Source: Amoebophrya sp. A120 | Lineage: Eukaryota; Protista; Dinoflagellata | DNA length: 64,000 nucleotides | Assembly: GCA_905178155.1 (NCBI GenBank) | Contig: CAJINV010000010.1 | Location: forward strand, 3,740,587 to 3,804,586 | Reading direction: 5' to 3' | In this document: positions 1-64,000 of the stretch, one piece after another | Layout of the letters: each line of letters opens with the position of its first letter | Numbering within the stretch: the first letter of the stretch is position 1 | The notes under the pieces: generated by a model | What the model saw: only the letters and a program-made list of their open reading frames with translations | Database searches by the model: none | Told to the model about the DNA's origin: nothing | Translations under genes and position numbers: made by a program

Positions 1-251
1 GGGTATGGAAGACGAAGATTCCGAAATTTGTCATGCTAGTCCGGCATGGCTCTGAACTCTGTAAGTATTGCGTGGCCCCCGCGACGAGCTCCTAACTCTC
101 TGTCATGCAAAAACGCAGTTTCTCATGCGGAATACGCAACTCAGAACCATGAAAGAGACTTGTCATGCTTGTTAGCAGCGCATTACATTGAGCTCACTAT
201 TCCCTTCTTTGCATCACAAGTTTCCAGAACCAGACATTTTTGCATTTGATA
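1..251. mobile_element. Introner family C, partial (right end only)
   Basis: Ends TTCCAGAACCAGACATTTTTGCATTTGATA, the family C right TIR; internal TTTGTCATGC motifs. Confidence 0.8.
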
Positions 252-1907
252 CCAAGAGGACGGAAGCAATTTCGAGCAAGGTGCTGCTGGTCGTTATCCT
301 GAGTAAAAACGTACCCACACCAGAGTCAAGATGGGGAATCGGCTAGACAAATCCACAAGTTTTGTCTGTTTTGCATGACAAATTTGGATTCGTAGTATAG
401 TGCTGTTTGAGCTAGCTCAGCAGCATCACAGATCTAGCATACCATGCTGATTGGAGCATGACAAGTTGCAAAACACGACTAGAAAATGCTTCTCATGGAG
501 CTCAGCATGAGAAACATTTTCAGCATGCAGATTTGCATTACAACTCTGGCGTGGGTACGTTTTTACTCAGGATAGTCGTGTACCAGTGCACCTGCACCAA
601 CCCTACCCCATCGCGGCGGGACATCAACACGAGCCGGTGTTCGTTTCCGAAGAGGATCAGCATTCGCCGCCACCGGCACTTCAAGCGGATGTTGACAACA
701 CACCTTCCCACGCCGCTACAGCTGGCGAGGTTGAAAATAGTGCGGTATTATATAATCCCCGGGAATTACAGATCCCGATTCCGCAGGACGTGGCGGTTAA
801 TATACAGCGGGAGTTATTTTTGGACGAACAGGGAACAAGCGATCGCACGAACAGCTCGAGCAGCGGGAATCCAGCAGGCTTGGCGTCGTCGTGTCCATCG
901 ATGACGAATAACACAAGAACTTCATCCTCCACTTCCTCCTCTTCTGCCACTGTTTCAACAGACGGGAAAACAAGAATAAATGGTCTGTCTGTGTCTGGAA
1001 ATCCGACAAGTGCAGCAGCAGCTGAGCGTGGAGATGATCCTATCAACTCCCTCCAGTTGCAAGCGCAGCGGGAGACTACTACACGGGTGCGCGAAGGAGG
1101 TTATGATCTTCAAGACGGAAGGGAAATCGGAGTGGAGGATGCAGCTGACAAGGACGACTTGTCGCTCACAAGCACGCCAATACAGCCACGGGAGCTGGTC
1201 ATCCCGGATCCAACGAAATCGCTGCCAGCCGCTAGCAGTTTGATAGCAGCGAGGGCTGGGGCAATCATGAAAACTGACAACAAAAAGCAGGAGATCATGC
1301 CAAGAAGCACTTCTCGGGGCACAAAAACTTCTACTGCGCCCGACCCAACAACAAACCGCGGCGAGAATTGTAGTTCTGAGAAAAATGCTCATGCTGTGAG
1401 TTCATCTGGTGCAGCAGCTTCACATCACGTGCCACTGCAGCTTCCGCCAGATTTGCTGTCGGTCTCAGATAAACACACAGGAGAACGTATCGTGAGTAAA
1501 AACGTCCCCACACCAGAGTTGCAATGCAAATCTGCATGCTGAAAATGTTTCTCATGCGGAGACCCATGAGAAGCAGTCTCTAGTCGTGTTGTGGGATTTG
1601 TGATGCTAGAATCAGCATGGTATGCTAGATCTGTGATGCTGCTGAACAAGCTAAACAGGATTACACTGCGAGGCCAAACTTGTCATGCGCAGCAGCAAAA
1701 GCTGGCAGATTTGTCTAGCAGATTTCCCAGCTTGACTCTGGTGTGGGGACGTTTTTCCTCAGGGTAGAACGAGCTGAGGGAATAACAACCGAAGCATCCT
1801 CCAGTAGTTCCACCTGCTCTGCTAGCACTACTGATGATCATCTTCACGGCGAGAATGTTCAGCGGGAGAACTCGATGAGCACCAGGACGCATCTGGTACT
1901 TAAATAG
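1..1907 (+). CDS. 3' part of an intron-containing gene; Ser/Thr/Ala-rich low-complexity protein, function unknown
   Basis: Exons ~257-294, 580-1487 and 1772-1907 join in frame after removing the introners (..EQGAAGR|VPVHLH..HTGE|RAEGITT..HLVLK*). Stop TAG at 1905-1907; 5' end lies outside the window. Confidence 0.7.
295..574. mobile_element. Introner family A (non-canonical intron)
   Basis: TIR TATCCTGAGTAAAAACGTACCCACACCAGAGT at both ends; TSD GTCGT (290-294, 575-579); removal restores the frame. Confidence 0.95.
1488..1766. mobile_element. Introner family A, opposite orientation to 295-574
   Basis: TSD GAACG; internal sequence is the approximate reverse complement of 295-574; removal restores the frame. 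Confidence 0.95.
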
Positions 1908-1965
1908 AGAAAAAGTTTTTGATGTTGTATGCATCGATAAAGATGCTTCTCCGAGCCTGTGCTGC

Positions 1966-4900
1966 ATGGCAGAGCCTCCTCCTGATGAAACGAAGTAAGT
2001 ACTTCTAGCGCATGACAAACATGAACAAAGTGAAACTCCAAATAAACCTGAAATTTTTTCCCAAGGTGCCCTTCTTCTCGCGCACCCTGCACACGGAGCC
2101 GATCCTCGCTATGGCGTGTATGAGAGTTGTGCACAACTCCCCCTCCTCCTCGTTTGTCATGCAGAATCCGAAGTCCTATCGTTGCGTTGTGGCACGGTCT
2201 GCATGACAAATTCCGGGATCTGAAACAGTACTAGCGTAGGTTCAGCAACTTGTCATGCACTGGATCCACGTGTGCTGGTGTTTGTATTGGTATTCATGCC
2301 GCGCTGCAAATGGAAATGAGGGGGAGGGGGAGTTGTGCACTCCCATTGCGTGCAGCAGCGATTTACTCTCCTACAACTTGCCGGAAATAAGAAGAAGTGC
2401 TTCCAATGCAGAAGAAGTAGACGAAAGAACGTCTAGAACAGGAGAGCAAGACACAAAAACTAATGGCGAAAATCACACACAGACTCAGACCAACGACTCT
2501 GTCTACATCGTCGTGGGCGGCAAGAACGGGCTTTTGCTCATGACGAAAATCGAAAAAATCTTCTCGAACGACATCCACGTGCCGCAATCGGGCGACTTCG
2601 AAAAGGATTTCACGAAGTTTGTCGGGCACGAGAGGACGATTACGAAAGTGCAATTTGTCGCCGCGAGTAGCATGACAAATGTTGCCAGAGCCACCAACTC
2701 ATCTTCCTGTCAGAAGCAGCAGCTGCTCGACAAGGAGCAACTGCGGTTGATTTCCGTGGCAACGGACCGGCAGATCCGAATTTGGTCCTGCGCCACCGGG
2801 GAGTGCCTGCAGATCCACCTGGACTGGGGTATGATGCTCGGGACGGCGATCATTTTGCCGAACAGCAGCTTCCTGATGTACGCAAGCAGCAACCAGAAGC
2901 TACAGGTAGTGCTTTTGTTGCGATGCTCATGTAATGTTGATGCAATATGCTTACGTCAACTTGTTGTTTGTTGCGATCTTCATGTTATGTCTCGTAAATC
3001 AATATCTTTTTGAACAGAATTCAGAGTGGCGCCTCCACCTAGCAGCGCAAGTGAATTTCTGGTTGAACTTTCCTGGAAATAAGAATCATTGTGCAAAGTA
3101 CATGTACAACTCGCATCCATTTCTGTACCCAGGTTGTCGACATCTCCAAGGGTAGTCGTAGCGGTGGGAGTTGTACTAGCAGCACCGAAAGAGGAGCAGG
3201 AGCACAAGTCACGACGACAACGACCGCGAGCGCCGCTTCGGGTTCTTGTGAAAACAAACCAAATACTGCTGCTGAAATGAAAAAAAACGAGTCCACTTTT
3301 CCCCTGGTCCAGGTGTTGCCGTGCGATTACGAAACTTGGTGTCTCTGCCACGACCACCAAGCGGCGGTTGTGGCGGGAACGAAGAATGGCTGTTTGAGGG
3401 TTTTAGAGATCGGGAACGGAGAGGAGGATGGGGGGAGGGACTGGGAAGAGGAAAACGCCCGGTATTTTTCCCTTACAAAGTGACGACTCATCTCAAGCCT
3501 GCCACGACGTCATTATCATGCAGCTGCAGCATGATCCGGATTGGCATTTTCGATATCTTCGTTTTTTTGTTTTGAAGTGGTCTCGTCTCTTAATATCCAG
3601 TACTCTAATCGGAGGTGGTGTCTCGATCACTTATCAAATCGTGCTGAACATTCCACTACCAAACTAGGTCGACGTCCTCCCCACATCCAAGTAACGACCC
3701 CTCGACAACCGCCGCTCTTACCGTGAAAAATTCTTTCCGGTTCCCCATGTGCGGGTCGAACCGCGGCGCACCGGTGACCTGGTATTGTGAGGAAAAATGC
3801 CCCCAGCCCAGAGCTTGGGAGCATTTGTATCGCAGGCGTTTCGAATGGAAACATTCGCCTTCTTAGATGTATCAGCATCACAGATTTCCAATCGCGAGCA
3901 GCAAAAATGTGTATCGCAAAAGATTCCAGCAAGAGCTGCGTTTGTCATGCAAGCGGTGCTATTAAATACGACTCGACTAGACCCCGCATCAGAAAGATTC
4001 ATAGCTCCTTTCATGCATGACAAAAAGTTTTCATTTGGAAACTTCGCATCACAAATTATTGCAATTTTCGGGGTGGGGGCATTTTTCACTGTGATACCTG
4101 GATGACCTTCATCAGGACCGGTTTTGTTGTCTCCTTGGCGATATGCATCGCAAAAGTGTATTAATCGCACTAGTACACGTTGCATTTTCACATGCATAAG
4201 ATAAAGATACCGTTTGTCGTGCGTATTCAGGTGAGAAGGTATCTATGGTAGAATTTTCATGCAGTATGAGTATCGCAATGCCCATGGCGACGAGTCGTGC
4301 GCTAGTACTTTTGCACAGGATTGGCGAACGGTGTGGTGAATGTGGTGGACTGCATTTATAGCGGAGGATATGCAAGAAAAAAACTGTGTAAGTGTAACTC
4401 TGTAATGCAGAACATGCAACAGAGGCACGTCTGTCATGCCAGACAGCCAAAAGGTCCTCTTTTCATGTGTGTTTTCCCTTACAAACCACACATGACAGGT
4501 TTTTTCTGTCATGTAGAGCAAATTTGTGATGCTGTCATCCAAAGAAAGTTACACTAACACTTTTTTTTTCTTGGATAGAGGAGGATCTTCATCGCCTTGT
4601 TCATCAACCTCAGGATCGGGAACCGCAGTAAAAATACCATTACCTCCGGGAAGTAGAAGTAGGAAGAGGTTATGACAATGCACAACTCCCCCTCGTCCCG
4701 CTCATTTGTCATGCAAAATAACCAATCCACCCATTGCCTCTTGGCACTGTTTGCATGACAAGTTCTGGTAGCCCAAATACCACTACACTCCAGTGCAAAT
4801 TTGTCATGCAAAACCGCCATTCTTGCTGATGCTTGTACTGCCGTTCATGCTATGCAAATGAGGGGGAGGGGGAGTTGTGCACTGTCATAAAGGTTGGAAA

Positions 4901-7900
4901 GAATGCAGATTCGAACCAGTGTGAAAACGGAACAACCCACGAGACCCGTACCGCTCAAAAACTGTTTTGTGCCGAGGTACACATCAAAGACCGAACAAAA
5001 ATTTTTAGGGCACAGTGGTGTTGTCGGAGCAAAAAGTGAGTCGAACATTAGCAACACAGACGAGGAGGGCGAGAAAGCACCTCCAGAAGCACAACAAGAA
5101 GAAAAAACTGTTCTTGCCATTGCCACAACTACCGAGTCGTCTTCCGGCACGGCCCATCTTCCACCAGATGTGGAAAGCAGCGCTACCACCTCGTCTTCCG
5201 CGTCATCATGCGGTAACGCCGTGGACCTCCACGGGGAAAAAATAAAACAAGCCACTTCAACTACATCCGGAGAGCCGGAAGCTCGGCCGGAGGTAGTCGA
5301 GACGAATGTAGGAGCGGTTGTACAAGAGGGGAAAGGAAAAAATCCTGAGGCCGTTGAGCAGGTATCTTAATATCGTTCAGATTTTTTGCAGCAAAAATTT
5401 TGCTGCTTTTGGTTTTGGTTTCGATAGTCAGTGCATTGGGAAAGGCGCCGGTGCGTAGGCTTGTTACTGCACTTAATATGCAACACTTCAGTGAAGAACA
5501 AGATTTTTAGCAGCTGTCGTAGGAGCACCAGAGCGGACTTGCGATTCTACTGTGACACCGGTTTCTTGTTTAACTATCTCTTTGATCGCAGCTTTTGAAA
5601 ATCAAAATAACGCGTTTAGAAATGATAACGTGCAGGTGGCGGCTGTCGTTTCCGAAAGAACATCTTCGCCCGGCGCGCTTGCAGCGGAGGAGCATCTTTT
5701 TCGCGGTGAGAATACTGCCGAGGAGGAGGAAGTTGTGCTTCTGGAGGATGCATATACATTGCAAATGCGTCTGGGTCTGGAAGAATGCAAACTTGTCATG
5801 CATATTTTACATCCTCCATGAGGTCTGAAATGCAGGACCTAGCATGACAAGTTCTGCGAAATCTCGATCATGTCCATCCTGCATGACAATCTGCCTCTGA
5901 ACTTGTTCAAAAGTGGACAGCTTTTCGTAATCATGCAACACAAATTTTTGTAAAATCCAGACTTCGCATGACAAGTTGCAATCTTCCAGACCCGGACACA
6001 TTCGCAATTGATAACGCACCAAGCTGCAAGACCGCGGACGACCGCCGGCGCGTCGGGACCAGCGCGAGCGGTTCTGGAACTAGTAGCTGTAGCAGCTCGA
6101 ATTACAGTAACAGGGACATGATTTCCAGAACGCCCCGGCCTTTTGTGACCAGCGAGACCACGTTGAACAAGGAGATGTCCTCAGCACCACCACCAGCGCC
6201 GGGCAGCAGTGCAGCTACTACTATTGCGACATCAAAAATAGGCACCGCCTCGTCCAAACAAGGACGAGAGCAGCTGCCACAGCCAACTTCTGCTACAACT
6301 GGGGCACCTGTGGTGGAGGTGGTTCACGAGCAGTCTAGTTCTTCGTCTTCAGGTGCTTTACCTGGAGAGGGCGACCTCCACACAAAAACTGGTTCTTCAT
6401 CTGTGGATTGTTTACAACCAGCTACGTCGAAACAATATGCATTGCAAAAGTATCGTACTCGTATAAATGCATTACAAACAAGGTCCGAGCACGGGGACAG
6501 AGTCCCCGTGCGGCGACCTTCCGGCATTTGTCTGCGCCGCGCTATGGCACTGGGCAGGCAGGTCGCCTGCAGCTAGGTATCTCGGTGCGCCTTGCATTCA
6601 CTGACCCGCGACGGGCCTGCGCACGCGGCCCCCTTGCTTGCGCGCACTAGATTCTTTCATTAGCCTGCCGCGCGCAAAGATAAAAGAAAAGAAGAAACTG
6701 GCGCGCGCCGGGTCTGGAGCCGGCCCCGCGCGCCCTAGGTCATGACGCGGCGACAGAGTCCCCACACTGCCCTAGGGCTTTTCTATGCCCCCTCCATCCT
6801 TGGCCACGCGGTGTGGCGTCCGGGGAGTGTCCGTAGCTAGCCCCTAGGCCATGACGCGGGGACCGAGTCCCCGCGCTGGCCTAGGGCTTTCGCCCCTTGG
6901 CCGCAAGGTGCCCGGGAAGCGCCCACAGCTGGCCCCTAGGCCATGACGCGGGGACCGGGTCCCCGCGCTGGCCTAGGGCTTTCGCCCCTGCCTTGGCCAC
7001 ACCGCGTCCGGGAAACGCCAACAGCTGGCCCCTAGGCCATGACGCGGGGGCCGAGTCCCCGCGCTGGCCTAGGACTTTCGCCCCTTGGCCACACGGTGAT
7101 CGGGAAGCGCTCAAAGCTGTCCCCTAGGCCATGACGCGAGGACCGAGTCCCCGCGCTGGCCTAGGGCTTTCGCCCCTTGGCCGCACGGCCTCGCGTGACA
7201 GACTGGACTTCGGGCCCAAACCTCACATGGCAAAGTCCGAAAGTTTGGCCGGGGTGTGTCCGAAAGTCTGCCCGGGGTGTGTCTGAAAGTCTGCCCGGGG
7301 TGTGTCTGGGGTATGTTCGGACTTTTTGCCTGGGGTATGTTCGGGGGTCTGTCTGGGGTATGTCTGGGGTCTGTCTGGGGTGTGTCTGGGGTATGTTTAT
7401 ACCCCACCTGTTGGCTTTTCGGCAAAAAATTGTAGTCCGCTCGTGATTGAGGAGCATTTGCATACCCCTGACACACCCCCGAACATACCCCCGAACATAC
7501 CCCTCGCCTGCATTTTTGACCAGCTGCTGCAGTTTAGATAGTAATCTCCTCAGCATGAGAAATAAAATTTGTGATGTTGATTTACCTTAAGGAAAATATG
7601 CATGACTGCAATACGAGTGCGATACTTTTGCAGTTCATAAACAAGTAGTCACCGGCTACGCGATCTCCGGGTCCTGCGCCAAGGATATTTACATCATTCC
7701 GGTTTTCGACCAAGAGGACATGATCAGCCACAACGCCGGTGCTCCTCTCTTGATGGAAAGTCACAACGTAAAAACCCCACAGCATGATGAAGAGCAGCAC
7801 CTCCACCACGGGGCGACGATGGGCAGCACGAGTATCAACTACACTAGAAATAAAACTACTGAGCCAGAACGAGCGAAGTTTGGGTTTACCTGCGCTCAAC

Positions 7901-8007
7901 AGAGAACGGTTTCCGTCGTGGCTGCGGGATTTGATCGCTTTCTGGCGACCGGTGATTTTGACGGGAAAGTGGTGCTGTGGAAACGGGCGGAAGTCGTCGA
8001 AAGATAA
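1966..8007 (+). CDS. WD40-repeat protein, about 12 exons
   Basis: WD motifs FVGHERTITKVQF..LISVATDRQIRIWS and FLATGDFDGKVVLWK. Continuous frame after removing 8 introner-type introns (1996, 2119, 3783, 4142, 4369, 4671, 5753, 6436) and 3 GT-AG introns (2906-3132, 3462-3667, 5362-5635). Confidence 0.8.
1996..2060. other. Degenerate mini-introner / non-canonical intron
   Basis: Flanked by CGAAG/CCAAG, starts TA and contains GCATGACAAA. The +5-nt rule gives the in-frame join ETK|VPFF, whereas the apparent GT-AG pair shifts the frame. Confidence 0.5.
2119..2347. mobile_element. Introner family B
   Basis: TIR core GTGCACAACTCCCCCTCC; TSD GCGTG; join AMAC|SSDLL. Confidence 0.93.
3783..4096. mobile_element. 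Introner family F
   Basis: TIR TAT-N6-GAAAAATGCCCCCA; TSD CCTGG; join PVTW|MTF. Confidence 0.9.
4142..4322. mobile_element. Introner family D (diverged)
   Basis: TIR TAT..GCAAAAGT / ACTTTTGC..GATT; TSD GGCGA; join VSLA|NGVV. Confidence 0.85.
4369..4577. mobile_element. Introner family G
   Basis: TIR TAT.CAAGAAAAAAA..GTGTAAC; TSD GAGGA; in-frame join. Confidence 0.9.
4671..4889. mobile_element. Introner family B
   Basis: TIR TATGACA.TGCACAACTCCCCCTC; TSD GAGGT/AAGGT; join RKR|LERMQ. Confidence 0.93.
5753..6013. mobile_element. Introner family C
   Basis: TIR core TGTCTGGGTCTGGAAG; TSD ATGCA/ACGCA; join EDA|PSCK. Confidence 0.93.
6436..7639. mobile_element. Introner family D enlarged by a nested 1.06-kb insert
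   Basis: TIR TATG...TGCAAAAGTATCG.ACTCGTAT; TSD AACAA; join TSKQ|VVTGY. The flanking parts match the reverse complement of the 154-bp copy at 25937-26090. Confidence 0.9.
6479..7541. repeat. GC-rich nested insert with a ~92-95-bp tandem repeat and a GGGGTRTGT array
   Basis: Units starting CCCTAGG.CATGACGCG at ~6733, 6842, 6934, 7029 and 7121; GGGGTATGT/GGGGTGTGT repeats at ~7250-7397. Confidence 0.85.
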
Positions 8008-8900
8008 AATGATTGCCAAAAAATCATGGTAACTACCTCCAGGCGCCACGCAGGGTTTATTTAAATCAACAAGGAGTTTTCTTTTTCATGCTGCTGCTGC
8101 TGCTGAGAGAAAATTACGCCGACAGATGGAAAAGTGTATGAATTTTTATGAACGTCGAACTACGTTTCTAGTTTTTGCGTCGTACTACTCCTATCTAAAG
8201 ATCATAAAAGTTGGACAATATTTTTATCTAAAAATATACAAGTTGTATCCGGAGAAATAAAGAGTTTCGTTTCGAGCATAATGTTACAAACACAGTTTTG
8301 CGGGCCTATGTTGACGACAGGATCCTGTAGATAGTGATCGTCAAAAAATTCAAAAATCGGGAAAGAAAAAGAAACATGCGTATAAAGATGTTATCGAACT
8401 GGAGTTGCTGTAGCGAGAAAAAAAAAGCAAGGATGTAGATGAAGTGCCGCCTTTGTTCGTCCACTTTCTGCAATACAAATTTCGCCAGATTGTAGTGCGG
8501 ATTGGGGCTCCGGAACTTGTCATGCGCAATCCTACAAGAGTTGGCTAGATCATGCAGCTCCTGCGCCACAGATTTCCATATTCTATTGTTTTTTTTTATG
8601 TGGTTGTCTCTTGTCCACCTGGTGCATTCGATCGATTATGATAAAGATAAATGAATGTAGTTGTGTTCTTCAAGAAGGCCGACGTAGTAGTTCCTACTTG
8701 GGAGTCCTCTTCTCTTGCTCACCTTTCTTCTTGGGACAGAGTTTTTGTTTCCCCCATCATTGATTTCCTTTTGCTTTTCCACTCTTGCTTTCGGGATCTA
8801 TCTCACTAACCTGCTCGACGCTGTGCTAGTCGCATCTTCGGTAGGATTATTTCCTTCTATCCAATTTATGTTGTCACCACGGAATCTATAACACAATCAG

Positions 8901-9630
8901 TGTTGTGTGTTGCCACACTGAACTTCTGAAGATGAAAAAGCAATCTGTTTGCTTTTTGTGCGAGAAAATGTTTTTTCAACTTGCAACGAGGAAAAAGCAA
9001 GAGAAAGTGAAACTCTCGAACAGAAGAATCTGAACAATTTCTGAACTTGTCGACAGGCTTTTGGGAAACATCAACACGAGAATTACCTTGCTCCCTCTGT
9101 GGAGATTAGGTGTTCCAACATTGGTGGAGAACCTAAATTTTTTTTTCGTCCCGTAGAACCCCCTAGGCCCCTAGTTTTCTTGCGTTATCGTATTGCGTAA
9201 TCTTGTTTATGTTTTCTTCCATCGCAATCGTACAGCTAAGGCGTAAAAGCAACTTCGTATCTGTGGAGATTAGGTGTTCCAACATGTTGGATAGATCGGA
9301 ATCATAAGTGACCTCGTGACGATCAGAAGCATAGCACGATGTGAATCGCGACGCAGATCTGGTCTGATGTCAAATCTCTTGGTCTTGTACAGACCGGCGA
9401 TCTGAAAATCCAGGATCCTCCTCCTTATCCGTAGCCATCCTGTTTGTCATGCATATTGTCCATCCTCTTGATGCTTTACCTATCCCCACAGGTTGCGACT
9501 AGTGCCCATGCTAGTGCGTCATCACGTAGTAACGTAAACCGCCCGCGATACGTAGTCGCATAGTATTGCTAGTGCTTGTGCTCACCGTGTTCACGTTCTT
9601 GATCGTGATCGCGCGTCTAGGTTTCTAACA
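8901..9630. mobile_element. Putative solo LTR, 730 bp
   Basis: TGTT...AACA ends; 5-bp TSD ATCAG (8896-8900, 9631-9635); absent from the paralogous segment at ~16251-16290. Confidence 0.7.
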
Positions 9631-9770
9631 ATCAGACTAACGCTCGCGTGATTTTACTATAAATTAGTCGCAATCATGCACTTTTCGTGATTGGCGCAGG
9701 TAAGTAGTTTATTTCTTGACGAGACAGAACGCGCCATCAGCGTCCTGTCTAGAAACATCAAACGCACGCA

Positions 9771-11405
9771 ATGATGTCTGTGCGCCCGTTGCTCTTCAGC
9801 ATTTTCTGTTTCGCCGGCCCGTGCCTTGCCGCGGTCCCGGAACCGGCCCCGAAAAGACGCCGGGTACAACGTGGCCAGGAGCAACATCCGGGCCTCCCTT
9901 TAGACCGTGACCCGGAAGAACCGGCCCCGGAAAGACGCCGGGTACGTGGCCAGGAGCATCCGGGCCTCCCTTTAGACTGTGACCCGGAACCGGCCCCGAA
10001 AAGACGCCGGGTAGGCGGCCAGGAGCATCCGGGCCTCCCTTTAGACTGTGACCCGGAAGAACCGGCCCCGAAAAGACGCCGGGTAGGCGGCCAAGAGCAT
10101 CCGGGCCTCCCTTTAGACTGTGACCCGGAAGAACCGGCCCCGAAAAGACGCCGGGTAGGCGGCCAGGAGCATCTTCCGGGCCTCCCTTTAGACTGTGACC
10201 CGGAAGAACCGGCCCCGGAAAGACGCCGGGTACGTGGTCTCCCTTTAGACTGTGACCCTAATATAGCGGCCCATGTTTGTTCGTATCTGGTTCTGCATCC
10301 GCTGCACGCCCTTTTTAACGCCCTGGCGACCGGACGACGGGCACCGGGCTCGCGCTGGCAACCGGATACGGAAGAACATTACCGAGAGATCGATGCAAAT
10401 GTTGTGCGTCTGAAGGAACGCTCCTGGGGAGGGTTTTACCAACTGCTGTGTCGTGGCCCCGAGCTGCAGGCGCCCGCCCTTCGCGGTGCTAGTAAGCTCT
10501 TTCGCGAGGTGCTAGTAAGTCCTGAGGTCGCGCGCACCCTCCCGAAGATGGGTTTCGCCAACCAGCTGTTATCCTACGTGCAGCCGGAAGATCCGTTTTT
10601 CACTCTGGAAGAATTTTCCTCCCCGTGTACACCACCACAGGGGCGCCCCCTATACATTCCCTACTGGATTACACCACGACCGGCCCTAGATGACACTTTT
10701 CGGTATTTTCTGCATCTCTTGGAAGACGCACTGCTGCGCGCGCCAGAGCAAAGCTGGACTGACGATTATCAAGAGGAGGACTTCATATGCATTGCAAATA
10801 TGCAGCCTGAGAGGTCTGGAAACTTGTGACGCAAATCTGGGAATGGTGGGCGCACCGCAATACGTAGCCAAGCACGACAAGTTTTTGAGCTGCTCCTGCT
10901 ATGTAATTCGTTTCCCGCGTGCTGGCAAACCGCGTTTTCGCATGACAGGCAACAGTCCCTTATTTTCCCATCCATGCATCACAGATTTAAGAGCCATGCC
11001 ATACCATACCATGCCAGACAACCATGACAAACGTGCATTTTTCCAGACCCAGACATAAGTATTTGCATTTGATACTACAGTGACCCGCACGGCGTTACAC
11101 CGATTCTTTATCTCGACCTTGCGGGCCGATACCATGGGCCTAACAATCTTGGCTTCGGTAAGCTTCGCATATTCACAAGGCGTGTGCCGCTTTCGAGCGA
11201 CGACAAGCAGAAGCTAGCAGGCTGGGAATGGGACGAGAACAACGGCTCGAACATAGTGCCCGGCGTGAACATAGTGCTTCTGCCCAATGCGCCGAGCCTC
11301 GTTGTGTGTGGAAAAATCAGCGGTCCGGATCGCGAAAACCTGTACTCTCTCGCGTTGGAAGTACAGCAACGGACAGAGGAAGCGACCGTGGCTTTTCGTT
11401 GTTGA
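9771..11405 (+). CDS. Secreted protein with 6 NLS-like repeats and an F-box-like motif (candidate effector), 2 coding exons
   Basis: Signal-peptide-like MMSVRPLLFSIFCFAGPCLAA; six PAP(K/E)RRRV units; LPLDCDPNIAAHVCSYL; join EEDF|SDPHG across introner 10786-11074. Probable 5'-UTR GT-AG intron at ~9700-9753. Confidence 0.75.
9836..10258 (+). repeat. Coding tandem repeat, about 72 bp x 6
   Basis: Unit encodes PEEPAPKRRRVGGQEHPGLPLDCD; length variation preserves the frame. Confidence 0.95.
10786..11074. mobile_element. Introner family C, shared with the paralog
   Basis: TSD CTTCA/CTACA; homologous copy at 17025-17303. Confidence 0.92.
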
Positions 11406-23000: not shown

Positions 23001-26000
23001 CCTGTTCGCCCGTGCCGCAGGTAAGGCACAAACGGTCCAGCCTCCCCTGTCTGGGCGGGGTTGCGGCTTAGGGGAGAGTCTCGCCCCTTAACCCAAAGGG
23101 GTGCGTCGTCTCTTCCGTGAGAACAAAAACGTAAGGCGTAAAATGGGTCGGGTCCTGGATCGTTCTGTATGTTGGGCTGTCGCGCCCGGCTTGCTGGCCG
23201 GGCTGTGCTGATCAGGTGTGGTGGGTAGCTCCCGACTGGTTGGTACTTTTCTTGGGGCGACTTGCCGTGGTAGCGCTCGGCTTTTGTATGATGAGGTCGC
23301 CGAAAGTGCTTCCTCGCCCACCCCCCCGGGGAGGGGGTCCTTGACCTGTGGCGCCGGGAGCGGGTGTCCACTACATGATGATGATGATGCGCATCCCCAA
23401 GACGAGAGGCATTTATTTTCAATCGTGTTTTGGCATTTGTAATGCTGCAAACAGGAAGATAAGCGATAAGGGGAAGGCTTTGTCATACGGCTGCCCTTGC
23501 TAACCGGCACTAAAGTACAGCGAGAAACTTGTCATGCAGGATTCCCAAAACTTCTGGATTTGTGTTGCAGAGATTCCAGACCCAACTTGACTATGGGGTC
23601 GGGACCACGTTTTTACTGAGGATATCGTCCTCCGCATCATCTTCCGAGAGAACCGGTGCGGATCATGACGGGGGACAAGCTCCTCGTCCTCCTGACGATA
23701 ACACTATCAAATGCAAATATGTCTGGGTCTGGAAGAAAGCAACTTGTGATGCGTCCTGCAGATGCCTCAAAAATTTGTCTTGCGCGAGTAGCACAAAGGG
23801 CCCACTTTTGCCCACCCTGCAGCGTTATTTGTCATGCGGGATATGCATTGCAAAGCCCTTGCAAAACCTGTGATGCTATACCCTGCATCCGAATCGAATC
23901 CTCGAGGTGCATCCAAAATCTGCATGACAAACTCCTGCACTCATCCAGACCCAGACATATTTGCAATGCATAACCACGAGCGAAGTGGGCCGCGTCCGGA
24001 AGGCGGGAAGTAGCAATAGTCCTTATGAAAAGGAAAAATACCCCCTCCCCATATCAAAACGAAGCTTCTGATGCAGGATTTGCGAACACAAATCAGAATT
24101 GTCCTGCTGGAGAGGAATGCAGGCCCATGCTAAGCCTAACTAGAGAGGTTTTGGCCTAGGCGTGCAGCATGAGAAACGTCCGCGCTGTAGGCCCATCAGC
24201 ATCACAAACCGCCTGCACAATGCTGCGGAGCTTGTGGAGTTGCCTTCTTGCAAGACACACGTGATTTGTGGTCTCAAATCAGCAACACAAATTTTCGGAA
24301 GCATACCGCTTCGATATGGGGAGGGGGGATTTTTCCTCTCAATAGTCCTCGCGATGGAACCTCCTCCACTTCTGCTGGAGTGCGGGACCAAGGTCGTAGT
24401 CCTGCTTCTACCAGCTCCCTAGGCTCGTCCTCTTCCGCCGCTCGAAATTCACGCGGCGAAGGAGGAGAAAGCGGCTCGCTGGTACGTGGGGGTCGAACTG
24501 CTGGCGGGGCTGCACCGCAGAACAATTATCCAGATGACCTAAGCGACTCCGATAGAAGTGCTACAGATGCAAGAACTTCATCCGGGATGAATAAAATGGC
24601 ACACAAGAATTACAGTGAGGAAGAGGCCCATGCAACGAGCGACTATCTCCCCTTCGGCCCCATCCCGATTGGCACGGTGCTGCCGACTTTTTTCTTTTAC
24701 GTGTGTCTCGGCACGCTGCTCGGTCTCTGGTTCACGCGCACGCGGCCGGAGCGGCGAAAGTACGGGCGAACCAACGTCGAATTGTGGTACATTATCGTCC
24801 ACAACGGGTGCATCTGCTTTCTGTCCGCGCTCGCGTGGCTGAAGAAATCGAAAGAGCTGGCGCTGATCACCTTTTCGCTCGAAGTTTCCTACGAGGTGTT
24901 TGACAGCCTGCTGCTCTACAAGCGGTTTCGTAAGCTCGATCACGAAACGCTGCTGCACCACGTCGGGGCGCCGCTGTGTATTCTCTTCTCCATATTGTGG
25001 GGAAAATTTCCCCCTCTTCATATCAAAAATGGAAATTTGTGATGTTGATTTGTGGTCACAGGTCGACTTGTATTGCTAGAAGGCCAAGAGACGCAGTTGT
25101 GGCCTCGTTTGCAGGCAATTGGCCATGCTCTTTCCCACTTCCAGCTGCCTCCTATGATGCTGAAGATGCAAGGGCTTAACACGCCACCCAGCACTACAGT
25201 CCGCATCTTTTCCCATCTAGCATGACAAAATGAATTGTGTACACAAATCCGGCATCACAGACTTCGATTTTGATACGGGGAGGGGGGAATTTTTCCTTTC
25301 AATACTCCACGCAGACCAACATCGACTTCCGAATTCTGTTATGCATTGCAAACATGTCTGGGTCTGGAAGAATGCAAACTTGTGATGCGCATTTCACAAC
25401 GCGTGAGAATCTCTCATGCGTAGGCAGCAAAAGCTGCCCATTTTCTGTGACCAAAGTGGGGAATTTGTCATGCGGATTCGGCATTGCGGAAGCTTCTCGA
25501 AACCTGTGATGCTAGAGCTTCCACGCCAGACCTTCTGTGTCATGCAAAAGCAGCATAGCCACTCTACTCTTCCAGACCCAGACATATTTGCACTTGATAT
25601 CTGTGTCACCTCATGATCTGCATCGACTTGTCCGGGGCGATACTGGCGTTCTCCAAACTTCTATCGTGAGAAAAAAGTGTTACAGTTACACACTGTAATG
25701 GAAGACAAGCAAGACAGACAACCTCATTTCGTGCGTGTTTTCCCTTGTTATAGTCTACGCATCACAGGTTTTCTTTGCCATGTCGAACAACAACAACTTT
25801 GTGATGCAGAAATTCCAACACATGTCGTGTAAATGTAACACTTTTATTTTCCTGTGATAACTTCTGATGCGGACCGGCAAGCACGCGCTGGCCAAGGTGT
25901 ATCGCCGCCTGTTCTACTTCTACCTACCCCTCCGGATATCCTGTGCAAAAGTATCGTACTCGTATACTTGCAATCATGCATTACAAATTCTTTTTTTTAG

Positions 26001-26549
26001 GTAAAGCCGCATTACAAATTTTATTTCTCATGCTGAGGGAGTTTGTCATGCATTTATACGAGTACGATTACGATACTTTTGCAGTTCATACCGTATTATC
26101 GGACCCGCGTTTGACACGGTGCTATCAAGTGCAAATACGTCTGGGTCTGGAAGAATGCATGTTTGTCATGCTTGTCTCGCATGACTCCTAAATCTGTCAT
26201 GCACGTTACCCAAGAGCCGCATTTTTCTGTCATGCAGAAACTCAATTTGTCATGCAGAATAGGCAACACCTAGAAGCTCAGAAAATTGTCATGCTGAGCC
26301 AGCACTTGTTGCCTCCTCATGATACGCCACCCAGCATCACAAGTTTCCAGACCCAGAGAGATTTGCATTTCATAGCTGCTGATCCTTCACAATTTGTTTC
26401 TCGTGCCGGGAAACTTGAAGTCTTGGACGCAATTCTACTTCATGTCGTTCATGACGATAAACGGGTTGAATCTGTACTTCGCAGTTGTGATCTGGCGGAA
26501 GGGGTTCGGCTATTACACCGAGGACTACCTGAAAAACTCGGAGGACTGA
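20044..26549 (+). CDS. TLC (TRAM/LAG1/CLN8) domain membrane protein with a long disordered N-terminus, 11 exons
   Basis: Motifs SYEVFDSL..LLHHV and NGLNLYFAVVIW; several TM segments. All 10 introns are introners and removing each plus 5 nt gives one open frame from MSSLLFLL to YLKNSED*. Confidence 0.85.
20174..20390. mobile_element. Introner family B, opposite orientation to 4671-4889
   Basis: TSD GTTCG; join MREF|DGG. Confidence 0.94.
20446..20785. mobile_element. Introner family C
   Basis: TIR TATCAACTGTAAAA.TGTCTGGGTCTGGAA; TSD GCGGG. Confidence 0.95.
21402..23624. mobile_element. Introner family A enlarged by a nested ~1.9-kb insert
   Basis: TSD TCCTC/TCGTC; flanking parts align to the 279-bp copy at 14558-14836; in-frame join. 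Confidence 0.88.
21463..23388 (+). mobile_element. Nested insert, possibly a 5'-truncated non-LTR retroelement
   Basis: Interrupts the family A consensus; open frame to 22437, then ~950 nt non-coding, ending in an (ATG)5 tail. No RT motif recognised. Confidence 0.5.
23705..23972. mobile_element. Introner family C
   Basis: TSD AACAC/ACCAC. Confidence 0.92.
24024..24344. mobile_element. Introner family F
   Basis: TIR AGGAAAAAT.CCCCCTCCCCATATC; TSD GTCCT; join NSP|RDG. Confidence 0.94.
24993..25304. mobile_element. Introner family F
   Basis: TSD CTCCA; join LFS|TQT. Confidence 0.92.
25340..25599. mobile_element. Introner family C
   Basis: TSD TCTGT; join RIL|CHL. Confidence 0.94.
25662..25859. 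mobile_element. Introner family G
   Basis: TIR core AAAAAGTGTTACA; TSD ACTTC. Confidence 0.92.
25937..26090. mobile_element. Introner family D
   Basis: TIR core TGCAAAAGTATCGTA; TSD CCGGA/CCGTA. Confidence 0.92.
26123..26374. mobile_element. Introner family C
   Basis: TSD GGTGC/GCTGC; join FDTV|LILH. Confidence 0.9.
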
Positions 26550-26739
26550 AATAGAACTAACAAGAAACCTCGACCAGGTTTTTATGTTTGTTCTCCATGC
26601 ACTCGACGGCGTCAAGACTGGTGGCGTAGTTCACGTGCGGACTACTTGTGGTGAGATGTCTATGTTGTTTCACAACTCTATCTTGCGCAGCAAGAACACT
26701 ACGTCTGATAGAAGTAGAATTTTTGAAGGAATCAAAATC

Positions 26740-29700
26740 ATGCCGGACCTACACACAGTCGCAGCCGCAGCGACAGTTGCCTATTGTGTGTATGCAGTTC
26801 CTGCAGGCCCTGTTGAGGTAAAATGATCCGTTGCAAAGCCAAATGTGGCTGGGTCGTCTGGAAGGGTGCGCTGGTTTCTAGAATGAGTGCATGTTTCGAA
26901 CTAATAATAAATGCGCAGCTGGTTTTTATTTGGGTGAATGCAGATGCACCCACAGGCAGATGACAGATTTTGGCTTTGCGAAGGCTTGATGTTCCCTACG
27001 CGTATCTCGCTCGAGAAAATTGCTCTTTGGGTAGACGCAAAAAACGCGAAATTTTCATTTTTGTGTGCACCCAAGAAGTGGAGCTGGTGAGCATCACAAA
27101 TGCGGTCATCATTTCGAGAGGGCCAAGAAGACGTAGACATGTTTGCATATGCATGTGACCGCGTGCACGACCACGGGAGTTGCAATTAGACTTGCAGAGA
27201 AGTCGTAGCTGTTGTGGCCTTGTAGTCCCCTTGATGAAAGGGCGTCGAGGGCGTCGAAACTTCAACATTGAGAGTTGTTTCTTGAAACTCGGTATCAACT
27301 GTAAAAATGTCTGGGTCTGGAAGATTCTGACAATTGTCATGCACGTTTTGCATGAGCCGTGAAGATGTCTGTGATGCATACCCTAGCAATACAGATTGTT
27401 TGAGGGCTTCCTGATGCCTATACCGCATGACAAATGCTCTTTCCGTGTAGCAAAACTTGGACTCTCTTTGCTGCTCATGCAATACAGATTTTTTTAGAAT
27501 CCAAAATCAGCATGACAAGTTGGATTCTTCCAGACCCAGACATTTTTACAGTTGAAACTCGGCGATCGGGATACTGTCCGAATCAAAACAATAAAAAATC
27601 GCTCTACCGACACAGTACTTCCTTCTTTGGTCTTGTAGCGACGGGTGTCCATAGAAACCGTCTGTACACCATTCTCACCGTGTTCGAAGCGCAAAATAGC
27701 ATTACAGATTTGCGAGGACAACGCGAAAAGATCTTTTCTCCGCAACAACAAACTCCACTCAACAATGAAAAATGAAGTAGATCACGAAACTCCTCTTGTG
27801 TGCGAAAAAATGTAGCAGCAGTTTTCCAACACTAGAAATTGTAGTCTGGACTTCATTGCGCGCGAAATTGACGAGGCAAAAACAATGATGATGAATTTGC
27901 GTTGCTTTCAAAAACCATTTTGAACCCAAAAACAGTTAGGAACTTTGAGACTACGACGTGCCGCAAACTGCACTGCGCACGCCTGTAAATCTTGAAGCGA
28001 CAACATCTATGATAAGAATGAAAAGAACTTGAAGGGAAAAATACAATTGAGAACTCTTGTTCTCCGTGAATTCATCTTCACGAGAAATTTGCATTCTGTG
28101 TTCCACTAAGCACTTTTGCTACAGTGGTGCATCAGCCGGCTCGAAAAGACACCGGGTCAAAGAGAACAAACCGGATACATATTCCGGATCCAGTTTTTTT
28201 TTGCATTTAAAAACCGGCAATATTAAGCAAAGTGCTTCATTTAAATCTCAAAACGTCGATGGCAACGCAAAGTGACTTCTTCTTCATCCAAATCCTCCAG
28301 CAGCAGCTCGTCGGTCGAAGCAAGTAAGTCGGTCGTGATCGACTGCGACGCAATCTGGTACGCAATTCATAAGGAATTCGCCGAAGCAAAACCTGCGGCA
28401 CAGCGAGCCAAACAACCGAGCGCCGACCCGGTCGGGGATCTCGTCGACTGTGGAGCAAACTGCACGGTGGTGGACAAAAATAAAGACTGGAGGGAAGCAA
28501 CTATATGTAATTGGCAGGCAGCAGTAGCAATCGCCGCCGCCTACCCGGAAAGAAACACGGTATTCGCGGCAACCAATCTGCCGGTGCAAACGTACGACGA
28601 CGGCGGATTACCGGAAATACACCGAACAGAAGTAATCCTCTCCCCGCGCGGACTTGAAAGAGTCTTGCTGCTGGACACGGACGAGGTCAATAAGTGTTCG
28701 GAAACGCTCTTGGTGAAGTTGCGGGAGCAAGAAGCGGACGGAGAAATCCTGCTCTTCCCCCCGAAGCAAAACGCGTCCGTCGGCGGCGTGAACGTTAACG
28801 CAGAAAAGGCCAACGTAGGACAAAAATTGCTCTGCACGCCGGCGACAATCGAAGAGTACAACTCACCAAAAACCGGGCACGACTACCACGAAACTTACGA
28901 CAACCGCCACCGCTTCTTCCCGCACGAACAAGACCTCCCAAAAGGATATCGAAGCAAAACTTGCGGTACGTCCGCAGACCCCGCCTCTCCGCTGTATCAA
29001 ACCGAGGACGAAATTACAGCGCACGCGTGGGAGGCTGCGAGAAGAAAGCCGAGAACAGGCACGAAATTGCAATCGTATCGGAGTGGCGCGCAAATAAAGC
29101 ACGCCCCTGGAGTCAGGGTTCAGTTGGGCGACGACACAAGGCGGCACTTCGAAGCGGGCCGCCTTGCGCCGAGGTTGAAGGACAACGCGAAAAAACAGTT
29201 AGACGCGATTCTCTTCGACATAAATAACACTCCAAGCGCGCGCCACTACTGCGACGCCAGGCGTGTCCTCGATTACGAGCTAAATACCTTGGCGGAGAAC
29301 AACACGGAGTGGGTGCAAGCGACGTTCAACTGGTTCAAAAAGTACAACTTGGGACCGGAGCACGACACTCGGTGCGTCTACGTGAACCCCTCCGAAGTCA
29401 CGCCCTTGGACGTGGTAAACGCTTTCGTGCAATTCAACTATCCCGCTTTCCAATTCCTTGACTGCGACCTAAACCGCATCGGCGCAGACGAGCTGGAGCG
29501 TTAAGCAGTTCTATGAACGACACCACGGCGACGCCAGCGTCGCCAAACATGTCGAGCATGGAAGAAGCACTTGTCGACCTCCAGGAAGCGGAGCAGGAAA
29601 CAGCCGCCGCGGGAGAGCAGCAGCAACAAGAAAGCGGGCTGGTTGTCAGAGCAACAGCAGGAGAAGTAACAGTGTCCGCGGGCGGCGAACCGCAAACCCC

Positions 29701-32700
29701 GGCGCTGTGCACTTCTGTGTCTTCAAATGTCTCGATGCCAGATGCAGAAAGCGGCAACCGCTTGCAGCCGCCGCAAGGAGGAAATACAGAGATAAATTTC
29801 AGCCTCAGCTCGATAGCAAACGAGTCATTTTTAGCAGAAGTGCTGGCCTTGTGCGAGAAGAACAAAGACGAAATGACGACGAAAATCAGCGACGTTGCGG
29901 CGAACTACGAAAACGGAATTTCCGGGCTACAACGTCGACTGGAGCTGCAGCACAGCGGCACTTGCGGAGAAATAGCGACACTGCAAAATCGTGACGCGAT
30001 GCTGGACAACAAGATCCAAGATTTCAAGGTGGAGGCATTGCAGAACCATGCTACGCAGAAGACCGCGGTAGAAAAACTCCGGGCGGACTTCTCCGCCCTC
30101 GAGCAAAGCTTCGGAATAATTATCGGCCAGCATCTCAAGCAACAGCTGCTTGCAGTCCTCGCAAGCGACCCGCAGTTCCAGGCGCTAGGCATCATGTTCA
30201 ACAAGCCCCAAGCAATGGACATGGTGCAGGAAGCAATTAGCCGCTCAGACAAGCTGGCAGAACTATTCGGCAAGCTAGAAGATAGGGTGAGTATCCAAGT
30301 GATGGTAGCTCTGCAACAGGTCCCACAAGTCCGAGATCTGTTGTCGCCCGTCTGCGCGCTAGTTTTGAAGGACGAAGCAAATCAGCGGGCCATCCAAGCC
30401 TGCCACAGCACAAGCGGTCGCGCAAGACGTGGCAGACGCAGCAAGCGACAGCCTCGTCATGTATAGACAGCAAATCGAATTTCAGGTCGAGGGCCAGGCG
30501 ACAAAGCAAGAACAGACTCAACAGGACCAAATCCTCCTCGAGCAGCAAATCCGCTCTCTCGCAGAAGATAGGCAGAATCTAGCAGGCCGCGTGGAGAAAA
30601 CCGAGGAAGCAATAGTCTTGCTCCAGCACACGGCGACAATAAACGCGGAAAAGCCGCCTGCTGCGCAGAACACGCAATCGGCCAACTCCGAAATCTCGGC
30701 TCTGTTCCCAGATACGACGCTCGCAACGCGCATGGAAAAGTTGGAGCGGCGGCTACAAACGGACGATGAGTTCGCACAACGCCTTTGCAAGCTCGAAATC
30801 TCATCAGCTATCAAGCCCTTGCAGCAATCTCTGGAAAAACTGCAACTGCAACCGCCGCAGCAGCAAGCTAGTCTGCAAATCGAGCCGGTGACAAGTGTAA
30901 ATCCAGAAATAACCAGTAAGCTTGATGGCGTCTTCAAGCAGAAACAAGACGAGATAAGTGATTTCTTCGTGGACAAAAAGAAAATCTTCGATAACGAAAT
31001 GCAAAAATCAAAAGCCGAAGTTGAAAGTTTCTTTGCAGGAAAAAAGAAGGAGGTCGACGACGCGCATGACAAACTTGCCGAATTGCGCGCGTCGCTGCAG
31101 GAAAAACTCGACAAGCTCGGAGGCGAGGATGTCGTGAGCCGGCAGCTTCTGCTGGAGGAGAAGTTCAAGCAGCTCGAGGGCCACAAGCTCCACGAAAGCC
31201 AGGTCTCGCTGCAAACCAAGCTGGAGCAGCTAGACGAAACTAAGGAGCAGCACCAGGACGACTTGCGGAGCGCCAAACTCAACATAAACCTGCACAGCAG
31301 CCAGCTGCAAATCCTTATGGACCTTCTGCAAAGCAAAGCACCCAACAGGAGAGAAAACGATAATAGGACAGTAAGCGACCGGCTAGTCGAGCTTGAGGAT
31401 GGATGCGGCGCAGGAGTGGAATGAAGCCGCAGAGCGGCACAGCTTCTTCGACGAGGCCGAAGACCTCACATGCCCGCAAGCAGCGCCAGCAACTGTAGGG
31501 ACGCAAAGCGAGAGAATTAGCACGACAATCCAGAATAACCCAGGGCAAGCCGCAGCCGCGCAGGTTTTTGACATCTCCACGCCAGCCAAAGCCGGGGAAA
31601 TCCGAGGTCAAGATCCGCTGTCGCAGCAGCAAGCACTGATGTCGCCGGAGCAGAAGGAATATGCGAGAAACCTCTCGGCCGCGCAGCCGCGCTGCAGCGC
31701 GGAAGCAAACTGCGATCCCCCAGCAATCAGAACGTCATATCGTCCCCCCGCGCAAAGCTCGACTCTACAGGCCACGAACATCCGTGATGCAATTATGTCG
31801 CAGAAGAAGACCTCCGCATCCGTGAATTCGCCGAGAGGTGCACTCACAGCAGGGCTCGGCGCTGCTGCTCCTCCGCAGGGCGCGCATTATGTGACGCGAG
31901 TTTCCAGCTCCAGTGCCGCAAGCAGCGAGATGCACTACTTCTCCGAGCAAAGTTTCAATGTCGCAAATTCGCCGCCGGCAAAAGCGACGCCTGCCCCGCG
32001 TGTAAGCAACCAGTACGCCGGGGAACCGGCGCAAAACAGGGAGTCAGCATTCTCGTTCTTCGCCCAACAAAACCAGCCGCAAGGCGCATATGCGTACCCG
32101 CAGCAAACCGAGCAGCACCAGTACCAAAACGCGAACTTGCCCACGGGAAGCTGGATGTCGCATGACTTTGCAGGAGCCAACCTCCCGTCCCTCCAACAAC
32201 AACAAAGCGGTGCGCTCTTTGAGAAAACGCGGTCGCGGCGTGGAAGCGCGGAGTCGGACGTTGGAGACAGCGCCAGTGTAGTGTTTTCAAACGCCGGGGT
32301 TTCCGCAGCCGCCTCCTCCGCAAGCGCAAGCAGCAAGCTCGTATCAGCAGCTGGCGACGGTGCAGGACAAACAGAATATTTCGCAGCCGAGCTCGTGCCA
32401 CGAAATGAGCGCGCGTGGCGCTCGCGCTTCGGGGGCACCGCAAAGATCCTCGCCACAGAACAGGATAAGGACGACGCGGCGAGCGGAAGCTACCCGATCG
32501 CGCATCTCCTGCAGCGAGCAAAGCTCACACTTCGTATCAAAGACGCAGAAGGCGTGCCCGAGGACGCAGAAATCCAGCAAGTGCTGCTGTCTGAGGACGA
32601 GAACAACGAAACATCACTCCTGGTCCACGCGTACGTCGCGAATAACAACGACGCGCAGACATTCGCGAGACTGCAGGAGCACGAAAGACCGACGGCGTGG

Positions 32701-35700
32701 AAGCTCAACTACGACGATTCGCGCAAAGCTATCGCTGAACACTTCGAAGTAAAACCAGTCGACGTCCGCCTGATTATGTTCGCGGGCAGCCTCAGCCTCT
32801 GCTTCAAAATAAAACCGCAAGCGAAAAAAGACGGAGGAAAAGGCACAAACGTGAGCGAATGGATCAAGCGGCTCAACCAAATGCGGAGTTACAAGATTGT
32901 CGCGAGGCTTAGTGATGTCAAATCTTCGCAGAGCCAGCTGCAAGCGCCTGACGATGGGCAGGAATTGGACGCGCTGAAAAGCGATGCGGAGCACGACTAC
33001 AAACTCGCGTACATGGTGCTGAAACGAAAACCCAACCAAGAGGACCTGTCGCCAGATTTCTTGGAGCTGCTCGAGCAGGTGGGCGAGAAATTGAAAGACG
33101 CCCGCTCCAGAAACAAAAGTCACGGAGGCAGTTTTTCTCTGGCAAAGTGGAAAGAGCAGGGACTAGAAAACATGCTGTCGCTGATCAACGTCGTGCACGC
33201 CCAGGCAACGGGAGAAATCGAGCTGGACTACAAAAAAGCCTTCGAGTACATCGGTCAAAAGTGGCAAGAAAAATTCGAGGTCCCGCTGGATGGAACTGCT
33301 GTTGCGAAACTCCGCAAACAGGTCGTTTTCGAGCACAAGCCGCCGGCAAGTGCGGCCGTGATCGAAGTCCAGACGTGGATAGAACAGCACGAGCACAGGC
33401 TGACGCGAATGATAGATCGCGCAGTGCATCGGTTCGAAGCAGCAGGTCCCAAATCTCGACGCTACGCCAGACAGAGACTCCAGCGCGCAAGAGCTAAACG
33501 ACTTGCGCCACGAGGTGTTGAAACAATTCCGCGCCGAGTTTGGAAGCAGCATGATCTCGCATAAGCCAACGCCACTTCCACCGAACAAGCACACGCCGCG
33601 CATCGTGCTAACCGCATACAAAGAAATCGTGAGCTACAAGGTCCAGCTCGCCCGCCAAACGGCAGTCGCCTCTTCTGGGGAAAAAACTTCTCCGCCGGGT
33701 GGAGGTGCAGCAAACGGCGGCCGAGGTGGTGCAGGGAACACAAACAACCCCGATACCGCGGCGAAGAAAGCGGCAGCTGCAGAGCGAAGAGCGGCCGCGG
33801 TGCGAGAAAAAGAGGACGCTGCTCGGAAACTCCAAGAGCGTCAACATCTCGACGCAGCAAACGCCGCTGCGGCAGCCGCAAAACAGCAGAGCGCAGAGGT
33901 GCCCGTGTGGGCGATCAAGTGCAAGGGAATAAGTCACGTTGCGCAGGAGTGCAAGAAAAATCTGGAGATCCAGAAAGAGGGCAGCAAATGCGCAATCATC
34001 CTCAACACCACCGAGCTTTGCAAAACCTGCAACGGGAAGCACGCGCTGTGCAAAAGGCTGGCTGGAAACCCAAGCGCACCGCTAATCGCATTGCCGTGTC
34101 CAAAAGAACTCGCTGCGCTCCCAGATTCGCATTGCAACAAACTCAAAAAAGAAGGTAAAGTCGATGATGATACCGTTTGCGGAATGAGCATACAGCTTTG
34201 CAAAAACGATGCTGGAGAACTTGTCAAGTACAATCCGAAAGGGAAAGGAAAGGGCGGTTCCAGCAGCGATAAGAACTGGCGATGCAACAGTAAGCAGACA
34301 GATGACGGCAAAGCAGACGGAGGACGAAGACCGCCCCCTGCGGGCGCTGCAGCTGCTGCTGCGGCAGCAGGCGGGGCTGCGCAAGCCGCAAAGCGACCTC
34401 GAAGAAATCTGCTGCACCGGCCCAAGGAGAAACTATCATCGGCGTTCCGAAAATGATGCCGGCACCGAGGCGCGCTGCGGCACTGCGAAGCTGCACTGTG
34501 TCGGACGACGGCGTCTTCCCAGCGAAGCGGGTGAAGAAGATGGCCAGCGATACGACGCCGGAGGGGCACTTCGTCCAATTCGAGATTGGCAATAGCGGCC
34601 GCAAGTATTGGTGTCAAATAGATACCGGCGACGACTTCGGAAACATCATCGACCCGGAACAGTACGAAGATTTGTTGAAAAACCATGAAGCGGAAATCGA
34701 AGAGGGATTCGTTGAATTGGGTAAAGACTGCAGCCTCGCTGCGGGGCAATTCGCCCCGTCTGCCCAACGCCTCCGGTTCTCGAAGTCGGCGCATGTAACA
34801 ATGACAATCCGCGACAAAAATAATTCCGAATTGTTTATGATGCACAAAGCGCTGTACTTGGTTTCTGAAATTCCAATAGGGCAACCTTTCGCGCTTTCTT
34901 TGCAAATTGCACAAGCCATGAATCTGGTCCCGAAGGAAATTCAAATCCCCGTCGATGACGGCACCGGAAACAAGCCGCTGATCACGCCGCAACAGGGAAA
35001 AGCCGCGTCCTCCCAGCACCTTTCAAACATCCGGAAGCTGAAGAAACCGTGCCAACAGTCCTACGAGCAGGTCGATCCGGAAACAGTGATGACCTACGCG
35101 CCGAAACCCTACCACGAACCAAGCGAAGTCATGGACATCGACATCGAACTGGAAGTCCCAAGAGAAAAAGCGGTGGGTTGCGGCTATTTTGCTGTTGCGC
35201 CGACAAAACAGCTCGAGAAGCGGCAGGCTTGGTTCACACCGGTGGTGGCGCCGCAAATCATCCCAGGCAACGCAAGCACAAAACAGCAGCGGAGAGTCGT
35301 GTTGAATTTGCAGAGCGAAAGCCTTGACGTCCGTGCAGCAATGCTGGACGAAGGGGAGGCGAAGGTAACAATCGCGACGGGCCCGGCTCGGCAAGCAGTG
35401 GCGAGCCGCGAGCTCTTGAAAAAATATCTTGCAGAGGACATGCCGGCGCTTCTCGACGAAGAAGTCTGTGATAAGTGGATGCGAAAGCTGTCAAGCACGG
35501 AGCTAGAGGAAGACCTCAAGCACATTCGCACTTCGAAATTCCACGCGAAGCAGGCCTCGCTCGAGACCTCGCACAGGGCCACCCCTTGCGCCAGCGCGCC
35601 TGTTTCGGCGCTATTTTTCGACATGCCCAAGGCTTGGGGCAGCCTGTCGCCCTCAGCCTTGCCTGGGATCCAGGGCAGTGGCATTGCGCCGCCTGTCTGC

Positions 35701-38700
35701 AAATGTTTTGCGCCTGTTTTGTAGCGGATGAACTTTGTTTGAAGTTTGGCAGCCCAGCGATGACCTGTTTCTGATTCCACCCCGCGCGATCCTCTTAGAA
35801 ATGCCCTGAAGGCTGAGCTTTCCTAAATTTTCTCGGCACACAGGCAGTGTGATCTCAAAAATCAAGTCCGTAAGCGATCCCAGGTTCCGGCCTCCTCTGA
35901 AAATAAGCACGTCAGTGTCGTGGTGTGATATTGATTTCGTTTGATTCTTTTGCTTTTACCCACAGTCCGATGGCTAGCTAGTTAAAATCCCCTTGCGCAG
36001 TTCGAGTTTTGCAGTTACATAGATAGATATTTTTTGTTGGTGTCCATGCTCATCTTCAAGTAGATATTGGCTTTCGCTGCTTTCCTCCGGTTTGACCATG
36101 GAAGACGATAGTGAAGATGATGTTGCGCCAAATATGGGCGAAATTTCTGACGTCGCAGTCAGTGTGCGGGCGGCGCGCAGTTTGTGCCTAGCTGGTCGCG
36201 CATCGCGGGCTTTAAATGGGTTCGCGTTGAGGGTGGGGTGCGAGTTAGGCGGCCTGCAGCTGAGTAGTAACAACAGTCAGAAAGCAACTGCGGGTGCCTA
36301 CGCGGGAGCGAAGCCGGTGGACGACAGACAGGAGGACAGGCGCTTGGGGCATTATGTTGAAGATTTCCGCAGGACCATGTTTGTGGTCCTCCAAGCGTGC
36401 GAGTTCGAGATCTTGCGAGCGCGGTACAGTGATAGTGGTGGAACCCTTAAGCCTGTGAAAAACCTTGAGCCCCAACCACGTACTGCGTTCAATTTGCATG
36501 ATTAGGTCGCATCTCCCCCTCCCCGATAGTGAGCGCAGAGGTGCAGTTGGGCTCCAGGTTTTCCTTTCATAACGCTGTCCACGCACATCGAGTTCGACGG
36601 CACACCGCTGCGGGTCTTGGACGGCGCGCAGCACCTGATCAACACGGAGAGCTTGCTGGTGCAGCAGAACTTCACTTTTTTCCGCAAGGGGTCTCATGGC
36701 GTCGGTGGGCCCGCTGGCACCCCCGGCAGTGGGCGGCAGGTTTTTTCGATGTGGCTGATGACCAACATGGCCCGAATGGAGCATGGACACGAGGCATCGC
36801 AGGTCTACGCGGCTTTGCGGGAGCGAACTTGGCACGTTTCGGACGTGTCTCGACTGGCCATGGCCGACAAGCTTACCTACACCAACTACGTCTGCGACGG
36901 TGGCTGCGACAGCGTGGCCCGACACTATTATGCTTGAAGAAAATTGATCTGGTGGAAGTTTGTCATGCGTGCTGTGCATGACGTTCTTTTTTTTTTGTCA
37001 TGCGGACAAGAGCTACTCTGTACGTGAAGACGCATGATAAAATACGCATGACAAACTTTCCCCAGCGCAGTTTTTCCTTGCAGATAAATGTTTTCGAGCG
37101 GCACGACCATGTTGGTGGAGAGCTAGGGGGCCGGGAAGGGCAGAAGACGGCGATGCATGTGCTCCAGGACTTGTATGCCCGCCAGACTTGCGCGGTGCAT
37201 GCTTATCACAATAGTTTCCTCCATCCGTTCGGCGCTTACATCGGGACCGAAGATCGCAAGAAGGCAGCGGCGAGAATATGCAGGGCGTTGAGGCGTGGGA
37301 GAGGTGGAATTCTTGAGTCCCTTCCGAGTTGGGTTGCGTGCAACTTCATCGGTGGAGCAGATTATATGCATTTGAAATCGAGCAGCTACGACAGGCGCTT
37401 TTGCGCGTCAGCATTTCCCCCAGCTGAGAACAGCATGACAGCACGCACAAGCTCCTGTCGTAGCTGCTCGCTTTCAAATGCATCGCTGACGACCTGACCA
37501 ACAACCCGACGGAGCATGAGAAATACAAACAAATGGTGGAGATTCTCTTTCCAACCTCCAGCCTGACGCCTTCTTGCAGAGCAATCAAGACCGAAATGTT
37601 GCAGCTGCAGGTGCGCGCACTGGGAAGCGGTGTTTTGGTTGCCGCGGTCGACGATGAGGCGAGGGTGTGCGATTTCCTGGAGAGCGTCTGCTCCATAAGA
37701 GAACTGCAGTTGCAGAGATTCGCCACGCAGGTGAACACGTGCAAGCGGCTGGCGCTCTTGAATGTGGTCAACATCGTGCCGGGGGCAGCGCAGCACACCC
37801 TGAACAACAGCAAACGAACTTACCACCTCTCCGGAATCCATCAGGCCCACCTGCCGCTTTCGGAGTTTCTGCAATTTGCCTGGCTGGCAGCGGCAATGGA
37901 CCACTTCGACCGGGGTTGCGCGAACCTCATGGGGCCACTGGGAACAATTGATGGGCTGGCGCAGTTAAAGCAAAAATTGGCAGTCGAGCACAATGACTTC
38001 CGGGCAAAGAAGTTGCGAAGTTTTTTCTTCCCCTACGCTGTGCAGGTCGGGGTCGATGCCGGTTGTCTTGCCCAGCGGGCAACTGATGCTGCGGAGTCGA
38101 CAATGGCGATGCTGCAGATCAACCTATTCAGCAGGCTGGACGTCTTTCCCTTCGTTGCCATCCGGGGCGGCCGCAGCGCAGAGCAGGTGCGTGACTTGAT
38201 AAGCAGAACGGACGACGAACTTCTCGACACCGGATTCAGCCAAAAAATCAAAGCACTTCATGAGGCGGGGCGCCTGGACAGTGGCAGCGTGTTGACTTCG
38301 CTCGAAGATGTTTTGCAGCTTGCGCGGCTGCACCGGATCCACACAATGAAGACGGAGCGCGCGCACAACCACGGCGCAGCTTTGGCAAGGCGATTCCGAT
38401 TGGGACACAGCGAGGTGAACGCCCTCGCCAATCTGCAGCTCTACAAACAGCATAATGGCCTGTCGGGAGTACCACTGGAGCCGCCGCCGGACTTTCCTTT
38501 GCGTACTTTGGAAGAAGTGCGGGAGAGCGTACTAGCAACGAAGGCCTGCTCTCAGGTTCGGGCAAACACTGTCGGTTTTGATGGCGATGGAGTAGGCAAG
38601 GCGACGGGGTTCCGAGCTGGTCAGGACAATGCGAAAAGGCGGACTGCGCAGTATCGCGACAGACCCGAGGAGGAGAAGATAGTGGCGGCGTTGCGGGTGC

Positions 38701-41700
38701 ACGAAATCCGAGAAGGGAAAGTCGCAAAACATGTCGAGGCGTATTTGGATGGCCTGCGGCAGCACAGCAAAGCGGAGGAGAGTTTCCTTCTTGGGCGGAC
38801 GACAATCACGGACCGGAACTCGGACAACATCGACAAGCGCATTTTCGACGGCGACATTGCAGCAAAAGCGAAAGCCCTTGGCCGGAACGAGGTCCGGCGG
38901 ATTCTGAAGGAAAAAATCGCCGAGCCTGCCCCCCTCGACTTTCAGTTGCACAAAAACCTCTGGGACGATGTTCAGCCCTATTTCTTCCCGGACCTGACGC
39001 CGCGAATTCATCCGCAGGTCGCCGAGCTGATTCGGAGGGGGAAGGGCGAGACTGGATTTCAGCGCACCTCCGGCCCCATCCTGCTCGCCCGGATCCAGAG
39101 CGAAGGCGCATCCGGAAAGCTTCCGACGCCGCGGCTGGATCTGTTTTTGGCAACCGCCCGGAAGTACAGTCCCTACACACTTGCCGGGTTTCGCCTCGAG
39201 ATCCTCAATACCGGCCAGCAGCCGGGGAAGCAGACCTGGGTAAAGACGACCGAGTACTTGGAGTTGGGCGCGCAGCGTAGTAGGGAGGAAGACAGCCACT
39301 ACACGTACTACACAGTGCCGCAGTACGAGGACCGGGGGGACCGTCTAGAAGTCGCCTGCCGCCTTTCACCGACCAGAACGCACGACCTCATCAAAGTTGC
39401 CGCGCTTTCCGGTATTGACCGGCCAGAAGAACTCGCCGCGCCGCCTGCGCCGAAGCGGCGGAAGGTGGAGAGCGATAACGCGATAAAGGAGAACAAAGAC
39501 CGCGAGGTGCCGAGGCTCTTGCCCGTGTTGAGCGCGGACCAGGTGCAGCAGGCCAGGGACACGATGAGAGAGGTGCGCGCACGAGCGTCAACTTTGGGGC
39601 ATTGGTCAATTTTTCCGCGTGGCGGGGTGTATGTGATGGAGCGACGGGGGATAGCAAACAACACTTGGAAGATCAGCGCTTCCGACCCATCCACGGTGCA
39701 GAAGCTCAAACGCCTCGGCCTGCCGAACACGAGGCAGGCAGCGGTGAAAGCCTGGGGCGGGGAGGCGCAGTCCGTTCGTTTTCTGGAGTGTGTGCGGGAC
39801 GCGATGAAATTCCTGGTCGAGGCAGGATGCGTCGGCAGCGCCGGGGACGACCTGTTGAGCATCGCCATGCAGGGGGAGTTTCAGGAGCGCGGCCTTCTGG
39901 AGCGGCTCGAGGCGGAGGAGGAACACCTGCGGGGTCGGCAGGAGCTCGATGCATATGGGCGTGGGACTTTGCTTGCTCGTATCAAAGAATTAGGCACAAA
40001 AGGTCGCTTCACTGATGAAGCGACGGAACAAGACGATGAGGATTTGATTATGGATGAAGAAGATGATCTTTTAGCAGAAGACTAGTGGCACAGCTTTCGC
40101 ATGTTTTCCAAATCTGCACGAAAAGCAAAAAGAAAAGCACAAACGGCGCGCAAGGCAGAAGCACGCGAGTCAGCATATTCACTGTCACTCCTGGAACATG
40201 AGAATTGCTGCAGATGATCTGGTTTCCATGTTGAGCACGAAGATGTAATTTCCATGCCGGACGACCTTGATCTGTGAACTGTGTCAGAAGTCTTCGTAGA
40301 GGTTTACTGAGCTTGAAGTTCTGGGTCCGCAGCGCGTTGCATTCCGTTGCATTTTGTCTCACTAACACTAGACGCATTTGACACGGATGGTCCACCGTTA
40401 TTGTTTCTTGTACGGTTTCGGAAATGCTACTGCGCATGACAAATCAATGCAAAACACATCAGGGAAGTCTTGCTTTGGAGCAGTTTGACTTGGTAGCTGT
40501 AAAGGTTTCGCATTTTTGCCCGGGGTAGCGTAGAGCCGTTTATCTCAGTAGCAGTCGCTGGCAAGTTTCAAAGTATCTTCTCATGCACTTCTCGATTTAG
40601 ATTGTTTTCAGAACGTCTTGAGCTACAAGTACATCTGTGGCATAGTGAAGTAGACACTGTAAACGTAAAACGCACAACATTTGCACACGAGGTCGTGCAA
40701 GGAGAAAAAAGCCTTTCAGCGGGACAGAGTCTTTGCGCAGATTCTCCGACAACCAGAAGTCGCCTTCCGTGGCAGCCCCGAGGGAACCTGTAGTGGTTTC
40801 ACTAGTCATGCCTCCGAGAAAGGCCAAAGCTAAAGCGCCGGGCCCGTCGGCGAGAATCCCGGTCGCCAAGAATCAACATGTTGTTGCCAAAGCTGCAGGA
40901 AAAGCAAAAGCTGTAAGATTTTTCGGTTTTTCTTGGCCTGATCCCAGGGGGAAGGGCATTGCGCCGAGAAGCGCGACGGCTTGTCCAGGGGGCCTTCTCC
41001 CCCGGCCCGCTTGGCGAGTTGAGGGGGGATCAGGGAGCGGCGTTACCCTCCTCTGGCTCGCGCAGTGACTTCTGCGCGGCCCGGGAGGTTTTGTTATTTC
41101 GGCGGCTATTTTGCGCATTTTTCAAAATAAAGGGAAAACGCATTGGGTTTTCGGATTTTCCAAAGTTTGCGATAGGGCCGCGAAAATAGACAGTTTTTCG
41201 GAAAGGAAAAAAAGCAGAAAAATAGACAAAAAATTAAACGGGGAAAATAGACAGGAAATTAGCAACAAAATTAGACAAAAAATTAGCACAAAAACTGCCC
41301 AGGTGCGCCCGGCTGAAAATTGTTCCGAAGGGGCGGCATTTGGCCGCCCCCGACCGCCCCCCGCCAGGGCAGCGGCCAATCCTGCTCGAGGAGCGCCTCT
41401 GCGTGCTTTCCCGAGCCACGAGCCCGAGGGGATCCAGGCCTTGGGTGGCGAGTTGGCGGCCTTCGTGCCGTCGTGCTTCGTGCGAGGCTTGTGCCAGCTA
41501 CCGAAAGACCGGCGCGGGCAAGGGGTGTCAGCATTGCGATGCCCCACCCCAAGCTACCTCGCCCGGGTTCGCCTCGGAAAACCCCGAATGGCGTTCCGCA
41601 CAGAAATGCCGCTGCGCATGACAGACGGCGCAGCACGCGCCAGCCCCGCCCCGGGTCCGCCTTCGGGTTCTTTTTTGGCCGCGCCCGTGCGCCGCCGCCT

Positions 41701-44700
41701 GGGGGACGGGGGGAAAGGGCCGCGGCCTCCTGTGTCGTTGATTGCCCGCGGGCAATCAGCGAGTGCGCGCGGCCTTCGTTTGCATGCAGTGGCCACGGGT
41801 CCGGGCGGCCGGGGGCATGTTGCCACCCGGGTGCCGCGCCGAGGCTGGCAGCGCAAGAGGCCTGGGCCCGCGTTGACGTGTCCCGCGTCCCGGGGCGGGC
41901 TTGCCGCGGCCTTTTGTTTTCTCGCTTGGTTCTGCAGTGGCCTGCGGCCGAAATTAAAATTTGAAAATTGCCCCGGGTTTCGGGGGTAACTCCGCCCTGC
42001 GCGAAACATCCGAAGTGCATTGCCTCTGGCCGCCACGGGGAAGGGTTGATTCCTACCCGGGGCGACGCGCTTCTCGGGCGTTCTTGGGGGATCGGGCCTT
42101 TCTCGCTTTTGCTTTTGCTGCCCTGTGTGCAGAGTAGTAAACCAGCAAACAGTAGCATTGCAAGCACACACCCAGAGTAGTCATCTTGCCAAACGCGTAA
42201 TAAACCCGCAACAACAGAAGGCCGCAACGTCTTCCACTACAGCGGCAGCAGTGCCGGTGCGGCAACGGAGCCGCACCGATAAGAAAATCCCCTCCGACAC
42301 GAAGAAGCTGCACGACGAGGCTTGGCGGAAGTTGCAGCGGAAGAACTACGACCTGGAGTGGAGTTTCGACAGTGATCGCTTTAAGATCGTAACGTGCAAG
42401 AAAACCTACAAAAACATGGTGGAGCTCCTCGCGCAGGGCATGAAAGACAAAAAAGACGCCATGGTCCAAGGGCAGGGGAACCAGGGGAATGCTGTTACGA
42501 CCTTGGCGCTGCACATCGACCGAGAAGTTTGGGCCAACATCCGCGAATGCATGCAGGAAGACCGGGACAAGCAAAACGCGATGAAGACGGGAACTACTGT
42601 TCTGGACAAAAAACCAGTCCGCGACGAAATTGCGGACTGCATGATGGAGAGCACCGTCGGGGATATCTTCGAGAAGTATTCGGAATTTGCTTGCAAGCAC
42701 GCCGAGCAGCTGCTGAAGCTGCCGCGTGTGACCGGCGATAAGGACGTGGATGATGTTTTGAAACTGCAGGCGAAGATCGACGAAAATTCGATGGTGGTTG
42801 CTTCTCCCGGCGGAATTTTTCTTAGCCCGCACCAGTCGGCTACTGGCATCACGTCTTCATCCAGTAGCTCCAGCATGCAGCAGCACCCCCGCGTCAAGAT
42901 TGAAGACCCTGACTCCATCGAGAATGATTTTGAAATGATGGGCCAAGACGACTACTACGACGACGACCTTTACGACACCGACGGGAGTCTGCGGCCCGGG
43001 GTTCCGGTCCACCCCAAGGGCAACGTCGTGCCGTTCGAAGCCGGGATTATTGACGAGGATGACGACACGCTGATGGACATCAACATTTCCGCGACCCCGC
43101 CTACCGCAGGGGCCTTATCTCGCATTTCTGCGAAGCGTGGCCCGGGATTGTTTTCCAAGTCGTCGTCGTTCCCCACCTCCACGGCGACCGGCAACACGCA
43201 GAAGCAAAGTTTCTCGGCGGAGACGCTGTTGGCCACCCCGGGATCCAAAGCTGGACGAAACCCCCCTCCTGTGCCGAAAAGCGAAAGCACCAACCCCAAG
43301 ACTCCGGATATCCATGCGAATGCTTGATCATCAGGCCCACTTTTGCGATGTTCATTCTTTTTGCATGACAGATTTGACAAGTCCGAGTAGCTTCGCAAAA
43401 GTGCCTGCGATCACGTCCTTCGGGTTCTATACTCTACGTGGTCCGGGGAAGTGATTTCCTGTCGAAGCTCAAGGCCATGGCGAAGACTCCGGCACAGGGG
43501 CAGGCCGAAAAAAGCATGGTCGTTGAGGCCGATGTCAATCCCGATACTTTTCCGTTTTTGCACAAGGGCGAGGTGGGCGATGATAAAAACGGAATTTACG
43601 GCCATATGATCCGCAGTCCGGGCAAGATCACTGAGCAACTTTGGTCGTACGGGGCGAAGATGGTGGCCGCAGCGAAAGGTAATTTGTTTCGCAGCAGACC
43701 GCTCCGTATCAGTGATGCCATTTCCAAGGCGCATAGCACTAAGCAAATTAAATCTGTTGAGACCGACCTTCGCGAAGAGAAACGCGCGACATTATTTCAA
43801 CGCTTCGCATGACAGATTTCGACTTGAACTTCCAAAATGTGTGGCTTCGCTCATCTCTCCACCATCGAAATTCAGGTCGTGCTCCGGATATGCAGGGTTA
43901 CAACCACTTTGCGAAGGGAATGAGCGCGGCGGTCCTACCCTATGTGAAGCAGCACAAGATGAGCATTTCGGAGATCCTTGACCAGTATTTTTTTCGTAAT
44001 CGCCTCGATATGCCTATGGGAGTGCAATCTTGAAGGCCGGGCGTGCCGTCATATTTTTTGCATATTTGAGCCCCTGCTTCGGGAATGTTACATATGATGA
44101 CGTGGCGGAGTCTCTTTTGCATTTGTGACATTTCATCGCATCCCCACCTACACTCGAATAACAGATTCCACGAAGTATTCCTGGCTACCGCTCCCAATGC
44201 TGCGGAAATCACCAAGGTGCTCATGGACCTGTTTTTGGAGCTTAAGGAGGAGGACCCGTCCCTCGTCCTCAAGACAACCGACCTGCTGCCACACCTCCGG
44301 TCGGAGCATATATCAGTTGGAAACTGGGGGTGATTGTGTGAGCTCTTTCATGCATTTTGTGCAGCTGGGGCCTGGCGCTGCAAGACAAAAAGCATGAGAG
44401 GCGCACTCTCATCTTCCTGTTTGAAAATCATACAGCCTCGTGAAGATTGCGGCCGCGAGCAAGAAAAAACTCGAGTTCGAAACTGTCCTGGACAGCGTGG
44501 TGACGATGGCGAGTGGGAAAGGGGACAGGTTCGAGATTATGGAAAAGGTGAATGTGGCTTTCAACAATTCGCACAAGTTTATGCGGATCAATTTCGACAC
44601 GCTGAAGGAACAGCTCAACACGATCCCCGCGGCCGACCGTTTGAAGCTGTCCTACTACACGGCTTTTTACGAGAATTGCAAAAGATTTCGAGTGGTGCCG

Positions 44701-47700
44701 ACCAACTTCTTCTACAAAAAATATGTTTTGCGGGATACCGAGGTGGAACTGCCAGTATATGCATTGGAAAAACGAAATCTTTGGGAGTTTGTCATGCGTG
44801 TTTTCGTTGTGATGCGCTTTGATCCGCAGGCTGTCATGCAGGGTTTGCAAGTCTTCGTAGACTCCTTGCACAAACGCCATGACAAACTCCTCCGGGTTTC
44901 GTTTTTCATCGCATATTGGTGACGACCATGGCATCGACTGCTTGAAGAACTTGATTTCCAAAATGACCAAGTGGGACACTTCTCTTTCCAATTCCGGCAG
45001 CTCCTTCGACGTGTATAGACTATGTTTTTGCCTCTGGTTTTAGTAGTGCGCATGTCTGCCTGTGGAGTTGGCTTCATTCCTCGATGTTGAGATGATTTGC
45101 ATGCAGAAGGACCGCCTATTTTGCGCGCAACAGGGCAGGCTCTGTTGCTTGTTTTCCAAATGTCAGTGTGCACGCGCCCCCATCTTGGATGGGAGGCGGG
45201 GCGGCATCACGTTGCTTGAAATGCATTTCAACAACTGACCAGGTTCACCTTCGCCAAGAAGATGGAGCGCGCGCACAATTCCCTGCAGGACGACATCGAC
45301 CACGCGAACGCGGAATTGCAGAAGAAAAACGACTTTCTCTACGCACTTCTGGAGTCGGCCGATGTGCAGGCGGTCGAGGACATGTGGACGGAGGGTGGCG
45401 ACTACGACGAGACCCGGAAGGAGTTTCTCGATTTTGTCAAATCTAACGATTATTCGGATATGCGGTCCCAGTTTCAGTACGGAATGGACGGGTCGCCCAT
45501 CAAGAACTACATCAACAACATGATCAAGGACTCCGAAACTCTGAAAACCGAGGAAGAAGCGAAGGCGGCGTTGCAGCTGCTGCAGAAAATGAAGGATCAG
45601 GACACCCTCGATAACAGTACTTCTTTTTGCTTTTGTACCTAGCGTGTCGCCTACCCTTTTAGCTACGCAGCACTTGTTTCGCATGACAAACTGCCACTTG
45701 CTTCGTTTCCTACCTTGCGTTGTCATCGCAATTCCCAATATCAAAATGCATCACAGGCAACGACATGGTGAAAAAAACGATTTCGGATCTGAAGCGAATG
45801 CACTTCCTCCTCCCGGCGGCGGAGCGGGCGAAGTTTCAGGCCTTGGACGAGCATTGCGCAGCGACGGCGGCGGAGAAGGCCCTGGAGGCCAGGCGCAGGA
45901 AAGGTCGTGGAAAGCTTGGAGCCTTGTGACGGTCTTCTGCGAACGAACTAGACAAGAACTTTTACTAACATTTGAACGCGATCAAATACACGATGCGAAA
46001 AACTGATGGACTGTGACCGAACCGATGGACAGCGATTGGCCGGACACTGCGAAACTTTCTCTGACTTCAAAATGAACTGCGCAAGGGGATTTTAACGAAA
46101 GTAGCTAGATTTTGCCCGTCCTGTGACCGGCTTCGAAGTACCTGTTCGCGCTTGGTCATGTTGTGGCGTTTTTCGTGAGCGGTATGGTGATGCTTCCATT
46201 GGTCCGAGCGAGCTTCGTGCACGAGAGAGAGTTGCAGCCTGCGTGCGACTGCAGGCGGCGTGCCAGCATCTGAGGCAAACCCGGGCCTGCGGCGTTTTGG
46301 CCATTTCTTGCCCTTTCCATTTTTTCGCACGTGCTTGCTTCCGGGCTTCTTCGCAGTCGTTTCCTGTTTCGTGGGCCGCCGCTTCTTTTTGCTGTCTATT
46401 TTTTGTCTAATTTGGGTGCATTGGCTTGTCTAATTTCCGGGCTGGGGGTGTCTATTTTCTTTCTATTTTTTGTCTAATTTGGCTGGGGCGATTTTCATGT
46501 GCGATTTCCCTATGTATTGAAAACACCCCGAAAAAATAGGCGAAAAATAGGCATTGTGGGTGGGGGCGCAGGGGCGGTGAGGTGCCTCCGCCCGCGCTTT
46601 CTCTGGGCCGGGCTTGGCCCGGCGCGCACTGGCTTGGGCCGAATCAGAATTAACCTCGATTCAGGCAGTCGCCCGCAAGGGGTGGCGCCCAGCGAGAGAC
46701 CCGAGATGAAGACGCTATCGTAGCCCTGCAAGAGGAAATCCGCAAAGCGCGGGAGGAGGAAGAATCAGGGGAACCGCTCGCGAAAGTCACCCACGACCAC
46801 TACATCCGGACTTGCAGCGAGGAACTCTCCAAAGAAACGACGCATCGTCTGGCCGTTTCAGCATCACACATCCTCGCGACGCACCAACCCGGCGAACCAC
46901 AGCCAGTTTTGAAGGGCTGCGTCGCGAAGTGGACCATGGGCCCGAACGAGGAAGCTGCAGCTGCCCGTCCGATTGAGCTTAACCGCTACAACGAAATCGC
47001 CATGGATTACCACGTGGAGGAAGCAATTCGAACCGACAAGGACGAACCTTACGGCTGGCAGCAAATCAATGGTCCTGCGGGACCGCCGCGCATCATCTCC
47101 CCTGGGTTTCTTGTGAAACACGTGAAGAAGGACAAAACCACAGGGAAAATGAAGCCAGTCCGCCGCAAGCGCATCGCGATCAATTACCAGCTGCACAATG
47201 TAAAGACCAGGGGCTGTGCGTGGGTTCCAGTGCAAAATACAAACCTCTTCTACAAAAGCCGGAAGCTCAAACTCGTGCGCGACGCGTACTTCGGCTTCAG
47301 CACGTTGCGAGTCAGCTCTAAAACGTCGGCGCTCGCTGCGTGGTCAACAGGACTACGAAAACGTCCTGTCATGCGACCAAAACGATGCGGGCTCGGACCG
47401 AAGCAAAATCCGAATAACTTCTCCATGCGAAGCGAAACAGCGTTCGGGTGGCAGCAAAATGCGAAAGGAGAATATAACACCCACGCGTTCATGGACGATG
47501 TGAAAAACAGCGGCGACGATATTCAAACCGAAGTCGCGGGAGCAGTCTTTGCATCAAAAGAAAATGACCACTACCCGGCGCTGCTGTGCGACAGGGAAGA
47601 TTGGGAAATCGATTCCGAGCCGGACGCCGAGTCAGAAGAAGAAGCCGTGGACTCCGGGCTTCCGCTGGATCCGAAAATGCACGCGAAATTCCGCCAGGAA

Positions 47701-50700
47701 CCGGAGGAGGTGATGGCACGTAACGCTGCGGAGCTGAAATTCGACCGCAAGGTTATGCGCAACACGTGCAACCGCAGCCGGTTGTACAGCACCGGCTTCG
47801 AAAACATCAACGACCAGTCGACTGTGCTGCCGCGTGAAAAAATCGCCACCCCTGCTTGCATGCAAGAGACCGATCGCGGAAAGATTGAAGCCCACACAAT
47901 TGATGCTTTCGCTACTCTTGCGTGGCAGACTGCCTTCGGGCAGGACTGGGAAAAAGTAATCGCGATTATCACGACCGATCTTGATGGAAATGCGTTGCGC
48001 GTGGTGCTCCAGACCGAATCCGATATCACGCTGGAGGCCGCGATCGCGCCTGTCAGCGGTGCAAACAACAGACCGCGCGACACAGTCACAGCCTGGATTT
48101 TTTCGGACGAGAAAACCGCCGAGAAGTGCCTCCATCTACACCGAAAAGTGTGGCACGAAAGCGACGTCGTTGATGCGGACGCCCGGATCAACGCGCAAGC
48201 CAAGCTCTGCGGTTTTGCGTTTAGCATTGCAAAATTGCAACCTGCATCTCTGGCCGTCAAGTGGCTAGGAGAAATCGTGCATCCGGACGGCGGAACCGGG
48301 ATCAATGAAGAGCAGATAGAAAAGCTTCGCGAACTTGCAAAAGAAGCTTCGAAGGACGCTATCACGGCAGTAGTACACATTTCGAGCTGGGAGGGGGTAA
48401 GAAATTACATCCATAACCACGCCGAAACAGTGCTGCCGCTCCGCCCGTATCTGCTCCCAAAAAACAATCCCAAGCACAAGCCCATAGCCCTCTTCAAAAC
48501 CGACGTCGCGGCGCAGGAGGCACTAGTCATGGTCGCGGAAAAGGCAGGCCCGCAGCTACGAAAATATCCAATCGACTGGCAAGCAGTCCTCTACTTCGTC
48601 GGGTTCGGCGATGCGTCAAAAATCAAGTGGAGCGTGAGCCTGTGGGGCTCGTACGAGGAAGAACCAAAAACGCGGCTCCACGACAACGCGGAACAGATGT
48701 GGCGCACAGAGCTAAACTGGCCAGCCAAAACCAGGGAGCTCCGCTGCATGAAGAATTTCTTCAAATACCTGTACCCGCTGACAGAGGGCGTAAGCCTCGT
48801 CTACTGTCACGACCACCTGTCAAACAGTCCAGAACAACTCCTCTCCTCGCTTGACGGCGTAAACGTCGACGAAGTAGTAAAACGCGACATCCACTTCCTC
48901 AAGCCGTTTCTTGCTACGACGTGGCTCCTCCACCTGGGTGGAACCGCTCTCCGCTTTCCGGATGGCAGAAGCCGCCTCTACGATCTCGAAGACTTCAACC
49001 TGCAGAAGATCGTCCCGAAAGAAGCGTGCGACAGCGCAGAAGTGGCGTTGTTTTGGCTTTTGAATCCAACCGCACGGGAAGATCCAGAATGGAAAGCAAA
49101 GTTCATTAAAATGGGGAAGGAGCTAGCAGAAATGGAGGACGACGACCAAGCTTTCGAGGACGAGGCCGAGATGGGTAGAAAAATCTCGGCTGTGCGAAAA
49201 CTCGGCGCGCCGCAATGCGAGGACGCAGGGCTGCAAACCGCGCTCCTGTGTGTGGACCCCGAAGGACCAGATGCGCATGTCGCTGCAAACGGCATGGTCC
49301 GCAGCTTGTGCTGGGCAAACACCACCCACGCCTGTGTGCGGGCGGCGAAGAACGAGAAGAAACAAAAAGCCAGTAGCAGTTCTAGCAGCGTCAGTGCCCA
49401 GAAGCTGAAGGAGGAGGAAAGCAAAATCAAGCCCACCTACGGCGGACGAGGCAGGGTGGACTGGGAAGAAATTTTTGATGAGCCGACAGCAGTGATTCGC
49501 CCAAAGCGCCTCTACACCAAGCGCGACGCGCAGGTCAAGTCAGGGCACGAGTATTTCAACTATGTGCTTGATGTGGAAGTCACGCAGGGAGGAAAGACAG
49601 AGAAAGTCACGCGCTGGCTCGGCCGGAATAAATGCAAGAAGCTCGACAAAGATCTATCCGACGAGCAGGCTACAAAAATGGCTTACGAGGAAGCGCTTGC
49701 GTTTTTGCGGAAAGCCGTTGGCCTGCGGTGGGCAGAGGAGCAGAAGCAGCTCGAACACGGATACCACGGGGACGTAAGCCATAACTTCATCATCCTCGAT
49801 CCGATTGCAAGCGAAACGAGCAACCCGGTCCCGCAATTCGCAAACGACTTCACCTGCCGCAATGTGATGTTCAAAGACCAAAACTACTGTGACAACTACC
49901 TGATTCTGCGCGAAGCAGTCAACTGCACTTACGCACGCTGCAGGGGTCGTGGCAGCGTCGTGCTGCGCAAGCCGTCAGAAAGCGACGATCTTACGCCGCT
50001 GCACGATGTTGGCGTCCCTGTGGAAAGCGAGGTGAAGTGGACAACAGCGAGTAACGAGCTCCATGAAAAAGTTGCTCTTCCTCTTCTGCAGCGCTGGTTT
50101 GGTAAACAAGCCGCAGACGGCAGTGACATTCCCTCCGGAGACTCCAAGCCCGACGGGGAGGAAGCCGCGCCGCCGCTGCCACAGGAAAATCTGACTCCGC
50201 GCGAGGAGGTAGTGCAAGCCAGTCCCGCTGCTGTGCAACAGCAGGCTGCCGCGAACGAGCCGGCGCAGCCTAGGCCGCATGAAGAACCCGCAGCACAGCA
50301 ACCCGACGCCGGGGCACAGGTCGAAAACCTTGCGCAGGACGAGCAGGAAGAAAGTGATACTCCGGCAGATCAAATTTACAAGCACAATTACCGCGGCCAC
50401 CGAGTCCCAGACGAATTCGTGTTCAAAACAGCAACCGAGGGGCAGAAATACTCCGACCCGTTCCCGCCGATAAAGGCAAAAAACACCTTCTTTGTTGCAG
50501 GGATAAACGCCGGCTCGGAGGACCTGCACTTCGGCGGCGCAGGCTTGAGCAAACGCTTCCGAGAGGTCCTCGGGGATAAGAAAACCAGCACTCTCTGGGA
50601 TGTCGCGGCGCAGAAGAAGTTCCGCATCGAGCTCGAGAAAAAGCTGCTCGCGCAACCAGGTGAGGTGCTCTCCTGCGACGACAAGGAATTCCTCGAAAAA

Positions 50701-53700
50701 TACGGCAAGCGGTTTGCGGTCGGGATAGCAACAGGAGGAAAATCGCGTACAGCAACAGTTTTCCTCTCAGCAGAAAAATCAGACCGGTTCCGCGTCATGG
50801 TCTACGCCGTTGGCCCACGCGGAGAAATTTGCTCGAAGGAAAGCTTCTTAGCGGGGATACGGCTTACGACAAAACATATTGTGAACGTGATCCACCACTA
50901 CAACGACTACGCGCAGCGGAAAATCAAAACAGTACGGGCGCCACTTTTGTCGGGCGGGCTCTACCGCAAACCGCGAACCAGCCCGGCGAAAGTTGCAGAC
51001 GCAATTCTGGAAACCTTCCTTGAAGAGTACAGCAAAATCGAGAAGAAAAACCGCTTCGCCGTCGAGTTCGCCATCGCAGAAAATGCGTTCTCCGAGGCCT
51101 ACCGAGAAAGCCGGGAAATCGTCGTCAGCAAGAAGGCCAAGTCTGTGTGTTCCCTCGGCGCAGGTGCAGTCCGTGCGACAAGCAAAAAGAAGAAAAAACC
51201 GCTGCTAGAGAGCTTTGACCTCGACTTCGGTGACGAAATCGACCTCAGCTTCTTCCCCGTCGAAAGCAACCTGCAGCAGGGCGAGGAAGTAGAAGCCGGC
51301 GGCCATACGCTACAAGACTCACTTGAGCCGCTCATCTACGAAGCGGTCGACACCGAGCAGGAAAGAATACTACGAGCGCTGCCCGAGATGCTAAATGCCG
51401 GTCGGTTGTTCTCTGTGCCAGCTGCGCAAGGAAACGAGCCCACCATCGTCGGGTACGTGCAAACGGGAATTTGCCTGGTGGTTAGCAAATCGCACACAAA
51501 AGTCACCAGCATCTTCAGCCTCACGCAAACCAACAGCACCGTCACAGTGCCGGCACGCTTCGCGCACAAAGCAGTACTAGTACTCGCCAAAGAGCTCGAA
51601 GATGGAGACCCGACGAACGCATCCACGGCGCGAAACATCGAGGCGTCGTGCTTTTTAAACGGGCTTTTCCGCAATAGCGTCGCGCAGCACCAGAAAAACT
51701 GCAAGCAGTTTGGCTTTATGTGCCAGCACCTCTCGGGAAACGATGAGGAGCTGACGGCGGCGCAAAAGCGGCAAACGGCGGTCTTGAAGAGCTTCGCCAT
51801 TTGTGCGGGGGTCATGCTGTACAAGGGAAAAATCTATATTCCGCGGGTAGAGCTCGAGATCGACAGTAAATTCTTCAACAACAAAACGCGCATGAGAATC
51901 TACGTCGTTGTGCGCGTCCACAGGAGGTGGGCGCTGCGCAGTAAAATCAGAAGAACCAAGCAAATGGTGAAGGAGTACTTCAACTGGCCGGGGCTGCAGG
52001 AAACCGTCGAACTGGTAGTAAAAACCTGCGTGCAGTGCCGACTGAAACATGCCGCAGAAGAACCCATTGCTGCGTACACGCCGAATCGCCAGCCAAAAAG
52101 GCTGTTCCAAAGCTTTGTCTTCGACCACGTGACGGACTTACCAGAAAGCGAAGACGGGTACAAAAACATCCTCCGCGTCCGGGAAAAACTAGTCGACCTT
52201 GGCTGGCTGATTCCAACAAAAACCAGGGAACCGCAGGAAGCTTGGGATGAGATGTGGAAGTTCGTCTGGGCGCAAGTAGGCTGCCCGGACGACACTGCCG
52301 CGGACAACGCGTTCAATTCACTTGTCGCGTCCTTTGCAGACATGGGCACACTGCACAACCACGGTAGAGCAAACGAGCCACGCGACCAGAACCAGGTGGA
52401 GCGACCGAATAAGGAAGAGAGAGACCGCCTGTTCAAAGTGTGCTCGCGCTTCCCCAAGACGTGGCCAAGAATTCTTCCTCTGCTGCAGCTGATCGACAGA
52501 AACGCGCCCCGACGCAAACTGAACGGGCGCTCCCCTGCAGAAGCCTCCTGTGGACAGAGACTCTGCCTCCCCAGCGCGCAGATCTTCTCCGCCCTCCACC
52601 AAGGGCGCGCAAACCGCGACGAAGTGATGGAGTCGTTGCGGGAGTTCCGAGATGGGATTGTGGAAAATGCAGAGAAGCACAGCATTGACAGCGCGCTTTC
52701 AACACTAAACCGCCGGGGCACGCTAGCGAAAACGGAGATCTGCGCGGGAGACTTGGTAATTAAAAGAAGTGACGCGACAAGCAAACCGACGCTGCAGTAT
52801 GGCCCAGACCCCGAAAAGGCAAAGGTCTGGATTGTAGATGAAGTTGTCGGCGAAACAACACTCAAGCTAACGGCGGCGGCCTCAATCCCGGTAGTAATCG
52901 ACGGCGAGGAAGTTGTGATCAACAGCAGCAACGACAAGCTACCAGAGGAAGAGCGGCTGCAAACAGCGACAGGCTCAGCAAGGCAATTTATCAAGCTGTG
53001 GCTGGACGAGTGCATCAAAATCTTTAGCAATCCGAAAAAAGTCGGCGACCAAGAGGTCTTCGGCGTAAATGTATTGAGCGGGAAGTTTATCACTCGGGAG
53101 GAGACGGACATCGAGCAACTCGGTAAGACCAGGCACAAGATCGCCAAGAAGTACACGTACCTCGAGAAATGCTTGCCCCTGAAGGCGGGCTTCATCTAAA
53201 CTAGCGCGGTCCTCTTCTTCTGGCAACTACAGACGAAAATTTTCTTTTTCGTTTTCTTTTGTGTTTTGTATTTCAATAATAAATAGCGGGCACTTATACG
53301 ATTCTGCACGGAAGTACCATCATGAACGTAAATTTTTTTTCGTTGTTCTCTCTACGTATTTTGTTGTAAATACATAGAGCACCAAACACCATGGTCTCAG
53401 TGTATAAAAGCCAACTTCTCTTCCGAAGCAAAAACTCCGCAAGCGAAGCAGGCTGCGTTATCGTTTGCGTCAATGAAGAAATGCCCTCGAATAGAAATTG
53501 TGGCGCGAAAAGCCTTGCCCACCTGTGCGATGTTGAACACAAAATCTCAACCAGATCCAGTAGCACGCAAGCTGCCTCCTTTCTTGCACCAAACAAAATC
53601 ATGCAAACAGAAATAACGATGCTACGCGTTCGTAAATTGCACACAAAGTGTAGAGCTCTCCCGCAAACACGCAATTATCATAGATGCTACGCGTTCGCAA

Positions 53701-56700
53701 ATTGTACCGAAAAACTGTAGAGCTCCCCGGCAAATGCAAATACAATGATGCTACGTGGTCGTAAATTGTAAATTGCACGTCAATCCCGCTGCGGCAAAAA
53801 TGCCATGCAGCCGCGAGCACGAAGTAAATAGGGTCCTGCCATGCAATTTATGTAAAAAAAATCAAGCAAGTATGTAGCTCTCAAACGAAGCTCTCCTTTC
53901 AGAAATCAAAAATCTGGGTCCTTGCAACAAAGCGCCGTCGCGATGCCGCCCAGGCTAAAAATGCCTGCGGTGGCCGCAACACAGCTTGCAAAGATACTCC
54001 ATGCAAACTGCCAATCACTCAAATTTTCCACACAGGGACTATAAAACTAACACTGCTATTTTTATTAATAAATCGTCTCTCGCGCCTCCAAGTCCAACGC
54101 CGCAAAATGGGTGACTCGCAGCAGCCGACCATCAAGGACAAGAGCAAGGGAAAGACCGGCCCCACGGACCAGGACAAGTCCAAGAAGAAGAAGAAGAAGG
54201 CCCCGGGCACCGCGGCCTCGTCCAAACAGAACCCCAACGAATCGGACAGCGAGAAATCGTCGGACATGGACCTGGCGGGTGGCATCAAGGGCGAGTCCCT
54301 CTTGATCAACGAGAAAGACAAGGCCCTGTTTGAAAAGGAGAAGGACAAATCGCTGCTGAAAACGGAGGAGCAGGAATCGTCCCAGGCGAATGCGGAAGAC
54401 GCTGATGGAGAATGGGATGAAAGCGAATGGCGCCTGCAATGCGATCAGTGGAGGTCAAACGGTCATGAGCAAGCAGCGAGAATTTTACCACAAAACTCGC
54501 TGGAGTAAAAGAATTTATTTTTTAAAAAAATTCTATAGAACCGAAAAACAGATGACTCAAGCCGAAGAAAGCGAAACTTTAACGGGTCTCGGAAAAATTA
54601 AAAATCTGATCGGAACTCCGTGAAGACAGATTTATTAATGAAGAGTAAGGCTGTTTTTTTTTGTTTAGTAAATGTGAAAGTAAATGCTCAGCCGCTCCTT
54701 CGGGAAGCACCTGGGCACGAAATCGCACTTGTAGAAACTACGTCTATTTGTCGAAGTCTATTGCGAAACTCCACCATTTCAAAATAGGAGTAAGCAGACT
54801 GCTTGTCATGTCCCTCTACCAGAACACTAAATCGGTCGCATATCCGCACAAGACGACTAGATAATGAAAAAGTAAAACCTTTACAACTTCATACGCTATA
54901 CGCTCTTTGTGATATGAAAAAAGCAGAGCGTTAGTGTAAAAATAAAAAAATAAAACCATAAAAAAGTAAAAAACAGATGAGGAAACCCATAAAAAGATAC
55001 CGCTTCTACACAGGCACCCCAGTGCAGCTTTTACTTCTGCAAGAAGTCAGGCGTTACTACGAATCGGTCCGTGCTTGTGTTTCGTCTTTTTTTACTGAAA
55101 ACAACAGCAAATAGCAATAGTCACCCCTTCTTCTTGCCACATGGTGCTTATGCATGAAACCATGCGCCGCCTGTGGTTGTCATTGGGGCAGAGAAAAACC
55201 GGAAGCGTAGCTACTGAACCACCCCACAGTAGTGCTACAGAGAAAAGTAAATATCTTAGCGTCACTACGTCTTCCAACAGAATAAAACTTAACACCTGTA
55301 TTTGAAAGCGGGGCGATTGCAAAGCCGCGCGATCCGTGGAATCATACAGGCATAAAAAGCGCGTAGCTGGCGTTCGGCAGCAGGCAAAGCACACCTGCAG
55401 CCAGCCTTCAGCAATGCAATAGCAAAACCATAGTACAAAGCTAGTCAGCTGAGGGCACAAAGAAAGATAGCGGTTGAAAGCGGTCATATCAAACTTGCAT
55501 CATTGCAGCATTGTCGTGTTTCTTAACTCTCGCGCTCCACCAATTTTTCGAACAGCGACGACTCTGCACACAAACGCTTTTTTTCTGCTTTATCTGTTGT
55601 ACAATAGGCGACTCACAAAATGTCAGACACTATCACGAAGTATGTGGATTTGTATAGCGACAAGAACGACAACAAAAATTTCGACTACTACCGTGAAAGC
55701 ACCATCCAAAGTCTCTTACCTTACTCACTAGAAGAGCGCGCAAGCTACCGTAAGCAAATAGTAGAACAGAGCGAGGAGATCTCCAAGCTGCGCCTCGAAA
55801 AGGAGTATTTGAAAAAACAGAGCGGCGAGGTGTGCGCCGCGAGCCAGGAACTCGGCAAGCTGCTCGATCCTCCTAGTTTTAATTCTGGCATGCTACCGCC
55901 AACGGCGGTGATAGGTAACTTAGAACGCGAGCTGCACTATGCAAAACAGCTGCTCACGAAGATGGGCCGCGCGCGCTACTTCAACGAGCACGAAAACCTT
56001 GTGTACAAGGTGGAGAAATTTGTAGACGGGAAATTCACGCACCGAAGCCACTTCGGCACGCCGCCCTTGCAAACCACTTTCAACACCTTCGGTAAACCAC
56101 ACTAAGCTACAAGTGCGATGCTAAGTTTCTTCTTAGAAAGACAAGTGACTCTGTTACAACACGAAATACGCAAAATACTAATACTACGTAGCTTTCTTTT
56201 TCTTTTCCAAAACAGCACTCCGGTTCCGCCGCAGCGAACTATGGGGGCGAGCCGACGAGTGCGGACTTATCCTCCCACAACTAAACCACGACTAGCAGAG
56301 AAGAAAACTAGGAACCGCTGCAACCTCGCGAGCCGCAAAGTGCAGTACTCCGACACGTGCTGGGTGCTGGGCAATTTGATCGAAAGCGCCAGTGTCGGAA
56401 CCGATTGGACTTCAAGTGACGAATTGTGCTACGCGCTCGAGGAAATCGCACTTCGCGAGAAGCGGAGCGCGTCAACAATTTTCCGAGCGACACGCAGGGG
56501 CCCGGACACAGAAATTTCAACGTCGCTTCGGCAATTTTCAAATCCGATCCGTGGTGCATTGCAAAGACCAAAAACTACTGAGTGGCAGTTGTTACAATCA
56601 GCGACGGATTTGAAAATTATCTTGAAGCTTTCTCGTGAGCCGGTCCTACTGCAAATAGCACGCGCAGGACCGAACCCGGCGCCACTAAAACAAGTCTACT

Positions 56701-58082
56701 TCGCATTCGAAATCGAGACGATCACGAGGAAAGCAGCCCTGCAAATAGTCGCAAGCTTGTGCGTGGCGGTACGCGCGGCCGAGGCGCAGGATGTAAAAGA
56801 AGTTTTCTTCCTCCGTCCGTGAAGTCGAACAGCAAGTAAGCGACGCGATCCTGTATCCGGGGCACAATCAGCCCCCGCTCGAAGCCTGGCTGCAGAAATC
56901 TCCGATCTTCTTCCGCCACTACTGCAAACTCCCGCTCTTCTTCGACGCCGATGTCAAGCGAAGCCGAAATCTTCAAGATCGAACCAGGATTCGCATGTCA
57001 CGCGCAAACCCCTGGCACACAGCAAACCACACAAGACTCCGGGTCCCGGTCAACTACGCAGCGGCAAATCCCGCAACCGCTGCTGCCAGCTGGGTCAGCA
57101 AGTCAGCAGGGACAACCCGGAGCGGTGCCTGTGCACCAAAGCGGAAAAATGCCAGGAAATCCAGTCGACGTCGAGTACATGAAGATGTGGTATCCCGAAA
57201 CGGCTGGAAAAATTGAGAAGGAGTTGGACGACAAGCAGGCACAAATCGCGAAATTGCAAGAGCAAGTCGAGTTGTACAGGCAGACGTCGCAGAAATTGAC
57301 CCAGGCGCTGCATTCGATGGCAAACCGGCAAACTCGAATGCAAACGCACGGGAAGATGCTGCAGCAAGAAATGCTGCAACTGTTTTATGACGACAAGATT
57401 ACTAAAGACGATTGCCAAGCTAATCCTTTGCTTCTCGACTGCTTATACAGCCAAATCTGGTATGAGTACTCTGATTACAGCACTCAAATTTTAAAAAAAT
57501 TTCACATATTCTTTTCAAGTAGTGAAAAATTTTTTTCTTCAAGCGGGGGGATGGATGTAGCGACGGGTGTCCATAGAAACCGTCTGCGCACCATTCTCAC
57601 CGTGTTCGAAGCGCAAAATAGCATTACAGATTTGCGAGGACAACGCGAAAAGATCTTTTCTCCGCAGCAACAAACTCCACTCAACAATGAAAAATGAAGT
57701 AGATCACGAAATTCCTCTTGTGTGCGAAAAAATGAAGCAGCAGTTTTCCAACACTAGAAATTGTAATCTGGACTTCATTGCACGCGAAATTGACGAGGCA
57801 AAAACAATGACGATGAATTTGTGTTCCTTTCAGAAACCATTTCGAACCCAAAAACAGTTAGGAACTTTGAGACTACGACGTGCCGCAAACTGCACTGTGC
57901 ACGCCTGTAAATCTTGAAGCGACGACATCTATGATAAGAACTGGAAGGGAAAAATACAATTGAGAACTCTTGTTCTCCGTGAATTCATCTTCACGAGAAA
58001 TTTGCATTCTGTGTTCCACTAAGCACTTTTGCTACAGGTCTTTAATATTCGCAAAGGAGAACATGAACAAGAGCACGAATAA
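26740..58082 (+). CDS. Small unknown gene (~120 aa) whose last exon is interrupted by the LTR element
   Basis: Exons 26740-26817, ~26955-27002, 27164-27292, 27563-27633 and 58042-58082 join in frame via one GT-AG intron, two introners and the LTR TSD. No recognised domain. Confidence 0.4.
27003..27158. mobile_element. Degenerate introner
   Basis: Starts TATC; TSD ACGCG/CCGCG; internal GCATCACAAA; in-frame join. Confidence 0.55.
27293..27557. mobile_element. Introner family C
   Basis: TSD CTCGG; ~30-bp TIR. Confidence 0.94.
27634..28123 (+). repeat. 5' LTR, 490 bp
   Basis: Direct repeat of 57556-58036; by eye ~15 substitutions and one 9-bp indel. Confidence 0.97.
28125..28139 (+). promoter_or_regulatory. 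Primer-binding site, tRNA-Gly-like
   Basis: TGGTGCATCAGCCGG, 1 nt after the LTR; reverse complement CCGGCTGATGCACCA resembles the 3' end of eukaryotic tRNA-Gly. Confidence 0.8.
28272..29504 (+). CDS. Extra 5' ORF of the LTR element (410 aa), function unknown
   Basis: Long open frame between the PBS and the gag-like region; non-ATG start in the ORF track. Confidence 0.6.
   Translation: MTSSSSKSSSSSSSVEASKSVVIDCDAIWYAIHKEFAEAKPAAQRAKQPSADPVGDLVDCGANCTVVDKNKDWREATICNWQAAVAIAAAYPERNTVFAATNLPVQTYDDGGLPEIHRTEVILSPRGLERVLLLDTDEVNKCSETLLVKLREQEADGEILLFPPKQNASVGGVNVNAEKANVGQKLLCTPATIEEYNSPKTGHDYHETYDNRHRFFPHEQDLPKGYRSKTCGTSADPASPLYQTEDEITAHAWEAARRKPRTGTKLQSYRSGAQIKHAPGVRVQLGDDTRRHFEAGRLAPRLKDNAKKQLDAILFDINNTPSARHYCDARRVLDYELNTLAENNTEWVQATFNWFKKYNLGPEHDTRCVYVNPSEVTPLDVVNAFVQFNYPAFQFLDCDLNRIGADELER
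29513..34456 (+). pseudogene. gag: gag-like region split into four overlapping frames
   Basis: ORFs 29513-30466, 30429-31424, 31393-33564 and 33503-34456 overlap successively. Coiled-coil N-terminal part; degenerate knuckle C-x4-H-x4-C (CKGISHVAQEC) in a Cys-rich block just upstream of the protease. Confidence 0.6.
34453..35568 (+). CDS. pol: pol part 1: aspartic protease
   Basis: YWCQIDTGDDF (D-T-G motif). The frame continues at 46702 once the nested element is removed (..ASLET|RDEDAI..). Confidence 0.85.
36098..40085 (+). CDS. Putative DDE transposase with CxxH motif, spliced
   Basis: Candidate catalytic residues IEFDGTP (D 36596), VCDGG (D 36896), CAVH (37189) and KTERAH (E 38355); 850-aa last exon; NLS-like PAPKRRKV. 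First exon junction uncertain. Confidence 0.6.
36929..37086. mobile_element. Decayed introner in the transposase gene
   Basis: TATG..GAAAA / TTTTTCC..GATA ends; several TTTGTCATGC motifs; TSD ACTAT/AATGT. The +5 rule is 1 nt out of frame here. Confidence 0.55.
37365..37484. mobile_element. Introner family H in the transposase gene
   Basis: ~30-bp TIR ATGCATTTGAAA.CGAGCAGCTACGACAGG; TSD GATTA/GCTGA; join GAD|YDLTNN. Confidence 0.85.
40809..45929 (+). CDS. Second spliced gene (or genes) of the nested transposon, function unknown
   Basis: Co-oriented exon-like ORFs: Lys/Ala-rich start at 40809, then 42125-43308, 43437-43791, ~43896-44030, ~44090-44330, 44440-44757, 44921- and 45262-45620. Two junctions verified in frame; the rest are unresolved. 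Confidence 0.5.
43309..43431. mobile_element. Decayed introner
   Basis: TATC...TATA ends; GCATGACAGA motif; flanks CCGGA/CTCTA; +5 rule gives TP|DVVRG. Confidence 0.65.
44758..44915. mobile_element. Introner family I with erased TSD
   Basis: TIR TATGC..TG.AAAAACGAAA..GGAGTTTGTCATG; flanks CAGTA/TTGGT; +5 rule gives ELPV|DDHG. Confidence 0.75.
46702..53199 (+). CDS. pol: pol part 2: reverse transcriptase, RNase H, Macro domain, integrase
   Basis: RT: LVRDAYFGF, GLGPKQNP, FMDD (47488), WLGEI. RNase H: FGDAS, TREL, CHDH, PDGRSR. Macro: INAG..HFGGAGLS, VYAVGP, APLLSGGLY. Integrase: H..FNWPGL..CVQC, FDHVTDLP, ADNAF, QVERPN. Confidence 0.93.
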   Translation, partial: RDEDAIVALQEEIRKAREEEESGEPLAKVTHDHYIRTCSEELSKETTHRLAVSASHILATHQPGEPQPVLKGCVAKWTMGPNEEAAAARPIELNRYNEIAMDYHVEEAIRTDKDEPYGWQQINGPAGPPRIISPGFLVKHVKKDKTTGKMKPVRRKRIAINYQLHNVKTRGCAWVPVQNTNLFYKSRKLKLVRDAYFGFSTLRVSSKTSALAAWSTGLRKRPVMRPKRCGLGPKQNPNNFSMRSETAFGWQQNAKGEYNTHAFMDDVKNSGDDIQTEVAGAVFASKENDHYPALLCDREDWEIDSEPDAESEEEAVDSGLPLDPKMHAKFRQEPEEVMARNAAELKFDRKVMRNTCNRSRLYSTGFENINDQSTVLPREKIATPACMQETDRGKIEAHTIDAFATLAWQTAFGQDWEKVIAIITTDLDGNALRVVLQTESDITLEAAIAPVSGANNRPRDTVTAWIFSDEKTAEKCLHLHRKVWHESDVVDADARINAQAKLCGFAFSIAKLQPASLAVKWLGEIVHPDGGTGINEEQIEKLRELAKEASKDAITAVVHISSWEGVRNYIHNHAETVLPLRPYLLPKNNPKHKPIALFKTDVAAQEALVMVAEKAGPQLRKYPIDWQAVLYFVGFGDASKIKWSVSLWGSYEEEPKTRLHDNAEQMWRTELNWPAKTRELRCMKNFFKYLYPLTEGVSLVYCHDHLSNSPEQLLSSLDGVNVDEVVKRDIHFLKPFLATTWLLHLGGTALRFPDGRSRLYDLEDFNLQKIVPKEACDSAEVALFWLLNPTAREDPEWKAKFIKMGKELAEMEDDDQAFEDEAEMGRKISAVRKLGAPQCEDAGLQTALLCVDPEGPDAHVAANGMVRSLCWANTTHACVRAAKNEKKQKASSSSSSVSAQKLKEEESKIKPTYGGRGRVDWEEIFDEPTAVIRPKRLYTKRDAQVKSGHEYFNYVLDVEVTQGGKTEKVTRWLGRNKCKKLDKDLSDEQATKMAYEEALAFLRKAVGLRWAEEQKQLEHGYHGDVSHNFIILDPIASETSNPVPQFANDFTCRNVMFKDQNYCDNYLILREAVNCTYARCRGRGSVVLRKPSESDDLTPLHDVGVPVESEVKWTTASNELHEKVALPLLQRWFGKQAADGSDIPSGDSKPDGEEAAPPLPQENLTPREEVVQASPAAVQQQAAANEPAQPRPHEEPAAQQPDAGAQVENLAQDEQEESDTPADQIYKHNYRGHRVPDEFVFKTATEGQKYSDPFPPIKAKNTFFVAGINAGSEDLHFGGAGLSKRFREVLGDKKTSTLWDVAAQKKFRIELEKKLLAQPGEVLSCDDKEFLEKYGKRFAVGIATGGKSRTATVFLSAEKSDRFRVMVYAVGPRGEICSKESFLAGIRLTTKHIVNVIHHYNDYAQRKIKTVRAPLLSGGLYRKPRTSPAKVADAILETFLEEYSKIEKKNRFAVEFAIAENAFSEAYRESREIVVSKKAKSVCSLGAGAVRATSKKKKKPLLESFDLDFGDEIDLSFFPVESNLQQGEEVEAGGHTLQDSLEPLIYEAVDTEQERILRALPEMLNAGRLFSVPAAQGNEPTIVGYVQTGICLVVSKSHTKVTSIFSLTQTNSTVTVPARFAHKAVLVLAKELEDGDPTNASTARNIEASCFLNGLFRNSVAQHQKNCKQFGFMCQHLSGNDEELTAAQKRQTAVLKSFAICAGVMLYKGKIYIPRVELEIDSKFFNNKTRMRIYVVVRVHRRWALRSKIRRTKQMVKEYFNWPGLQETVELVVKTCVQCRLKHAAEEPIAAYTPNRQPKRLFQSFVFDHVTDLPESEDGYKNILRVREKLVDLGWLIPTKTREPQEAWDEMWKFVWAQVGCPDDTAADNAFNSLVASFADMGTLHNHGRANEPRDQNQVERPNKEERDRLFKVCSRFPKTWPRILPLLQLIDRNAPRRKLNGRSPAEASCGQRLCLPSAQIFSALHQGRANRDEVMESLREFRDGIVENAEKHSIDSALSTLNRRGTLAKTEICAGDLVIKRSDATSKPTLQYGPDPEKAKVWIVDEVVGETTLKLTAAASIPVVIDGEEVVINSSNDKLPEEERLQTATGSARQFIKLWLDECIKIFSNPKKVGDQEVFGVNVLSGKFITREETDIEQLGKTRHKIAKKYTYLEKCLPLKAGFI
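53600..53772. repeat. ~64-bp tandem repeat x3 downstream of pol
   Basis: GATGCTACG.G.TCG.AAATTG at ~53619, 53683 and 53747. Confidence 0.75.
54107..54508 (+). CDS. Extra 3' ORF of the LTR element, Lys-rich/acidic (133 aa)
   Basis: ATG start, GC3-rich codons, KSKKKKKKA; lies ~65 nt after a TATAAAA at ~54040. Confidence 0.55.
   Translation: MGDSQQPTIKDKSKGKTGPTDQDKSKKKKKKAPGTAASSKQNPNESDSEKSSDMDLAGGIKGESLLINEKDKALFEKEKDKSLLKTEEQESSQANAEDADGEWDESEWRLQCDQWRSNGHEQAARILPQNSLE
55620..56105 (+). CDS. Extra 3' ORF, coiled-coil (161 aa)
   Basis: ATG start; heptad-like YRKQIVEQSEEISKLRLEKEYLKKQ. Confidence 0.5.
   Translation: MSDTITKYVDLYSDKNDNKNFDYYRESTIQSLLPYSLEERASYRKQIVEQSEEISKLRLEKEYLKKQSGEVCAASQELGKLLDPPSFNSGMLPPTAVIGNLERELHYAKQLLTKMGRARYFNEHENLVYKVEKFVDGKFTHRSHFGTPPLQTTFNTFGKPH
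56118..56822 (+). CDS. Extra 3' ORF, function unknown
   Basis: 234-aa open frame; the real start may be the ATG at 56241. Confidence 0.4.
   Translation: MLSFFLERQVTLLQHEIRKILILRSFLFLFQNSTPVPPQRTMGASRRVRTYPPTTKPRLAEKKTRNRCNLASRKVQYSDTCWVLGNLIESASVGTDWTSSDELCYALEEIALREKRSASTIFRATRRGPDTEISTSLRQFSNPIRGALQRPKTTEWQLLQSATDLKIILKLSREPVLLQIARAGPNPAPLKQVYFAFEIETITRKAALQIVASLCVAVRAAEAQDVKEVFFLRP
56951..57697 (+). CDS. Extra 3' ORF, Gln-rich/coiled-coil, reading into the 3' LTR
   Basis: 248-aa frame crosses the PPT and the LTR start. Confidence 0.45.
   Translation: MSSEAEIFKIEPGFACHAQTPGTQQTTQDSGSRSTTQRQIPQPLLPAGSASQQGQPGAVPVHQSGKMPGNPVDVEYMKMWYPETAGKIEKELDDKQAQIAKLQEQVELYRQTSQKLTQALHSMANRQTRMQTHGKMLQQEMLQLFYDDKITKDDCQANPLLLDCLYSQIWYEYSDYSTQILKKFHIFFSSSEKFFSSSGGMDVATGVHRNRLRTILTVFEAQNSITDLRGQREKIFSPQQQTPLNNEK
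57541..57555 (+). promoter_or_regulatory. Polypurine tract
   Basis: AAGCGGGGGGATGGA immediately before the 3' LTR. Confidence 0.8.
57556..58036 (+). repeat. 3' LTR, 481 bp
   Basis: TGTAGC...GCTACA followed by the TSD GGTCT. Confidence 0.97.
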
Positions 58083-58280
58083 ATTGAGGCTCATGGAGAT
58101 CTCCCCACCGGGCGATCATCCAATCGGGAAGCAAAAATGATCAGGATGAAATTTGACAAATTTTAAAGATCGCTATTAAGTACTTACTTTTGTCGGTTGC
58201 TCTACCGCGGACAGAGTGCAGCATCAAATGCGACGTAATTTTTGCTGCACTTCTTTGCCTGCCAAGTCTTCCTTTCGACT

Positions 58281-59857
58281 CGGGCAAGGATTCGGCCGTG
58301 GCGGATGATAGAAGACATACTCACCAGAAGGAAATTGTAGCAGATACTTCGCGAATTTAAGCAGATCCAAAAGTTGCCGCTTTCTAGCAGGTCCAGGGGG
58401 CACTCCCCGTGACGTCCTGGCTGCATGCTGGAGATGAAGCTTACCGCTGAATCCGCTTGCGCGAGGGTTACGCACTCGCTTGGGCCGATAGGGCTATTAG
58501 AGAGGGCGACTGAGAAGGGCGGTCGGCCCCTCCAGCCAACAAAATTCGGTATTGCTGCCCCCGTTGCCCTCTGACCTGCTTCTAGTATTTTTGCTGGAGC
58601 AGGCGCATTCTTTAGCCTCACCATGATGGTGCTCCATCTTCATTTTTGCGCTATGCAGCCTCACCTCGTGCGCCTGCGTTGCCTTGCCCCTGTTTTACGA
58701 TGTGGCGTCGCGTTTTCAGTCTTTACGGCACATTTTTACGCCGCGACGTTTTTACTCGCGCGCGCCAAAGGTTTCGGCGCAGGGGTGTTGCGCGTTTCAT
58801 AGGGTGGCCGGGAATAAAAAAAAAGAAGTCGACCCCTCCGCGCGGAGGGGTCGACTTCTTATTTTCGGAACGGCGCGCGCAGCGCGCCGAAAAATTTTTC
58901 GACTCGGGCACGGATTCGGCCGTGGCGGATGATAGAAGACATAAACATACTATCACAGGGAAAAGTGTAGACGTAGACGGTTTTAAGAAAATGCAGCAAA
59001 AAAATTTTGTGAGCACCCTAGAGCATATTACGAATGCCATAAAAACACGTGCTCACATGGCTAGCTATTGCGGGACTCCTTTGTAGCTGAATTCATTTAC
59101 GCTAGCTAGTGCAAAAGGTCTGGGCGCCGTCCTGCCGATCCATCAAGTGCCGTTCGAGGAGACCCGTCTGGACAGCCACTGTTCCTGGCCCGCGGTCGTA
59201 ACGCCTCAGAAACAGGTCGGCTGGGTGGAGTCTGCAACTTTCCGGCTGGGAGTCAGGCAATTCTCCGGCGGGAACGTCAGCAGGGTCTCCCTGCGAGAGG
59301 GCTGGGCCGCCGCAAATAAGGCGCTAACCCAGGTGGCGGAGGCGAAGCTGATTGACAGCGAAGAGATGCGCCTGCTCACGGGTCGCGAAACCCTCGCAGA
59401 AGCCCTGGCGAGCTGTGTTGATTGTCTCTAGGGAATACGTCTGCTGTTCAAATTTTGCGACTTATCTGCTCACCATTTTGAACAAAAAAGCCGGAGTTCG
59501 GAAATTCGCGAGAGATTGGAAATTTTGCCTGCCTCCAAGGCCAAATTTCCAAGGTACCCCAAAAACCGTCTACATCGACTCTAGACTGCATGGCATGGTC
59601 CATGTAGACGGTCAAAAAGTGGCCCTGACCAACAAAAAACCCCAGAAAAACCGTCTACATCGCATCTAGACTGCGCGCTATGGTCGATTCAGGGGCTCCA
59701 AAAGGGTCACCAATCCCGGGACCCCGTTTTGGAAGGGCTGCGTCGACCATAGCAGGCAGTCTAGATGTTTTGCCAAATCTTCCTAGATGTAGATTCAAAT
59801 GTTTTGCCAAATCTTCCTTTCGCGGGCAAGGATTCGGCCGTGGCGGATGATAGAAGA
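58281..59857. repeat. Three dispersed 36-bp direct repeats plus large hairpins
   Basis: CGGGCA.GGATTCGGCCGTGGCGGATGATAGAAGAC at ~58281, 58905 and 59823; palindrome 58823-58860; stem-loop 59663-59767. Confidence 0.8.
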
Positions 59858-60324
59858 CAAAAACATACAAGATTCCTCGTCCTGGATGTACTTCGAGTAA
59901 GGAATGTATAAATCAAACGCGAGATCCACCTGATCCCTCAGTCGACTTTCGAGAGTTCTGCTCGCTCGGGGTAGTTGAAGGTCAATACAATACAACGGGG
60001 AGGAAGTTGGACAACTAAAATGTTGCGTAACAAAAAACACAAACCTTCGGCACAGACACAGGACAAAATTTTGCTTTGTGTTACTTTCAAGCTATTTCTT
60101 TGCGAGACACCTACTGATCGGTCTACGAACTGCAAAAGGGTATAGCGAATTCATCTTCTGAAGCTGTAATTGCTCATTATAAAAAGACAAACGCCGCCTG
60201 TGTCAAGACGCTCTTCTTGACTTCTTCTTTCCCAAGCATTTCACTACTCATACAATTGTACTTTATCTGCTGCTGAGTCGTTGTTTTTTTCGTTGAATTA
60301 CTTTCAGAAAACATAAACATCATC

Positions 60325-63300
60325 ATGGTCTCCGTGGTCTTTCGTCGCGTGCTTGCCGCTGCCGGCAGCATGTCCGTCTACTTGCACGGAGAAGCGGTTC
60401 TGAAAGGGTTGCTGGGAGGTGGACATCGAGCCACTTTCTCGGAAATAACCAGTCTTCGGACCATGAGCAACGTGTTGAATGTTGGCCAGCACTTTGACGT
60501 TCATCCGGGCCTTGTGGTTGCCGTCCAGTTGCGGTCCCGGCCGGGAAGCAGCGGCGATGGGAAGAACTGGAATGGTAAAAAGCAGTCGAAAGGAAAGGGG
60601 CGGGGTCGGGGGCGAGGGGACGACGGCGGCAAGGGTGGTGGAAAAGGAAAGGTGGAGAGCTGCAACGTATTACAATGAAAAACGATCGTCCCACGACGAC
60701 CCCAGACGTTTCAGATATTTGTGTATGCATATTAAGGTTTTCAAATGCAAAACTCTTTACTTATCAATCTATGCATGCTTGGATCGGAAGACTGCCCCTG
60801 CTACTGCTTTCGATTGTTCTAAGTGTGCAAAGCAGCTCTTACACTACAAGCCCTCCTTGTGCTGGGCCTTTTTGCAAGACAAATTTTTGCTATCCTGGGT
60901 TGAACATTTATCGTCATGCAAATGAAAGGTCGCAAATGTTTCCATTGGTAACTTTGCAATACAAACGCTTCCACATTCTGGCGTTGGGGCACTTTTCGTT
61001 GTAATACAACGGAGATCCTAAGAAAGACCCGTGCCACGAGCGCTATATTTCGAAGCTACAGACTTACGCAAACACAGGCAATATTGAGGGCGCAGAAGCT
61101 GTTTTCAAGCTCATCCAACGAGACGCACACCTGTGCTTTACTGCCATCCACTACGACATGCTGATCAGCGCCTACGCCAAAAGGGGCCTTGTTTGGGGCG
61201 CAATAAATGTTATTCAGAGGATGCGCCAAGAAGAAAACATGGCGCCGACTGTCGTCACCTACAAGTCTTTGCTGACCTGCTACGCCAATGCGGGCAAACT
61301 GGAACGGAACTCAGACAGCACGCCAGAGGCTGTTCTGTCTGAGATGATGGAGTGCGACGGGGTGGCGCCGCATGTCGTCCTGAGGACGCTTCTGAATGCC
61401 TACGCTGAGAGAGGCAACGGCCCGGGCGCAGACCGTGTTTTCCGAATAATGAAAGACGCACCAGGCCCGGCGCCGGATGTCGTCACCTACAACATCCTTA
61501 TCAAAGCCCACGTTCGGAATCGCGACGTTGATAGCGCATACGGCGTGCTTCAAATCATGAGAGACGCACGCGCGGCGCCGGACGTCCGCACCTACACCGC
61601 GCTAGTGGATGCCTGCGCTAGGAGTGGCAACGTTCGGGGCGCATACGAGTTGTTTCAAATGATGCAAGACGAAGGCGTGGCGCCAAATGTCGTCACCTAC
61701 AACGTTCTCATAGCAGCCCACGCTCGGAAACGCGACGAACGGGGTCGTGCATGGGATGTGTTTCAAATGATGACAGACGCAGGCGTATCACGAGAAAAAA
61801 GTGTTACAGTAACACATTTGTTGGAGTTTCTGCATCACAAATTTTCTCTGCGTGGCAGAGAAAACTTGTAATGCGAAGATCATAAGGGAACACAGGAAGG
61901 AAACGAGGCTCCCAAGCATTTCCTGCATGAGAGAGGTTGTCTGTGTTGCCGGTCTTGCAACACAATGTGTAACTGTAACACTTTTTTCTTGCGATAAGGC
62001 GTGGCGCCGAATGTCGTCACCTACACCTCGCTTATCCTGCGCAAAAGTATCGTAGTCGTACTAATTGCAAATATGCATGACAAATCTCCTTCCTAAGGTA
62101 AAACAGCATTACAAATTCCACTTTTCTTCTTGCCAAAATTTGTGATGCAATTTATACTAGTACGATACTTTTGCAATGCATATCGCTAGTGGATGCCTGC
62201 GCTAAGAGTGGCAACGTTCGGGGCGCATACGATGTGTTTCAAATGATGCAAGACGAAGGCGTGGCGCCGAATCTCTTCACCTACACCGCGCTGCTGGGTG
62301 CGCACATGGACGCGGCCGCCGCGGAAAACGACAAGAAAATCCGTGGCGACATTATCCGGGATATTCTACTTAAAAACGTACTTACCCACCCCATAGTCAA
62401 GATCGGGAATCGGCTAGACAAATCCACAAGCTTTGGCTGTTTCGCATGACAAATTTGGACGCGTAGTGCTGTTTGAGCTAGTTCAGCAGCATTACAGATC
62501 TAATCTCTCATGCTGATTGGAGCATGACAAATTTCAAAACACCATTAGAAAATGCTTCTCGTGGGGCTCCGCATGAGAAACATTTTAAGCATGCAGATTT
62601 GCATGACAACTATGGCGTGGGGACGTTTTTACACAGGATACGGGACGGCATTGGCCAGCTGCTGGACTTGATGCTAAGAGCCGAAAATTGGAGGCCTAAC
62701 GATGCTTATGAAATGCGAATATGTCATCTGGGTCTGGAAGGTTCTTGCAACTTGTGATGCTAAATCTGAATCACGCAAAAAATCTGTGTTGCATGTTTAC
62801 CTACAGCCGTCCTTTTTTACCAAGTTGAGAGGGAATTTCTCATGCAGGATAGGCATGATCGAGATCTCACAGAATTTGTCATCCTAGGTGCTGCATTCCA
62901 GACCTCATGGGTCATGGAAAACCTACATGACAAATCTGGCATCCTTCCAGACCCAGACATATTTGCACTGGATATTGCTACCTTCCGAAGTATTTTCCAA
63001 CGCCAGTATGATAGGATGGGCAGGACAGAGGAGGCCAGGAAGCTGGTCCGCGAAATGGAGTATCAAGTGCGAATGTGTCTGGGTCTGGAAGATTGCTGAG
63101 GTTTGCGATGCAGTGTCTACTGCGTGGCCCAGTCCCAGAACATCCGCCACGCAAGTCCTAGCGTCACAGGTGTGCCTGAGACTGTTTCTTCAGGCCTAAT
63201 CCGCATGACAAATGCCTTCTGTTTTTGACAGCAAGAAGAGGGACTTTTGCTGCCCAAGCATGACAGATTTTTGGGTGATCTAAAATCTAAATGTGCACTA

Positions 63301-63453
63301 CAAGCTCACAGCTTCTTTATTCCAGCAGACCCAGACACACTTGCATTCGATATGGAAGCCGCGGCAGAAGCTGTAAGGGATGAGGCCATACTGGAGACAC
63401 CCGGTGCAGCCCAAAGCCACAGCACTGGCCTCCGTTCGTGCCCGCTGCCTTAA
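60325..63453 (+). CDS. Pentatricopeptide-repeat (PPR) protein, 7 exons
   Basis: 35-aa repeats such as PDVVTYNILIKAH and PNVVTYNVLIAAH; Gly/Lys/Arg-rich N-terminal tract. Six introners removed with the +5 rule give one frame ending CPLP*. Confidence 0.9.
60668..61006. mobile_element. Introner, family A-related
   Basis: TIR TATTACAA.GAAAA; TSD CAACG; join SCN|GDP. Confidence 0.9.
61786..61996. mobile_element. Introner family G
   Basis: TSD AGGCG; join restores the PPR motif DAG|VAPNVVTY. Confidence 0.95.
62033..62182. mobile_element. Introner family D
   Basis: TSD TCGCT; join restores TYTS|LVDACAK. Confidence 0.95.
62362..62640. mobile_element. Introner family A, same orientation as 295-574
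   Basis: TSD CGGGA; internal sequence closely similar to 295-574. Confidence 0.94.
62707..62974. mobile_element. Introner family C
   Basis: TSD ATGCT/TTGCT. Confidence 0.92.
63061..63352. mobile_element. Introner family C
   Basis: TSD TGGAG/TGGAA. Confidence 0.92.
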
Positions 63454-64000
63454 TCCACGTGAGGAAGTGCCGTCCAGTTGGGATCTGCTCGGCGGGGAAG
63501 CAGCGCTGGCTGTAATCTGGTAACCAAATGCGTGCGCGCGCGCGCGCAGAGCGCGCTGCGCTGCCACACTGCTTGGTCTTGCCGGTGCCTCCAGCTTTTG
63601 GGAGTGCAACGAACCCCGTCTGCCGTTTTTGTGACGAGTGTAGTTATACAACGCAGCGAGTTGCTGGTAAAAGAGGATCTCTGGAATTTAAATTTTTCAA
63701 AGCGGTAGATCACAAGCAAGAGCAACGATATGCATGTTTAAGAAAACAGACAACAAGAAGAGGCTATCATCTCCTGTGAAAAAAGACGCAAAACAAAAAT
63801 CACAAAGGGATAGATATATGAACAGCACTACGTGTATGATTTTTTTGATTTATTTAAAGGTATGAAACGGTATGAGATAGAGTGTAAACGACATCGAGGA
63901 TTTTCTCGGATCACGTCGTACCTAGGGCGACTGTGTTTCAAAAATGTAAATCTCGATCGGTCAATGCACGCTGGAACTAAAATGCTCACATCAAAAAACA

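Follow-up and report, generated by a model that had tools for sequence, protein, structure and literature searches.

Introners with TAT...ATA ends in Amoebophrya sp. A120 and the removal of element plus five nucleotides from transcripts

Introduction

Amoebophrya sp. A120 carries introners of ~240 nt, with non-canonical ends and in many families, whose inverted repeats start with TAT followed by seven less-conserved bases and then an A-run (Farhat 2021, PMC7789003). Their direct repeats are 3–5 nt long, 5 bp in an example figure legend, and splice sites were described as variable relative to the hairpin, 1–5 nt from the repeats, so that the intron border is left variable or unknown (PMC7789003). 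The same study detected 83 of 89 spliceosomal proteins along with U2, U4, U5 and U6, did not detect U1 in A120, and left as a question how these non-canonical introns are removed (PMC7789003).

Other systems share part of this architecture. According to the portions of the sources available to us, introners of Micromonas, Aureococcus and Symbiodinium are likewise non-autonomous TIR/TSD elements whose removal restores the mRNA, but they carry or co-opt GT/GC and AG, which the elements analysed here do not (PMC9860276, PMC11282704). Introns of Fritillaria, in similarly partial accounts, offer an example of a spliceosome adapted to non-GT-AG introns of transposon origin; their terminal dinucleotides remain specific (AG-A(N) per Farhat), whereas the first base and 3' dinucleotide of our elements appear free (PMC11282704, PMC13326754). 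For nonconventional introns of Euglena, the available part of the source gives a signature of 5'-N3CDG-/-CH'GN5-6|R-3' with the longer overhang on the 3' side, reports circles, and considers the machinery distinct from the spliceosome (PMC12501133). As far as that text goes, the likeness extends to terminal pairing, asymmetric stem-to-cut offsets, direct repeats that blur the junction and a suspected MITE origin; the lineage is unrelated, however, and an exonic purine in Euglena contrasts with TAT...ATA ends, offsets of about 1 and 4 and no exonic preference here (PMC12501133). Arm logos and flank composition of our elements revealed no N3CDG or CH'GN5-6|R signature. U2 spliceosomal introns have GT/GC-AG ends, which our elements lack.

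Results

A single apparent lineage of introners

The sequence analysed (hereafter the window) is a 64,000-nt stretch of A120 contig CAJINV010000010.1. It contains 35 complete TIR elements and one cut by the window start (1..251, right arm ending at 251), which bears out the insertions proposed in the initial annotation and corrects their number from ~38. Elements cluster at 1–27.6 kb, 36.4–44.9 kb and 60.7–63.4 kb and are absent from 27.6–36.4 kb and 45–60.6 kb of the window. The TAT...ATA termini proposed as common to all are perfect in 29 of 35; the others are the elements at 1488 (TAT...GTA), 2119 (TAT...ATT), 17566 (TAG...ACA), 27293 (TAT...AAA), 36448 (TAA...ATA) and 37365 (TAT...ATC). 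A mispaired zone just inside the TAT is also real, with arms pairing in 32–33 of 35 elements at positions 1–3, 14–24 at positions 4–7 and 27–34 at positions 8–15. In predicted folds of 33 elements, arm positions 8–24 pair with the opposite arm in 25–31, and terminal positions 1–3 are paired in only 19–23.

Clustering yielded four multi-copy groups and seven singletons, whose TIR cores had been taken as unrelated. That claim fails, since TAT-N7-[AC]A[AC] is common to 56 of 70 arms (positions 11–13 mostly A), a GCATGA/GCATCA-type interior motif occurs in all 35 elements (134 matches in 11.7 kb vs 69 in the 52.3 kb outside), and interiors are alike across groups. Judged by these resemblances, all families appear to belong to a single transposon lineage, and TAT/ATA can thus be inherited transposon ends. 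Elements are repeated in families, and DNA contig depth summed over them is very high; no autonomous copy with TAT...ATA-type ends was found in the window. These elements are A120-type introners, a system already described, as the initial annotation had noted: they share TIR start, direct repeat, families and non-canonical removal, with no difference in kind (Farhat 2021, PMC7789003). Added here are a strictly 5-bp repeat, exact removal of element plus 5 nt (element+5), a cut probably confined to base 3–4, unused GT-AG sites and a transcript-polar conservation of the first T.

Five-base-pair duplications and host genes

The proposed 5-bp TSD was borne out: duplications of this length are exact in 18 of 35 elements, have one mismatch in 13 and match at three or fewer bases in four, while exact duplications of 3, 4 or 6–9 bp occur in 0/35 each, and of 2 bp in 6/35. 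A host gene with weak WD40-like beta-propeller matches (1..8007, + strand) holds nine introners along with GT-AG introns (donors at 2906, 3462 and 5362); the sequences at host GT donors of the window are GTAG, GTAT, GTAT, GTAA and GTAA. Its complete introners, given like all others without strand, lie at 295..574 (GTCGT), 1488..1766 (GAACG; orientation opposite to 295..574), 2119..2347 (GCGTG), 3783..4096 (CCTGG), 4369..4577 (GAGGA), 4671..4889 (GAGGT/AAGGT), 5753..6013 (ATGCA/ACGCA) and 6436..7639 (AACAA), the last a 1.2-kb member of a 150-nt family with a GC-rich tandem insert; single motifs in brackets denote exact duplications throughout. Downstream are 10786..11074 (CTTCA/CTACA), which represents one insertion with the introner at 17025..17303 (CAACA/CTACA) in a paralogue, then 14558..14836 (TCGAT/TCGAC), 17566..17885 (TGGAA/GGGAA) and 17944..18208 (TCGAT). 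At the last two, paralogous empty sites have a single duplication copy each, TGGAA in the case of 17566.

The gene at 20044..26554 (+ strand), putatively encoding a TLC-like membrane protein, carries ten introners that make up 4.6 of its 6.5 kb: 20174..20390 (GTTCG), 20446..20785 (GCGGG), 21402..23624 (TCCTC/TCGTC; 2.2 kb, a 279-nt family member with a ~1.9-kb insert), 23705..23972 (AACAC/ACCAC), 24024..24344 (GTCCT), 24993..25304 (CTCCA; orientation opposite to 24024), 25340..25599 (TCTGT), 25662..25859 (ACTTC), 25937..26090 (CCGGA/CCGTA) and 26123..26374 (GGTGC/GCTGC). Further elements lie at 27293..27557 (CTCGG) and 36448..36571 (ACCCT/ACGCT), and six in a PPR protein gene (60325..63453, + strand): 60668..61006 (CAACG), 61786..61996 (AGGCG, present once in intact sister PPR repeats), 62033..62182 (TCGCT), 62362..62640 (CGGGA), 62707..62974 (ATGCT/TTGCT) and 63061..63352 (TGGAG/TGGAA). 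Four elements are decayed: 36929..37086 and 37365..37484 (duplication 3/5 each), 44311..44432 (0/5) and 44758..44915 (1/5). Element+5 keeps the frame in the latter three, with a GT-AG alternative also in frame at 44311, and fails to join the long upstream frame at 36929.

As predicted, removing each element with one TSD copy restores long reading frames, of 641 codons in the TLC-like gene, where the ten expected events were found, and 527 codons in the PPR gene. Extra lengths other than 2 mod 3 leave longest frames of only 241–348 codons; element+2 and element+8 keep the frame too. In the TLC-like gene, an extra length of 5 scored best against all eight homologues compared, and the alignment to homologue P0001 runs ungapped through the four junctions within its reach. 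Of the conserved motifs said to be restored, PPR was confirmed by Pfam and TLC is a lead only: no Pfam match was obtained on the window's TLC-like exons, PF03798 falls below cut-off in one of six homologues scanned, and it occurs on 24–56% of members among Atlas matches, a recognition below the tool's threshold.

Transcripts lack the elements, and DNA retains them

Transcript evidence comes from X3, a likely RNA run; the run type is a guess, backed by coverage. X3 depth is zero inside a long element and also in one intergenic bin that is covered in the DNA run X1, so X3 behaves as RNA. A single 2346-nt X3 contig (record 13) spans the TLC-like gene with all ten elements missing, including the 2.2-kb element at 21402, and has no other letters in the four pieces shown. 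Its gaps of 51, 113 and 188 nt over 2, 3 and 5 elements amount to 5.0 extra nt per element in each sum, the excess that had been predicted; five small internal exons were checked as sums only. At element junctions, all seven piece ends listed agree with element+5, and one more removal, beyond the ten in sums, is given by a contig end. Exact element+5 removal with GT/GC-AG ends is possible in 3 of 35 elements (+ strand), and an in-frame GT-AG exists within 15 nt of 14 of 35. The absence of a GT-AG requirement held up, as the contig leaves unused an in-frame G|TAT...ATA|G option at 20174, an in-frame GT-AG at 20446 (element+2) and an exact GT-AG at 26123.

X1 DNA contigs (depth 21–31) extend 23–99 nt into elements, and all 11 junction-facing ends of the eight contigs listed do so. 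The suggested search for genomic empty sites, covering the listed pieces of this one DNA run, gave none in the 15 joints listed (1588 further joints lie beyond).

Position of the cut

Offset information comes from three junctions in two X3 contigs. At 21402, base 3 of the left copy is kept, placing the cut at base 3 or later; at 26123, base 2 of the left copy is kept (cut at base 2 or later), hence the exact GT-AG option was not used. At 14558, a contig end at 14552 implies that base 5 of the right copy is kept and the cut falls at base 4 or earlier, assuming a + strand transcript (model margin 15.8). If its position is fixed, the cut thus likely lies after the third or fourth duplicated base. 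A single fixed offset is probable, and given one, base 4 is quite probable; none of the junctions observed separates cut 3 from cut 4, for which the base-4 mismatch at 25937 is of the separating type. In Table S4 of Farhat 2021, all nine predominant A120 motifs start N-T and eight of nine end A-N, so that a fit to cutting after base 4 needs mixed strands (PMC7789003). All nine A25 motifs there start TT, and A25 repeats start TTA-R-R (PMC7789003).

Repeat length and polarity in a second assembly

We compared a second assembly, JACKZZ01, whose DNA differs from the window. Among 264 elements identified without reference to the repeat, an exact 5-bp repeat occurs in 200, a one-mismatch repeat in only 26 and an exact 6-bp repeat in none. 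Element+5 lengths are spread 90/84/90 across the three frames, one repeat copy is required in 74 of the 89 cases in which flanks could be called independently, and orientation relative to the gene is balanced (80 vs 88).

A polarity set of 245 elements, 208 of them oriented, showed first-base deviations in 0 5' arms vs 7 3' arms (p 0.016), and over bases 1 and 2 together the counts are 1 vs 10 (p 0.012), with A>G as the only 5' substitution. Positions 9, 11, 12 and 13, taken as controls, are symmetric (20/24, 13/13, 8/8 and 8/7), and no polarity shows at position 3 (5 vs 3). The asymmetry is weaker in a looser element set, which gave 2 vs 9 (p 0.065) and 10 vs 16 (p 0.33) and includes false calls, 13 false candidates having arisen in 40 shuffled loci. 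An invariant 5' T with a variable 3' partner fits RNA-level recognition. Five of the seven 3' first-base changes are A>G, also tolerable by U.G wobble; non-wobble changes at positions 1–2 number 0 (5') vs 5 (3'), and arms have no excess of G.U over A.C (176 vs 187). No sense-strand excess of a branch-point-like YTRAY motif was seen (23 vs 40 antisense), the 3'-arm U-run is no better conserved than its 5' mirror, and flanks have no exonic base preference. Window element 27293 would have a 5' TTT if on the - strand (margin 7.5).

Discussion

Taken together, we are highly confident that element+5 is removed at the RNA level. Loss of an element with one repeat is equally the footprint of pointer-type DNA elimination, and a ciliate-IES-like excision leaving one direct repeat in a transcribed somatic genome had been offered as an alternative. 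This now seems very improbable, because the listed X1 ends and joints and the JACKZZ01 assembly all retain elements and end conservation follows transcript direction; moreover, dinoflagellates are not known to have a germline/soma nuclear split. Hairpins with direct repeats are also a known signature of reverse-transcriptase template switching, and the evidence consists of cDNA-derived contigs, but that these genes are simply broken is barely credible: removal restores PPR repeats and yields proteins that align to homologues without junction gaps, two thirds of elements would shift the frame if kept, and ten events fall in one contig.

The explanation that we prefer, only about as likely as not, is that TIR copies (which show 5-bp duplications at inverted ends, have empty counterparts in paralogues and are tolerated in both orientations) have paired ends that position both cuts, which a modified spliceosome would make. 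The RNA hairpin of the paired ends would serve as a ruler. The 5' cut would most probably fall 1 nt upstream of TAT and the 3' cut 4 nt downstream of ATA (alternatively 2 and 3), giving an intron that would read N-UAU...AUA-NNNN. Its terminal T and A would sit at +2/+3, the arrangement of a GU(A/G) donor that lacks its G, and the 3' site would be set by distance, not AG. Spliceosomal chemistry is, in our judgement, somewhat favoured. The idea of a common mechanism with fixed offsets finds agreement in the three junctions on base 3 or 4, though its premise of shared ends on unrelated families does not stand, and the 36929 frame speaks against a fixed element+5 rule. A non-spliceosomal endonuclease and ligase that recognise the base of the stem, in line with the proposal for Euglena, would produce the same hairpin-measured removal and is a serious but less probable candidate. 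It would suit the lack of polarity in AG, branch or pyrimidine tract, the equal orientations, the disregard of available GT-AG sites, the Euglena-like geometry with a longer 3' overhang (PMC12501133, in the part available) and the five of seven terminal changes that wobble pairing, rather than donor reading, could explain. However, the invariant 5'-arm T followed by a purine matches host donor +2/+3, the non-wobble changes at positions 1–2 also fall on the 3' side, A25 ends read TTARR and the spliceosome is largely intact (PMC7789003). Under either machinery the cut might slide within the repeat, for example between bases 3 and 4, with no effect on the mRNA as long as the two copies are identical. 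Sites have been called variable, 1–5 nt from the repeats (PMC7789003), mismatched repeats are scarce in JACKZZ01, and base-4 mismatches (four in JACKZZ01, one in the window) all fall at third codon positions, as if both copies were used. Yet an aligner on a perfect repeat creates apparent variability, the three informative junctions fit one window of positions, element+5 preserves the frame in three decayed elements, and the codon count is tiny and from one of five positions looked at; we consider sliding unlikely.

Element+5, the base 3/4 cut and the strand-polar invariant U put the question left by Farhat 2021 in testable form, and element+5 offers a simple annotation rule for Amoebophrya-type genomes. 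If the spliceosomal reading is true, RNA structure and distance would determine the 3' site of a spliceosome, which would explain how a DNA transposon fills coding sequence at little cost. Its broadest version is tentative and rather doubtful: a universal N-UAU...AUA-NNNN ruler applied to transposons in the tens of thousands, in which a spliceosome without G+1, 3' AG or U1 keeps only U+2 and a +3 purine and places the 3' splice site at a fixed distance past the hairpin, so that every TAT...ATA element with a 5-bp duplication would be silent wherever and in whichever orientation it lies.

A DDE (integrase-like) transposase that recognises TAT...ATA ends may have spread the elements. In the portion of the source available, IS3EU/GingerRoot and IS481EU have TA..TA or TNT..AYA termini, short TIRs and integrase-like DDE enzymes, with TSDs of 6 bp and ~4/15/25 bp, respectively, compared with 5 bp here (PMC10045372). 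Window elements have the TA..TA termini of IS3EU/GingerRoot, and its 6-bp TSD is exact in 0/35 window and 0/264 JACKZZ01 elements. Another source, in its available part, reports an A120 introner family that has TIRs and carries an integrase-like ORF (PMC12130899).

Structure and origin of the elements

Motif-free and boundary-first scans of the whole window recovered 35 complete inverted-repeat elements, plus one truncated at the start of the window, here named by start coordinate. Lengths range from 120 to 340 nt, except for two elements that inserts have expanded to 1204 and 2223 nt, and 29 of the 35 start with TAT and end with ATA. The 5-bp target-site duplication proposed in the initial annotation was borne out: the direct repeat is exact in 18/35 elements, carries one mismatch in 13/35, and is decayed in 4, with an average identity of 0.85 at length 5 against 0.20–0.36 at lengths 2–4 and 6–9. 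So was the mispaired zone just inside the TAT, the arms of these 35 elements being paired at positions 1–3, poorly paired at 4–7, and well paired from 8 onward. Two elements are absent from a paralogous gene, with one repeat copy at each empty site, and within a PPR gene (60325–63453, + strand, six elements) sister repeats lacking an element show a single repeat copy where another repeat has one. Based on these inverted ends, 5-bp repeats, and single-copy empty sites, the elements are insertions with target-site duplication.

Clustering yielded 4 groups and 7 singletons. The earlier view that family cores are unrelated is contradicted by a pattern (TAT-N7-[AC]A[AC]) common to 56/70 arms, a GCATGA/GCATCA-type interior motif in 35/35 elements, and interiors that also match between groups; with the families related, the shared TAT/ATA ends can be inherited transposon ends. 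Judging from the terminal inverted repeats, 5-bp duplications, and empty sites, a DDE transposase would spread these elements, and the TA..TA and TNT..AYA ends given for IS3EU/GingerRoot and IS481EU in the accessible text of PMC10045372 recall them, whereas duplication lengths differ.

Two tandem paralogous genes (9630–12070 and 16265–18845) share blocks 81–89% identical and a signal-peptide-like start of the product, the former with a ~70-nt repeat expansion. One introner is common to both and two differ, which makes this pair a natural test of intron gain. The element at 17566–17885 ends in TAG...ACA, its right end reading TGT, a terminus known from Ginger and LTR elements; the same arm family occurs at locus L014 of a second assembly, JACKZZ01.

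An arm-motif scan returned at least 168 loci, and all 80 among the matches listed belong to JACKZZ01, whose DNA differs from that of the window. There, an element search that ignored the repeat gave 264 elements, 200 of them with a perfect 5-bp duplication. A model trained on the window was used to call the flanks independently; with 101 ambiguous and 29 strand-discordant cases set aside, 74 of the 89 callable ones require that one copy be retained. This count replaces an earlier frame-join count (169/182), discarded as preselected. Elements occur in both orientations relative to the gene, 80 vs 88. The first repeat base falls at codon position 3 in 96/193 cases, although the 5-bp targets follow no obvious consensus; this phase bias was not used as support for a cut after base 4 (which would be phase 0), because 42% is already expected from a symmetric target matrix fitted to those data, and the counts in the window are 12/10/6.

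Inverted- and direct-repeat non-canonical introners were, as initially noted, already described in Amoebophrya: the accessible text of Farhat 2021 (PMC7789003) reports A120 repeats with a TAT start, seven variable bases, and an A-run, 3–5 nt direct repeats, and about 29,850 repeated introns with borders called variable or unknown. The introner system is real and already known, and the geometry presented here is sharper and testable.

Removal from transcripts

Removal of each element plus one repeat copy (element+5) restores long reading frames, as anticipated, with 641 stop-free codons in a TLC-like gene (20044–26554, + strand, ten elements) and 527 in the PPR gene. While reading frame alone permits 2, 5, or 8 extra nucleotides, 5 scores highest against 8/8 homologues compared (15 found) and leaves no junction gap against the homologue P0001. 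The conserved motifs attributed to these frames fared unequally: the PPR identity is firm, and the TLC label is a lead, with no Pfam match on the exons of that gene. Word-index protein searches returned no annotated or cDNA-derived product, which is weak evidence.

Four of the 11 sequencing runs listed (X1, X3, X9, and X10) were aligned to window positions 14000–27700. The labeling of X3 as RNA is a guess supported by its coverage, which falls to zero in silent bins that X1 does cover. One X3 contig (record 13) joins 19926–20167, 20786–21399, 24340–24987, and 26377–26866, with 51, 113, and 188 unlisted letters between them, so that its gaps exceed element length by 5.0 nt per element, over 2, 3, and 5 elements, precisely the excess predicted. 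All seven listed piece ends at element junctions (six in record 13, one in record 9) fit the leftmost-joint prediction. Raw reads of X9 and X10 reached 6 and 3 of the 30 bins, respectively, at 90–99% identity, and gave no junction in these genes.

The annotation had also proposed that GT-AG ends are not required. Exact removal with GT/GC-AG ends is possible at 3/35 elements, and 14/35 have an in-frame GT-AG no more than 15 nt away. For elements 20174 and 20446, G/TAT...ATA/G (element+2) predicts a gap of 57, against 51 observed in record 13; at 26123, the GT-AG register requires right-copy base 2 and the left copy is retained instead. The GT-AG option is passed over wherever RNA tests it, in agreement with that proposal.

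Within a 279-nt-family introner of the TLC-like gene lies a ~1.9-kb insert (21466–23390) with GAT repeats at its end. The exon frame stays open 344 codons into it; the spliced contig nonetheless lacks the whole 2.2 kb.

Position of the cut and polarity of the ends

A perfect repeat conceals the junction, and mismatched copies reveal which bases are kept, namely base 3 of the left (5') copy at 21402, base 2 of the left copy at 26123, and base 5 of the right (3') copy at 14558 (host strand + by the coding model). If one offset holds, the cut falls after repeat base 3 or 4. Judging mismatched repeats by amino-acid plausibility gave no information; at 62707, the right copy agrees more closely with the PPR consensus. 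In the accessible part of Farhat 2021 (PMC7789003), all nine predominant A120 motifs of Table S4 have T second, as expected from a cut one base before TAT, and eight of the nine end A-N, which is expected only with strands mixed, so the fit of these motifs to such a cut is suggestive.

In JACKZZ01, arms were identified from positions 4–24 alone, a procedure that made 0 false calls in 30 shuffled loci, and an orientation could be assigned to 208 of the 245 elements. Deviations at the first base number 0 in transcript-5' arms and 7 in 3' arms, and those at the first two bases 1 and 10; control positions are symmetric between arms, which also argues against strand mutation bias. A stricter element set gave 0 vs 6 for the first base. 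This polarity is weakened by a looser set holding false calls (2 vs 9 for the first base, 10 vs 16 for the first two), and 5/7 first-base changes of the 3' arm allow U.G wobble, which counts against it. Position 3 shows no polarity between arms, the arms have no G.U excess, and a branch-like motif was sought and not found. Window element 27293 may be a 5'-end exception.

Candidate mechanisms

The annotation had envisaged one shared mechanism acting either on RNA or through IES-like DNA excision. Its RNA half stands, as the X3 contig lacks the elements, and removal occurs at the RNA level. Excision from DNA is unlikely: contigs of X1, which behaves as DNA, enter elements at 11/11 listed junction-facing ends, and no empty site occurs among the 15 joints listed (1588 further joints lie outside this set). 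A reverse-transcriptase artefact is likewise unlikely.

Removal is most simply measured from the hairpin, whose paired ends would set the distance. If the cut follows base 4, TAT would put U at +2 and A at +3, as in the splice donors found in the window (GTAG, GTAT, and GTAA). Together with the TTARR ends and TT motifs of strain A25 and the reported presence of most spliceosome parts, U1 being undetected (both from the accessible text of PMC7789003), this match makes a modified spliceosome the somewhat favored agent. A ruler-based spliceosome retaining only U+2 is a more doubtful reading, and a non-spliceosomal route resembling that of Euglena (as described in the accessible text of PMC12501133) is a close rival to the modified spliceosome. 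In literature searches and the accessible, mostly open-access texts of PMC7789003, PMC12130899, PMC12501133, PMC10045372, PMC12787238, PMC13326754, PMC11282704, PMC12005148, and PMC9860276, no author was found to propose that Amoebophrya introners are cut at a fixed offset or carry a polar invariant U, although figures or datasets of these papers may hold such a proposal.

Decayed elements and an LTR-bracketed region

Two intron-bearing genes within a 30-kb LTR-bracketed region hold the four elements whose repeats have decayed (36929, 37365, 44311, and 44758). Three are in frame at element+5, and 36929 fails to join the long upstream frame. All four are short (120–158 nt), with an extra TA or TAT directly before TAT. 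Element 44311 may now be a canonical intron, since CAG directly follows its ATA and an in-frame GT lies upstream. Neither gene gave a Pfam match or homologues.

The bracketing LTR-like pair (27634–28124 and 57556–58037; ~490 bp, 95% identical, TGTA...TACA) has GGTCT flanking both outer ends, and encloses long A-rich ORFs and an ORF of 2181 codons (46654–53199) with an integrase zinc-binding match. Short repeats of the AATAGACAAAAA type in inverted arrangement (41130–41290 and 46390–46550) surround the gene at 42050–45930 and are possibly the ends of a larger DNA transposon. Elsewhere, GC-rich tandem or quasi-palindromic arrays occupy 12599–13535, 6733–7400, and 13770–14000 (68-nt unit; 92–109-nt unit), the first enclosed by an 85-nt inverted pair (12412–12496 and 14230–14314).

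Follow-up and report, generated by a model that had tools for sequence, protein, structure and literature searches.

The locus and the copies of the motif

The window (the whole stretch of DNA that was analysed, 64,000 bp from Amoebophrya sp. A120) contains the following features, in which a site is a match to the motif described below.

295–574, +: introner of the 279-bp family; five sites, all GCATGACA on the RNA strand
from 575: piece of an RNA-type contig, in which 256 nt more lie upstream
1488–1766, +: introner of the 279-bp family, skipped in RNA, in the opposite orientation to 295–574; of its six sites, five are on the other strand
1896–2065, +: GT-AG intron; motif at 2010 (14.9 bits), weaker site at 1964
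2119–2347, +: introner of the 216-bp family; three sites
2906–3132, +: GT-AG intron without a site
3462–3667, +: GT-AG intron without a site
3783–4096, +: introner; five sites
4142–4322, +: decayed introner of the 150-bp family; 5-bp duplication intact, no site of at least 9 bits; skipped in RNA
4369–4577, +: introner of the 209-bp family; four sites
4671–4889, +: introner of the 216-bp family; three sites
5362–5635, +: GT-AG intron; single weak site (7.9 bits)
5753–6013, +: introner of the 262-bp family; six sites
6436–7639, +: introner of the 150-bp family, skipped in RNA; a tandem-repeat insert has enlarged it
10786–11074, +: introner of the 252-bp family with mutated sites; goes back to the same insertion as 17025–17303, in a duplicated gene
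14558–14836, unstranded: 279-bp element with a perfect TIR; six sites; no long reading frame around it
17025–18208, unstranded: three elements (17025–17303, 17569–17882, 17944–18208), four to six sites each
20174–26374, +: gene region; eleven whole or half copies of elements from several families
27003–27158, unstranded: decayed stretch resembling an element, with a single site (27091); bridged by no RNA-type contig
27293–27557, unstranded: element of the 262-bp family; six sites; past the end of the preceding gene's RNA-type contig
36929–37086, +: TAT..ATA element of 158 bp, old; sites of 19–20 bits at distances of 39 and 40 bp from the two ends
43309–43431, +: old element-like stretch; one 21-bit site; bridged by no RNA-type contig
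44758–44915, +: TAT..ATA element of 158 bp, old; site 39 bp inward of the left end; duplication gone
61786–63352, +: five introners in a PPR gene

Removal of the elements from mRNA without GT-AG, as in introners of the A120 type, shows in the contigs as gaps of 178, 281 and 118 nt, and in the single reading frame that spans 13 exons, the runs behind these “RNA-type” contigs being presumed to be RNA. Run X9 gave only 69 partial raw RNA reads on the window. The decayed introner at 4142–4322 must be removed because of the 281-nt gap and the single reading frame. The GT-AG intron 1896–2065 is set by a gap of 178 nt that two spliced contigs share, and fits the exons 1772–1895 and 2066–2118. From 26380 to 46379 the contigs gave no junctions; the retrotransposon interior is barely covered, so they are uninformative on splicing there.

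An earlier note on this DNA described a motif of about ten letters, GCAT(G/C/T)ACAAA, recurring in both directions. This is borne out: the window holds 54 exact copies (29 on +, 25 on −), and the motif is non-random, considering that 0.6, 0.7 and 2.6 copies are expected by chance (Markov order 0, 2 and 4; maximum 6 in 30 simulations each). Element DNA (10,271 of the 64,000 bp, under a mask partly set by hand) holds 44 of them; the exonic copies reported at about 2670 and 31064 exist. The full motif is broader than the 10-mer, namely GCA(T>A)(G>C>T)A(C>G)A(A>G)(A>G)TTT. Among the stretches described as decayed or TIR-less introns, 1996–2060 in fact belongs to a fourth GT-AG intron (1896–2065), forming its 3' part. 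The motif is present in 27003–27158, 36929–37086 and 43309–43431; these are at most putative introns, no RNA-type contig bridging any of them. The second of these is not TIR-less: TAT..AAAA is present at both ends, and its duplication has two mismatches.

The common architecture of the elements

The survey covered 687 kb from a related assembly, a figure from which the window is excluded, and the window itself. TAT...ATA ends and a 5-bp duplication are common to its 683 elements; an exact 5-bp repeat was found in 521 of 792 candidate pairs and a 4-bp repeat in 5. By the terminal counts, the IR opens with TAT, followed by seven variable bases and then AAA; TAT was built into the search rule, AAA was not. 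The end pattern and the duplication are the same in all families. The families that share the motif, called unrelated in the note, are thus unrelated only in their interiors. The elements have the traits of MITEs (TIRs, a duplication of fixed length, many copies, no coding capacity) and are bordered by direct repeats, as A120-type introners are. The window and the loci have introner families in common, plus a 98% repeat; the topoisomerase II of locus L045 (a locus gene, not a window gene) is closest to that of Amoebophrya sp. A25 (71%).

In the sequence covered, less than 1% of a genome, the loci have 131 long ORFs, none with a transposase or integrase domain, and the 22 window ORFs have none apart from an LTR integrase; the ORF of 873 aa at 37464 has neither a Pfam family nor a homologue of near length. 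Two TIR patterns had no matches in viral contigs. Motif-pair patterns matched scattered loci of viruses and prokaryotes (17, 36 and 42), mostly at background density, with a few at 1.2–2.8 per kb. Mismatches in the duplications show no shift toward GT or AG at any position.

All 24 family consensuses bear the motif, in arrays of 2–7 sites whose outermost members lie 34–62 bp from the ends, at unequal distances on the two sides (e.g., 39/47, 40/48 and 39/45 bp); element copies outside genes carry it as well. Between adjacent same-strand sites, 21 of 32 gaps measure 31–33 bp, or about three turns of the helix (null mean 2.0, maximum 10 in 5000), a range picked post hoc. Such a gap is found in 12 of 14 representatives, which form about 11 BLAST-unlinked groups, 9 of them with a pair. 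Site distances are most coherent at a period of 10.4–10.5. There is no strand preference: sites number 1015 vs 1125 by RNA strand, and 44 vs 46 elements have sites on one strand only, which does not agree with a one-strand RNA splicing signal such as a branch point or enhancer. The 262-bp family is skewed in orientation (55 vs 26, p=0.002).

The motif is a shared site, as the note held, and probably more than a family-specific transposase site; its density in GT-AG introns and its persistence in old elements, both given below, speak for this. Our preferred reading, to which we give a probability of roughly 0.45, is that it is the double-stranded-DNA site of one putative protein, likely host-encoded, which would be used in mobilisation.

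Canonical introns, decay and the alternatives

The note contrasted the motif with GT-AG introns. It was right that 2906–3132, 3462–3667 and 5362–5635 have no exact copy; the contrast itself fails, since the RNA-supported GT-AG intron 1896–2065 of the same gene contains the motif. Among predicted unique GT-AG introns, 36 of 74 have a site, vs 3.9 after shuffling. The note would have abandoned its view if canonical introns and intergenic DNA were equally dense in the motif; we found 2.60 vs 0.31 per kb (8x, p=4e-12) for these predicted introns. The best de novo 7-mer in them belongs to the motif (26 vs 2), and 5 of 10 gaps are 31–33 bp. For the loci, the GT-AG introns are predicted ones; homology in topoisomerase II confirms three.

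A plain transposase site is the alternative that survives best, and we consider it somewhat unlikely; the motif-bearing GT-AG introns would then be old introners of extinct families that acquired canonical ends. The end-anchored arrays are in its favour, and so are the introns of L042 and L060, predicted introns that are plainly relics. About 45% of A120 canonical introns are implied to be strain-specific (PMC7789003), which is close to the 43–49% with a site here, and IR/DR occur in 15% of canonical introns (PMC7789003). When neutral decay was simulated at 30%, a site survived in 37% of elements, vs 35% of GT-AG introns. Decay at this level reproduces both the site share and the TIR score, so the intron signal may come from relics in part or entirely. 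However, the density is 2.4 per kb vs 1.0 in that simulation, and that of strong sites 0.94 vs 0.29. If only the strain-specific half are relics, nearly all of them need a site, which implies about 15% decay and a TIR score of 10.8, vs 7.0 seen. Further, GT-AG introns with a site show no duplication in register, ATA in 1/26 and AAA in 0/26, and they match those without a site in phase bias, with no added length. Dropping end-like introns leaves the motif density unaffected; the test for an end-like site anywhere is confounded, the motif itself resembling the end pattern. The paralogous intron pairs L039/L064 have few strong sites. No transposase was detected in A120 (PMC7789003).

The motif is guarded strongly on lineages still transposing and less after insertion. 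Tallied on trees (raw singleton counts undercount variable columns), the core/background change is 0.14 (0.11–0.18) on 498 internal branches and 0.39 (0.36–0.44) on 555 terminal branches, with 0.56 on the shortest terminal ones, a difference that also agrees with a transposase site. The age-excess test puts post-insertion motif change at about 0.83 of background, and the duplication clock gives a range of 0.54–0.94; together with terminal-branch change below neutral, this range makes post-insertion selection possible. The claim that the motif outlasts TIRs and duplications holds insofar as near-perfect sites persist in old elements whose duplications have decayed. Its decay rate is like that of the remainder: the age excess in older copies is 0.85% for the motif, 1.3% for the inner TIR and about 1.02% for the remaining element, which are not distinguishable, and equal decay was what the note itself had named as telling against its view.

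That view, in which the motif is the site of an intron-defining factor instead of a transposase, keeps its support in the sharing of the motif and its intron-over-intergenic enrichment; an obligatory intron-defining signal is not supported. The less demanding version, in which a DNA-bound protein would mark introns during transcription and stand in for the missing U1 snRNA, with redundancy hiding the loss of single sites, seems to us improbable. It agrees with the persistence of near-perfect sites, with the absence of a site from only 5/497 elements, and with the fact that U1 was undetected in A25 and A120 (PMC7789003). Yet the motif occurs on either RNA strand, about half of the GT-AG introns are without it, 4142–4322 is spliced with no intact site, and in the window three of four RNA-supported GT-AG introns have no site of 9 bits; it is not needed in every spliced intron. 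Nor does it stand at a fixed distance from either splice site in GT-AG introns. Sites are less constrained once inserted than on lineages still transposing, reading frames bring no added constraint (change 0.39 inside, 0.35 outside), and the terminal TAT shows no age excess (−0.2%).

A function in RNA, with sites forming short helices that lengthen the TIR hairpin or binding an RNA-binding protein, is very improbable: pairing with another site is predicted for 74 of 128 site-orientations and UGUCAUGC is slightly in excess on RNA (p=0.018, sites counted as independent), but families with one-strand sites, for which such pairing is mostly not predicted, insert both ways (29 vs 18, p=0.14), the letters themselves and not pairing alone are kept across families, many GT-AG introns carry a single site, and the spacing fits B-DNA.

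Interpretation and relation to known systems

We presume, returning to the protein site used in mobilisation, that a single machinery moves all families and likely needs one putative, probably host-encoded protein to be bound at the motif. Lying on one helix face at both ends, this protein may help to join them, by analogy with the internal sites of the P element. Its everyday sites may lie in intron DNA; new families would then converge on the motif, the remaining sequence being free. Splicing would depend mostly on the ends, through the TIR hairpin and a TAY resembling a donor; the motif would add at most redundant help. It is tempting to go further and propose that the host protein marks intron DNA via phased GCATGACAAA pairs and aids a U1-less spliceosome during transcription, and that dozens of unrelated families came by convergence to use its site, for movement as well as for removal by splicing, and could thereby invade exons; we regard this extension as rather unlikely.

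How thousands of introner families move in Amoebophrya without a detected transposase and are spliced without a detected U1 is left open in PMC7789003. A phased 10-bp site offers one bait for the missing mobilisation protein, and a half-turn shift of a site pair is a clear mutational test. Its presence in ordinary introns ties the transposon to host intron biology, either as an exploited host factor or as a fossil tag; if the latter, the motif dates canonical introns as old introners. The tolerance of TAT to TAC at the RNA 5' end suggests where the spliceosome reads these introns.

We did not find the motif in introners in print; among the matches listed, a search with the motif letters gave titles that were unrelated, judged by title, except for the AT5 genome paper. 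The subterminal repeats of hAT, CACTA, Tn7 and Mu likewise place short repeated sites, in either orientation, close to the element ends, where the transpososome is assembled on them, and they are family-specific; the present motif, unlike them, is common to families with unrelated interiors. The Drosophila P element has 10-bp protein sites within the TIR, spaced differently at either end of the element, and the host factor IRBP also binds it (PMC7776569). The elements here resemble it in the position of their internal 10-bp sites, at which protein binding is putative. The P element differs in its 8-bp duplication, one site per end and known THAP transposase (PMC7776569), vs 5 bp, arrays of 2–7 phased sites, no transposase found and sites in ordinary introns here. 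The TGCAT/TGCATGCA sites of ApiAP2 proteins share the GCAT core in an alveolate, and in other settings AP2 domains have ties to mobile-element integrases and homing endonucleases (PMC4117751); these sites are upstream, palindromic and without the ACA(A/G)(A/G) half (PMC4117751), and the resemblance of the core is only a lead.

The closest system is that of the A120 introners, with IRs of TAT, seven variable bases and AAA, direct repeats, spliced non-canonical introns of about 240–260 nt, many families and no transposase found (PMC7789003). Our elements are like them in the TAT/AAA ends, direct repeats, non-GT-AG splicing and number of families, with no transposase found in the ORFs covered here either. 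Farhat et al. 2021 describe end motifs only, and the text supplement contains neither half of the internal motif (PMC7789003). They give a repeat length of 3–5 nt, vs a uniform 5 bp here, and state that mobilisation is not accounted for by any link between families (PMC7789003), whereas the one architecture shared by the elements described here would supply such a link.

Elements and their internal sites

From one public assembly (JACKZZ01 contigs), 125 loci were pulled by one TIR pattern and merged into 687 kb; since a single family's TIR selected them, their element content is above that of the genome as a whole. The topoisomerase II of this assembly is closest to that of Amoebophrya sp. A25 (71%), and the loci and the window have families in common, plus one repeat 98% alike. 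The 5-bp duplication is exact in 521 of 792 candidate TIR pairs. We kept 683 elements (519, 129 and 35 with 0, 1 and 2 duplication mismatches), of which 585 form 24 subfamilies of at least 4 copies; these make about 11 groups, whose interiors BLAST does not connect to one another. The elements start with TAT, seven variable bases and AAA, as do the introners of Amoebophrya A120 (PMC7789003), and the window elements, alike in end pattern, are members of the A120-type introners. Since duplication length and end pattern are each the same throughout, a single machinery probably serves all families.

The window holds GCAT(G/C/T)ACAAA 54 times (29 on the plus strand, 25 on the minus) against 0.6-2.6 expected, and 44 of the 54 exact copies lie in element DNA. 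The profile built from element interiors, GCA(T>A)(G>C>T)A(C>G)A(A>G)(A>G)TTT, finds 2991 sites of at least 10 bits there and 35 in shuffled interiors. All 24 family consensuses carry sites (2-7 each), the outermost 34-62 bp from the element end; the sites of most families point outward and those of some inward, and in two groups all have the same direction. Among adjacent same-strand gaps of 14 representatives, 21 of 32 measure 31-33 bp (2.0 on average under the null and never above 10 in 5000 draws), a range picked post hoc, after the profile results were seen; all same-strand distances are most coherent at a period of 10.4-10.5 bp. The spacing is B-DNA phasing.

Our preferred reading, to which we give a probability of about 0.45, is that one protein would occupy phased pairs of these double-stranded sites and would be required for mobilisation; it would probably be host-encoded, with everyday sites in intron DNA.

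Other features of the window and of one locus (L016) are as follows.

9630-12070 and 16265-18845: duplicated gene, exons 75-81% alike and apparently more diverged than the introner that the two copies share
21402-23624: element of the 279-bp family interrupted by 1.9 kb of inserted DNA, one end of which is 98% alike to a locus of the assembly (L045) over 576 bp
27634-58037: LTR retrotransposon-like element with 491-bp direct repeats (95%), each LTR bearing one 17-bit motif copy, and a 2181-aa frame in which an integrase zinc finger is encoded
35569-46695: 11.1-kb insert nested in an LTR retrotransposon, with short inverted ends, a 6-bp duplication (GAGACC), two genes that contain introns and match no Pfam family above cut-off, and an 873-aa frame for which no homologue of near length was found; a candidate unclassified DNA transposon
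L016, 4563-5427 and 14928-15792: 864-bp perfect inverted copy of coding-like sequence where the locus ends, which may be an artefact of assembly

The motif in GT-AG introns

The WD40-like gene model has 13 exons, one reading frame and a single terminal stop; eight of its introns are TAT elements and four are of the GT-AG type. Two contigs from RNA-type runs (their RNA status is presumed) skip its inserts, and the model accounts for their gaps, which measure 178, 281 and 118 nt.

295-574 and 1488-1766: elements of one family in opposite orientations, both skipped in the RNA-type contigs
1896-2065: fourth GT-AG intron, with the motif inside
4142-4322: element skipped in the RNA-type contigs, without any 9-bit site

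The earlier note saw no motif in the three GT-AG introns that it recognised in this gene; the fourth, 1896-2065, carries it, and 1996-2060, described there as a decayed intron, is really its 3' part. The other supposed TIR-less introns (27003-27158, 36929-37086, 43309-43431) have no RNA support for intron status; 36929-37086 has TAT..AAAA at both ends, with sites 39 and 40 bp inward.

Site density is 16-19 per kb inside elements versus 0.4-0.7 outside. A gene finder was run on 47 loci (374 kb; strand call, longer than 3 kb, elements removed), and short predicted GT-AG introns that lack homology to elements reach 2.60 per kb (46 sites versus 0.7 expected); the densities are 0.31 in intergenic DNA, 0.43 in long introns and 0.08 in exons. 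Among 74 unique predicted introns of at most 300 nt, 36 have a 7-bit site (3.9 shuffled) and 22 a 12-bit site (0.55 shuffled). Unique-intron sites divide 15 and 23 by strand, 5 of 10 gaps are 31-33 bp, and the motif is the top de novo 7-mer of the unique predicted GT-AG introns. In topoisomerase II, homology that runs on without a break confirms three of these introns. Site-bearing predicted introns more often end in TA-N-(C)AG, mostly TATCAG (10/26 versus 3/38, p=0.004).

It is rather unlikely that the motif is a transposase site and the motif-bearing canonical introns are relics, old introners that gained canonical ends. This is nevertheless a live rival, because neutral decay simulated to the observed TIR score (25-30%) lets a site survive in 37% of elements, close to the 35% of introns seen with one, and because the figures of PMC7789003 imply that about 45% of A120 canonical introns are strain-specific; the same decay, however, leaves about 1.0 site per kb versus 2.4 seen in introns. 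In site-bearing unique GT-AG introns neither a duplication nor ATA nor AAA is left in register, and their phase and length are like those of site-free GT-AG introns.

Conservation during mobility and after insertion

Trees of families with at least 8 copies comprised 498 internal and 555 terminal branches. Relative to background, core positions change at 0.14 on internal, 0.39 on terminal and 0.56 on the shortest terminal branches, and the inner TIR at 0.37 and 0.66 on internal and terminal branches; the terminal figures overstate protection, since they include unsampled transposition. Core change is 0.39 for copies in reading frames (n=408) and 0.35 for others (n=77). With the duplication as a clock, the core rate after insertion is 0.54-0.94 of neutral. 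By these branch and clock rates, protection of the motif comes mainly during element movement; some selection may act after insertion. Outermost sites are retained better than inner ones at both ages.

That the motif outlasts the TIRs is not borne out by copies with mismatched duplications, where the excess change is 0.85% (0.16-1.58) in the core, 1.02% in background and 1.32% in the inner TIR; it is -0.2% in the terminal TAT, itself part of the search rule.

Element ends, strand and known systems

At the RNA 5' end, TAC makes up 9 of 15 variants of TAT, and at the 3' end the mirrored variant makes up 1 of 14 (p=0.005); predicted canonical donors are GTAT or GTAC. It is likely that the first bases of an element serve the spliceosome as a donor, and intron definition would then lie at the ends and not at the motif. 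We consider it improbable that the motif is the site of an intron-defining factor, as had been proposed. TAC is tolerated at the element 5' end as in a GTAY donor. Terminal TAT changes by RNA side, in 497 oriented elements of the numbered loci (L001-L078), are 1, 2 and 12 at the 5' positions and 9, 3 and 2 at their 3' mirror (p=0.0005).

Action of the motif at the RNA level is very unlikely. In the 497 elements with a gene-strand call, 1015 sites read in one direction on the RNA and 1125 in the other; 44 elements have sites in the first direction only, 46 in the second only, and 5 are site-free. A single-strand RNA-binding factor fits these counts poorly. In the 262-bp family (F1, F2), orientation relative to the gene strand is skewed (55 versus 26, p=0.002).

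Neither the literature searched nor the written part of the supplement of PMC7789003 showed a phased motif common to the families or its occurrence in canonical introns, and the accessible parts of PMC12130899 and PMC11282704 name no such motif. For a protein bound to phased pairs and needed for mobilisation, a likeness is offered by P elements, whose internal sites, in the accessible part of PMC7776569, serve mobilisation.
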